A stretch of DNA of 64,000 nucleotides from Paragordius varius (taxonomy: Eukaryota > Animalia > Nematomorpha): contig OZ176050.1 of NCBI GenBank assembly GCA_964247055.1, positions 3,906,001-3,970,000 of the forward strand, in the 5' to 3' direction. Shown here one piece after another: positions 1 through 64,000 of this stretch. The position numbers were made by a program, and so were the translations under genes. Below the pieces are notes generated by a model. It made no database searches and had not been told where the DNA came from. It saw nothing but the letters and a program-made list of their open reading frames with translations. Position 1 is the stretch's first letter, and every line of letters starts with the position of its first letter.

Positions 1-712
1 AGGTATAAATAAAGGATTTTTTTGTAAGAACCAACTCAAGAAAAAAAGCCTTATAAGTACTCGAAAGAACGAAAACTAACAAAAAAAAATATAGCCTATC
101 TAAAAGCCGAAGGTTTAAAACATAGAATGCTTTTTTTAGTATTTTTTTAAAAATTTTTTATACGCATTAAAAATTCACTTGAAAGAAAAAGACTAAATTT
201 TGACGTTTAAGTCCGTACTATTTTTTTCTCTCTGATATTTAAATGACATATTTATATTCAATAGATAGAGAAAACGCTTTATTAAATGATATTAAGTTTA
301 TAATATAATAACATTTTATTATAAAGTTATATATAATTTTCTCTCGATTTTCTCTTGTTTTTAAAAATTGAAAAACCTATAATATTTCAAAATTCTGATT
401 GGCGAGATCAAATATTTTTTCACATTCGGTTTTAAAACACTGAAATTAGTCATAATTTAAAAGTTTGAGTGGTGATGCTCAAAAATGTCCAAATTTGTCG
501 ACTAGTGTTATTATCGCAATAAAACATTTCCAATTTTTAAACATAACGATCGTGAACAAATTGAATATAATAATTGTATGTGACAGCTCTATTGACATAA
601 TTAATATACATCCTCCACAAATATAACTTTATGAAATTATAATCATTATAATTAGAATTGATGATAAACACATTTTGCTGATTCATTATTCAATGAATAT
701 TTTTATAATTTA

Positions 713-2326
713 CTAACGTAAATCTCGTGCTACTACGCAGCCCGAGGAAATCCTTCACCTTCTGGGGGTGGGGGCTATTTGAAAAAGGGACAATAAAATG
801 ATCCACATATGTAGATTATTTCGAAACATTATTTAATAGCTACGATCTCATAGGAATTATAAAACGGTGCATTCATACAATGATTGTTTACTTGAGGGAA
901 AAATAGATTTAAAAAAATATTTATACATATGATAGAAACTCCTTACTTAGCAGCTATCATCAAAGAAACGCTTGACTAAAATTTTTTCCTTTTAACCGGT
1001 AATACGAAAAATCCTTATCGAATTTTTACAGTCTCATACCTTGGGCAAAAAAATACAATCAAAAAAATATTTTTGTGGACATTGTTTTTTTTTTAAAAAA
1101 ATGGCATTTTACGGGGGTAGCGGGTAAAAAGAGGGCCTTAATCAAAAAAGGTCGACTATGTTCGGCGCAATCGAAAATAAGTAAACAAAAATCATATTTG
1201 AAATTGAATGGGTCAACACGTTCTCCAGAAAATTGTCTCAAACACACGATTTTTGTGGATTTGTGTTTTAAAAAAAACCGTTTTTCATACGGGGTGGGCC
1301 CGAACGGGGGCCTAATTCAAAAAAAGGGCGAGGCTATTGTCGGGGCATTCATTAATGATTATATTTTTTCGATGTTTGGATTTGATTGGGTCTACCCGTT
1401 TTCCTGTACCAGATCACAAAGCCAGCATTTTCCATTTTTATAAATATATAGATTACCATAAATAATGTTTTAATATCCATATATCTTTTAACATGCTATA
1501 CATATGATGGATACTCCTTACTCAGCATCTATCATCAAAGTAACGCCTGACTAAAATTTTTGCCTTTTAACAGGTAATATGAAAAAACCTTCTCGAATTT
1601 TTACAGTCTCATACCTTGGGCAAAAAAATACAATCAAAAAAATATTTTTGTGGGATATGTTTTTTTTGAAAAAAATGGCATTTTACCGGGGTAGCGGGTA
1701 AAAAGAGGTCCTAAATCAAAAATGTGAGTCGACTATGTACAGCGCGATCAAAAATAAGTAAATAAAAATCATATTTGAAATTGAATGGTCCAACACGTTC
1801 TCCAAAAAATTGACTTAACCCATTTTTCACACGGGGTGGGGTCGAACTGGGGACCTAATTCCAAAAAAGGGCGAAGCTATTGTCGGGACATTCATTAATG
1901 ATTATATTTTTTTGATATTTGGATTTGATTGGGTTCACTGGTTTCGGAAACAGATCACAAAATTACATGAGGAATCAGTTTTTAGCGGATAGCTCCTTAC
2001 CCAGCAGCTATCATCAAAGAAACGCCTGACTAAAATTTTTGCCTTTCAACAGAGAATACGTGGAATCCATATAGAATTTTTACGGTCTCATACCTAGGGC
2101 GAAAAATCGATTTAAAAAATTATTTTTGTGGACTTCTGTTTTCAAAAAAACCATTTTTCACATGGGGTGGGCCCGAACTGGGGACCTAATTCAAAAAAAG
2201 GGCAAAGCTATTGTCGGGGCATTCATTAATGATTATATTTTTCCAAAGTTTGGATTTGATTGGGTCTACCCGTTTTCCTGTACCAGATCACAAAGCCAGC
2301 ATTTTCCATTTTTATAAATATATAGA
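713..2326 (-). mobile_element. Non-autonomous Helitron about 250 bp upstream of LRR copy 1, with internal tandem triplication
   Basis: Minus strand starts A|TCTATATATTTATAAAAATG (2326; a second 5' end at 1452) and ends with hairpin CTCG-GCTGC-GTA-GTAGC-CGAG then TTAG|T (713). The paralogous empty site at about 19192 reads ataattta|ttacaaaa: A|T insertion, no TSD. Confidence 0.85.
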
Positions 2327-2572
2327 TTACAAAAAAAAATAAAAAGAAAATGAAACACATTTTGTATAAAGTTATTACGTAATATAGCCACGAAAGTTGA
2401 GACATTAGACATCAAGCAAATTCTTGGAACATTTCAGTTTTAGGGCATATTATATGTAAAATTTTTAATATGAAGCACTTAAATAAATTATCATATTTAA
2501 TCTTCTTTGAGATAATATAAAGTTATAATTTATATTTATCATTCATTTTAACATTTTCCGTAAAAATAGAAA

Positions 2573-5348
2573 ATGTTATATAATAATTATACAACTATAT
2601 TCCCAATAATTTCAATTATAATTGTAAATTTATTCCTTGCTTGTGAATCATCGAAAAAATCGGGAGAATGCCCAACTTTACCCAGGAATATTGATTGTAC
2701 TTGTAGGTTAGACTCAACGAACGTTTACCTCGTTTATTGCCTAAGCGTATTTCGCACGGAACACATTCACACGGTAATCAAGGCTTTTGATACAGCTAAA
2801 CACCGAGATATACCCATTAAGTTTTGGATTAAAAATTCCAAGTTTGACAGCATTGACACCATCAAATTACCTGACACCAATGTTAAAATTGTGGGCTTGG
2901 AATTTTGGTACACATCCATTCGACAAATGTCTGAGACTGCGTTTGATTCTATAAGTGCTGATCTCCAAGAATTAGTTGTTATGGATACTGCGACCTCAGT
3001 AATGGACACGGATAGCATAAAATTGATTTTAAAAGCCATGACTCAGCTCAAAAAACTTAAAAAAATTATCTTATACTTTCCAGATTTACTCCATTTTGAT
3101 ATCGGATATTTGAATAATTTCAGTGAATTGGAGAATTTGGAGCTTGAAATACCTCATGTAATGTATGTACATGGAGATCATCTCAATTTACCGAAATTAA
3201 AAAGGTTTATCTTTCAAAGTAAAGTATCCCATATTCCACCCGAAATCAGCAATCTCACTAGCATACAAATATTATCCATATATTCAAATCACCTCAACGA
3301 TATCAATGACGAAGCATTTAGATTTTTGATAAATGTTAAGAAATTAGTCCTATCATCTGGTCTAGAGAAAGTCGCTATGAATTTTACATCCAATTTTAAG
3401 GATTTACAGATTTTAGACTTAACCAACAATCATTTAACCACTCTTCCATCGTTTTGCAAAACAGCGGTAACAAGGAATAGGTATGATGTAAATATTAATT
3501 AAAATATTGCTCTTTTATTTAATTTAAAGTATGAAACTATACATAACAAGGTTAATTTTAAACTTGATTTAATTGATTTTTCATTTGAATTTCTATTGGC
3601 ATTTTAAAGATTTATTTTATTTCTACTTAAGTGTTGCAATCGCCATAGTAGTGACCAATGACTGACTTATCATTAAAATGCGTGTCCGCATTATATTTGT
3701 AATTTATTTCATAGTGAAAAAATATTTAAGTTTTTTAACGCCTGAGTTGAGCTTTTTTCCTATTTGTTTTTTAGGAAGAATGAGAGCTTCATTAATTCAA
3801 TTATCTAAGGTCGGTCATAACATAAACTAAAAACTAAACGTTATATATATATAACTGTATTTAGACATTTGTCCAATTTATCCGCAATCATTTTGTCTCA
3901 AAATTTATTGACTGATGATAGTCTGATACCAGAAGTTTTTGCGGGCTGTACCAATTTAACACATTTAATATTGGATGCAAATAAGATTGAATCACCTCCA
4001 AACGATTTTTTGATGGATTCACAATCTACCCTTACGACCTTACACATGTCCTATAACCATATGAAACGGGTTCCAGTTGGTTTACTTAGGAATCTCCCTA
4101 ATTTAACATATTTAAATTTGGGATATAATAATATTATTGAGGTGGCACCCCATGAATTCAGTCAAAATGTAAAATTACAACATCTCGTTTTGTATGGTAA
4201 TAAAATTAAAAGATTTGAACTGCTTGATGATAAGATTCTTACCGAGATTAATACAATATGGTTAGGAAATAATCTTCTGACGGAATTTCCCTTCGAATCC
4301 TTTCAAAATTATCAAAATCTCACCAGCCTTCTATTAAACAAAAATAAAATTAAATGTATCGACGGGCTTCTGGATTTGATGAAAGTTAGTCCGAAAAAAC
4401 GCATATATTTACATGGTAAGACTCTCTTTTATTTGGTGTATTATTACAGTAAAAATTTGAATTAATATGCAGACTAAACGTAAGTAAACAACAAATTTTA
4501 ATTGAAAAGACAACCAATCAGAGTTTTTAAAACCATGATTTTTAATACTCATATAATTAATTTATATAATTAAGCGTAAATCAATTTCATCAACCATTCG
4601 ACAACCCAAAACGATGTACATTAAAAAAATTAAGATTGGTTTTCTTTTTTAAAAAAATAGTCTCAGTCTGTGTATTATCAATTTTTCTGTTTTTATCCTA
4701 TTAAAAACATTTTCTTAAGAAAAAATAAATTAATCCATTATTTTAATTCGATGCATATCAAATTTTTTTATAGATAACCCCATTGTGTGTGATTGTGACA
4801 CTTATAATTTGGCATATTGGTACAACAATGAATATAAATTAAACCAAGGACAGAAAACGGTGTATATGGAATATATGGATTATATTGATGTTAGTGAAGC
4901 GTCTAGTCTTGGAATCATAGGAACGTGTTCTAATCTCGATTACAACATAACAGAAATATCGTTAACTGATGCAAGCTTAATTGAAAAACTCTCCCCCCTT
5001 TGTGATTCGGAAAATACCTTGTTAAGCAATCGTTCAACGACAAAATTGTTCAACAAGCAACCCGATCAACGTGAGCTGCATAAATGTAAACAAAATACAT
5101 ACATTTTTGGTTCCCTATTTGTCCTGACTGTTTTAATGCTTGGCATATTAGTCATGCAACGTTTTGGATTAATTCCAAACACATTGAAACAAAAAACGGT
5201 GGGATTATTTCAAGCGTCTCCCCTTTCCCTTAACACGAAAAATAATCATCGTTATGCCAATGACATTTGGCAGAATGGCAGGGAAACATCTGATCGAATA
5301 CATTTCAAAAATCATGAATTTGTTCCTCCTGAAACTTCTACCACATAA
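2573..5348 (+). CDS. LRR single-pass transmembrane receptor-like protein, copy 1; join(2573..3480,3865..4415,4774..5348), 677 aa, short stalk
   Basis: Three ORFs join in frame through GT-AG introns (phase 2 AG|gtatga...tttag|A gives RNR-HLS; phase 1 G|gtaaga...atag|AT gives LH-DNPIVCDC). Hydrophobic N-terminus, LRRNT CPTLPRNIDCTC, about 15 LxxLxLxxN repeats, LRRCT, TM helix YIFGSLFVLTVLMLGILVM, about 60-aa tail. Confidence 0.9.
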
Positions 5349-5997
5349 TAAATTAATAATTATTAATTAATCGGATCCCGCTCATAAAATGTGATAGATT
5401 TATATTGCTATCAATATATAGAAAATTTGTATATTATATTAAATAATTATCAATTAACATTTTCACGTGTTATTTATATGATATTATCAATTCTTTAGTT
5501 GTTGTATTCATGTATCATGGTTTAATAGTTGACTTTAAAAGTTTAATAATTTAAAAATTGGCCATTTTTAATTTATTAAATTTTTAAGAATTGATCACCT
5601 ATTTTATTCTGTTTTGAAATGAATCTGGAAGTCTATTAGTGCGTGCTTGGAGCATATTTTGTTTAATTATTAGATTTTGGTGGCGGTAATCTTACATCTT
5701 GAATTGCAACCAAATTTAAAATGTAATTATAAAAATAATATTAATAATTATGGCTAATAACAGTAACGTTCAAAAATTTGTAATACGCTGCAGTGTCAGT
5801 AGCCCCTTTTTTGAACAAAATTAAAATGATGTTTTAAAAATCATCAAACATTTTCTTTTTGCATAAGAATGACTAATAAATTCATTTATGTTGCAGCAAA
5901 TAACCTTTTTAGCCCCAAAAAACGGAAATTTGGGATTTTTTAGATTTTAGCGTCCAAAATGTATCCCTTCAACTTAAGGTACTTTATTGTTCTAAAG

Positions 5998-6400
5998 CAG
6001 GGCTGTTCAACAAGTGATTCCGGAGCCACTTGTGGCTCTTTGAAAATTTTGAGTGGCTTATTATGAATAAATTTTTTTTACAAAAGGTTTAATTGTTGAA
6101 TAGCGATGTAAAATTTTTATTTTTTTGTAAAAATTTTAAATTGATTTCCATAAATTTTTTTATAATATTATAAAAAATTTTTCATCAATTAATCATTTGT
6201 TTCCTTACAATCTGAAATTTTTTTGAATACTTGCCATGGTTAACTTTTTTGGTAATTATTTAGTGAAGAGCCATATTTCTGAAAATCACAGTCTCATTTT
6301 TAATAGAGCAATACCCATATTATTAGAGTTATAAATTACGTATTTGAAAATATTTGCAATTGTTAAATGTTTTTTTATTTATTTTTATAACCACATGGGT
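5998..6400 (+). mobile_element. Eroded hAT end in the LRR 3' flank (also at 24644 and 48172)
   Basis: Starts CAGGGCTGTTCAAC...GAGCCACTTGTGGCTC after ttctaaag, resembling the terminus of the hAT at 14141-17042. Right end not found, so the end coordinate is approximate. Confidence 0.5.
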
Positions 6401-6452
6401 CATTGTAAAAGGAATATGTCCAAATCTAGGTGAAACAAGCAGTGCTTTGTAT

Positions 6453-7802
6453 GTTGTTATAAGCTAGTCATGTAGTGACTCTTGGCTTTCTCATAGATTA
6501 GTGTTCTCCATTTTTGACGATCCTGTGATTCTCTCAACAATTGAAGAAAGGTTCGGTTTGTTATTGCTTTAAGCATGTCGATCCACCGCTTTTTGGGTCG
6601 GCCCCTTCTGCGGGTGCCATCTACCAACCCAAAGAGTATGCTTTTTTCTAACGAGTCGGATCGCAGGATATGACCCAGATATTTTAGCTGTTTAAAGGTT
6701 ATTAAATCGTGAAGTAAAAATTCGGGTTTGATGAGGTTGAGGATGTAAGAATTGGAGATGTGGGCTTTCCAGGAGATTCTCAATATTTTTCGAGAGCACC
6801 ACATTTGAAAAGAGTTTATGCGGGCTTTGTCAATGGATTTGCATATCCATGATTCGGACCCATAAATTGCCACGGGGTATATCATCGCCTTCAATTGGCA
6901 AGTTTGGCTGGAAGTCTTATGACCGACGAGTTCCAAATTTTGGACAGTTTACCCATAGTAGCACGTCCCAATGCTAGCCGTGCTCGTATGTCGGGACCAG
7001 AGCTACCGTCGGATGTAATTATGGAGCCTAAATATTTACAGTGATCGGTTAGTTCGATGGGGGAGTTGTTGATTGTAAATGGTAGTTGTGGAGCGTTTAG
7101 GAGTATTATTTTAGATTTAGCTGGGTTCAGCTTAAGACCCATCAAACTTGCTTCGATGGTGAGATTATTTAAAAGATAGGTCATGTCCGTGTGGGATTCT
7201 GACAAGAGAATGGTGTCGTCGGCCCGGAGATTGCAAATAGTAAGACCACCGATCCGTGCCCCAATATGGGGAAAGTTACAATTGCGTATTAATGTTTCTG
7301 TGTATAAGTTAAATAGGAGGGGAGAAAGGACACATCCTTGTCTCACACCTCTGAGAATAGGAAACCAGTCGGTGGGACCGAATTGGGTTTTAATCGCAGC
7401 TGTTTGTCTAGAATACAGCGATTGAAGCAAGAGTATTATGTGCGGGGAAACTCCGGAGGATCGTAATATTCTCCATAGGCAGTCGTGGTTGACTGTATCG
7501 AATGCCATACTGAAGTCTAAAAAGCAGCAGTATAGACTTTTCCCAAATTCTTTGTATCTTCTAATTATTGTATTAAGATTAATTATGTGATTAGTAGTGT
7601 TTTTCTTTGCTCTAAAGCCAGCCTGCACCTCAGATATTTCATAGTCCAGCGAGGATGAGATTCTTTTGAGTATAATCTTGAGAAGAAGTTTGGATAGTTT
7701 ATTAGTGATAGCGATCATTCTATAGTTCTGACAAAGATGGGGATTTCCCTTTGGAGAAAAGATTTAATCTAATCATCCGGCCAAATACAGGTTTGAAAAA
7801 CT
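6453..7802 (-). mobile_element. 5'-truncated RTE-clade LINE (RT and C-terminal region, frameshifted)
   Basis: Motifs GVRQGCVLSPLLFNLY, (Y)ADDTILL, IYPVAIYGSESW, KYLGHILR, GTRRRGRPKKRWID. Stop codon directly beside a short AAC tail. Candidate TSD tttgtat (6446-6452, 7803-7809). Absent at the paralogous site near 30125. Confidence 0.88.
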
Positions 7803-7949
7803 TTTGTATATTGAACTTTATTATTACGTTAATTTAATACAATTACAAAAGATTCCTCAGTAGCCCATATATATATTTCTAATATATTCTTTAATATAAT
7901 TAAAAATTGCATGCTAAACACAGTTCGGCAGGAATTTAAGTGGGGTAAT

Positions 7950-8668
7950 TAGGGTTGTGCATTTGACTGCTTTTTTAAAAAAGTCCGGTCAGACCCAGTC
8001 AGACCATGGTTATGATCAGAGTCATGACCACTTTTTACTTAAGTAAATATGCTATTGGAATGTCAAAATAATGTTCGAATTACACTTGCGTTTCTCTAAT
8101 AATGTCATGTTTTTTCTTAAAAGTTTGTATACACGTTTTTTTGATATTTATTATTTACAAATAGTTTCAATCAAATTTAATCAAGAAATAGTTTTCAAAT
8201 TAATTTTGCCACATGTTTGTGGCTTTCTGAATCTTCAAATACATAGCTTTTACTGAATTTTTCAAATAAAATTTTACTAGTTTGTTTTACACTTTCTTTC
8301 ATCATTAAAATATCAAATTATAGGATGTTTTTCATTTTATTGGTTCACATATATGGAATAATTGCATATTTTGCAAAGTGCTTGGTTGTTTTGTTTTTCG
8401 AAATTACTGGATATGCTTAAATGCTTATATTATAAAGGGGCTTGTTTAGAAATTTTTAATATATTGTTAAATAAGCATATTATAATTTTCAAAAATATTA
8501 AAAAACAATAATATCTTACTATCTCTCTTCCATAAAAAATTTACTAACATTTTTTCAATAAACAAAAACAGCTGTTTTTTTATATGACCATGGTCAAAAA
8601 AAAATAGTCACTAACCTGGTCATGACACGGTCAATTGACCGGGTCACGACTTGGTCAGTACAACCCTA
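7950..8668. mobile_element. hAT-type MITE (TAGGGTTG TIR)
   Basis: TIR tagggttgtgc / gtacaacccta; 8-bp TSD ggggtaat/ggggtaaa (7 of 8); absent at the paralogous site near 33745. Confidence 0.75.
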
Positions 8669-8766
8669 GGGGTAAATTTAATTTGTACTCTGTGAAAAAA
8701 TTCATCGATTTCTCATATAAATTTCACTGTGATATAATCTATATTTGTGCTTTCATCTATGGCAAG

Positions 8767-11260
8767 TCTATATATTTATAAAAATGAAAGATGCTGGCTT
8801 TGTGATCTGTTTCCGGAAAACCGGTAGACCCATTCAAATCCAAATGTCGAAAAAATATATTTATTAATGAATGCTACGATAGTAGCTTCGCCCTTTTTTA
8901 AATTAGGCCCCCAGTTCAGCCCACCCCGTGTAAAAAACGGGTTTTTTGAAAACAGGTCGAGAAAAATAGTGTCTATAAGGCAATTTCCCGGAAAAGATGT
9001 TGGATCATTCGATTGCAAATATGATTTTTTTTTACTTTTTCTTGCGCCGAACATGGTCGGCTTGCTTTTTTAATTTGCGCCCTCTTTTTACCCGCTCCCC
9101 CCGTAAAATACCATTTTTTTAAAAATTCTTTGAAACTATTTTTCGTCCAAGGTATTAGACCGTGAAAATTAAATGAGAATTCCAGGTATTCCCTGTTAGA
9201 AGGCAAAAATTTAAGTTGTGCGGCTTTTTTAAATTAGCCGTTAATTAGGTACGCTTGAAAAATGCTCTAGCATTTAACTATTATTTAGTTGTGAAGCCAT
9301 TATTCTAATAACTATTAAGAACATATGGAATGAATGATGATTTCAGGTATTCCCCTATAAAGGCAAAAATTTTATCGAACGTCTTTTTTATATTGGGTTC
9401 TGGGTAGGGGGCTACCCGCCTACAACTGCGCCACCATTTCTATACAGCGTTTCGAAGCAAATTTTAGAAAACTTATGAGGCCATATTAGTTCAATAAGGG
9501 CTTGAAAGATTACCCGTAAAAAGGCAAAAATTTAAGTAGAGAGGTTTTATTAAATTTCTCCTTAGGCCCTTGCCTTGAAAAATGCGCCACCATTGATTGA
9601 CTTTTTGGCTTTGAAACAATTTCCAAAATCCCACGAGGGCATATGGAATGAATTATGATTGCAGGTATTACCCAAATAAAAGCTAAAATTTCAAACGAAA
9701 GTTTTTTGTTTCGCTCATGGTTAGGGGGATACCCCGCTTAAAACTGCTTACCATATCGATACAGCATGGCTCTGATAAATTTCAGAAAACCTATGAGATG
9801 TGAGTTCAATATGGGCCTAAAATATTTATTACCCCTTAAAAAACAAATTAATAGGGGGTTATTTCAATGAATCGCTAATTTACGCCAGAAGAATTTTTTA
9901 GCTATGAAGCAATATTTCCAAGAACCTATAGGAACATATGGAATCCATTAATTCCAGATATTCCCCATATAAAGGCAAATAGTTTGCCCCCCTTTATACA
10001 TTCCCCTAGGTAAGGAGCTACCCGCCAAAAACTGTGCCACTATATAGAAATTGCATTGTTTTGGAGCAAATTTACAGAAAATTTATGAAGCCAAATGAGA
10101 TTAAAAGCTTAAAATACCTGTAATTTTGTAAAATTAAGGTCAGGCGTTTTTATTATTAGCCGAGTATTGAGGTAATTTTTCGAATAACCCATGAGGCGTT
10201 GGTATCAAAGATGATTCCAAATATTTGCTCTATAGGGGCAAATTTAACTCAGCGCATTTTCCATATAGGTCTATAAGTAGGAGTCTATTGGTTTAAAACT
10301 GAGTCGCCACAGAAAAATGGCGTGGCTTTGGAACTAATTTTCAAAAAACTTAATAAGCCATACGAATTTAAAAAAGGCTTTAAATATTATCAATAAAAAG
10401 GTAAAAAATATATACCATTTGCACTTCAATAATGTCCTTGAACACTTCAAGTTGGTCCTTGAACATTTCAAGTTGGTCCTTGAGCAATTCAAGTTGGTCT
10501 TTGAACATTTCAAGTTGATCCTTGAACACTTCAAGTTGGTCCTTTGACTTTTTTGTTTTGTTTTTAACTTTTATCAATCAAATCGTATATCATTCATGTA
10601 ATTTATCGTTTTTAACCTATTTTATATTATTTACGATAAATTTTAAATCAATTTAACTTTTAATCATTGAGAAACCGTATTTTATTGATATCTTAAAATT
10701 ATTTTTATTTATAAGATTTTAACATGTAAATAATAAATAAATAAGTTATCTGGGTTATTATTTACAATTTTTCATTAAAAACATTTTAAATGTAATAATT
10801 TTGTAAAATTGGAAAAAAATTAGTTTGAAATAAAAAATTGATTTTTTAATAAAAAATTTTATGTTTAATGAATATATATATAATAATAAAGAAAATTAGG
10901 TTAAAAAAATAAATAAAATAAAAAAATACATGCAAAAATTATGTTTAAATCAAAATTTAAAAATTTTAAGGACCACTTCAACTGTTCAAGACCCAACTTG
11001 AAATGTTCAAGGACACTCCTAAATGTTCAAGGACCAACTTGAAGTGTTCAAGGACACTCTTGAAGTGCAAATGGTATAGTATAACGGTTTTTTCCGTTAG
11101 CGGTCAATTTGGGGTTTTCTCACCAGTAAACAATATATTAGTATGAATGCACAGTTTAAATTTTATGAGCACCTTTTTGAAAATCCTATGAGATCATAAC
11201 TATTAAATAATGTTTAAAAATAATCGACATATATGGATCACAATTTTGATTTCTTTTTTT
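8767..11260 (+). mobile_element. Helitron (same 5' family), 3' terminus deleted, with about 160-bp degenerate internal repeats
   Basis: Starts TCTATATATTTATAAAAATG. Shares modules with the Helitrons at 713-2326, 28700-29800 and 58920-60423. Sequence switches to a 34045-like flank at about 11265, before the terminal hairpin. Confidence 0.75.
10415..11074. mobile_element. Foldback MITE with 21-bp subterminal tandem repeats, nested in the Helitron
   Basis: TIR CCATTTGCACTTCAA flanked by TATA (or TA). Unit CCTTGAACACTTCAAGTTGGT about x5 on the left and inverted about x4 on the right. Empty site near 60158. Confidence 0.75.
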
Positions 11261-12249
11261 AAATAGTAAAGCATGGGTGTTTAACACATATAGCTTGACG
11301 GGCCGCACTTTTGGATCAAAAAAATTATGCGGGCTGCATTCGCAAATTATATGGGAATTAACAAATATTTTTTTAGATACAAACATAAGACTGTAAAAAT
11401 TAATATTTATTTTAACGGTTTTAGCTAGTTCATTGCCAAATATAGAAAGACTTATTCGGAAAATTTGTTTATGAAAATTAATTTTACTTATATTTTGTTA
11501 TTTTAAATGTTTAAAATTTCTCGAGTGCTGCAAATATGACTGATTGTAATTGATTTTGTGTGTAAAAATTATAGTCGTTTTTTACCTAGTACTCCAAAAG
11601 TTGGTATTTTAACATGGATTTTTTTTGGTCAAAAATTAGAAAATTAAACAATAAAAGAAAAAAACACCATAATACAGACCATGTAAACTTATAAAAGTGC
11701 ACCATAGAAACGATAATGGGATCGATTTTCCATAAAAAAATAGCCATTCAATTTTTCAAAAAAACCTATGGGCTCCATGGTTTATTGGGCCGTAGTTTTA
11801 ACCTAAGCCGATCGGTGGTGCGTTTGTTCTATACTTTATTAATATATATGTGATTAGATTTTAATTGTCAGTCATTTAGTTCAGGTGTAAATACCAGCGT
11901 CCTGTTCCATAAAATAATCGTTTTGAATGAATCCAAATTTAATTTTACTCACTTTACTTAAATTAAAACATAATTTGTATAAATTTATTTATGTCGTATT
12001 GTTATCCTCCAACTGTTCAAACCAAATAAGATTCTCTTTCAGGCGGATGGTAAGGTTCTATGATACAGCAATCTTCTCGAGGACCTGAGTTCCCAGTTTT
12101 TAGGCTTTCCTCATTCCAAGGCCTAAATCGTCTGGAAAGGTATGAATCTAAAACAAAATCAATTTCAATAAAAATCAATCTTAGATATAGGATTTTATGA
12201 TAGTTTACGTGTCTGTAATAACATAAATTAAAAGGTTAAAATGCATAAC

Positions 12250-12504
12250 TAATATGAATCGTGATGAAAATACAAAACAAAATAATTTATTAAGAATGTG
12301 ATATTTATACTTTTTAATTAATGATAATTTTAACATGTATGTGCGTCACATTTGTAAAATTATGTCTTTTATTCTACGAATATATATATATAAGAATTCC
12401 ACGAAGAATGACGCACGAACATAAACGCCAAACGCGATTAATATAATAATATGATGTAAGATAAAAATACAATGATGCAATGTTGTAATATCAACTACAT
12501 ATCA
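12250..12504 (-). repeat. 3' LTR of the gypsy element
   Basis: Direct repeat of 17857-18133, preceded on the minus strand by the polypurine tract GAGGATGAAGAGAA (12505-12518). Confidence 0.9.
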
Positions 12505-12518
12505 TTCTCTTCATCCTC

Positions 12519-14132
12519 AAAAAAACGCTTAGGAGTTTGCGGCCTCGATCTAGGTAACGCCCATGAAACCAAGCCAAAATTCGTCTTCGCGCAGCTGTTG
12601 GGATAACCAACCGATCACCGACATAAACGAAACCATCGGCTTGTTTGAGATCATTTATAACGGGTTTGAATGCGGATAATTTCGGTGTTGACCAATCATT
12701 ATTTTTAAGTGCCATACGTAGTCGTTTTAACAGTTTATCCTCCAAACAATCTTTTTTTATTTGCGTTTTATTTAAATTTAAATCCACGAATGCGATTTGT
12801 CGGATTTTTTCGGCCACATATTCATCATCATTGTCTACGGATGTCTGACTCTTTTCGGGAAGTCTTGAAAACACATCGGCCATGTTTGTCGATCCTGCAA
12901 TGTATTTCATATCAAAATCATACGCGGCGGCCTTGTAGATCCATCTTAACAATTTACATTTTTTAATATCACTTAACTTCCGATTGTTTCCGAATAAATG
13001 AACCAACGGCTTATGATCTGACCAGACCTAACATTTCTGTCCATAAATATAATAATGGAATTTTTCTAAACCAAATAACAAAGCCTTGGTTTCCAATTCA
13101 ATCACAGAATTTTTCTCTGCATTCTGGCATTTTCTTGACGCGAACAATTGGTACCATTTTCTTATTCTCCATTTGCAGAAGTACAGCTTCAAAGCCTTTT
13201 GTAGACGCATCCACTTGTATTATTGTTTTATTATTTATGTTATAAGTGGCAAGTAAAGATTCTCTTTATATTAAGTTTTTTGCTTCTTGCTTAAATTCAT
13301 TTTGATGTTCTTGTAACCATCTCCCTTCCTTTTTGGATCTTTCCCCATCCACCGGGATTTGAAGGTATGCGTCCTTTAAATCAATGGACGAGAACCATGT
13401 GGATCCCGCACATTTAGACGCGATCGTGTCAAATGTCGGGATAATCTGAGATATGTTATCCATCAAAGAATTGATAGTTACCCGGAAATCCGCGCACACC
13501 CTAATTTCCCCATTAGTTTTTACGACGTTAACCGTAGGAATCGCCCATTCCACATGGTGTTGTGTAGGATCCACGGGACTCACTATTCCCAGGTCCATCA
13601 GTCTCTGCATTTCCATCTCACTTTACTCTGTAGTGCCAATGGAATTCGCCGTGCAGCGCAGACTTTGGTATTGCATCTGATCGGACATACAATTTGACAG
13701 GATAACCGCTGTAACAACCCAATTTCCCGTTAAAGAGTTTTGGAAATCGCTTGAATACATATCATCATGACCATTATTATTATTAGATGTTATTTGATTA
13801 ACTTTCACGTTATCCGGTAAGGTCATGCCACAACCAATGATCCAAGGCAGCCCAAATATCGGAGATAGCTCTTCTTCCGTCACAAAACATTCTAATTTCT
13901 TCGTAATATTTCCCATTGTTACATTGACAACTGTTTTTCCCAAGAGTTTGATTGGGTTGTTTCCGTAGGAAGTTAATCTGGGAGCACTTTTTAGTAACGG
14001 TGCTCCCACCGTCTTCCAAACATTTTTATTAATCAGAGAAGCAGCAGCTCCAGTATCAAAAACCATACTAACAGCTTGGCCATTAATCGTAGCGCAAATG
14101 TTCGCTTGTGTGCCCCATTTATTATAATTAGC
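12519..14132 (-). pseudogene. Decayed pol remnant (protease, partial RT, RNase H, start of the integrase region)
   Basis: ORF pieces 13623-14225, 13266-13616, 13028-13210 and 12491-13006 with frameshifts. The RT catalytic core is deleted after LQIPVD. Confidence 0.85.
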
Positions 14133-14140
14133 GTTTATAT

Positions 14141-17042
14141 CAGGGGTGTCCAACACAAATGGCTTGAGGAGCCACCTTTTCAACCTCAAAATTCCAAAGA
14201 GCCACTTTTTATTTATAAATATCAAGACATTGGTAACAAATAAATTTATTATATTAACATAAACATGTGCTAATCTTCATATAAAAAAATTAACAGTATA
14301 AATATAATAATGCTTTGCTAATTAAATTATATCAAGTGTAAAAAAAGATAAAAATACATGGATATGATAAATTTATTGCAATTCGATAGTATGACTAGAG
14401 TAGACTGTAATTTAATCGCCAAAATGTAACCTTATTTATTCAGACAGCGAGTTAATCATGAGGTGCGCACATGAAATTATAAAATGTGTTTTAAGTATTT
14501 CGCGCGATTCAAGATCACGATGAATCAAGCAATGGACCTGACTTAAAAGAAAGTACATAAAAGCACATATATTAGCATCCTTAATTGATAGTCTCTACAA
14601 AAGAAATGTTACCTTCTTAAAGGGAGATGATAATCATGCAATTTAAAATGTATTGAGTTAAATATGAGCGTGTCTTGTTTGTAACGAATGGTCCCCATCC
14701 ACGATGGGAAAAAGCAAGGGTAAGATGGAAACCGATGCCATAAATATGATCAAATATATATAAAGCATTGACACCGTAAAAATCTCTGTGCACATGATTG
14801 TAGTCGAGGAAAATGTCTAATAAAGTTTTTTTATCTAATAAAAATAAAAGAAATAAATATTTTTCATTGCATAATTAAATTTTTAATGGGATATTTGTTT
14901 TGTAATTTTTTTGCTTAATTTATTCAGATCTATATCAATATTTGATACAGCACATCTCAATTCATTCTCCAAGTTTTCATCAGTTATAAAAGAACGAAGA
15001 GATTTTGTGTATTTCATTTTAGAAAATAAACTTTCACAAAGATAAGTGGACCCAACACAAATCTTTGTGCAAAAATTCTTAAATTAGGAAATTTATCCAA
15101 CGTTATATATTTTTTATAAAATTTTATTTTTTTGCTCAAATAATAATTTTGATTCATTATTGGATTGCAAATCTAGTAATTCCATTTGTAAATTAATAGG
15201 AGCGTTGATAGCTTCAACGTAGAATGGACAACAAATTAAATCTTTTTATATTTTGTCATATCCCCGTATCGATTATTTAAAGCTTTTGATAATATGTTAA
15301 TTTGATCTGCATATTCTGAAAAATCGTTAGTTTTACCAGCTAAATCTATTCAATTCTGGACAATGTTCAGCATTATTTTTTAAAATGGCATTCAAATAAC
15401 ACAATTTTTTACAAAACGCTTTAATATGGTTATTCTCATCAACAATTAAATTATCTTGCTTTTGCAAGGATTTATTTAATTGATTTAGTTTTAAAGATAT
15501 CTACGGAAAAGCATAAATCTGACAACCAATCTTCATTGGTTAATTCCTCTACCAAATAATTATTCTGCAATAGAAAAATATTTATTTCTTTAAATAAATA
15601 ATAAAACCTTTTTAGACATTTTCCTCGACTTAGCCACCTTACATTTGAAAAAAATATAAGATCTCCATATTATGAATGAATTTCTTTTTCAAAGCATGAG
15701 ATTTTATAAAATTACTACTTTAATAACAACGGTCATAACATTGTCCATTGTCAGAGCATGTGCGCAGAGGTTTACACGGTGAATCATGCAATGCATTATA
15801 TATATGGTCAATATTAATACCATCGGATTCCATCTTATTTAACAATAATTTCACGGTTCCCTTGTTTTTTCCCATCATAGCTGGGGCACCATCTGTTGTC
15901 AAACAAGATAGCGCCCTCATATTTAATTTATGATCCTCAATACATTTTAAAATTGCATGAATATCATCTCCCTTAGTTGTATTTTTCATCGGAAGTAAGC
16001 CTAACATATCTTCCGAAAAATTCATCTATATGTTGCTTATATCTGTGCTTTCATCAAATGACAAGGAAAACGCCACAAAATTTTGAATTTTTTCTTTTAG
16101 GGAAAGTTGAATTTCTTCTGCGATGTCTGTAATTCGTCGACACATTGTATTGCGCGAAAGCCTTATACTGTATATTAATTCAACTTTATTAGGCCAAACA
16201 CCTATAATTTCCAGTACGCATTCCTTTGCAAACTCATCATCATAATAAAGCTTCATTTTTTTGGCGAGTAAATTGGCAACAATTTAACTTGCCTTTATTA
16301 TCGGATAAGGTTGCGTGAATAAAATTGTTGGTTGGAGATTATTACTATTTTTTAACGATTCCAATTTTATTATTTTCATTTCTGTACTCATATTAATAAA
16401 ATCCAAATGCATGGTATTGGCATGTCTTTTTAAATTATATTCGCGAAACTCGTTTGTCTTAAATTTGCAAATAAGGCACTCCGCTTTGTTGAAAATTTGA
16501 GTAAACCCATATTTTGATTCCCAGCCGGGATTGTTTTTTTAGTTACTTTTTTAGATTTATGCATATTGAAAGCTAAATAAATTATTTTAAATACCTATTT
16601 TTTGCAAGTAATTTAATGTTTCAATGGACCCAAATTATAATTCCCAGTATTGGTATGAAAGCTATCTTAAATACCTATTTTTTGCAAGTAATTTAATTTT
16701 TCAATGAACCTTAATTATAATTGCCAGTATTGGTATGAAAGCTAAATAAATTATTTTAAATACCTATTTTTTGCAAGTAATTTAATGTTTTAATTAAATG
16801 TGAAAGTTATCATCTTGAAGTTGGAATGAATGCGATGATAGATATTTATAATAAAGAATTTTATAAAAAGTTTTTAAAAATAATTTAAATGTCAAAATAA
16901 AAATGCATAATTTACATATAAAAAATTTTTAAAAAATTATTTTTTTTTTAAAAAAAAATTTTTTTTTCAAAATTTTCAAAGAGCCACTCAAAATTTTAAA
17001 TGAGCCACTAGTGGCTCGCGAGTACCCTGTTGGACACCCCTG
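14141..17042 (-). mobile_element. hAT transposon (SPIN/GTF2IRD2-like), decayed transposase, inserted between gag and protease
   Basis: Perfect 15-bp TIR CAGGGGTGTCCAACA; 8-bp TSD GTTTATAT (14133-14140, 17043-17050). Motifs FSLSFDESTD, LTTDGAPAMMG, YLCESLFSKMKY. About 90-bp tandem repeats at 16567-16790. Confidence 0.92.
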
Positions 17043-17050
17043 GTTTATAT

Positions 17051-17839
17051 TATCAATATATCGTTTTTTATGGCGACACATTGCCTGAAAATGATTTTTT
17101 TATTACGATTGTGGCATATTTTTCCGAACGCGGGACATTGTTTTGGTATATGCGATTTACCACATTTGCCACATCTCCGCTTCCATTTATTATTAATGCC
17201 ATCATCATTTTTTTTATATTCCATATTATTACTCTTATAATTATTATTATTATTATCATTCAACCGATTCTTTTGAATTTTGAGGATACTGCTTGACGAC
17301 ACATGGTAGGCAATATCGGCCCTTGCAAGTTCCTGAGCCAAGGCCATGTCGACAATGGTGGTTAAAGACACCGCCTTCCCATCACACTTCGCATCGGGGA
17401 ATCGTGAATAAAGATCCACTTCCAATGATTGCAAGTTTAATCCAGCCATAAAACTGTCTCTAATTCTCTCCTCCACCTCTGTTTGAAATTCAGCCTTTTC
17501 CGCCACACTCTTGACTCTTTGCAAAAATTCCGTGAATGTTTCTCCATCATTTCTCCGCAAACGAGCAAACTCAAACCTTGCAGCGAAGACAGACTTGGCA
17601 GGTGAGAAAAGTTTAAGACCAATGTCATGAATTATAGACTAAGGTGCATCATCAATTGATTCCGGAAAAATCATTGTTTCGATCTTATTAATTGTTTTAA
17701 GACCAGCTCCAGCCAAAAACAGTACTTTGATATTATCATCATTTATATCAACATTTTTGGTGATCATAACTCTTTTGACATATCTGATATAGGTGGCAAA
17801 ATCATAATTGTCATCATATCCTTCGATTGAAATTTTCAT
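17051..17839 (-). pseudogene. gag remnant of the gypsy element
   Basis: MKISIEGY... starts just after the PBS; one stop or frameshift; ERIRDSFMAGL motif and a Cys/His knuckle region. Confidence 0.8.
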
Positions 17840-17841
17840 CG

Positions 17842-17853
17842 TCCTCGTCGCCA
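17842..17853 (-). promoter_or_regulatory. Primer-binding site TGGCGACGAGGA, consistent with tRNA-Ser(GCU)
   Basis: Lies 3 nt inside the 5' LTR. Complementary to ...TCCTCGTCGCCA, which I recall as the 3' end of animal tRNA-Ser(GCU); not searched. Confidence 0.75.
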
Positions 17854-17856
17854 AAA

Positions 17857-17988
17857 TGATATGAATCGTGATGAAAATACAATACAATAATAATTTATTA
17901 AAAATTTCGTGATATTTATGCTTTTTAATTAATGATAATTTTAACATGCATGTGTGTCACAATTGTAAGAATATGTCCTTTATTCTAC

Positions 17989-18025
<37 letters not shown>

Positions 18026-18133
18026 TTCCACGAATAATGACGCACGAACATAAACGCCAAACGCGATTAATATAATAATATGATGTAAGATAAAAATACA
18101 ATGATGCAATGTTGTAATATCAACTACATATCA
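17857..18133 (-). repeat. 5' LTR of the gypsy element, containing (TA)n
   Basis: Direct repeat of 12250-12504 with TG...CA ends and an adjacent PBS. Confidence 0.9.
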
Positions 18134-19456
18134 ATAACTTAATTAATTTCTTAGCAAAAACTTCCTAAATTAAATGAAAATAAATTTGTATAGCTCTAAT
18201 CTGATGTAATAATGGCTCCAAAGTCAGAAATCAGTACAATAATTTATTATAGAGAGAAATATTTTTGGTCGAAAACAAGAAAAGGCGAAATTTATATCAA
18301 CCAACTTTAAGGTAAGGCCATCTGGCATTATAAACTAACAATGTGTTCATAGTTTTATGAACCTAAATTATTTATTTTTAAGCTATTTATAACTAAAATT
18401 TCTTATATCTCGAACTTTTAGCCATTAAATTTTCTTTAACTTTTTGTAGATTATTGATTATCAGCTGTTTTAAGAATATGATTAATTTATGTTTTTAATT
18501 TATATTAGTTACAAAATTGAATAAGGCTAATGTTTGATAAAAATATTGAATAGAATATCGCGATTTCAAGGTATAAGGTTTCATCTTTATATTTTAGCAA
18601 CAATGAAATTAAATTTAAATTTTTTTTGACTTCGGGACTACAAAACCCTTAAATTAATATATAAGTTATAAATCATATAACTTAAATTTGTTTTTTTAAA
18701 AAAAATATTTTTCCATTTTAATTTCAACGCCCTTCTATATTTAATCGTTTAATTTTTATTCTTATTTAGCAGGCAAGCTGTTTTTGATCGTTGAGTTTCA
18801 GAATTTTTTACTACTCTAAAAATCATTTAGAAATTAAATTGATCTGGCAAAAAAATTAATATAATACCAAAACAGCATTATGGTATCACAGTATCCAAAA
18901 TACAATTAAAGATGCTCCAAAAGACAACAATAGATGCGAAAAAAACTAATAAATATCTTTTAATACCGTTTGACCAAGGGCAAATATATAAAAATAAAAT
19001 TATAATAATAATCAGTTTCGTAAAAACAGAAATACATATTTTTATTCTATATTATTTATGTTAAAATCTTGTCCGATTTCCAATTTTTAAACATAACGAT
19101 TCTAAACAGATTAAATAAAATTATATACTACAATATTTGACATAGTAACACATTTTGCTGATTCATTATTCAATGAATATTTTTATAATTTATTACAAAA
19201 AAATAAAAACAAAATAAACGCATTTCGTATAAATAAGTTATAACGTAATATATCCACGAAAGTTGAGACAATAGACATCAAGCAAATTCTTGGAACATTT
19301 CAGTTTTAGGGCATATTATATGTGAAATTTTTAATATTAAGTGCGTAAATAAATTATCATATATAATCTTCTTCGAGATAATATAAAGATATAAATTATT
19401 ATTTTATCAATCATTTTATCAATCATTTAATTTTTTTTACTTGTAAAAAAAGAAAT

Positions 19457-22255
19457 ATGTTATATCAAAATAATTATACAGCTATACTATTAATAATCTC
19501 AATTATAATTGTAAATTTATTCGCTGTTTATGAATCATCAAAAAAATCGGCAGGATGCCCAACTTTACCCAGGAATGTTGATTGTACTTGTATTTTAGAA
19601 TCGACGAACGATTACCTCGTTTATTGCCAAAGCGTATTTCACACGGAACACATTCACACGGTAATCAAGGCTTTTGATACACCTAAACACCGAGATATAC
19701 CCATTAAGTTTTGGATTTTAAATTCCAAGTTTGACAGCATTGACACCATCAAATTACCTGACACCAATGTTAAAATTGTGGGCTTGGAATTTTTGTACAC
19801 ATTCATTCGACAAATATCTGAGACTGCGTTCGATTCTATAAGTGCTGATCTCCAAGAATTAGTCGTTATGGATGATACTGCGACCTCAGTTATGCACACG
19901 GATAGCATAAAAATAATTTTGAAAGCCATGACTCATCTTAAAAAACTTAAAAAAATTATCTTATACTTTCCAGATTTATTCCATTTTGATATCGGATATT
20001 TGAATAATTTCAGTGAATTGGAGGATTTGCAGCTTGAAATACCTCATGTAATGTATGTACATGGAGATCATCTCAATTTACCGAAATTAAAAAGGTTTAT
20101 CCTTCAAAGTAAAATATCTCATATTCCACCCGAAATCAGCAATCTTACTAGCATACAAATATTATCCATATATTCAAATTACCTAAACGATATCAATGAC
20201 GAAGCATTTAGATTTTTGATAAATGTTAAGACATTAGACCTATCTTCTGGTCTTGAGAAAGTCGCTATAAATTTTACATCCAATTTTAAGGATTTACAAA
20301 ATTTAGACTTAGCCAATAATCATTTAACTACTCTGCCATCGTTTTGCAAAACAGCGGTAACAAGGAATAGGTATGATGTAAATATTAAAATTGCCCTTTT
20401 ATTTAATTTAAAGTATGAAACTATACATAACAAGGTTAATTTTAAACTTGATTTAATTGATTTTTCATTTGAATTTCTATTGGCATTTTAAAGATTTATT
20501 TTATTTCTACTTAAGTGTTGCAATCGCCATAGTAGTGACCAATGACTGACTTATCATTAAAATGCGTGTCCGCATTATATTTGTAATTTATTTCATAGTG
20601 AAAAAATATTTAAGTTTTTTAACGCCTGAGTTGAGCTTTTTTCCTATTTGTTTTTTAGGAAGAATGAGAGCTTCATTAATTCAATTATCTAAGGTCGGTC
20701 ATAACATAAACTAAAAACTAAACGTTATATATATATACAACTGTATTTAGACATTTGTCCAATTTATCCGCAATCATTTTGTCTCAAAATTTATTGACTG
20801 ATGATAGTCTGAAACCAGAAGTTTTTGCGGGCTGTACCAATTTAACACATTTAATATTGGATGCAAATAAGATTGAATCACCTCCAAACGATTTTTTGAT
20901 GGATTCACAATCTACCCTTACGAGCTTACACATGTCCCATAACCATATTAAACGGGTTCCAGTTGGTTTATTAAGGAATCTCCCTAATTTAACATCTTTA
21001 AATTTGGGATATAATAATATTATTGAGGTGGCACCCCATGCATTCAGTCAAAATGCAAAATTACAAAATCTCAATTTAAATGGTAATAAAATCAAGAGAT
21101 TTGAACTGCTTGATGACAAGATTCTTACCAATATTAATACAATATGGTTAGGAAATAATCTTCTGACGGAATTTCCCTTTGAATCCATTCAAAATTATCA
21201 AAATCTCACCAGCCTTATATTAAACAAAAATAAAATTAAAAGTATCGACGGGCTTCTGGATCTGATCAAAGTTAGTCCGAAAAAACGCATATATTTACAT
21301 GGTAAGACTCTCTTTTATTGGGTGCATTATTGCAGTAAAAATTTGAATTAATATGCAGACTAAACGTTAAAAGTAAACAACAAATTTTTATTGAAAAGAC
21401 AACCAATCAGGTTTTTTAAAACCATGATTTTTAATACTCGTATAATTAATTTATATAATTAAGCGTATATCAATTTACATCAATCCCATTCGGCAACCCA
21501 AAACGACGTACATTAAAAAGATTAAGATTGGTTTTCTTTTTTAAAATATAGTCTCAGTCTGTGTATTATCAATTTTCTGTTTTTATCCTATTAAAAACAT
21601 TTTTTTAAGAAGAAATAAATAATTCCATTATTTTTCGATGCATATCAATTTTTTTATAGATAATCCCATTGTGTGTGATTGTGACACTTATAATTTGGCA
21701 TATTGGTACAACAATGAATATAAATTAAACCAAGGACAGAAAACGGTGAATATGGAATACATGGATTATATTGATGTTAGTGAAGTGTCTAGTCTTGAAA
21801 TCATAGGAACATGTTCTAATCTCGATTACAGCATAACAGAAATATCGTTAACTGATGCAAGCTTAATTGAAAAACTCTCCCCCCTTTGTGATTCGGAAAA
21901 TAAACCACCAAACGTTATTATACGTGCTAAATCAACCGTTCGACAAATAGATACAAGTACTCCCAGTAAATATATTTCGGATTTAACAACCTCGTCTTCG
22001 ATAATTTCCTCCTTGTTAAGCAATCGTACAACGACAAAATTGGTCAACAAACAACCCGATCAACGTGAGCTGCAAAAATATAAACAAAATACATACATTT
22101 TTGGTTCCCTATTTGTCCTGACTGTTTTTATGCTTGGCATATTAATCATGCAACGTTTTGAATTAATTCCAAACACATTTAAACAAAAAACGGTGGGATT
22201 ATTTCAAGCGTCTCCCCTTTCCCTTAACACGAAAAATAATCAAGTAAACAAGTAA
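19457..22255 (+). CDS. LRR transmembrane receptor-like protein, copy 2; join(19457..20370,20751..21301,21660..22255), 686 aa, tail truncated by a retroposon
   Basis: Same splice sites and phases as copy 1; exons 914, 551 and 596 bp keep frame. Ends ...TKNN-QVNK*, with QVNK* read from the insertion; the original 33-aa end lies at 23788-23889. Confidence 0.88.
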
Positions 22256-22444
22256 ACAAGTAAAGGGTGTAGCGTCGGAAGATCGTCGGCCACCTGCCGT
22301 CAAGGCAATCCCTACCCACCCGTAATGCATTGAGCTTCAGAGCGGGGAAACACATCGGAATTTGGGGTTGACGTTAGTATCTACATACATAAATAAAAGC
22401 CTTCATGTTAGATGTGTTAATGGGAGTTAGTATAGTTAATAAGC

Positions 22445-22476
<32 letters not shown>

Positions 22477-23776
22477 TTTTTAAAAGAAATGTTAATATCG
22501 CCTTGTTAGGTAAATAAAAGCAATATTTGAGTTTAAATAACCGTACAAACAGGGTTTGATTACTCCATAAAGTAATGTCAAAGGTCTATATTGGATCAAA
22601 TGTAGAGTTAATTAAGCTCTTATCTTTGGTGTGGAAGGGGATCTTCTTTTGCTTCTAAATGAGTGTGGCCTTTAAGGTAGACCAATTTTGGAGATCTTAG
22701 ACATTACAAGCGTCAACGTTACCCCTTCGTGCGACCATGTTTCAGTTGTACCTTCAACTGGGACGCTAACCCGGGATAAGTGGTCGTTGACCTTGCTCTG
22801 AGCTAAGTCTCAACTCCGACCAACAGAGATGTCGGAGATTGGTAACCAGCCCTGCTCAAATATCAGCGGCTCCAACATTGCTTCCCAGGACGTCGTCCCA
22901 CAATAATTGGCTAATAGTCTACTCAGAGTCGCGTCTTGCATGCTTTATACATTCAGTGGTACATTTTGTTCGTGGAATATCTCTGTGAAGCAGTCTATAT
23001 TCTTAAGGTGTTTACCATTAACAGATTTTGTTTTAAATATTACATCAATACTAACTGACTTTAACAGAGCGTTGTAAAATAAAAATTTATACCTTAATTA
23101 CATGAATACTAACTGACATTAACAGAGCGTTGTCAAATAAAAATTTATACCTTAATTGCATCAATACTGACATTAACAAAGCGTTGTAAAATAAAAATGT
23201 ATACCTTAATTACATGAATACTAACTGACATTAACAGAGCGTTGTGAAATAAAAATTTATACCTTAATTACATGAATACTAACTGACATTAACAGAGCGT
23301 TGTCAAATAAAATTTATACCTTAATTACATCAATATTAACTGACATTAACAGAGCGTTGTAAAATAAATTTCATACCTTATCCAGCAGTGGGAATTAACC
23401 TTAAATAATACCGACTTCGCAATAGTATCATTCAATCTGGAGCAAAGTATCCGGTTCAAATAAAAGTTGAATATTGGTAATCAGCCCTCAAATATCAGCG
23501 GTTCCGATGTCATCGTCATATAGCAGGGAAGTTTTGCGTTGGTTTTCAACGGGATAGGATTAGTAACTCTGGTGCGTTTCCTCTTGCCAAGAGCGTAAAA
23601 GTGATAGAGGTTTTCGGGGTATAATCGTAATCGCGTTCATCAGCGCAGCTTCAAAAGCTCAGTTGGCCACAATTATTAAAGTTTTTTCGGTAAGTTTTAA
23701 AGATCGGGGTCATTAAGGATTTACGGTCATTGTTCGATTCTAGCCTGGAGAGGATGTTGCGTCAGCCGGTGCCATC
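22243..23776 (-). mobile_element. 1.5-kb non-coding retroposon (non-LTR/SINE-like) in the last coding exon of copy 2
   Basis: 13-bp TSD CGAAAAATAATCA (22230-22242, 23777-23789); minus-strand 3' tail (TTTACTTG)n with a stem-loop before it; no long ORF; absent from copies 1, 3 and 4. Confidence 0.85.
23041..23380. repeat. 58-bp minisatellite x6 inside the retroposon
   Basis: Unit TACATGAATACTAACTGACATTAACAGAGCGTTGTCAAATAAAAATTTATACCTTAAT (54-58 bp), contiguous with no spacers. Confidence 0.95.
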
Positions 23777-25214
23777 CGAAAAATAATCATCGTTATGCCA
23801 ATGACATTTGGCAGAATGGCAGGGAAACATCTGATCGAATACATTTCAAAAATCATGAATTTGTTCCTCCTGCAACCTCTACCACATAATAAACTAATTA
23901 ATATTAATTGATCGGAAGATTACCGCTCATAAAATGTGATAGATTTTTATTGCTATCAATATATAGAAAATTTGTATATTATAATAAATAATTATCAATT
24001 AACATTTTCTCGTGTTATTTATATGATATTATCAATTCTTTAGTTGTTGTATTTCTGTAACATGGTTTAAGAGTTAAATTTAAAAAGTTAATAGAAATTT
24101 TTTAATATAGGCCATTTTCAATGGATTAAATGTTTAAGAATTGATCTCCTATTTTTTTAAATTCTGGTTTTGAGATAAATCTCGAAATCTATTAGTGCGT
24201 CCTATGATAGGACAAGACCTGTGATTCAATGTTTTTTCAGATAATGGGTCGCATATTATAAGATCAAGTGTTTTAATAGAAGACTTGGTTTTAATGGAGC
24301 ACATTTTGTTTAATTATTAGACTTTGGTGGCGGTAATCTTGCATGAATTGGAACCAAATTTAAATGAAATTATAAAAATAATATTAATAATTATGACTAA
24401 TAACAGTAACGTCTAAAAATTTGTAATACGCTGCAGTGTCAGTAGCGCCTTTTTTGAACAAAATTAAAATGATGTTTTAAAAATCATCAAACATTTTCTT
24501 TTTGCATACGAATGACTAATAAATTCATTTATGTTGCATTTGCAAATAACCTTTTTAGCCCCAAAAAATGTAAATTTGTGATTTTTTAGATTTTAGCGTC
24601 CAAAATGTATCCCTTAAACTTAAGGTACTTTATTGTTCTAAAGCAGGGCTGTTCAACAGGTGGTTACGGAGCCACTTGTGGCTCTTTGAAAATTTTGAGT
24701 GGCTTATCAAAAAAAATTGAACAAAATTTTTTTTATAAAAAGTTTAATTATTGAATAGCGATGTAAAATTTTTATTTTTTTTTAAAAAAATTTAAATTGA
24801 CTTCCATAAATTTTTTTACAAATTTTATTAATTTCCTCGAATTCATTTAATCATTTATTCCTTTACAATCTGAGAATCTTTAGAATGCCTCCCATAGTAA
24901 ACTTTTTTTGGTAAATATTTAGTGAAGAACCTATTTTTAATATAGCAGGGCTTCTTAAACTTTTGTAGTTCCCGACCCCATTTATGATTGCGAGTTTCTT
25001 AACGACCCCAACAAATAAAAAAAGAAAAATAATAATTTCTTCAAAATAACAATTGGAAATTTTGTTGATAATATTTATCAGGATTTTTGAGAGATTGAGA
25101 AAAACATATCTACATTTTTTATAAATTTGTATAACATTTTCTTATTCATTGTAAATTTATACAAGATACTAGCTGGCCCTGTCACGCTTCAGTGTGGCGT
25201 CATCTCACCGATAA

Positions 25215-28200
25215 CATTGTGACACAACTTTTTCTGAATCTAAATTTTTTAATATTTTCTGATTTCTTATGGTATCAGATTTGTGAAAAAAAATTTTTAC
25301 TTACCCAGGTCGTTTTCGAGATATGGGACTTTTTCCATATTTAGACATACAATATTTTCTCGTTTGTAAATATTTTTCACTAGGTAAACAAATTATATGT
25401 GGCTTATAATACAAATTTTATTATAGACCACCAATTTATCCTTAAAATAAAAAATTAACTCAAAATATTCAATACTTTTTGTTCCAGGGGCAAAAACCCT
25501 CAAAAACGGGGGAACTTAACATTTTTTGACACAAATATTTTTCATCATCTTATTAAATGAAAACACATTTTATTTTATGTTCTTGGATGTTAATAATGTT
25601 TGTTTAATTATAATTATCATTAGGTAATAGCTTTGTCGACTTTTATTTTAAAAAATAAATTTAATTTTTACATCTTTTTTGCTGTTTTTTTATCTAAAAA
25701 AGCTAAATTTTACTCAGCTGCATATAATATATTCTTTATTACATATGATATTTTTAAATATTTCTTACACTTAAATATACTCTATATCAGCTTTTTCATC
25801 AAGAATATATTATTATATACCCAAAATGTACAAAAAATATAATTATCACCCACATTTTTTAAACGCCGCAGTTTTAATAGGGCCGCAGGCATGCATTTAA
25901 TTTTAGGTTACGAGTTTTTTAAACGATGTAGTGTTTAAATCTAAAATGAACCCAAAAAGCGGCATAGGTTTTATTGCCAACTTTTTCTTAAAATTTTTTG
26001 GGAAATTAAAAAATAACAATTACCTGGAATTAGTTAATCGACTCTTTCTATAGGATGGGTATGTATGTCAGAATACTCATGTTATTTAAACATTTAAATT
26101 CTTTTTTATCCAAAAATATAGGATGCCGCTTGAATCTAAAGCTACATATAGTGAATTCCCATTGTGTGTTTCCCAAAGACGCCATCACAGAAAGAACCGA
26201 AAAGGGACACAATTTTAAATCTTTCGAAAAAACTATCGAAATAATATAAATTTAATTTGCGATTATAAATTTATATATATATGTATATAATAAATTAATT
26301 ATTATTTTATTTTACTTTCATTCAAAATCAAGATAGATTATCCGTGTCTTTTTGACCAAAATAAACACTTTCTTAATTATCCACTCTAATTAATAGAAGC
26401 ATTAAATTACATGTTTTCACTCGTCATAGCGGTCATGTTATATAACCTGTCTCGCCATAGTACTCTATCTATGGCGTCTTCTGCATTAAGCTCGTATTCT
26501 GCCAACTTTTTTTACTGTACACCCATTTCGATTTAGGCCTCCCACGTCCTCGTTTTTCTTCAACTATATGACTATCTATTATTTTTGCAATATGATTAGA
26601 ATCTCTCCTTTCAATGTGCCGGAACCAACGTACCCTATTTTTTGACATTATATTCACTATTGATTTAACATCTGTGCTCCCACGAATAAATCGATTCTCA
26701 ATTCTATAGTCTGTTGTTACCCCACACATCATTCTAAGCATTTTCAGTTCAGTCACGTTGAAATGTCTTTCTTCGGATTTTTTGACACTCCACGTCTGTG
26801 AATTATACATAATTGTGGGTTGAACAACTGAACTGTATATCTTACCTTTCACTCTAACATCAATATATGAATCACATAAAACGCTTGAAATTTTCCAATT
26901 TATCCAACTGTTTATTTTCAAATTAATATCATCGGTCAACGATCCAACTGAACTTAGCCCCCAAATATTTGCAACTTTCTTTACCCTTCAGAAGGCTATC
27001 ATCAACTTCCATTTCATGTTGTGGACCCCCAAAAGTAATAAGTTCGGTTTTTGCTTTATTTACTTTCAGACCGTATTGATTCAGTATAATGACCCATCTG
27101 TTTACCGTTCGCTTTAACTCAGCCAATGAATCAGACAAGATGATTATGTCATCTGCATTTAAGTCAAACCTGACCTTACATTAACGACCTTGGCTATCTC
27201 GTCCATACAAATTAAAAACAATAAGGGGCTGAGTGATGACCTTGGTAGACTCCATACTTTATTGAAAAGGGCTCTGATAAACCTTGTGTTTTAATCCTAG
27301 AGGTGTGAGATTTTTACATTATTTAACAACTTGATATAACTTTCTGGGACCTTTTTACGACGGAGACTTCAACAAATAGTTTATCTAGGAATCCTGTCAA
27401 AAGCCTTTTCAATCTCAATTAAAACCCCGTGTAACTCTTTCAATGAGAATTATATATTGAATTATACGCAAATCCTCATTTAATGCTTCAATTAATTAGA
27501 GTGAATATTAAAGAAAGTGTATATTTTGGTCAAAAAGACACGGATAATCTATCTTGGTTTTGAATGAAAGTAAAATAAAATAATAATTAATTTATTATAT
27601 ACATATATATATAAATATATAATCGCAAATTAAATTTATATTATTTCGATAGTTTTTTCGAAAGATTTAAAATTGATGTCCCTTTTCGGCTCTTTCTGTG
27701 ATGGCGTCTTTGGACACACAATGGGAATTCACTATATGTAGCTTTAGATTCAAGCGGCATCCTATATTTTTGGATAAAAAAGAATATAAATGTTTAAATA
27801 ACATGAGTATTCTGACATACATACCCATCCTATAGAAAGAGTCGATTAACTAATTCCAGGTAATTGTTATTTTTTAATTTCCCAAAAAATTTTAAGAAAA
27901 AGTTCGCAATAAAACCTATGCCGCTTTTTCTTTGGGTTCATTTTAGATTTAAACACTACATCGTTTAAAAGACTCGTAACCTAAAATTAAATGCATGCCT
28001 GCGGCCCTATTAAAACTGCGGCTTTTAAAAAATGTGGGTGATAATTATATTTTTTGTACATTTTGGGTATGTAATAATATATTCTTGATGAAAAAGCTGA
28101 TATAGAGTATATTTAAGTGTAAGAAATATTTAAAAATATCATATGAAATAAAGAATATATTATATGCAGCTGAGTAAAATTTAGCTTTTTTAGATAAAAA

Positions 28201-28679
28201 AAACAGCAAAAAAGATGTAAAAATTAAATTATTTTTTAAAATAAAAGTCGACAAAGCTATTACCTAATGATAATTATAATTAAACAAACATTATTAACAT
28301 CCAAGAACATAAAATAAAATGTCTTTTCATTTAATAAGATGATGAAAAATATTTGAAAATGTTAAGTTCCCCCGTTTTTGAGGGTTTTTGCCCCCTGGAA
28401 CAAAAAGTATTAATTTTGACTTAATTTTTTTTATTTTAAAGATAAATTGTTGGTCTATAATAAAATTTGTATTATAAGCCACATATAATTTGTTTACCTA
28501 GTGAAAAATATTTACAAACGAGAAAATATTGTATGTCTAAATATGGAAAAAGTCCCATATCTCGAAAACCTGGGTAATTAAAATTTTTTTGCACAAATGT
28601 GATCATAATACCATAAGGAATCAGAAAATATTAATAAATATGGATCCAGAAAATTGACCCCAAATTTTGTTGCATAGTG
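25215..28679. mobile_element. Palindromic Chapaev3-like (CMC) element with arms of about 1.2 kb (25215-26407, 27478-28679)
   Basis: CACTGTG-type termini and 3-bp TAA TSD. Each arm holds a transposase C-terminal remnant NF(L)GN.KNNNYLELVNRL..YRM-GCRLNLKLHIVNSH, split by a 63-bp GT-AG intron (26059-26121). Confidence 0.8.
26408..27420 (-). mobile_element. RTE-clade LINE 3' fragment in the loop of the palindrome
   Basis: Motifs SLSPLLF..MD, ADDIIIL, KGKIYSSVVQP, RWFRHIERR, KRGRGRPK; frameshifted. Confidence 0.85.
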
Positions 28680-30198
28680 TAATTATTCTTAATAATTTGC
28701 AAAAAATAGAGTTAATGGAGGTTAAATAATAATAATAAAAAACATATTTAATAAAAATAATGTCTTTAATTATTCTTTTACGGGTTTTTGCATAGGCTGA
28801 AATATTGTTTCGAAATAGACCAAATTAAATGTGTTCCTTATAAAATATTCAACCATTGGATTTATTTTAAGATTTTCGTTTTATGAAGTCATGGATAAAA
28901 GTTCTAATTTGAAATTGTGTTCATACAGCTGGGATCAAGGGATATATTGTGGTTCCTTTTTAAAGGAAAAAATGATATTATACAAATTCCCCAGAAACGT
29001 GTTTAACTGAACTCGTATGGCTTCTTAGGTTTTTCGAAAGTTAGCTCCAAAACTACGCCTATTTTGTTTGGCGTCTCCGTTTTAAACTGATAGACCCCTA
29101 CCCATTTGCCTTTATAGGGCAAATATTCGGAATCATCTTTGATACCATCGTCTCATGGGTTATTCAAAAAACCTCAACACTAAATCGTTATATGATGGCG
29201 TTTTAGGGCATAAAGGCATTAAATTAACGGCTAATAAAAGAACCCGATTTTAATTTTTACTTAGTTACGGGTAATATAACCTTTAATGAGCTAATATGGC
29301 TTCTAAACAGATAGCCGCTAAAACTGCGCCACAATATAGAAATTGCGTTGCAGCCAATATTAAAAAAACGGAAGACTAAAATTTTTTCCTTAGAATAACT
29401 CGAATCCTCAGTAAATTTTAACGGTATCATACCCTGGGCAAAAAATTATTTAGTTTTTTTTTTAAAAAAATGGCATCTTACGGGGGGAACGGGTAAAAAG
29501 AGAGCCTAAATTAAAAAAAGTAAGCCGAGTAAGTTTGAAGCAATCAAAAAAACGTAAAAATAATCATATTTGAAATCGAATGGTTCAACACGTTTTCCGG
29601 AAAATTGTCTAAAAGACACGATTTTCTGGACTTGTGTTTTCAAAAAAAACCGTTTAACTGGGAGCCTAATTCAAAAAAGAACGAAGCTATTGTCGGGGCA
29701 TCATTAATGATTGAATTTTTTTGACACTTGGATGGATTTACCGCGGTTTTTCGGAAACAGATTACAAAGCCAGTATTTTCCATTTTTATAAATATATAGA
29801 TTATAATGATTGGAATAGATGCTGGTATAAACAGTCTTTCCGAACCAGAAGATTGTATGATATATTTATTTACGATGAATGTTATTTTTTTTATAACAAT
29901 AATTTTACAATTTAAAAAACATTTTTTGTTAAATTGTATTTTTATCACTCGCGACCCCAAATGGGGTCGCGACCCATAGTTTAAGAAGCCTGATATAGCA
30001 ATACCCATATTATTGGAGTTATAAATTACGTATTTTGCAATTGGTAAATGTTTTTTTATTTATTTTTCTAACCACAGGGGTCATTATAAAAGGAATTTGT
30101 TCAAATCTAGGTGAAACAAGCAGTGCGTTGTTAATATTGGTCTTTATTAAGACGTCGGATTTTATTTTAATACAATTGATTCCTCTGTAGCCCATACA

Positions 30199-33100
30199 TA
30201 AGGTGACCAGATATTTTGAAGGAAAAAGCGGGACAAATCTGAGAGGGGGGGGGGGTCATTGGGGGGTACAATCAAAAATTTTTATACAAAAAATTTATTG
30301 TAATATTTTATTTTTAACAAAAATACATTATAAATATAAAAAAATTTGTACCTCACAGGTTGTTTGTACCTTATTTTTTACATGTGCACGAACAAAGGGT
30401 GAAGTGATTGTAATATTCTACAAAAAAATAATAAAGACGAAATCATCACAAAGTGCGCTGGGTGATGCAAGAAGCGGCACAAAAAATATTTTTAACAATT
30501 TAGCGAATCTTAATCAAAACATTATTGGCAGATACACAACGCTATTCAAACAGCTACTGATTTGTTACCCCTGGAAGTGGAAAATATAGATGTTAAGATG
30601 CTTGGATATCGTAAACTGTTGGTTAGCTCTTTTTCCAGCGATTGAAATATTTATAAAAATGTGATCTCCTAGAATATTTTTTATCACAGGACAAAAGTCA
30701 AAATTCCAAGTCAAAAAAGGTTAGAAAATAATTTTATACCATTACCTAATCGCAATATTATAAAGCATCCAGAAAAACAAGGCTTAATGAATAGCCCGAA
30801 TATAAAAATGTTTTATACAAACAGAAACGATTATTTGGAAGACAAGACGGTGCACAATGACAATTTTTTATGAAGTCTCATTATTAAATAAATATATTGA
30901 ATGAAAACTTATATTATGGACAACAGAAAAAAATACGTAGGATAGAAATGGTTAAAATAATCATTTTTAAACAAATTATGTTCCATACAATAATATTTTA
31001 ATTGTGGAATTTGCATTATCTTTACCTGAACTACTGCTATTGAAAGCGTTTTTCCACAGAAAATTAAGAAAGGACACGGAATCAAATTTAAATGTTAAAT
31101 AAAAGCCATTTTATGTGTTCAAATATAATTTGACAAATTATGAAGACTTATACAATATTTTAAGTAATTTTGTTTATTTTTTAACACAAAATCTTTAAAG
31201 AAAATATTTCATTCTTTGGATATTTTTTGTTTGAGTGAATGCGTTTTAGCAGATTGTCATCCTTTTTTAAAATATTGTAGAACTCTTCACAAGAATTTGT
31301 CAAATTATATTTGACAGACAAACCTTAAAAGTTTCAACATTTAAATTTGATTTTTCCGATGTCCACACCTGATTTACTGTGGAAAAAACGCGCTCAGTAG
31401 CAGCGTTGGTTCCAGGTAATAGTGCGAATTCCACAATATTTAAAATATTATTGTGTGTAATATAGTTGGCTTCAAAATGAAACATTTCCAACCATTTCTT
31501 TTCTACTGTATATTTTTCTTTTGTCCATAATTTAAGTTTTTTATCAATATATCTTTTAACTAATGATACTTCAGAAAAAAGATCATTTTCTGAAAGATTA
31601 CTTTTTGAGAATTTTTGGGAGCAGATATAATCAAATGATTTTTGAACATCGCACCAATTAAATTCTGTTTTTAATGTTATCCAATGAAAATGATCAATTT
31701 CATTAAATTGCGTCGTCCAGTCTTCCAAATAATCTTTTCAGTTTGTATAAAACATTTTTATATGGTACAGGATATCTTGACGATTTATTAAGTCTTGTTT
31801 TTCTAAATTATTTATTATATTGCGGATGGTTAATGGTATAAAATTATTTTCTAACCGTTCTGGACATTGGAATTTTAGGTTACTAACTTCATTGGCTACT
31901 TCAATTGCCAAAATTTTGTTCCCTTCTATATATTTAATAACATTTTGAAAGAGAGAAGCTTGATTATGTGGGGACTCTAACCATATTTTTGAAGAATCAC
32001 TTTCAAAAAACTTTTCCAAAGTTGTAGGATATTTATCCTGTGATAAAAAATAGGATTTTAAAGGATCATACATAAAATTCTTTCGATAGCAGAAGAGCTA
32101 ACCAACGAGTTTTACAATATCCAAGCATTTTTTGATATTGAACTTCTGCATTTTCACAGAATACCTTAAGCGTTTCAACGCGTACCGTGTATATATAAAA
32201 AAGATATATATTTTAATAACTAAATTTTCCACATCTAGGGGTAACAAATCATCAGCTGTTTGAATAGCGTTGTGTATTATATGCGCTGCACACCCAACGC
32301 CAATAATGTTTAGATTAAGATTATCTGTTAATTTATGAAAAATATTTTTTGTTCCCCTCCTTGGTTTTCCACCAAAGTTCGTATTGGTGTTGTCAGCGCA
32401 ATATGCGACAATTTTGTCTTTTAAATTATTTTTTTCAAGGATATGCATTATTGAAGTAAATATTATTTCGGAATTTTTACCGGGTAGGGAAATTAAATCT
32501 AAAATTTTAATTTTTACTCCAGTTTCTGAATCAAAATATCTTATCAAATTGGGAAATAATTTTGTTTCATGGGGATTTGATGCATCGTATAGGGATAAGA
32601 AATTAATTTTTAGCAAATCTTTTTGTATTTCAGAAAATGCATGTGGCGAAAGGACATTTTACACAATGGCTTCAGCCTTTGTACGGGCACATAAATTTTT
32701 AATTGAATAAAGTACGAATAACCTGTGAGGGACAATCCATATATGTAAAGGTATGATTGTGATTAACGGCGTGAAAAGATAACACGCCCTCAGCTAGTGC
32801 CAAATTCTTTTTCCTCTCCAAAAGCGGTTTTTCCAAAAAAATCGCTCATTTTGTAAGATGATGCCGCCATATCTAAACATTTTTTATGTTTCTGTGTTTC
32901 CATATTTGTAATATCATGCTTGCCGCCATGTGCTAGGGTGAATTCCCCCTCGCATATAAGACATTTAACAGATGATTCATTCTTCGTATTTTAATAAAGG
33001 GAAAATCTTTCATTAATTCATCGTTGAATTTACAACCTCTTATTGTGCTCATATGTATAAACTACTATTAGTATAATAAGTATTATAATACCTTAATTTT

Positions 33101-33666
33101 CTGAAATAAACGTGTAAGGTACCGATTTGTGGTATCAATTTGTCTTTTAAGCTACCGATTTGTGGTATTAATTTGGCTTTTTAATATATGTTGGATGTAA
33201 TAAAACTAAAATATTAGTATAATAAATATTATATTACCTTAATTTTCTGAAATAAACGTGTAAGGTACCGATTTGTGGTATCAATTTGTCTTTTAAGCTA
33301 CCGATTTGTGGTATTAATTTGGCTTTTTAATATATGTTGGATGTAATAATACTAAAATATTAGTATAATAAATATTATATTACCTTAATTTTCTGGAATA
33401 AACGTGTAAGGTACCGATTTGTGGTATCAATTTGTCTTTTAATCTAGAGATTTGTGGCTTGGCTTTTTGATAATAATGACAGTAGTAGTAGGAAGGAAAG
33501 TGTATAATCATATGATATAAATTTGAATAAATATTTTTAATTTAAAATTTATATAGACTTTAATGATATTTAATGATAAAAAATTTAAACGGATAAAAAA
33601 ATTTATTTGTATTTAAAAAATTTTTTTTTATATAATCGTGAAAAAGCGGGACGTCTGGTCACCTTA
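30199..33666 (-). mobile_element. hAT element H1 (TAAGGTGACCAGA TIR, Blackjack-like), decayed transposase
   Basis: 13-bp TIR; 8-bp TSD CCCATACA on both sides; empty site near 7863. Transposase pieces 31300-33050 (GCAAHIIHN, LPGTNAATERVFS). 146-bp tandem repeats at 33067-33460. The Blackjack assignment is from memory of the TIR. Confidence 0.9.
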
Positions 33667-35702
33667 CCCATACATAAATTTCTAATTTATTCTTTAATAT
33701 ATTTAAAAATTGCATGCTAAACACAGTTCAGCAGGAATTTAAGTGGGGTAACAAGATGTCATTTGTGAAAAAATTCATCGATTTCTCAAATCGAATTCAA
33801 TGTAATATATTCTATATTTGTGCTTACATCAATGGCAAATATACTTATAAATTAAATTTAATTTGTCCATGCATTTCATCAAATTTTTTGTTTTTACTCA
33901 TGTTAGTACAATTTAACAGCAAACTTACCATTATTATAGTATTTTTACTAGTTATTTTGTTATTTACATGAAAATTAACAAATCTATATATGTTTATATG
34001 ATAAATTTTGATACTTATGTTATTTGTGTTAGACACCCCTGCTCTAAAGCATGTGTGATTAACACATGTGGCTTGGCGGGCTGCATTCGCAAGATATATG
34101 GGAACTAACAAATATTTTTTTAGATAGAAACATAAGACTGTAAAAATTAATATTTATTTTAACGGTTTTAGCTAGTTCATTGCCAAATATAGAAAGACTT
34201 ATTCGGAAAATTTGTTTATGAAAATTAATTTTACTTATATTTTGTTATTTTTAATGTTTAAAATTTCTCGCGTGCTGCAAATATGACTGATTGTAATTGA
34301 TTTTATATGTAAAAATTATAGTCGTTTTTTACCTAGTACCCCAAAAGTTGGTATTTTAACATGGATTTTTTTTATGGTCAAAAATTAAAAAATTAAACAA
34401 AAAAAGAAAAAAACACCATTATACAGACCATGTAAACTTTTATAAGTGCACCATAGAAACGATAATGGATTGAGTTCCATAAAAAATTATAGCCATTCAA
34501 TTTTTCAAAAAAACCTATGGGCTCCATGGTTTATTGGGCCGTAGTTTTAACCTAAGCCGATCGGTGGTGCGTTTGTTCTATACTTTATTAATATATATGT
34601 GATTAGATTTTAATTGTCAGTCATTTAGTTCAGGTGTAAATACCAGCGTCCTGTTCCATAAAATAATCGTTTTGAATGAATCCAAATTTAATTTTACTCA
34701 CTTTACTTAAAATAAAACTTTGTATAAATTTATTTATGTCGTATTGTTATCCTCCAACTGTTCAAACCAAATAAGATTCTCTTTCAGGCGGATGGTAAGG
34801 TTCTATGATACAGCAATCTTCTCGAGGACCTGAGTTCCCAGTAAGCTTTCCTCATTCTCAACAAGGCTCAAATGGTCTGGAAAGTTATGAATCTAAAACA
34901 AAATCAATTTCAATAAGAATCAATCTTAATAGGATTTTATGATAGTTTACGTGTCTGTAATAACATAAATTAAAAGGTTAAAATGTATAACTTAATTAAT
35001 TTTCCTAAATTAAATGAAAATAAATTTGTCTATATAGCTCTAATCTGATGTAATAATGGCTCCAAAGTCAGAAATCAATACAATAATTTATTATAGAGAG
35101 AAATAATTTTGGTCAAACACAAGAAAAGGCGAATATATCAACCAACTTTAAGGTAGAGCCATCTGGCATTATCTAACTAAAAACTAACAATGTGTTAATA
35201 GTTTTATGAACCTAAATTATTTAAATTTATAGATTTGTAATAGTTATAATTCGTGATCTAAAAAGCATAAAATATTTTTACTACAAGAGCTCTTCCAATT
35301 ATCCCTTGTTCGTTTGGCAACATGCATATGACAGAACTTTATGATAATCGCTTCGCCATCTAAGTTCGCCAAAAATTTGAATTGTTTAAGGGCGATTTTG
35401 AATTGTTCTAGGGTTAATTGTTTAAGAAGGAATATTAATTGTAGGGTCAATTTTAATTGCAAATGGTATATTGCATGTGTTGAAAAAGGTTTGAACATAG
35501 CATTAGACCTTTAATGGGTAAACTATGATTAGAAAAAGTTAAAGCTTAAAATAAATTTAAGAAAAAACTAACCATATTTTATAATATTTACTGTATTTTT
35601 ATGATTAAAGTAATAAATTATTTTACAGACACTTATTAATTTCTTTACTCGTATTGCAACATTTTAAATTTATGACCCATGTTCGGGTAAGTATTACTTG
35701 CG

Positions 35703-35772
35703 TCCTTATGCTTAAATCCTTATGCTTACGTCCTTATGCTTACATCCTTATGCTTACGTCCTTATGCTTACA
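35703..35772. repeat. 14-bp tandem repeat x5 (TCCTTATGCTTAC[G/A])
   Basis: Directly visible. Confidence 0.9.
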
Positions 35773-36161
35773 TTTTTGAATAAAAATCATAAGTCTGCTC
35801 CTAGTAGACTTATTAAAATTTCAAAGTGGCATATCTTTAAAAATATTGTGATTTTTTGACTTCTGTAAATTGGAGGAGACAAAGTAAAGTATATTCACAA
35901 ATAATTTATAGGTTTGATTAATGTTGATTCAATCTTTTGGCATTAAAAGAAGTTTACACAACCCCTGTTAAAAAATAGAAAAATCCTAAAACATGCATGC
36001 AAAATCAAAAGTTTTTTAGAAGAAATAGGTATGCATTTTATCCAACTATATTTTTTAGATATTTTTGAGTTATCAAAATTGAAATATTTGCATACTTTGT
36101 GAAATAAAAAAAACTACCCAGTTTTTGAATTCTACTAATTGGAGAGAAAATCATGTATATA

Positions 36162-39100
36162 TAAGGTGACCAGATTTTTTGAAGGAAAAAGCGGGACAAA
36201 TCTGAGAAAGGGGGGGGGTCATTGGGGGGTACAACCAAAAATTTTTATACAAAAAATTTATTGTAGTTTTTATTTATTTTTAACACAAATACATTATAAA
36301 TATAAAAAAATTTGTACCTCACAGGTTGTTTGTACCTTATTCAATAAATTTACATGTGCACGAACAAAAGGTGAAGTGATTGTAATATTCTAGAAAAAAA
36401 TAATAAAGACGAAAGCATCACAAAGTGCGCTGGGTGATGCAAGAAGCGGCACAAAAAATATTTTTAACAATTTAGCGAATAATCTCAATCAAAACATTAT
36501 TGGCAGATACACAACGCTATTTAAACAGCTACTGATTTGTTACCCCTGGATGTGGAAAAATTTTAAAATGCTTGGATATTGTAGAACTGTTGGTTAGCTC
36601 TTTTGCCAGCGATTGAAATATTTATAATGTGATCTCCTAGAATCCTATTTTTTATCACAGGACCTAGGTCAAAATTCCAAGTCAAAAAAGGTTAGAAAAT
36701 AATTTTATACCATTATCTAATCGCATTATTATAAAGCATCCAGAAAAACAAGGCTCAATGAATAGCCAGATATAAAAATGTTTTATACAAACAGAAACGA
36801 TTATTTGGAAGACGGTGCACAATAACACTTTTTTATGAAGTCTCATTATTAAATAAATATATTGAATGAAAACTTATATTTTGGACAACAGAAAAAAATA
36901 CGTAGGATAGAAATGGTTAAAATAATCTTTTTTAAACAAATTATTTTCCATACAATAAATTGTAGAATTTGCATTATCTTTAACTGAACCACTGCTATTG
37001 AACGCGTTTTTTCACAGTAAATTGAGTAAGGACACGGAATCAAATTTAAATGTTGAATAAAAGCCATTTTATGTGTTCAAATATAATTTGACAAATTATG
37101 AAGACTTATACAAAATTTTAAGTAATTTTGTTTATTTTTAACACAAAAACTTTAAAGAAAATATTTTATTCTTTGGTATATTTTTTGTTTGAGTGAATCG
37201 TTTTAGCAGATTGTCATCATTTTTTAAAATATTGTAGAAATCTTCACAAGAATTTGTCAAATCATATTTGACAGATAAAACGGCCTTTAAAGTTTCAACC
37301 TTTAAATTTGATTTTTCCGATGTCCACACCTGATTTACTGTGGAAAAAACGCGCTCAGTAGCAGCGTTGGTTCCAGGTAAAGATATTGCGAATTCCACAA
37401 TTTTTAAAATATTATTGTATGTAATATAGTTGGTTTCTAAATGATGAAATATTTCCAACCATTTCTTTTCTACTGTATATTTTTCTTTTGTCCATAATTT
37501 AAGTTTTTCATTATTAATATATCTTTTAACTAATGATACTTCAGAAAAAAGATCATTTTCTGAAAGATTACTTTTTGAGAATTTTTGGGAGCAGATATAA
37601 TCAAATGATTTTTGAACATCGCACCAATTAAATTCTGATTTTAATGTTATCCAATGAAAATGATCAATTTCATTGAATTGCGTCGTCCAGTCTTCCAAAT
37701 AATCTTTACAGTTTGTATAAAACATTTTTATATGGTACAGGATATGTTGACGATTTATTAAGCCTTGTTTTTCTAAATTATTTATTATAATGCGGATGCT
37801 TAATGGTATAAAATTATTTTCTAACCGTTCTTGACATTGGAATTTTAGGTTATTAACTTCATTGGCTACTTCGATTGCCCAAATTTTGTCACCTTCTATA
37901 AATTTAATAACATTTGAAAGAGAGAAGCTTGATTATGTAAGAATTCTAACCATATTTTTTAAGTTGTAGGACATTTGTCCTGTGATAAAAAAATGATTTT
38001 AAAGGATCATACATATTTAAAATTCTTTCGATAGCTGGCATAAAAGCTAACCAACGAGTTTTACAATATCCAAGCATTTTTTGATATTGAACTTCTGCAT
38101 TTTCACAGAATACCTTAAGCGTTTCAACGCGTACCGTGTATATATAAAAAAGATATATATTTTAATAACTAAATTTTCCACATCTAGGGGTAACAAATCA
38201 TCAGCTGTTTGAATAGCGTTGTGTATTATATGCGCTGCACACCCAACGCCAATAATGTTTAGATTAAGATTATCTGTTAATTTATGAAAAATATTTTTTG
38301 TTCCCCTCCTTGGTTTTCCACCAAAGTTCGTATTGGTGTTGTCAGCGCAATATGCGACAATTTTGTCTTTTAAATTATTTTTTTCAAGGATATGCATTAT
38401 TGAAGTAAATATTATTTCGGAATTTTTACCGGGTAGGGAAATTAAATCTAAAATTTTAATTTTTACTCCAGTTTCTGAATCAAAATATCTTATCAAATTG
38501 GGAAATAATTTTGTTTCATGGGGATTTGATGCATCGTATAGGGATAAGAAATTAATTTTTAGCAAATCTTTTTGTATTTCAGAAAATGCATGTGGCGAAA
38601 GGACATTTTACACAATGGCTTCTGCCTTTGTACGGGCACATGTAAATTTTTTATAGAATAACGTGCGAATAACCTGTGAGGTACAGACCATAGATCTAAA
38701 GGAGTGATTGTGAATAACGCCGTGAAAAGATAACACGCCCTCAGCTAGTGCCAAATTCTTTTCTTCCTCTCCAAAAGCGGTTTTTCGAAAAAAATCGCTT
38801 ATTTTGTAAGATTATGCCGCCATCTAAACATTTTTTATGTTTCTGTGTTTCCATATTTGTAATATCATGCTTGCCGCCATGTGCTAGGGTGAATTCCCCC
38901 TCGCATATAAGACATTTAACAGATGATTCATTCTTCGTTTTTTTAATAAAGGGAAAATCTTTCATTAATTCATCGTTGAATTTACAACCTCTTATTGTGC
39001 TCATATGTATAAACTACTATTAGTATAATAAGTATTATATTACCTTAATTTTCTGAAATAAACGTGTAAGGTACCGATTTGTGGTATCAATTTGTCTTTT

Positions 39101-39521
39101 ATGCTACCGATTTGTGGTATCAATTTGTCTTTTAAGCTGCCGATTTGTGGTATTAAATTGGCTTTTTAATAATGTTGGCAAGTAATAAAACTAAAATATT
39201 AGTATAATAAATATTATATTACCTTAATTTTCTGGAATTAAGGTGTAAGGTACCGATTTGTGGTATCAATTTGTCTTTTAATCTAGAGATTTGTAGTATT
39301 AACTTGGCTTTTGATAAATAATGACAGTAGTAGTAGGAAGGAAAGTGTATAATCATATTAAATTCGAAAAAAATAAATATTTTTAATTTAAAAATAGGGT
39401 TAAAAAAATTTATTTGTATTAAAAAATATTATTTTTATATAATCTTGAAAAAGCGGGACATTTTAAAAACGTAGCGGGACCCTGGACAAAGTGTGAAAAA
39501 GCGGGACGTCTGGTCACCTTA
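36162..39521 (-). mobile_element. hAT element H2 (same family as H1)
   Basis: Same TIRs; 8-bp TSD TGTATATA on both sides; transposase fragments 37138-39004. Confidence 0.9.
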
Positions 39522-42224
39522 TGTATATATAACAAATTATTTATAGTTTTTAGAAATTGGAATAACCTGATACACATCTAAGTGAACTTAGCTTCTTTAA
39601 AAAATATATTTGGAACACACATTCAAATTTTTTTATAAGGTATGCAATTGTTTTAACTAATATTTTAGATTTATTTGCTGTCAAAGCAATGCGATGGTCT
39701 GTATATAAGCGTAATATTTATGATGCATTCCTTAAATGTCCGCCAATTTTCACCCTTCATTTTGAAAACGCCATTTTTTATTACATCCTGATTTACATCG
39801 AAACATGCAAAACGAGAGAGCCCGTGATTTGTTAATAAACGTTTTAGAAAAGTAAAAAGAATTTATATTTCATAGATACCCTATACTGTATTCAAAAAGA
39901 AAACAATTCAATCCGAGTTAAAGAAGATTGGGAGAAGCTTTATTTAGAAGTGAAAAGGGAATTGGATTATGACATAATATTAAACCAAATTATAAAAATG
40001 TTTAATAATATCAAGTACACTTTAAAGAAGAAATTAAGAAAATTCAATGAAACAGACATAAATTCCCCTAAGTTTTTTGCATATGAAAATAAATTAATCT
40101 CGCTGCTAAGAGAGATTCCAAGAACCAAAGAGGCTGTCAATACAATTCCTTCAAATTTTCTAATCGGGTCCCCTACAAATAATGAGTTTTTAAGCTTTTA
40201 ATTTTAAGTGATACCACAATTAATCTACCAATTAATCGCTCGCAAATACTACAAATAATTTTCAGTAATCTTTATTTAATTAATGCGTAGATTACTAACA
40301 AAAAGGATAATAGCCAGGCGCTCAGAGGCCGAATGATTATAAATCTTTATTAAGGTTCACTCCTGAAACGGTTGATTTTATAACAAACGAGATATTTCCA
40401 CTACATCTTAGACCCACACAACGAAAAGGTTTTTGATGTACAAACGGTATGTTGAAATATTTTTAAGATATTAGCAGATTCGGGATTTCAACATGGAGTC
40501 AGCAATAATTTTGGGATATCCCGAAGCTATGCGACACGAATAATATCCTATGTCAGCCACTATTGTAGCAGACTACGCCAAAAATGGATTTAAAATTAAA
40601 CGCATTTTAATATTTTCTAAGTTAGTCATTATGTCATTAAGTTTGTCTTATTTTATATATGTATTTTTTTGCTAAAAACAAACAACACATAGCATCTCAC
40701 AAATTTGGAATTTCCATTTTTTGATACATTTCCATACGTTTTGTATCAATTTTTATATAGATTATAATTAATAAATTTAATATATTAATTTTTAAAATAA
40801 AATAATTACAAATTATTAAATTATTGTTTATCGAAATAATATAGGTTTAAACGTCTTGGAGTGCAGTGCTAAAAACATAATTATGTTGGTAAAATTTTTT
40901 AAAAAAAGGGAAACTTATATTTGATATTGGACAAAATATTAGTTGTTATCAATTTTTAAGTTAGGTAATACAGCAAAAATTAATATTATTGGATATATTG
41001 ATGTTTTAAAGGGTGCTTTGATGAAAATTTAGTGCAAATGAATTATCGAGTAATTTTTTTACCCCCTGGGTAGTTTTTATTTTAAATTTAATAATAGCAA
41101 AAATATTGGACAAAAAATACTTCAATGGTTTTTTAAGCTATTTACAACTAAAATATCTTTCATCTCGAACTTTTAGCCATTATATTTTCTTTAACTTTTT
41201 GTAGATTATGGATTATCAGCTGTTTTAAAAGAATATGATTAATTTATGTTTTTAATTTATATTAGTTACAAAATTGAATATTGATAAAAATATTGAAAAG
41301 AATATCGCGATTTCAAGGTATAAGGTTTCATCTTTATATTTTAGCAACAATGAAATTAAATTTAAATTTTTTTGACTTCGGGACTACAAAACCCTTAACT
41401 AAATATATAAGTTATAAATCAAATAACTTAGATTTGTTATTTTTTAAATATTATTTTTTCATTTTGATTTCAAAGCCTTTTATTCAATCTATTTAATTTT
41501 TATTCTTATTTAGCAGGCAAGCTGTTTTTGATCGTTGAGTTTCATAATTTTTTACTACTCTAAAAATCATTTATAAATTAAAATGATCTGGCAAAAAAAT
41601 TAATAAATTATCCAAAACAGCATTATGTAGCATCACAATATCCAAAATACAATTAAAGATACTCTCAAAAGATAACAATAGAGGTGAAAATTAATGAATA
41701 TATCTTTTTAATACCGTTTGACCAAGGGCAAATATACAATAATAAAATTATAATAATTTCAGTTTCGTAAAAACAGAAATACATATAGTGGAGTTTAGTG
41801 GGAAAATACCAATTATTATCGCAACAAAATATTTTCCCAATTTTTAACCTTAACGATTTTAAACAGATTGAATAAAATTATATACTACTCTATTTGACAT
41901 AGTAACTTTAAAAAATTATAATTATAATTAGAATTGATGATAAACACATTTTGCTGATTCATTATTCAATGAATATATTTATATACAAAAAATATAAAAA
42001 GAAAATAAAACGCATTTCGTATAAAAAGTTATTACGTAATATATCCACGAAAGTTGAGACAATAGACATCAAGCAAATTCTTGGAACATTTCAGTTTTAG
42101 GGCATATTATATGTGAAATTTTTAATATTAAGTGTGTAAATAAATTATCATATAATCTTTGTGATAATATAAACAAATAAATTATTATTTTATCAATCAT
42201 TTTATCATTTTTTCTTTGTATAAT

Positions 42225-45200
42225 ATGTTATATCAAAATAATTATACAGCTATACTATTAATAATCTCAATTATAATTGTCAATTTATTCGCTGTTTATG
42301 AATCATCAAAAAAATCGGCAGGATGCCCAACTTTACCCAGGAATGTCGATTGTACTTGTAGGGTAGAATCAACGAACGTTTACCTCGTTTATTGCCAAAG
42401 CGTATTTCACATGGAACACATTCACACGGTAATCAAGGCTTTTGATACACCTAAACACAGAGATATACCCATTAAGTTTTGGATTTTAAATTCCAAGTTT
42501 GATAGCATTAACGCCATCAAATTACCTGACACCAATGTTAAAATTGTGGGCTTGGAATTTTTGTACACATCCATTCGACAAATGTCTGAGAGTGCGTTTG
42601 ATTCTATAAGTGCTGATCTCCAAGAATTAGTTGTTATGGATGATACTGCGACCTCAGTTATGCACACGGATAGCATAAAATTGATTTTAAAAGCCATGAC
42701 TCAACTCAAAAAACTTAAAAAAATTATCTTATACTTTCCAGATTTACTCCATTTTGATATCGGATATTTGAATAATTTCAGTGAATTGGAGGATTTGCAG
42801 CTTGAAATACCTCATGTAATGTATGTACATGGAGATCATCTCAATTTACCGAAATTAAAAAGGTTTAAACTTCAAAGTAAAGTATCCTATATTCCACCCG
42901 AAATCAGCAATCTTACTAGCATACAAATATTATCCATATATTCAAATCACCTAAACGATATCAATGACGAAGCATTTAGATTTTTGATAAATGTTAAGAA
43001 ATTAGTCCTATCTTCTGGTCTTGAGAAAGTCGCTATGAATTTTACATCAAATTTTAAGGATTTACAAAATTTAGACTTAGACAATAATCATTTAACTACT
43101 CTTCCATCGTTTTGCAAAACAGCGGTAACAAGGAATAGGTATGATGTAAATATTAAAATATTGCCCTTTTATTTAATTTAAAGCAGTGGTACTCACCAAA
43201 AAAATTTGACGGGCCAAATAAAATAAATTTTTTTTCTCGAGGGCCATGAACCTTCTAATGGCAAATATTCCATAGCTCTTTGACACATATGCACTTTATA
43301 CTCTAAATCAGCACGATTTTTTTGCGTATTGCATGATCCAACTAAAAATCGTTTTGCACCATTTAGTTTAAAAAATTAAAATATTTTGATATTAACTAAT
43401 AACAAGCCAATTTTAATACGTTTGTCCATATTCATCGGTTAAGAGATTTCTGTATGTATTCTTAACATACTTCATTTAGGAATATGTGGTCTTACACGTG
43501 TAAGTTGAGGGAAAAACAGTTAGAATAACTTAAGCACAATTTTTTTATTTTCATATTTATTTGGCACATCTTACCAAAACTCTACATATCTTTCTACTCT
43601 ACGATTCTCCTTGAATATAGCCTCCAAGTTGGAATCATTTTTGAACTACGAATTCTTTAATCATATGCCCCTGATCAAAACCGAAATGGGTAAATCGCTT
43701 AATATTGGATACTCATGCCATGGATTTTAAATGAGTTTAAATTATTTCTTAATTCAAATCTGAATTTCATATCAATAAAAATGTTAAATGATTGTCTATT
43801 CTTAAATTAATCAAATTTTATATTTTCTTCATGAATCGTTTTAAGTGTTGGAAAATATGGGAGTGTTTATTTATAAAATCTGGATTATATTTGATTAGCA
43901 AATTGGGTTATTATTTTTCTCCCTTGAAGACCTGTATTAAAACTAAGATAAATAATGTCGCAAAGGTAGGCTAATAAAACCCACCATTTTATTAATTTCC
44001 TTGTCAATTTTTCTGTTATCTTTATGATAATAGAATTTCATAACTTTAAACAAAAAATCACAGCGGTGTACAAAAGAACATCATCAAACTCTCTGTGGAT
44101 ATCTTTCAGAAGGTTTGTGAGTATACGCGGTTTAAATTCTCTGCCACGGATGTGGTTAACCATATCTACAACCGTTTTAATTACTGATTTGAGTGATTCA
44201 TCTTTTACACGCGAAACCATGTTTTACTGCTGAATAAGGCAGTGAAAGGATTAAATATTTTGCAAATTATATTTGTTTTTCAAAAGAGGAATAAATCCTT
44301 TGTTTATTCCAATCATAAAGGGACAGATATGTGTGCAGATCACCAATTTCATAATATTATCGAAAAAAGTGCTAATTAATTCGAGAAAACTTCCTTTCGT
44401 GGTATTATTCATTGGTAAAAATTTTAAATATTCCTCGTTGATCATGTTGTCGTTACAAAATCTCACAAAGAGCGCACATTGAGGTGTTGTAATATCAGTC
44501 CTAAAATCAATAGCAATACTAAAATATTTGCAGTTTTTCAGAGCCAATAATGTTTTGTTAAAAATATATTTAGACATATCTTGAATGCGCCGAGCACATG
44601 TTGAATCAGAAAGTTGAAGTTTTTTTAATTTGCCCTATGATTTGATCTTTATGGAATTTATCAAAAAAAGTGCAACAATTTATTAGACATTATTAGTTGG
44701 GAATCAGTAAACAGTTTCATATTTTTTCCTTAAATATAGCAAATTTCATACGAAGCTAATGTTAAAGCTTTTTCCTGGGAAAAAGCTATGGACATTTTAG
44801 ATTTAGCCTATAATTCCTTAATCGTTTATATTTTTCGTTTTCTTCATGATTTTCGGGTAATTTACGAAAATGGATTGTAAAATGTGTATCAATATTGTAT
44901 TTTTATATAATTATGTTATCCTACATATATGGCAGTCAACAACATTTTTATTTTGAACGACAAAGAATTATTTCCCATTGTTTTTTTAGAAGCGATTTTC
45001 ATCGGATAATTTATGTTTTTTAGCAGTAGATGTCATCCTTTGAATTTATGTTTAAATATTATGGAGATTTTTTCAAAAAATTAGGATTATAATTTGAATT
45101 ATGATATAAAAAACAGCTCAAAATTTAATGATGTTTTTTTGAAAAATATTTTATGGGAATAAGTTATTAAAAATGATGCAGGATAGCAATGAAATATGGA

Positions 45201-47420
45201 AGTTTTAGTGAAATGCTTGGTTAAATACAAAAAAGGAATTCAATAAAAATGTCAAAATAGAAAAGAAAATAGAATAAAGAAACAGATTCAACGTGTGCCA
45301 ACATTTTGAAATCATTCTAATGTAAGGAAATTTTTCTACATTCAAATTGGGTGAAAACAAAATCTACGAAAATTTGTTTGTGTATTTTAAAAATTCATCA
45401 ATAAAAAAATTATAAGTATCAATATGGTCATAGGGCAATTTTAAAGCACTCTAAGGGCCGCGGTTTGAGTAATACTGATTTAAAGTATGAATCAACATAC
45501 ATAACAAGGTTATTTGTAAACTTGTATTTAATTGATTTTTCATTTGAATTTTTGTTGGCATTTTAAAGATTTATTTCTACTTAAGGTTGCAATCGCCATA
45601 GTAGTGACCAATGACTGACTTATCATTAAAATGCGTGTCTGCATTATATTTGTAATTTACCATTTCATAGTTAAAGGAGGAAAAAATATTTAAGTTTTTT
45701 TAACGCTTGAGTTGAGCTTTTTTCCTATTTGTTTTTTAAGAAGAATGAGAGCTTCATCAATTCAATTATCTAAGGTCGGTCATAACATAAACTAAAAACT
45801 AAACGTTATATATATATACAACTGTATTTAGACATTTGTCCAATTTATCCGCAATCATTTTGTCTCAAAATTTATTGACTGATGATAGTCTGAAACCAGA
45901 AGTTTTTGCGGGCTGTACCAATTTAACACATTTAATATTGGATGCAAATAAGATTGAATCACCTCCAAACGATTTTTTGATGGATTCACAATCTACCCTT
46001 ACGAGCTTACACATGTCCCATAACCATATTAAACGGGTTCCAGTTGGTTTACTAAGGAATCTCCCTAATTTAACATCTTTAAATTTGGGATATAATAATA
46101 TTATTGAGGTGGCACCCCATGCATTCAGTCAAAATGCAAAATTACAAATTCTCAATTTAAATGGTAATAAAATCAAGAGATTTGAACTGCTTGATGACAA
46201 GATTCTTACCAATATTAATACAATATGGTTAGGAAATAATCTTCTGACGGAATTTCCCTTTGAATCCATTCAAAATTATCAAAATCTCACCAGCCTTATA
46301 TTAAACAAAAATAAAATTAAAAGTATCGACGGGCTTCTGGATCTGATCAAAGTTAGTCCGAAAAAACGCATATATTTACATGGTAAGACTCTCTTTTATT
46401 GGGCGCATTATTGCCATAAAAATTTGAATTAATATGCAGACTAAACGTTAAAAGTAAACAACAAATTTTTATTGAAAAGACAACCAATCAGGTTTTTTAA
46501 AACCATGATTTTTAATACTCGTGTAATTAATTTATATAACTAAGCGCATATCAATTTACATCAACCCCATTCGGCAAACCAAAACGACGTACATTAAAAA
46601 AATTAAGATTGTTCTTTTTTAAAATATAGTCTCAGTCTGTGTATTATCAATTTTCTGTTTTTATCCTATTAAAAACATTTTCTTAAGAAGAAATAAATAA
46701 TTCCATTATTTTTCGATGCATATCAATTTTTTTATAGATAATCCCATTGTGTGTGATTGTGACACTTATAATTTGGCATATTGGTACAACAATGAATATA
46801 AATTAAACCAAGGACAGAAAACGGTGGATATGGAATATATGGATTATATTGATGTTAGTGAAGTGTCTGGTCTTGAAATCATAGGAACGTGTTCTAATCT
46901 CGATTACAAAATAACAGAAATATCGTTAACTGATGCAAGCTTAATTGAAAAACTCTCCCCCCTTTGTGATTCGGAAAATAAACCACCAAACGTTATTATA
47001 CGTGCTAAAACAACCGTTCGACAAATAGATACGAGTACTCCCAGTAAATATATTTCGGATTTAACAACCTCGTCTTCGATAATTTCCTCCTTGTTAAGCA
47101 ATCGTACAACGACAAAATTGGTCAACAAACAACCCGATCAACGTGAGCTGCAAAAATATAAACAAAATACATACATTTTTGGTTCCCTATTTGTCCTGAC
47201 TGTTTTTATGCTTGGCATAATAATCCTGCAACGTTTTGGATTAATTCCAAACACATTTAAACAAAAAACGGTGGGATTATTTCAAGCGTCTCCCCTTTCC
47301 CTTAACACGAAAAATAATCATCGTTATGCCAATGACATTTGGCAGAATGGCAGGGAAACATCTGATCGAATACATTTCAAAAATCATGAATTTGTTCCTC
47401 CTGCAACCTCTACCACATAA
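42225..47420 (+). CDS. LRR transmembrane receptor-like protein, copy 3; join(42225..43138,45832..46382,46738..47420), 715 aa, full length
   Basis: Same splice sites and phases; exons 914, 551 and 683 bp; complete stalk and tail; intron 1 enlarged by a hAT. Confidence 0.9.
43184..45477 (-). mobile_element. hAT (SPIN/Charlie-like) in intron 1 of copy 3, decayed transposase
   Basis: 8-bp TSD ATTTAAAG (single in copies 1 and 2); imperfect TIR CAGTGGTACTCA / CAGTATTACTCA; motifs YFSIAIDFRTDIT, VVDMVNHIRGR. Confidence 0.88.
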
Positions 47421-48473
47421 TAAACTAATTAATATTAATTGATCGGAAGATTACCGCTCATAAAATGTGATAGATTTTTATTGCTATCAATATATAGAAA
47501 ATTTGTATATTATAATAAATAATTATCAATTAACATTTTCTCGTGTTATTTATATGATATTATCAATTCTTTAGTTGTTGTATTTCTGTAACATGGTTTA
47601 ATAGTTAAATTTAAAAAGTTAATAAAATTTTTTTAATATAGGCCATTTTCAATGGATTAAATGTTTAAGAATTGATCTCTTATTTTTTTAAATTCTGGTT
47701 TTGAGATAAATCTCGAAATCTATTAGTGCGTCCTGTGATAGGACAAGACCTGTGATTCAATGTTTTTTCAGATAATGGGTCGCATATTATAAGATCAAGT
47801 GTTTTAATAGAAGACTTGGTTTTAATGGAGCACATTTTGTTTAATTATTAGACTTTGGTGGCGGTAATCTTGCATGAATTGGAACCAAATTTAAATGTAA
47901 TTATAAAAATAATATTAATAATTATGACTAATAACAGTAACGTCTAAAAATTTGTAATACGCTGCAGTGTCAGTAGCGCCTTTTTTGAACAAAATTAAAA
48001 TGATGTTTTAAAAATCATCAAACATTTTCTTTTTGCATACGAATGACTAATAAATTCATTTATGTTGCATTTGCAAACCTTTTTAGCCCCAAAAAATGTA
48101 AATTTGTGATTTTTTAGATTTTAGCGTCCAAAATGTATCCCTTAAACTTAAGGTACTTTATTGTTCTAAAGCAGGGCTGTTCAACAGGTGGTTCCGGAGC
48201 CACTTGTGGCTCTTTGAAAATTTTGAGTGGCTTATCAAAAAAAATTGAACAAAATTTTTTTTATAAAAAGTTTAATTATTGAATAGCGATGTAAAATTTT
48301 TATTTTTTTTTAAAAAAATTTAAATTGATTTCCATAAATTTTTTTACAAATTTTATTAATTTCCTCGAATTCATTTAATCATTTATTCCTTTACAATCTG
48401 AGAATCTTTAGAATGCCTCCCATAGTAAACTTTTTTTGGTAATTATTTAGTGAAGAACCTATTTTTAATATAG

Positions 48474-51400
48474 CAGGGCTTCTTAAACTTTTGTAGTTCC
48501 CGACCCCATTTATGATTGCGAGTTTCTTAACGACCCCAACAAATAAAAAAAGAAAAATAATAATTTCTTCAAAATAACAATTGGAAATTTTGTTGATAAT
48601 ATTTATCAGGATTTTTGAGAGATTGAGAAAAATATATCTACATTTTTTATAAATTTCAATAACATTTTCTGATTCATTGTAAATTTATACAAGATACTAG
48701 CTGGCCCTGTCACGCTTCAGTGTGGCATCATCTCACCGATAACACTGTGACACAACTTTTTCTGAATCTAAATTTTTTAATATTTTCTGATTTCTTATGG
48801 TATTGTGATCAGATTTGTGAAAAAAAATTTTTACTTACCCAGGTCGTTTTCGAGATATGGGACTTTTTCCATATTTAGACATATACAATATTTTCTCGTT
48901 TGTAAATATTTTTCACTAGGTAAACAAATTATATGTGGCTTATAATACAAATTTTATTATAGACCACCAATTTATCTTTAAAATAAAAAAATTAACTCAA
49001 AATATTCAATACTTTTTGTTCCAGGGGCAAAAACCCTCAAAAACGGGGGAACTTAACATTTTTTGTCACAAATATTTTTCATCATCTTATTAAATGAAAA
49101 CACATTTTATTTTATGTTCTTGGATGTTAATAATGTTTGTTTAATTATAATTATCATTAGGTAATAGATTTGTCGACTTTTATTTTAAAAAATAAATTTA
49201 ATTTTTACATCTTTTTGCTGTTTTTTTATCTAAAAAGCTAAATTTTACTCAGCTGCATATAATATATTCTTTATTTCATATGATATTTTTAAATATTTCT
49301 TACACTTAAATATACTCTATATCAGCTTTTTCATCAAGAATATATTATTGTATACCCAAAATGTACAAAAAATATAATTATCACCCACATTTTTTAAACG
49401 CCGCAGTTTTAATAGGGCCGCAGGCATGCATTTAATTTTAGGTTACGAGTCTTTTAAACAATGTAGTGTTTAAATCTAAAATGAACCCAAAGAAAAAGCG
49501 GCATAGGTTTTATTGCGAACTTTTCTTAAATTTTTTTAGGAAATTAAAAAATAACAATTACCTGGAATTAGTTAATCGACTCTTTCTATAGGATGGGTAT
49601 GTATGTCAGAATACTCATGTTATTTAAACATTTATATTCTTTTTTATCCAAAAATATAGGATGCCGCTTGAATCTAAAGCTACATATAGTGAATTCCCAT
49701 TGTGTGTTTCCCAAAGACGCCATCACAGAAAGAGCCGAAAAGGGACATCAATTTTAAATCTTTCGAAAAAACTAACGAAATAATATAAATTTAATTTGCG
49801 ATTATATATTTATATATATATATATATATAATAAATTAATTATTATTTTATTTTACTTTCATTCAAAATCAAGATAGATTATCCGTGTCTTTTTACCAAA
49901 ATAAACACATTCTTTATTATACACTCTAATTAATTGAAGCATCAAATTACATGTTTTCACTCGTCAGAGCGGTCATGTTATATAACCTGTCTCGCCATAG
50001 TACTCTATCTATGGCGTCTTCTGCATTCAGCTCATATTCTGCCAACTCTTTTTACTGTACACCCATTTCGATTTAGGCCGCCCACGTCCTCGTTTTCCTT
50101 CAACTATATGACTATCTATTATTTTTGCAATATGATTAGAATCTCTCCTTTCAATGTTCCGGAACCAACGTACCCTAATTTTTGACTTTATATTCACTAT
50201 TGATTTAACATCTGTGCACACGAATAAATCGATTCTCGATTCTATAGTCTGTTGTTACCCCATACATCATTCTAAGCATTTTCAGTTCAGTCACGTTGAA
50301 ATGTCTTTCTTCGGATTTTTTGACACTCCACGTCTGTGAATTATACATCATTGTGGGTTGAACAACTGAACTGTATATCTTACCTTTCACTCTAACATCA
50401 ATATATGGATCACATAACACGCTTGAAATTTTCCAATTTATCCAACTGCTCTTTATTTTCAAATTATTATCATCGGTCAACGATCCAACTGATCTTAACT
50501 TAGCCCCCAAATATTTGCAACTTTCTTTACCCTTCAGAAGGCTATCATCAACTTCCATTTCATGTTGTGGACCCCCAAAAGTAATAAGTTCGGTTTTTGC
50601 TTTAACTTTCAGACCGTATTGATTCAGTATAATGTTCCATCTGTTTACCGTTCGCTTTAACTCAGCCAATGAATCAGACAAGATGATTATGTCACCTGAA
50701 TTTAAGTCAAACCTGACCTTACATTAACGACCTTGGCTATCTCGTCCATACAAATTAAAAACAATAAGGGGCTGAGTGATGACCTTGGTAGACTCCATAC
50801 TTTATTAAAAAGGGCTCTGATAAACCTTGTGTTTTAATCCTAGAGGTCTGAGATTTGTACATTATTAAACAACTTGATATAACTTTCTGGGACCTTTTTA
50901 CGACGGATTCAACAAATAGTTTATCTAGGAATCCTGTCAAAAAATTTTTCAATCTCAATTAAAACCCCGTGTAACTCTTTCAATGAGAATTATATATTGA
51001 ATTATACGCAAATCCTCATTTAATGCTTCAATTAATTAGAGTGAAGATTAAAGAAAGTGTATATTTTGGTCAAAAAGACACGGATAATCTATCTTGGTTT
51101 TGAATGAAAGTAAAATAAAATAATAATTAATTCATTATATACATATATATATATAAATATATAATCGCAAATAAAATTTATATTATTTCTATAGTTTTTT
51201 CGAAAGATTTAAAATTAATGTCCCTTTTCGGCTCTTTCTGTGATGGCGTCTTTGGGAAACACATAATGGGAATTCACTATATGTAGCTTTAGATTAAAGC
51301 GGCATCCTATATTTTTGGATAAAAAAGAATATAAATGTTTAAATAACATGAGTATTCTGACATACATACCCATCCTAGAGAAAGAGTCGATTAACTTATT

Positions 51401-53552
51401 CCAGGTAATTGTTATTTTTTAATTTCCCAAAAAATTTTAAGAAAAAGTTCGCAATAAAACCTATGCCGCTTTTTCTTTGGGTAACACTACATCGTTTAAA
51501 AGACTCGTAACCTAAAACTAAATGCATGCCTGCGGCCCTATTAAAACTGCGGCTTTTAAAAAATGTGGGTGATAATTATATTTTTTGTACATTTTGGGTA
51601 TGTAATAATATATTCTTGATGAAAAAGCTGATATAGAGTATATTTAAGTGTAAGAAATATTTAAAATTATCATATGAAATAAAGAATAAATTATATGCAG
51701 CTGAGTAAAATTTAGCTTTTTTAGATAAAAAAACAGCAAAAAAGATGTAAAAATTAAATTTATTTTTTAAAATAAAAGTCGACAAATCTATTACCTAATG
51801 ATAATTATAATTAAACAAACATTATTAACATCCAAGAACATAAAATAAAATGTGTTTTCATTTAATAAGATGATGAAAAATATTTGTGACAAAAAATGTT
51901 AAGTTCCCCCGTTTTTGAGGGTTTTTGCCCCCTGGAACAAAAAGTATTAAATATTTTGACTTAATTTTTTTTATTTTAAAGATAAATTGTTGGTCTATAA
52001 TAAAATTTGTATTATAAGCCACATATTATTTGTTGACCTAGCGAAAAATATTTACAAACGAGAATATTTTGGATATGGCTAAATATGGAAAAAGTCCCAT
52101 ATCTCGAAAACCTGCGTAAGTAAAAATTTTTTTGCACAAATGTGATCATAATACCATAAGGAATCAGAAAATATTAATAAATTTGGATCCAGAAAATTGA
52201 CCCCAAATTTTGTTGCACAGTGTAATTATTCTTAATAATTTGCAATAAATAGAGTTAATGGAGGTTAAATAATAATAATAAAAAACATATTTAATAAAAA
52301 GAATGTCTTTAATTATTCTTTTACGGGTTTTTGCATAGGCTGAAATATTGTTTACTCGAAATTGACCAAATTAAATGTGTTCCTTATAAAATATTAAACC
52401 ATTGGATTTATTTTAAGATATTCGTTTTACGAAGTCATGGTTAAAAGTTCTAATTTGAAATTGTGTTCATACAGCTGGGATCAAGGGATATAAAAAGTAA
52501 ATCATTTGTGGTTCCTTTTTAAAGGAAAAAATGATATTATACAAATTAGCCAGAAACGTGTTTAACTGAACTCGTATGGCTTCTTAGGTTTTTTGAAAGT
52601 TAGCTCCAAAACTACGCCTATTTTGTTTGGCGTCTCCGTTCTAAACTGATAGACCCCTACCCATTTGCCTTTATAGGGCAAATATTCGGAATCATCTTTG
52701 ATACCATCGTCTCATGGGTTATTCAAAAAACCTCAACACTAAATCGTATGATGGCGTTTTAGGGCATAAAGGCATTAAATTAACGGCTAATAAAAGAATC
52801 CGATTTTAATTTTTACTTAGTTACGGGTAATATAACCTTTAATGAGCTAATATTGCTTCTAAACAGATAGCGCTAAAACTGCGCCACAATATAGAAATTG
52901 CGTTGCAGCCAATATTAAAAAAACGCAAGACTAAAATTTTTTCCTTTTAACAGAGAATAACTCGAATCCTCAGTAAATTTTAACGGTATCATACCCTGGG
53001 CAAAAAATTATTTAGTTTTTTTTTTAAAAAAATGGCATTTTACGGGGGGAACGGGTAAAAAGAGAGCCTAAATTAAAAAAAGTAAGCCGAGTAAGTTTGA
53101 AGCAATCAAAAAAACGTAAAAATAATCATATTTGAAATCGAATGGTTCAACATTTCCGGAAAATTGTCTAAAAGACACGATTTTCTGGACTTGTGTTTTC
53201 AAAAAAAACCGTTTAACTGGGAGCCTAATTCAAAAAAAGGGCGAAGCTATTGTCGGGGCATCATTAATGATTGAATTTTTTTGACACTTGGATGGATTTA
53301 CCGCGGTTTTCCGGAAACAGATTACAAAGCCAGCATTTTCCATTTTTATAAATATATAGATTATAATGATTGGAATAGATGCTGGTATAAACAGTCTTTC
53401 CGAACCAGAAGATTGTATGATATATTTATTTACGATGAATGTTATTTTTTTATAACAATAATTTTACAATTTAAAAAACATTTTTTGTTAAATTGTATTT
53501 TTATCACTCGCGACCCCAAATGGGGTCGCGACCCATAGTTTAAGAAGCCCTG
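48474..53552. mobile_element. Second copy of the nested block: hAT MITE containing Helitron 48697-53360
   Basis: Same termini and junctions as 24946-29992. Confidence 0.82.
48743..52222. mobile_element. Second palindromic Chapaev3-like element (arms 48743-49947, 51018-52222) with an RTE fragment in the loop
   Basis: Intact TAA|CACTGTG ... CACAGTG|TAA; RTE ORFs at 50027-50958 on the minus strand. Confidence 0.82.
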
Positions 53553-53758
53553 ATATAGCAATACCCATATTATTGGAGTTATAAATTACGTATTTTGCAA
53601 TTGGTAAATGTTTTTTTATTTATTTTTCTAACCACAGGGGTCATTATAAAAGGAATTTGTTCAAATCTATGTGAAACAAGCAGTGCGTTGTTAATATTGG
53701 TCTTTATTAAGACGTCGGATTTTATTTTAATACAATTGATTCCTCTGTAGCCCATACA

Positions 53759-56368
53759 TAAGGTGACCAGATTTTTTGAAGGAAAAAGCGGGACAAATCT
53801 GAGAAGGGGGGGGGGGGGGGTCATTGGGGGGTACAACCAAAAATTTTTATACAAAAAATTTATTGTAATATTTATTTATTTTTAACACAAATACATTATA
53901 AATATAAAAAAATTTGTACCTCACAGGTGTACCTTATTCAATAAATTTACATGTGCACGAACAAAGGGTGAAGTGATTGTAATATTCTACATAAAAATAA
54001 TAAAGACGAAATCATCACAAAGTGCGCTGGGTGATGCAAGAAGCGGCACAAAAAATATTTTTAACAATTTAGCGAATATTCTTAATCAAAACATTATTGG
54101 CAGATAAACAACGCTATTTAAACAGCTACTGATTTGTTACGCCTGGATGTGGAAAATATATATTTTAAAATGCTTGGATATTGTAGAACTGTTGGTTAGC
54201 TCTTTTGCCAGCGATTGAAATATTTATAAAAATGTGATCTCCTAGAATCCTATTTTTTATCACAGGACATAGGTCAAAATTCCAAGTCAAAAAAGGTTAG
54301 AAAATAATTTTATACCATTATCTAATCGCATTATTATAAAGCATCCAGAAAAACAAGGCTCAATGAATAGCCAGATATAAAAATGTTTTATACGAACAGA
54401 AACGATTATTTGGAAGACAAGACGGTGCACAATAACACTTTTTTATGAAGTCTCATTATTAAATAAATATATTGAATGAAAACATATATTATGCACAACA
54501 GAAAAAAATACGTAGGATAGAAATGGTTAAAATAAACATTAAACAAATTATTTTCCATACAATAATATTTTAATTGTAGAATTTGCATTATCTTTGAACC
54601 ACTGCTATTGAACACGTTTTTTCACAGTAAATTAAGTAAGGACACGGTCAAATTTAAATGTTGAATAAAAGCCATTTTATGTGTTCAAATATAATTTGAC
54701 AAATTATGAAGACTTACAATATTTTAAGTAATTTTGTTTATTTTTAACACAAAAACTTTAAAGAAAATATTTTATTCTTTGGTATATTTTTTGTTTGAGT
54801 GAATGATTGTCATCATTTTTTAAAATCTTGTAGAAGTCTTCACAAGAATTTGTCAAATCATATTTGACAGATAAAACGGCCTTTAAAGTTTCAACCTTTA
54901 AATTTGATTTTTCCGATGTCCACACCTGATTTACTGTGGAAAAAACGCGCTCAGTAGCAGCGTTGGTTCCAGGTAAAGATATTGCGAATTCCACAATTTT
55001 TAAAATATTATTGTATGTAATATAGTTGGTTTCTAAATGATGAAATATTTCCAACCATTTCTTTTCTACTGTATATTTTTCTTTTGTCCATAATTTAAGT
55101 TTTTCATTATTAATATATCTTTTAACTAATGATACTTCAGAAAAAAGATCATTTTCTGAAAGATTACTTTTTGAGAATTTTTGGGAGCAGATATAATCAA
55201 ATGATTTTTGAACATCGCACCAATTAAATTCTGATTTTAATGTTATCCAATGAAAATGATCAATTTCATTGAATTGCGTCGTCCAGTCTTCCAAATAATC
55301 TTTACAGTTTGTATAAAACATTTTTATATGGTACAGGATATCTTGACGATTTATTAAGCCTTGTTTTTCTAAATTATTTATTATATTGCGGATGCTTAAT
55401 GGTATAAAATTATTTTCTAACCGTTCTTGACATTGGAATTTTAGGTTATTAACTTCATTGGCTACTTCGATTGCCCAAATTTTGTCACCTTCTATAAATT
55501 TAATAACATTTGAAAGAGAGAAGCTTGATTATGTAAGAAATCTAACCATATTTTTAAAGAATCACTTTCAAAAAACTTTTTTAAAGTTGTAGGACATTTG
55601 TCCTGTGATAAAAAAATGATTTTAAAGGATCATACATTTTTAAAATTCTTTCGATAGCTGGCATAAAAGCTAACCAACGAGTTTTACAATATCCAAGCAT
55701 TTTTTGAAATTGAACTTCTGCATTTTCACAGTTCTTTAAGCGTTTCAACATGTACCGTGTATATATAAAAATAGGAATATATTTTAACAACTACATTTTC
55801 CACATCTAGGTGTAACAAATCAGCAGCTGTTTGAATAGCGTTGTGTATTATATGCGCTGCACTCCCAACGCCAATAATGTTTTTGATTAAGATTATCTGT
55901 TAATTTATGAAAAATATTTTTGGTTCCCCTCATTTGTCTTTTAAGCTACCGATTTGTGGTATCAATTTATCTTTTAAGCTGCCGATTTGTGGTATTTAAT
56001 TGGCTTTTTAATAATGTTGACAAGTAATCAAACTAAAATATTAGTATAATAAATATTATATTACCTTAATTTTCTGGAATAAAGGTGTAAGATACCGATT
56101 TGTGGTATCAATTTGTCTTTTAATCTAGAGATTTGTAGTATTAACTTGGCTTTTGATAAATAATGACAGTAGTAGTAGGAAGGAAAGTGTATAATCATAT
56201 GATATAAATTCGAAAAAAATAAATATTTTTAATTTAAAAATACGGTTAAAAAAATTTATTTGTATTAAAAAAAAATTATTTTTATATAATCGTTAAAAAG
56301 CGGGACATTTTAAAAACGTAGCGGGACCCTGGACAAAGTGTGAAAAAGCGGGACGTCTGGTCACCTTA
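53759..56368 (-). mobile_element. hAT element H3: recombinant, internally deleted
   Basis: Both TIRs present, but the left flank is CCCATACA (the H1 TSD) and the right flank TGTATATA (the H2 TSD). The N-terminal transposase region is deleted near 55932. Confidence 0.88.
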
Positions 56369-57452
56369 TGTATATATAACAAATTATTTATAGTTTTTAG
56401 AAATTGGAATAACCTGATACACATCTAAGTGAACTTAGCTTCTTTAAAAAATATATTTGGAACACACATTCAAATTTTTTTATAAGGTATGCAATTGTTT
56501 TAACTAATATTTTAGATTTATTTGCTGTCAAAGCAATGCGATGGTCTGTATATAAGCGTAATATTTATGATGCATTCCTTAAATGTCCGCCAATTTTCAC
56601 CCTTCATTTTGAAAACGCCATTTTTTATTACATCCTGATTTACATCGAAACATGCAAAACGAGAGAGCCCGTGATTTGTTAATAAACGTTTTAGAAAAGT
56701 AAAAAGAGTTTATATTTCATAGATACCCTATACTGTATTCAAAAAGAAAACAAATTCAATCCGAGTTAAAGAAGATTGGGAGAAGCTTTATTTAGTGAAA
56801 AGGGAATTGGATTATGACATAATATTAAACCAAATTATAAAAATGTTTAATAATATCAAGTACACTTTAAAGAAGAAATTAAGAAAATTCAATGAAACAG
56901 ACATAAATTCCCCTAAGTTTTTTGCATATGAAAATAAATTAATCTCGCTAAGAGAGATTCCAAGAACCAAAGAGGCTGTCAATACAATTCCTTTAAATTT
57001 TGTAATCGGGTCCCCTACAAATAATGAGTTTTTAAACTTTTAATTTTAAGTGATACCACAATTAATCTACCAATTAATCGTTCGCAAATACTACAAATAA
57101 ATTTCAGTAATCTTTATTTAATTAATGCGTAGATTACTAACAAAAAGGATAATAGCCAGGCGCTCAGAGGCCGAATGATTATAAATCTTTATTAAGGTTC
57201 ACTCCTGAAACGGTTGATTTTATAATAAACGAGATATTTCCACTACATCTTAGACCCACACAACGAAAAGGTTTTTTGACGTACAAACGGTATGTTATAG
57301 ATCCGGGATTTCGACATGGAGTCAGCAATAATTTTGGGATATCCCGAAGCTATGCGACACGAATAATATCCTATGTCAGCCACTATTGTAGCAGACTACG
57401 CCAAAAATGGATTTAAAATTAAACGCATTTTAATATTTTCTAAGTTAGTCAT

Positions 57453-57849
57453 AGCTTTTACTGAATTTTTCAAATAAAATTTTACCTAGTTTGTTTTACA
57501 CTTTCTTTCATCATTAAAATATCCAATTATAAATGTTTTTTCATTTTTTTGGTTCACACATATGGAATAATTGGATATTTTGCAAAGTGCTTGATTGTTT
57601 TGTTTTTCGAAATGACTGGATAGATAATGTTTTAAGGATGCATGTTAACAATTTTATATTTTTAATAAGCAAATTTCAATAAAAATATATCAAAAACAAT
57701 ATAATCTTACTATCTCTCTTCCAAAAAAAAATTACCAACAATTTTTCAGAAAACAGCTGTTATTTTAAATAACCATGGTCAAAAAATAAATAATCACTGA
57801 CCTGGTCATGAATCGGTCAATTGACCGGATGACTTGGTCAGCACAACCT
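57453..57849. mobile_element. Right half of a TAGGGTTG-type MITE (family of 7950-8668) at a rearrangement junction
   Basis: Matches 8245-8668 and joins 40620-like sequence through a short cat(a) microhomology; its right flank differs from that of the 7950 copy. Confidence 0.65.
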
Positions 57850-60423
57850 ACCCACCATAGAATAATTTATGGAGGCAATTCCAAAAACTACTGAGAGCAA
57901 ATCATGATTCTAGGGGTCGGGTGATAAAAAAAAATTTTTTGACTTGGCTTGCAAGTTTTTCAGGTCATGGCTTGCTTTCATGTGAAAAAAAATTTAACAT
58001 TACACAACTTAAGTCAAGCAAGAAAACTTGATAAGGAGGTGATAAAAAATATGTTCAAGTAAAACTTAAAGATTTTGCAAGTGTGGTGTAGGGCACACTT
58101 CACAGATTTAAAAATATGGATAAAATTATTTTGGAAACTATGTGCAAAATTTAGGTTTTATATGTAATTCAAACCTTTGTTAATGCTATAAATTGTTAAT
58201 TTGATAAGTTTTGGCTAATTAATCCATTGATTGGGTGGATACAAAAAAGGATAAATTTATAGAAAAACTCTGCTAATATTAAATAACATGGCACATAAAA
58301 ATATGCTAAATATATCAATTCCGTGACCGCAAAAAAAATAGATTTTCGAAAATTTCTTAAAATTAAAAATTAAATATTAATCTTGTAAAATTTATCTTCG
58401 TTTATTAAAAGCAAAACGTCACTTTTATCAAATGAATTATTCCATCATACATTTATTTCGAATGTAATGTATATTAAAAATAATTTTGTTATATTGTTTA
58501 AACATTTTCCCATTATATTTGCAACTGGACTCCAAACAAAATAAGTAGTGTGGTAAAATAATGGAAAGTGGTTTAAGGGCGAATGGTTTCATCAATCTAA
58601 AAATTATTACCAGGCTCACAATTTTAAAAACTATTATATAAGATACGTGCCAGAGAGTTTGAAAACTTCATTAAATGCATATTGTATTTATTGTTTATAT
58701 TTTTGTGCCTTATTTCATAAATTTTAGCTGAAAATGATCAAAAAAATTTCCATAAAATTCGAATTGGGTGGCAAAAAATACATTCATAAGCAAAAGACTC
58801 AACTTAAGTGTTTTTTTATCACCGATCTTCAAGTGTACACTTGCTGGCTTAAGTAATCTTGCTCAACTTGCCACACTTGGCTTATAAGTCAAGTGGGACT
58901 TTTTTATCAGCCCACCCTAGGTATCCTCCGTAAAAAAAATTAATCAAGCGCTTTTTTTGTATCAGCTTCTGGGTAGGGAGCTACTCGCCTAAACTGCGCC
59001 ACCATATCAAAATTGCGTTCTTTAGGAGTTAATTATCAAAAATCAGGCCTTATAAGTTTTATAAGGACCTGAAATACTACCCGTAAAAAGGCAAAAATAA
59101 GTCGAGCGGTTTTTTTGAGTTAGCGGTTAAAAAAGCCCTTTACACCCAAAAAATGCGCTATCATTTAACTATTATTTTGCCATTCTTCCATAAACTATTA
59201 AGAGGATATGGAATGAATGATGATTCCAGGTATTTCCATATAAAGGCAAAAAATATTATCGTCTTTTTTATATTCGCCTCAGTGTAGGGAGTACCCGCCT
59301 AAAACTGCGCCATCATATCGAAATTGGGTTGTTTAGGAGTTATTTTAGAAATCAGCCATATATGTTTTATAAGGGAATGAAATATTACCCCGAGCGGATT
59401 TTTTAAATTAGCGGTTAAATAGGCTCTGGGTAAGGGGCAACCCCCGTAAAAATGAGTCACTATATCGATGCAGCATGCTTTTGGAGCCAAATTTCAGAAA
59501 AGATATGAGACTATGTGACTTCATAAGGGCCTAAAATATTTATCACCCCTTAAAAACAAATATTTTAGTATAGGGGGTTAAGTGGCTAATAAAAGTTTTA
59601 CGCCCTGAAAAATTCGCCGCCATAGAACAATTTTTTTGATCTAAAGCAATATTTCCAGTAACTTATAAGAACATTTGGACATTATAATTCTTGTTCCCCA
59701 TATAATGACAAAAAAATTTCTCGACGCTTTTTTATACCTGCCTCTGGGTAAGAAGCTACCCGCCAAAACTGTGCCACTATATGATTGCGTTGTTTTAAAC
59801 TAATTTAAAACTTATGCCATATGAGCTCATTTAAAGTTCGAAATATTACCCTAACTAGGTAAATAAGGTCAGGCTTTTTTAACCGTTATTTTGGGGCTTT
59901 TACGCCCTAAAAATACGCCATCATATAATGATTATTTAGTGTTGATTTATTCGAATAACCCATGAGACGATGGTCTCAAAGATGATTCCAATTATTTTCT
60001 CTATAAAGGCAAAAAATTTAATTTAGCGCTTTTTTCATATAGAACTATGGGCAGGGGTCTACCGGGACGCCATACAAAAATGCCGTGTTGGAGTTAATTT
60101 AGCCATATGAGTTTAATAAAGACTTTAATTAATTAATACCCATAAAAAAGTAAAAATTATAGTATAGCGGTTTTTTCCATTAGCCGTCAATTTGGGGCCT
60201 TTACACCAGTAAACACTATATAAGTATAAATGCACCGTTTCAAAATCCTATGAGATCATAGCTATTAAATAATGTTTCGAAACAATCCACATATATGGAT
60301 CATTTTGTTCCCTTTTTTCAAATAGCCCCCCTCTCTCAGATGTCGGAACAACTTCCTCGGGCTGCTTCTTTTTGAGAATAGTTTTACTGCGTATATGAAG
60401 TAGCAGCAGGAGATTTACGCTAG
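57850..60423 (+). mobile_element. Helitron, 5'-truncated, with intact CTAG|T 3' end
   Basis: Internal repeats as in 9150-10330; 3' end CCTCGGGCTGC...GTAGCAGCAGGAG ATTTACG CTAG|T, homologous to the end at 713. Confidence 0.75.
57914..58917. mobile_element. About 1-kb TIR MITE, possibly PIF/Harbinger-like, nested in the Helitron
   Basis: Imperfect TIR GGGTCGGGTGATAAAAAA / TTTTTTATCAGCCCACCC; 3-bp TAG duplication whose removal restores the Helitron repeat motif atgattctaggtatcc. Confidence 0.55.
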
Positions 60424-60427
60424 TATA

Positions 60428-60726
60428 CCATTTACATTTCAAAATCACCCTCGAACTCAAATTCACCCTCGAGCAATTCAAATTCACCCTAAAAAATAAA
60501 TTATGTGATACGAATATAACTCATTATTAATATGGAAATATAACTTTCGGCATAGTTTTATATTTTTTTAGCATTTTATTTTTAAAAATATATAAAAATA
60601 TTGGTAATTTTTAATCTTAAAAAACATATACTTTATTTGAGGGTGAATTAGAATTGTTTAAGAGTGAATTAGAATTGTTCAAGGGTAAATTTGAATTGTT
60701 TAAGGGTGAATTTGAATTGTAAATGG
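60428..60726. mobile_element. Small foldback MITE with 21-bp subterminal repeats
   Basis: CCATTTAC termini flanked by TATA; unit CACCCTCGAGCAATTCAAATT on the left and inverted on the right; related right-end remnant at 35370-35470. Confidence 0.7.
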
Positions 60727-60867
60727 TATATCATATAAATAACAAGATAATATGTTAATTAATTATTTATTACAATATACAAATTTTCTATATATATTTG
60801 AGAACAATATAAAACTATCACATTTTATGAGCGGTAATCTTCCGATCAATTAACATTAATTGGTTTA

Positions 60868-62456
60868 TTATGTGGTAGAAGTTGCAGGAGGAACAAATTC
60901 ATGATTTTTGAAATGTATTCGATCAGATGTTTCCCTGCCATTCTGCCAAATGTCATTGGCATAACGATGATTATTTTTCGTGTTAAGGGAAAGGGGAGAC
61001 GCTTGAAATAATCCCACCGTTTTTTGTTTAAATGTGTTTGGAATTAATCCAAAACGTTGCAGGATTATTATGCCAAGCATAAAAACAGTCAGGACAAATA
61101 GGGAACCAAAAATGTATGTTTTTTGTTTATATTTCTGCAGCTCACGTTGATCGGGTTGTTTGTTGACCAATTTTGTCGTTGTACGATTGCTTAACAAGGA
61201 GGAAATTATCGAAGACGAGGTTGTTAAATCCGAAATATATTTACTGGGAGTACTCGTATCTATTTGTCGAACGGTTGATTTAGCACGTACAATAACGTTT
61301 GGTGGTTTATTTTCCGAATCACAAAAAGGGGAGAGTTTTTCAATTAAGCTTGCATCAGTTAACGATATTTCTGTTATGTTGTAATCGAGATTAGAACACG
61401 TTCCTATGATTTCAAGACCAGACACTTCACTAACATCAATATAATCCATATATTCCATATGCACCGTTTTCTGTCCTTGGTTTGATATATATTCATTGTT
61501 GTACCAATATGCCAAATTATAAGTGTCACAATCACACACAATGGGGTTATCTATAAATTAGATGTGCATTGAATTAAAACAATGGATTAATTTATTTTTT
61601 GTTAAGAAAATGTTTTTAATAGGATAAAAACAGAAAAATTGATAATACACAGACTGAGACTATATTTTAAAAAGGAAACCAATCTTAATTTTTTTAATGT
61701 ACGTCGTTTTGGTTTGCCGAATGGGGTTGATGTAAATTGATATGCGCTTAATTATATAAATTAATTATACGAGTATTAAAAATCATGGTTTTAAAAAACC
61801 TGATTGGTTGTCTTTTCAATAAAAATTTGTTGTTTACTTTTAACGTTTAGTCTGCATATTTTAAATTTTTACTGTAATGATACACCCAATAAAAGAGAGT
61901 CTTACCATGTAAATATATGCGTTTTTTCAGGCTAACTTTGATCAGATCCAGAAGCCCGTCGATACTTTTAATTTTATTTTTGTTTAATATAAGGCTGGTG
62001 AGATTTTGATAATTTTGAATGGATTCAAAGGGAAATTCCGTCAGAAGGTTATTTCCTAACCATATTGTATTAATATTGGTAAGAATTTTGTCATCAAGCA
62101 GTTCAAATCTCTTGATTTTATTACCATTTAAATTGAGAATTTGTAATTTTGCATTTTGACTGAATGCATGGGGTGCCACCTCAATAATATTATTATATCC
62201 CAAATTTAAAGATGTTAAATTAGGGAGATTCCTTAATAAACCAACTGGAACCCGTTTAATATGGTTATGGGACATGTGTAAGCTCGTAAGGGTAGATTGT
62301 GAATCCATCAAAAAATCGTTTGGAGGTGATTCAATCTTATTTGCATCCAATATTAAATGTGTTAAATTGGTACAGCCCGCAAAAACTTCTGGTTTCAGAC
62401 TATCATCAGTCAATAAATTTTGAGACAAAATGATTGCGGATAAATTGGACAAATGT
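60868..62456 (-). CDS. LRR transmembrane receptor-like protein, copy 4 (inverted, 5'-partial); complement(join(60868..61550,61906..62456))
   Basis: Exons 2 (551 bp) and 3 (683 bp) are intact with conserved splice sites. Intron 1 runs off the window, so exon 1 cannot be assessed. Confidence 0.85.
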
Positions 62457-62794
62457 CTAAATACAGTTGTATTTATATATAACGTTTAGTTTTTAGTTCA
62501 TGTTATGACCGACCTTAGATAATTGAATTGATGAAGCTCTCATTCTTCTTAAAAAACAAATAGGAAAAAAGCTCAACTCAAGCGTTAAAAAAACTTAAAT
62601 ATTTTTTCCTCCTTTAACTATGAAATGGTAAATTACAAATATAATGCAGACACGCATTTTAATGATAAGTCAGTCATTGGTCACTACTATGGCGATTGCA
62701 ACCTTAAGTAGAAATAAAATAAATCTTTAAATTGCCAACAAATATACAAATGAAAAATCAAATAAATACAAGTTTAGAAATAACCTTGTTATGT

Positions 62795-64000
62795 CTTAGA
62801 GTGCTTTAAAATTGCCCTATGACCATATTGATATATAATTTTTTTTATTGATGAATTTTTAAAATACACAAACAAATTTTCGTAGATTTTGTTTTTACCC
62901 AGTTTGAATGTAGAAAAATTTCCTTACATTAGAATGATTTCAAAATGTTGGCACACGTTGAATCTGTTTCTTTATTCTATTTTCTTTTCTATTTTGACAT
63001 TTTTATTGAATTCCTTTTTTGTATTTAACCAAGCATTTCACTAAAACTTCCATATTTCATTGCTATCCTGCATCATTTTTAATAACTCATTCCCATAAAA
63101 TATTTTTCAAAAAAACATCATTAAATTTTGAGCTGTTTTTTATATCATAATTCAAATTATAATCCTAATTTTTTGAAAAAATCTACATATTTAAACATAA
63201 ATTCAAAGGATGACATCTACTGCTAAAAAACATAAATTATCCGATGAAAATCGCTTCTAAAAAAACAATGGGAATAAAAATTCTTTGTCGTTCAAAATAA
63301 AAATGTTGTTGACTGCCATATATGTAGGATAACATAATTATATAAAAATACAATATTGATACACATTTTACAATCCATTTTCGTAAATTACCCGAAAATC
63401 ATGAAGAAAGAAACGAAAAATATAAAAAGATTAAGGAATTATAGGCTAAATCTAAAATGTCCATAGCTTTTTCCCAGGAAAAAGCTTTAACATTAGCTTG
63501 GTATGAAATTTGCTATATTTAAGGAAAAAATATGAAACTGTTTACTGATTCCCAACTAATAATGTCTAATAAATTGTTGCACTTTTTTTTGATAAATTCC
63601 ATAAAGATCAAATCATAAGGCAAATTAAAAAAACTTCAACTTTCTGATTCAACATGTGCTCGGCGCATTCAAGATATGTCTAAATATATTTTTGACAATA
63701 CATTATTGGCTCTGAAAAACTGCAAATATTTTAGTATTGCTATTGATTTTAGGACTGATATTACAACACCTCAATGTGCGCTCTTTGTGAGATTTTGTAA
63801 CGACACCATGATCAACGAGGAATATTTAAAATTTTTACCAATGAATAATACCACGAAAGGAAGTTTTCTCGAATTAATTAGCACTTTTTTCGATAATATT
63901 ATGAAATTGGTGATCTGCACACATATCTGTCCCTTTATGATTGGAATAAACAAAGGATTTCCTCTTTTGAAAAACAAATATAATTTGCAAAATATTTTAT
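62795..64000 (+). mobile_element. Intron-1 hAT of copy 4 (paralogue of 43184-45477), one TIR deleted
   Basis: Inverted match to about 44250-45455. The 43 bp holding the TIR, TSD and adjacent intron are missing at 62794/62795. Confidence 0.85.

Follow-up and report, generated by a model that had tools for sequence, protein, structure and literature searches.

A young cluster of predicted leucine-rich repeat membrane proteins in a horsehair worm, with paralogue variation concentrated on the concave face

The window analysed here is a stretch of 64,000 nucleotides from the horsehair worm Paragordius varius (contig OZ176050.1, positions 3,906,001 to 3,970,000) and contains four paralogous genes for leucine-rich repeat (LRR) proteins of about 677-713 aa, three of them complete and the fourth (copy 4) with its exon 1 past the window end. 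Each paralogue has three exons joined at conserved GT-AG sites, and the splice junction sequences are near-identical across the copies. The frames are open in every visible exon, and the genes lie at the places that the initial annotation had given:

2573 to 3480, plus strand: copy 1 exon 1; putative signal peptide, cysteine N-cap and LRR1-9; ends in phase 2, donor GTATGA; matches Pfam LRR_8 (E=7e-07)
3865 to 4415, plus strand: copy 1 exon 2; LRR10-17, canonical 24-residue repeats; ends in phase 1, donor GTAAGA; matches LRR_8 (E=1e-23)
4774 to 5348, plus strand: copy 1 exon 3; four-cysteine C-cap, stalk shortened by 36 aa, putative transmembrane (TM) helix, tail with conserved motif, stop
19457 to 20370, plus strand: copy 2 exon 1
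20751 to 21301, plus strand: copy 2 exon 2
21660 to 22255, plus strand: copy 2 exon 3; shortened by an insertion, conserved tail motif gone
42225 to 43138, plus strand: copy 3 exon 1
45832 to 46382, plus strand: copy 3 exon 2; preceded by a 2693-nt intron 1
46738 to 47420, plus strand: copy 3 exon 3; complete stalk, putative TM helix and tail
61906 to 62456, minus strand: copy 4 exon 2
60868 to 61550, minus strand: copy 4 exon 3; tail-to-tail with copy 3

The copies are young, with 92-99% identity between paralogues. Compared with copies 1 and 2, copy 3 has about 2.3 kb of additional sequence in intron 1, some of which also occurs in copy 4; exon 1 of copy 4 is placed past base 64000 because the homology with intron 1 of copy 3 extends to the window end.

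Homologues of the family are encoded by a second hairworm, Gordionus sp. m RMFG-2023 (G. montsenyensis), by LOC135929095 (XP_065321669 / CAK9302814) and the paralogues CAK9303162-CAK9303170, which are uncharacterised and carry automatic names such as 'SHOC-2-like', 'artichoke-like' and 'chaoptin-like'. BLASTP aligns the three exons in order along the Gordionus protein (E=1e-18, 5e-29 and 1e-06 for exons 1, 2 and 3), with identities of 25% in exon 1, 40% in exon 2 and 26% in the C-cap. The collinearity extends over the whole length and takes in the N-cap CPxLPxNxxCxC, the irregular N-terminal LRRs, the canonical LRRs, the C-cap NP[I/L]VCDCD, the predicted TM helix and the tail motif. The intron before NP[I/L]VCDCD lies at a matching position, in phase 1 and one codon ahead of NP (CAT G/GTAAGA ... 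TATAG/AT AAC CCC in the window, CAA G/GTAGTC ... TATTAG/GA AAT CCC in Gordionus, with the slash marking the junction). Intron 1 of the window genes is absent from the Gordionus genes, which have about 30 extra residues at that point, and the residues flanking the exon junction align contiguously with the Gordionus protein. Gordionus has a tandem array of its own that likewise includes a convergent (tail-to-tail) gene pair, but its paralogues are older, sharing 55-80% identity.

The predicted protein comprises a putative signal peptide, a cysteine N-cap, 17 LRRs, a four-cysteine C-cap, a Ser/Thr stalk, a putative TM helix and, at the C-terminus, a tail of about 65 aa, an arrangement that supports its classification from sequence as a TIR-less type I LRR membrane protein. 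The start methionine is followed by a hydrophobic stretch (residues 8-25) that is predicted as a helix with low pLDDT, and the Gordionus homologues begin likewise. Gordionus shares the N-cap, CPxLPxNxDCxC...C, for which the model gives a β-hairpin; the C-cap cysteines C5, C7, C51 and C76 (exon 3 numbering) are invariant in both genera, and the Pfam LRRNT and LRRCT models match neither cap. AlphaFold models of the copy 3 exons are solenoids (pLDDT 91 for exon 2 and 81 for exon 1) that Foldseek relates to LRR ectodomains with a probability of 1.00. DSSP places one strand per repeat at positions 3-5, reaching to 8, and the LRR register is therefore correct. Beyond the stalk, about 22 hydrophobic residues (IFGSLFVLTV...) followed by basic ones align with a hydrophobic stretch in Gordionus, and in both genera the tail keeps the conserved C-terminal motif W-x-x-G ... 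T-S-D-[R/H]-I-x-F-x-N-[K/H]-E. The absence of a TIR domain, noted when the locus was first described, agrees with the shortness of the tail, with the lack of any Pfam family in exon 3 and with a stop codon whose place corresponds to the end of the Gordionus proteins.

Amino-acid changes among the paralogues fall preferentially on solvent-exposed residues of the concave β-sheet. The initial annotation had proposed diversification at this predicted ligand-binding face, and the peptide variants that it quoted are all present; its hand count for exon 2 of copies 1 and 2 is exact, with 7 of the 15 residue differences on LRR positions 3, 5, 7 or 8. Over all 17 LRRs these positions hold 15 of the 39 variable residues although they make up only 67 of 401 sites (17%; odds ratio 3.7, Fisher p=0.0005), and the excess is also found for the standard five positions 2, 3, 5, 7 and 8 (p=0.006) and against non-core positions only (p=0.026). 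Nonsynonymous to synonymous changes stand at 18:4 on the concave positions versus 26:22 elsewhere (p=0.023). The pattern recurs independently among the Gordionus paralogues, where pairwise identity is 0.50 at concave versus 0.73 at other non-core positions (p=7e-8).

The genes have been retained as coding sequences, with their scaffold under purifying selection. By GY94 maximum likelihood the LRR domain has an ω of 0.44 (ω=1 rejected, p=0.002) and the convex side one of 0.36 (p=0.003 against ω=1). Indels within the exons are in-frame only (three events, all multiples of three), whereas the introns carry about 20 events in about 740 nt, mostly non-multiples of three. The concave class evolves at about the neutral rate, threefold faster than the convex side: its ω is 1.05 here and 0.97 in Gordionus (versus 0.48 on the convex side there), neither of which differs from 1 (2ΔlnL 0.01), these being class averages of low power from 3-4 sequences and 66 codons. 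The concentration of variation stands, but positive selection is not shown, as ω was not significantly above 1 at this power. A concave ω of about 1 fits unconstrained drift as well as it fits a mixture that includes selected sites.

Taken together, the locus is probably best explained as a young cluster of horsehair-worm-restricted type I membrane LRR proteins with a variable concave face, whose paralogues have diverged in what they bind. By analogy with LRR ectodomains in general, the proteins would be exposed at the cell surface, with the concave face as the binding site for extracellular ligands, and the paralogues would differ in the ligand bound. Their function would be exerted via the short tail, in which the conserved C-terminal motif probably recruits a partner or co-receptor, since the proteins have no TIR or kinase domain. 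The ligands might be microbial, host-derived or the worm's own; horsehair worms live as parasites in the insect body cavity and later free in water. As an ω of about 1 is the value for unconstrained residues, such binding differences need not be adaptive or functional, and an immune, allorecognition or host-sensing role, as first suggested, is a matter of speculation. LRR receptor families that have expanded within one lineage and vary on the concave face are common among invertebrates and plants, and the pattern itself is therefore unsurprising. To our knowledge few animal phyla have been studied as little as the horsehair worms, with nothing known of their host sensing or defence, and a family of predicted surface receptors that is known so far only from this phylum, forms arrays in at least two genera and combines a variable, predicted binding face with a conserved tail motif offers a concrete candidate to test.

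A possible, if somewhat unlikely, alternative is that the copies are recent redundant duplicates drifting neutrally at the concave residues as their least constrained surface, with some of them, copy 2 first, becoming pseudogenes. The near-neutral concave ω, with a bootstrap 95% interval of 0.58-2.08 for the window genes, is what drift would give. The signal-peptide/N-cap region and exon 3 also show raised ω (0.7-1.4 in some pairs), the concave face shows no significant excess of codons with multiple changes, and both the retroposon truncation of copy 2 and a broken-frame copy in Gordionus point the same way. However, convex non-core residues are also solvent-exposed and yet have an ω of only 0.36-0.48, all four copies keep open frames with in-frame indels only, and the same face is the most variable in the older Gordionus array (dS 0.22-0.32), where the genes are still intact. 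Pairwise concave ω moreover reaches 1.05-1.41 on the branch to one Gordionus gene. A stronger version of the favoured reading, in which recurrent positive selection acts on the concave face of a Nematomorpha-specific receptor family and the class average of about 1 hides a selected subset, is unlikely; such receptors would recognise host or microbial molecules and signal by a new short motif or a partner chain that replaces the TIR domain.

It is improbable that the cluster merely results from duplication of a conserved LRR protein with a role in development or adhesion, of the Tartan/Capricious, LRRTM, NGL or LINGO type, and that its variation has no part in recognition. The nearest folds to the exon 1 model are indeed the neuronal adhesion ectodomains of NGL-3, LINGO-1 and the Nogo receptor (TM 0.55-0.62), which are generic capped LRR ectodomains. 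The putative signal peptide, cysteine caps, 24-residue 'typical' LRRs, predicted single TM helix and short non-enzymatic tail resemble those of LINGO-1, netrin-G ligands, LRRTM, the Nogo receptor and Tartan/Capricious, and a tail motif conserved between genera would suit such a protein. Orthology to LINGO-1/LRRTM-type proteins is however undetectable, their sequence matches being generic to LRRs; the window proteins lack Ig or FN3 domains, and their N-terminal half and tail are family-specific. An exhaustive HMMER search with exon 1 against 1.84 billion representative proteins returned no homologues beyond Gordionus, the full-length Gordionus protein as query found no orthologue outside hairworms, and the N-terminal 200 residues and exon 3 have no match outside Gordionus. 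What lies beyond that genus are generic LRR matches (chaoptin, artichoke, IGFALS, Toll), which cover only part of the length and share 24-30% identity. The lineage restriction proposed at the outset is thereby supported, and the search for orthologues that was called for gave no one-to-one developmental counterpart outside hairworms. Multi-copy arrays with divergent concave faces in both genera are also unlike a single-copy developmental gene.

It is barely credible that the frames are open by chance in recently duplicated non-coding DNA. In its favour, the copies are young, at 93-98% identity, the sequencing runs holding the locus cover its introns as DNA would, with no splice joints, and no sequence words of the locus occur in the small probable-RNA runs. 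Against it, about six chance stops would be expected (about 137 substitutions, each with a 4.8% chance of making a stop) and none is seen, frame-preserving indels are confined to exons, ω is significantly below 1 and annotated Gordionus homologues have the same intron.

Toll and Toll-like receptors share the capped LRR ectodomain and the predicted arrangement with a TM helix, and the best PDB sequence matches to exon 2 include TLR3, but the tail of the window proteins is too short for a TIR domain. In Hydra, a TIR-less LRR chain (HyLRR) reportedly works via a partner (HyTRR), and by analogy the window proteins could do the same; no partner gene was identified. The cluster resembles agnathan VLRs, plant receptor-like proteins, PGIPs and mosquito LRIMs in that its paralogues vary chiefly at the x positions of LxxLxLxxN. 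Unlike VLRs, the window copies are complete germline genes with ordinary GT-AG introns, there are no somatic assembly cassettes and the DNA between copies is transposon sequence instead of LRR cassettes. The plant-type repeat of receptor-like proteins and PGIPs is absent too, and there is no relationship by descent to any of these diversifying LRR families.

The cluster grows and changes through segmental duplications, both tandem and inverted, through conversion between gene copies, through in-frame indels in the stalk and through transposon insertions, as seen in the following features:

3511 to 3927, plus strand: copies 1 and 2 match perfectly over 416 nt, a tract that takes in the bulk of intron 1 and the first part of exon 2
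22243 to 23776, no strand assigned: retroposon-like insertion of 1534 bp in copy 2 exon 3, against uninterrupted copy 3 at 47308-47320
23777 to 32368, plus strand: block downstream of copy 2, duplicated with copy 3 (counterpart at 47308-55940) and 95.6% identical over 8.7 kb

The first of these lies amid 4-10% divergence and is therefore taken as a gene-conversion tract, while the block shared by copies 2 and 3 carries transposon sequences and is therefore a segmental duplication. The insertion is flanked by a 13-bp target-site duplication, CGAAAAATAATCA, opens with a (AGTAAACA)n run and contains internal tandem repeats of about 58 bp. The frame of copy 2 enters it and stops after four foreign codons, which removes the tail motif, and copy 2 may be dying. 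With the segmental duplications, this truncation, the stalk deletion of copy 1 and the broken neighbour copy in Gordionus, the birth-and-death evolution suggested earlier is supported, and gene conversion is to be added to it. The locus thus provides a clean small example of array evolution in which transposon-carrying segmental duplication, gene conversion and transposon knock-out occur side by side. In copy 1 the stalk deletion is in-frame and removes 108 nt (36 aa) after base 5016. Contigs in two sequencing runs have 108 extra letters at 5016/5017.

The genes of the window belong to a real, so far undescribed family of LRR membrane receptors that is known only from hairworms. Membrane LRR receptors themselves are a well-known kind, to which the hairworm family adds. 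Four related LRR genes, surrounded by transposon remains, lie in AT-rich eukaryotic DNA with a GC content of about 29%. A list of ORFs and a self-comparison of the window place three copies on the forward strand and one on the reverse strand, and the junction sequences of copy 1, at 3480/3865 and 4415/4774, are found almost unchanged in all copies, which yields models of three exons separated by GT-AG introns. Exon 1, ending in phase 2 (...AAT AG/GTATGA), is completed to an Arg codon by A, the first base of exon 2, which in turn ends in phase 1 (CAT G/GTAAGA), so that exon 3 opens with AT to give Asp and continues with NPIVCDCD. Exon 1 of copy 4 is placed beyond base 64000 because the homology to the long intron 1 of copy 3 reaches the end of the window. 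The initial annotation had put the array at 2573-62456 with open frames in every visible exon, and the ORF list, the self-comparison and the splice junctions bear this out.

Only three indel events (3, 3 and 108 nt) separate the exons of the copies in about 2.1 kb; alignable intron sequence of about 740 nt contains about twenty, mostly not multiples of three. With 4.8% of random single-base changes creating a stop, about six stops would be expected from the approximately 137 substitutions among the copies, and none is observed. Whole-gene pairwise dN/dS ranges from 0.3 to 0.85 (Nei-Gojobori), and maximum likelihood puts the omega of the LRR domain at 0.44, significantly below 1 (p = 0.002). 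In-frame indels, the lack of stops and the omega of the LRR domain therefore indicate that the copies have been under coding constraint since their origin.

Sequencing runs containing the locus, which are not on record as RNA, show no splice joints, and their coverage is as deep over introns as over exons. The only three joints in the contigs were rejected as splices, namely a 351-nt skip off the intron borders, a 47-nt difference within an intron and the 108-nt indel of the stalk. Sequence words of the locus are absent from five small probable-RNA runs under the same species label. One run contains 163 contigs at 95-99% identity over 3.1 kb, an abundance that suggests further variants or copies, contig depth not being readable as copy number.

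The protein was read exon by exon, and both the searches and the AlphaFold/DSSP models were made likewise. The part encoded by exon 1 has a hydrophobic N-terminus, then a cysteine N-cap (CPTLPRNxDCTC...C) and nine LRRs that are irregular in part; the eight LRRs from exon 2 are canonical 24-residue repeats (Pfam LRR_8, E = 1e-23). In the exon 3 product, which matches no Pfam family, a C-cap with four cysteines is followed by a stalk rich in Ser and Thr, a run of about 22 hydrophobic residues and a tail of approximately 65. As initially proposed, there is no TIR domain, for which the tail is too short. Models built from small alignments that include homologues from the hairworm Gordionus are confident, with a pLDDT of 91 for exon 2 and, leaving aside the signal peptide, of 81 for exon 1. 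Every repeat contributes a single short strand that invariably occupies motif positions 3-5, and in the N-terminal repeats continues to 8, which validates the repeat register. Comparison with the PDB by sequence and by fold returns generic LRR ectodomains and no specific family: the nearest entries by sequence are IGFALS, TLR3, LGR4, LRIG1 and LRRC15, and the nearest folds to the exon 1 model are the capped neuronal ectodomains of NGL-3, LINGO-1 and the Nogo receptor (TM 0.55-0.62).

When 1.84 billion representative proteins were searched exhaustively by HMMER with exon 1, there were 1668 matches, nearly all confined to the canonical repeats (residues 200-296). Only two reach the family-specific N-terminal half, a spider chaoptin, dismissed as a generic LRR match, and a cluster from Gordionus sp. 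m RMFG-2023, which turned out to be the real family. Its full-length member, P0164 (723 aa), is collinear with exons 1, 2 and 3 at 25%, 40% and 26% identity, including the N-cap, the residues flanking the intron 1 junction, the C-cap and a tail motif common to both, W-x-x-G ... T-S-D-[R/H]-I-x-F-x-N-[K/H]-E. The P0164 gene has a phase-1 intron exactly where intron 2 of the window genes sits, but unlike them lacks intron 1. P0164 as query finds four further Gordionus clusters at about 55% identity, below which there is a sharp fall to generic chaoptin, artichoke, IGFALS and Toll proteins at E ~1e-22. Searches with exon 2 found only generic LRR proteins of at most 41% identity, a length filter leaving out full-length relatives, and those with exon 3 found no match; LRRC37, a protein atlas lead for exon 3 at 0.79, was discarded as it falls below the atlas's own reliability level. 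A search of one literature library found no paper describing LRR families in Nematomorpha, and they go unmentioned in the Gordionus genome paper.

In Gordionus the genes are arrayed on a single chromosome, as consecutive accession numbers and genomic DNA reveal; each strand carries at least two of them, and one pair lies tail to tail, as do copies 3 and 4 of the window. The GC content of the Gordionus loci is 28.7%, similar to that of the window; that of the Gordionus genome is 26.9% (bioRxiv 10.1101/2023.06.26.546503). Proteins of the window itself are absent from the collections searched, which places its DNA in a hairworm other than Gordionus or in unannotated sequence; the homology and the GC content agree with a hairworm origin. 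P0164 lies elsewhere on the same chromosome, adjoining a frame-broken copy. This diverged copy (45-64% identity), 6 kb downstream of the P0164 gene at 18714-20610 of the genomic stretch L001, matches over three frames and is a probable pseudogene, micro-introns being an alternative for the spread of frames. In a second stretch, L002 (OX940786.2), the RefSeq model XP_065321402 ('chaoptin-like', 1105 aa) at 3480-9178 seems to fuse first exons that belong to two adjacent members of the family, and the array therefore has more genes than are annotated:

L002:3480-5120, Gordionus, first exon apparently fused in XP_065321402
L002:6735-8339, Gordionus, the other first exon apparently fused in XP_065321402

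In a third, the model of the paralogue P0286 jumps about 20 nt between two exon pieces (L003:10333-10354).

The paralogues of the window differ mainly on the predicted binding face, formed by positions 3, 5, 7 and 8 of LxxLxLxxN. The peptide variants first quoted in support of this are all present in the copies, and exon 2 of copies 1 and 2 differs at exactly 15 residues, seven of them at these positions, as had been counted by hand. Across all 17 repeats and all copies, 15 of 39 variable residue columns fall on these positions, to which 67 of the 401 columns belong (odds ratio 3.7, Fisher p = 0.0005); the concentration claimed initially is thus above chance expectation. The enrichment persists with positions 2, 3, 5, 7 and 8 (p = 0.006) and against non-core positions only (p = 0.026).

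The concave face changes approximately three times faster than other exposed residues. Omega is 1.05 at concave positions (2dlnL 0.01 against omega = 1), 0.36 at convex non-core positions (different from 1 at p = 0.003) and about 0.2 at core residues, and bootstrapping against the domain-wide dS gives a concave omega of 1.13 (95% interval 0.58-2.08). Nonsynonymous and synonymous changes number 18:4 at concave positions vs 26:22 elsewhere (p = 0.023). Neutrality explains the concave rate as well as a mixture with selected sites does. Of the diversifying selection proposed in the initial annotation, the faster concave change stands, but an omega of 1.05 is indistinguishable from 1; positive selection is put forward as a hypothesis, as is any role of the receptors in immunity or host sensing. 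Codons hit more than once were dropped as a sign of selection (4 of 66 concave vs 15 of 580 others, p = 0.12), and the pairwise omega above 1 in exon 3 between copy 1 and copies 3 and 4 was not relied on because only 2-3 synonymous changes underlie the ratio.

Gordionus serves as an independent replicate. Conservation among its paralogues is likewise lowest at positions 3, 5 and 7, with a mean pairwise identity of 0.40-0.49 vs 0.73 at other non-core positions (Mann-Whitney p = 7e-8). For the four array genes, with a dS of 0.22-0.32, the overall omega of 0.59 compares with 0.97 at concave and 0.48 at convex positions, and in pairs containing the paralogue P0284 the concave pairwise omega reaches 1.05-1.41. 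P0164 was excluded from the likelihood run because its dS to the other genes is saturated (1.4-1.8), and P0286 because its first exon is interrupted.

At one C-cap codon (KTV-x-MEY) the four copies have TAT, AAT, GAT and CAT, and thus all four bases at one site:

4863-4865, forward strand, C-cap codon of copy 1
21749-21751, forward strand, C-cap codon of copy 2
46827-46829, forward strand, C-cap codon of copy 3
61459-61461, reverse strand, C-cap codon of copy 4

With the copies 3-7% apart, the rough chance of such a site somewhere in the gene is a few percent, and this curious, isolated case stands alone.

The cluster is young and actively rearranging. A duplication at 95.6% identity, which takes in transposons, relates copy 2 and the 8.7 kb downstream of it to copy 3, and copies 3 and 4 form an inverted pair, also at 95.6%. 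Between copies 1 and 2, intron 1 differs by 0.5% vs 5-6% for the flanking exons, with an identical 416-nt run at 3511-3927, and exon 2 is near-identical across copies 2, 3 and 4; this mosaic divergence is the product of gene conversion. Intron 1 of copy 3 (43139-45831) exceeds that of copies 1 and 2 by about 2.3 kb, and since the extra sequence partly recurs in intron 1 of copy 4 (62457-64000), that part at least is older than the inverted duplication. Copy 1, which differs by about 5-7% from the others, lacks 36 residues of the stalk. In exon 3 of copy 2 there is a retroposon-like insertion of 1534 bp, with a target-site duplication of 13 bp; because of it, four foreign codons stand in place of the final 33 residues, and the conserved motif is lost with these. 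The insertion looks like a non-autonomous retroposon. Together, the duplications, mosaic divergence, stalk loss and insertion lend good support to the birth-and-death evolution envisaged initially, with conversion added. The insertion and the surrounding elements are as follows:

22243-23776, insertion in copy 2 that has a (AGTAAACA)n run on one side, tandem repeats of about 58 bp within it (23039-23380) and no long ORF
30194-33327, 36157-39312 and 53754-55940, a hAT-type element in three copies sharing 92-94% identity, with the hAT dimerisation domain (Pfam PF05699) in their ORFs
25230-28653 and 48758-52196, an element present twice and enclosed by inverted repeats, whose arms are about 1.18 kb long and 95% identical
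11329-18133, reverse strand, remains of an LTR-type retroelement with a zinc-knuckle gag-like ORF and an aspartyl protease (Pfam PF13975)

The ORF between the arms of the inverted-repeat element resembles the C-terminal part of reverse-transcriptase-bearing ORFs at 6457-7718, and the LTR-type remains contain direct repeats of 253-275 nt at 12252-12504 and 17859-18133.
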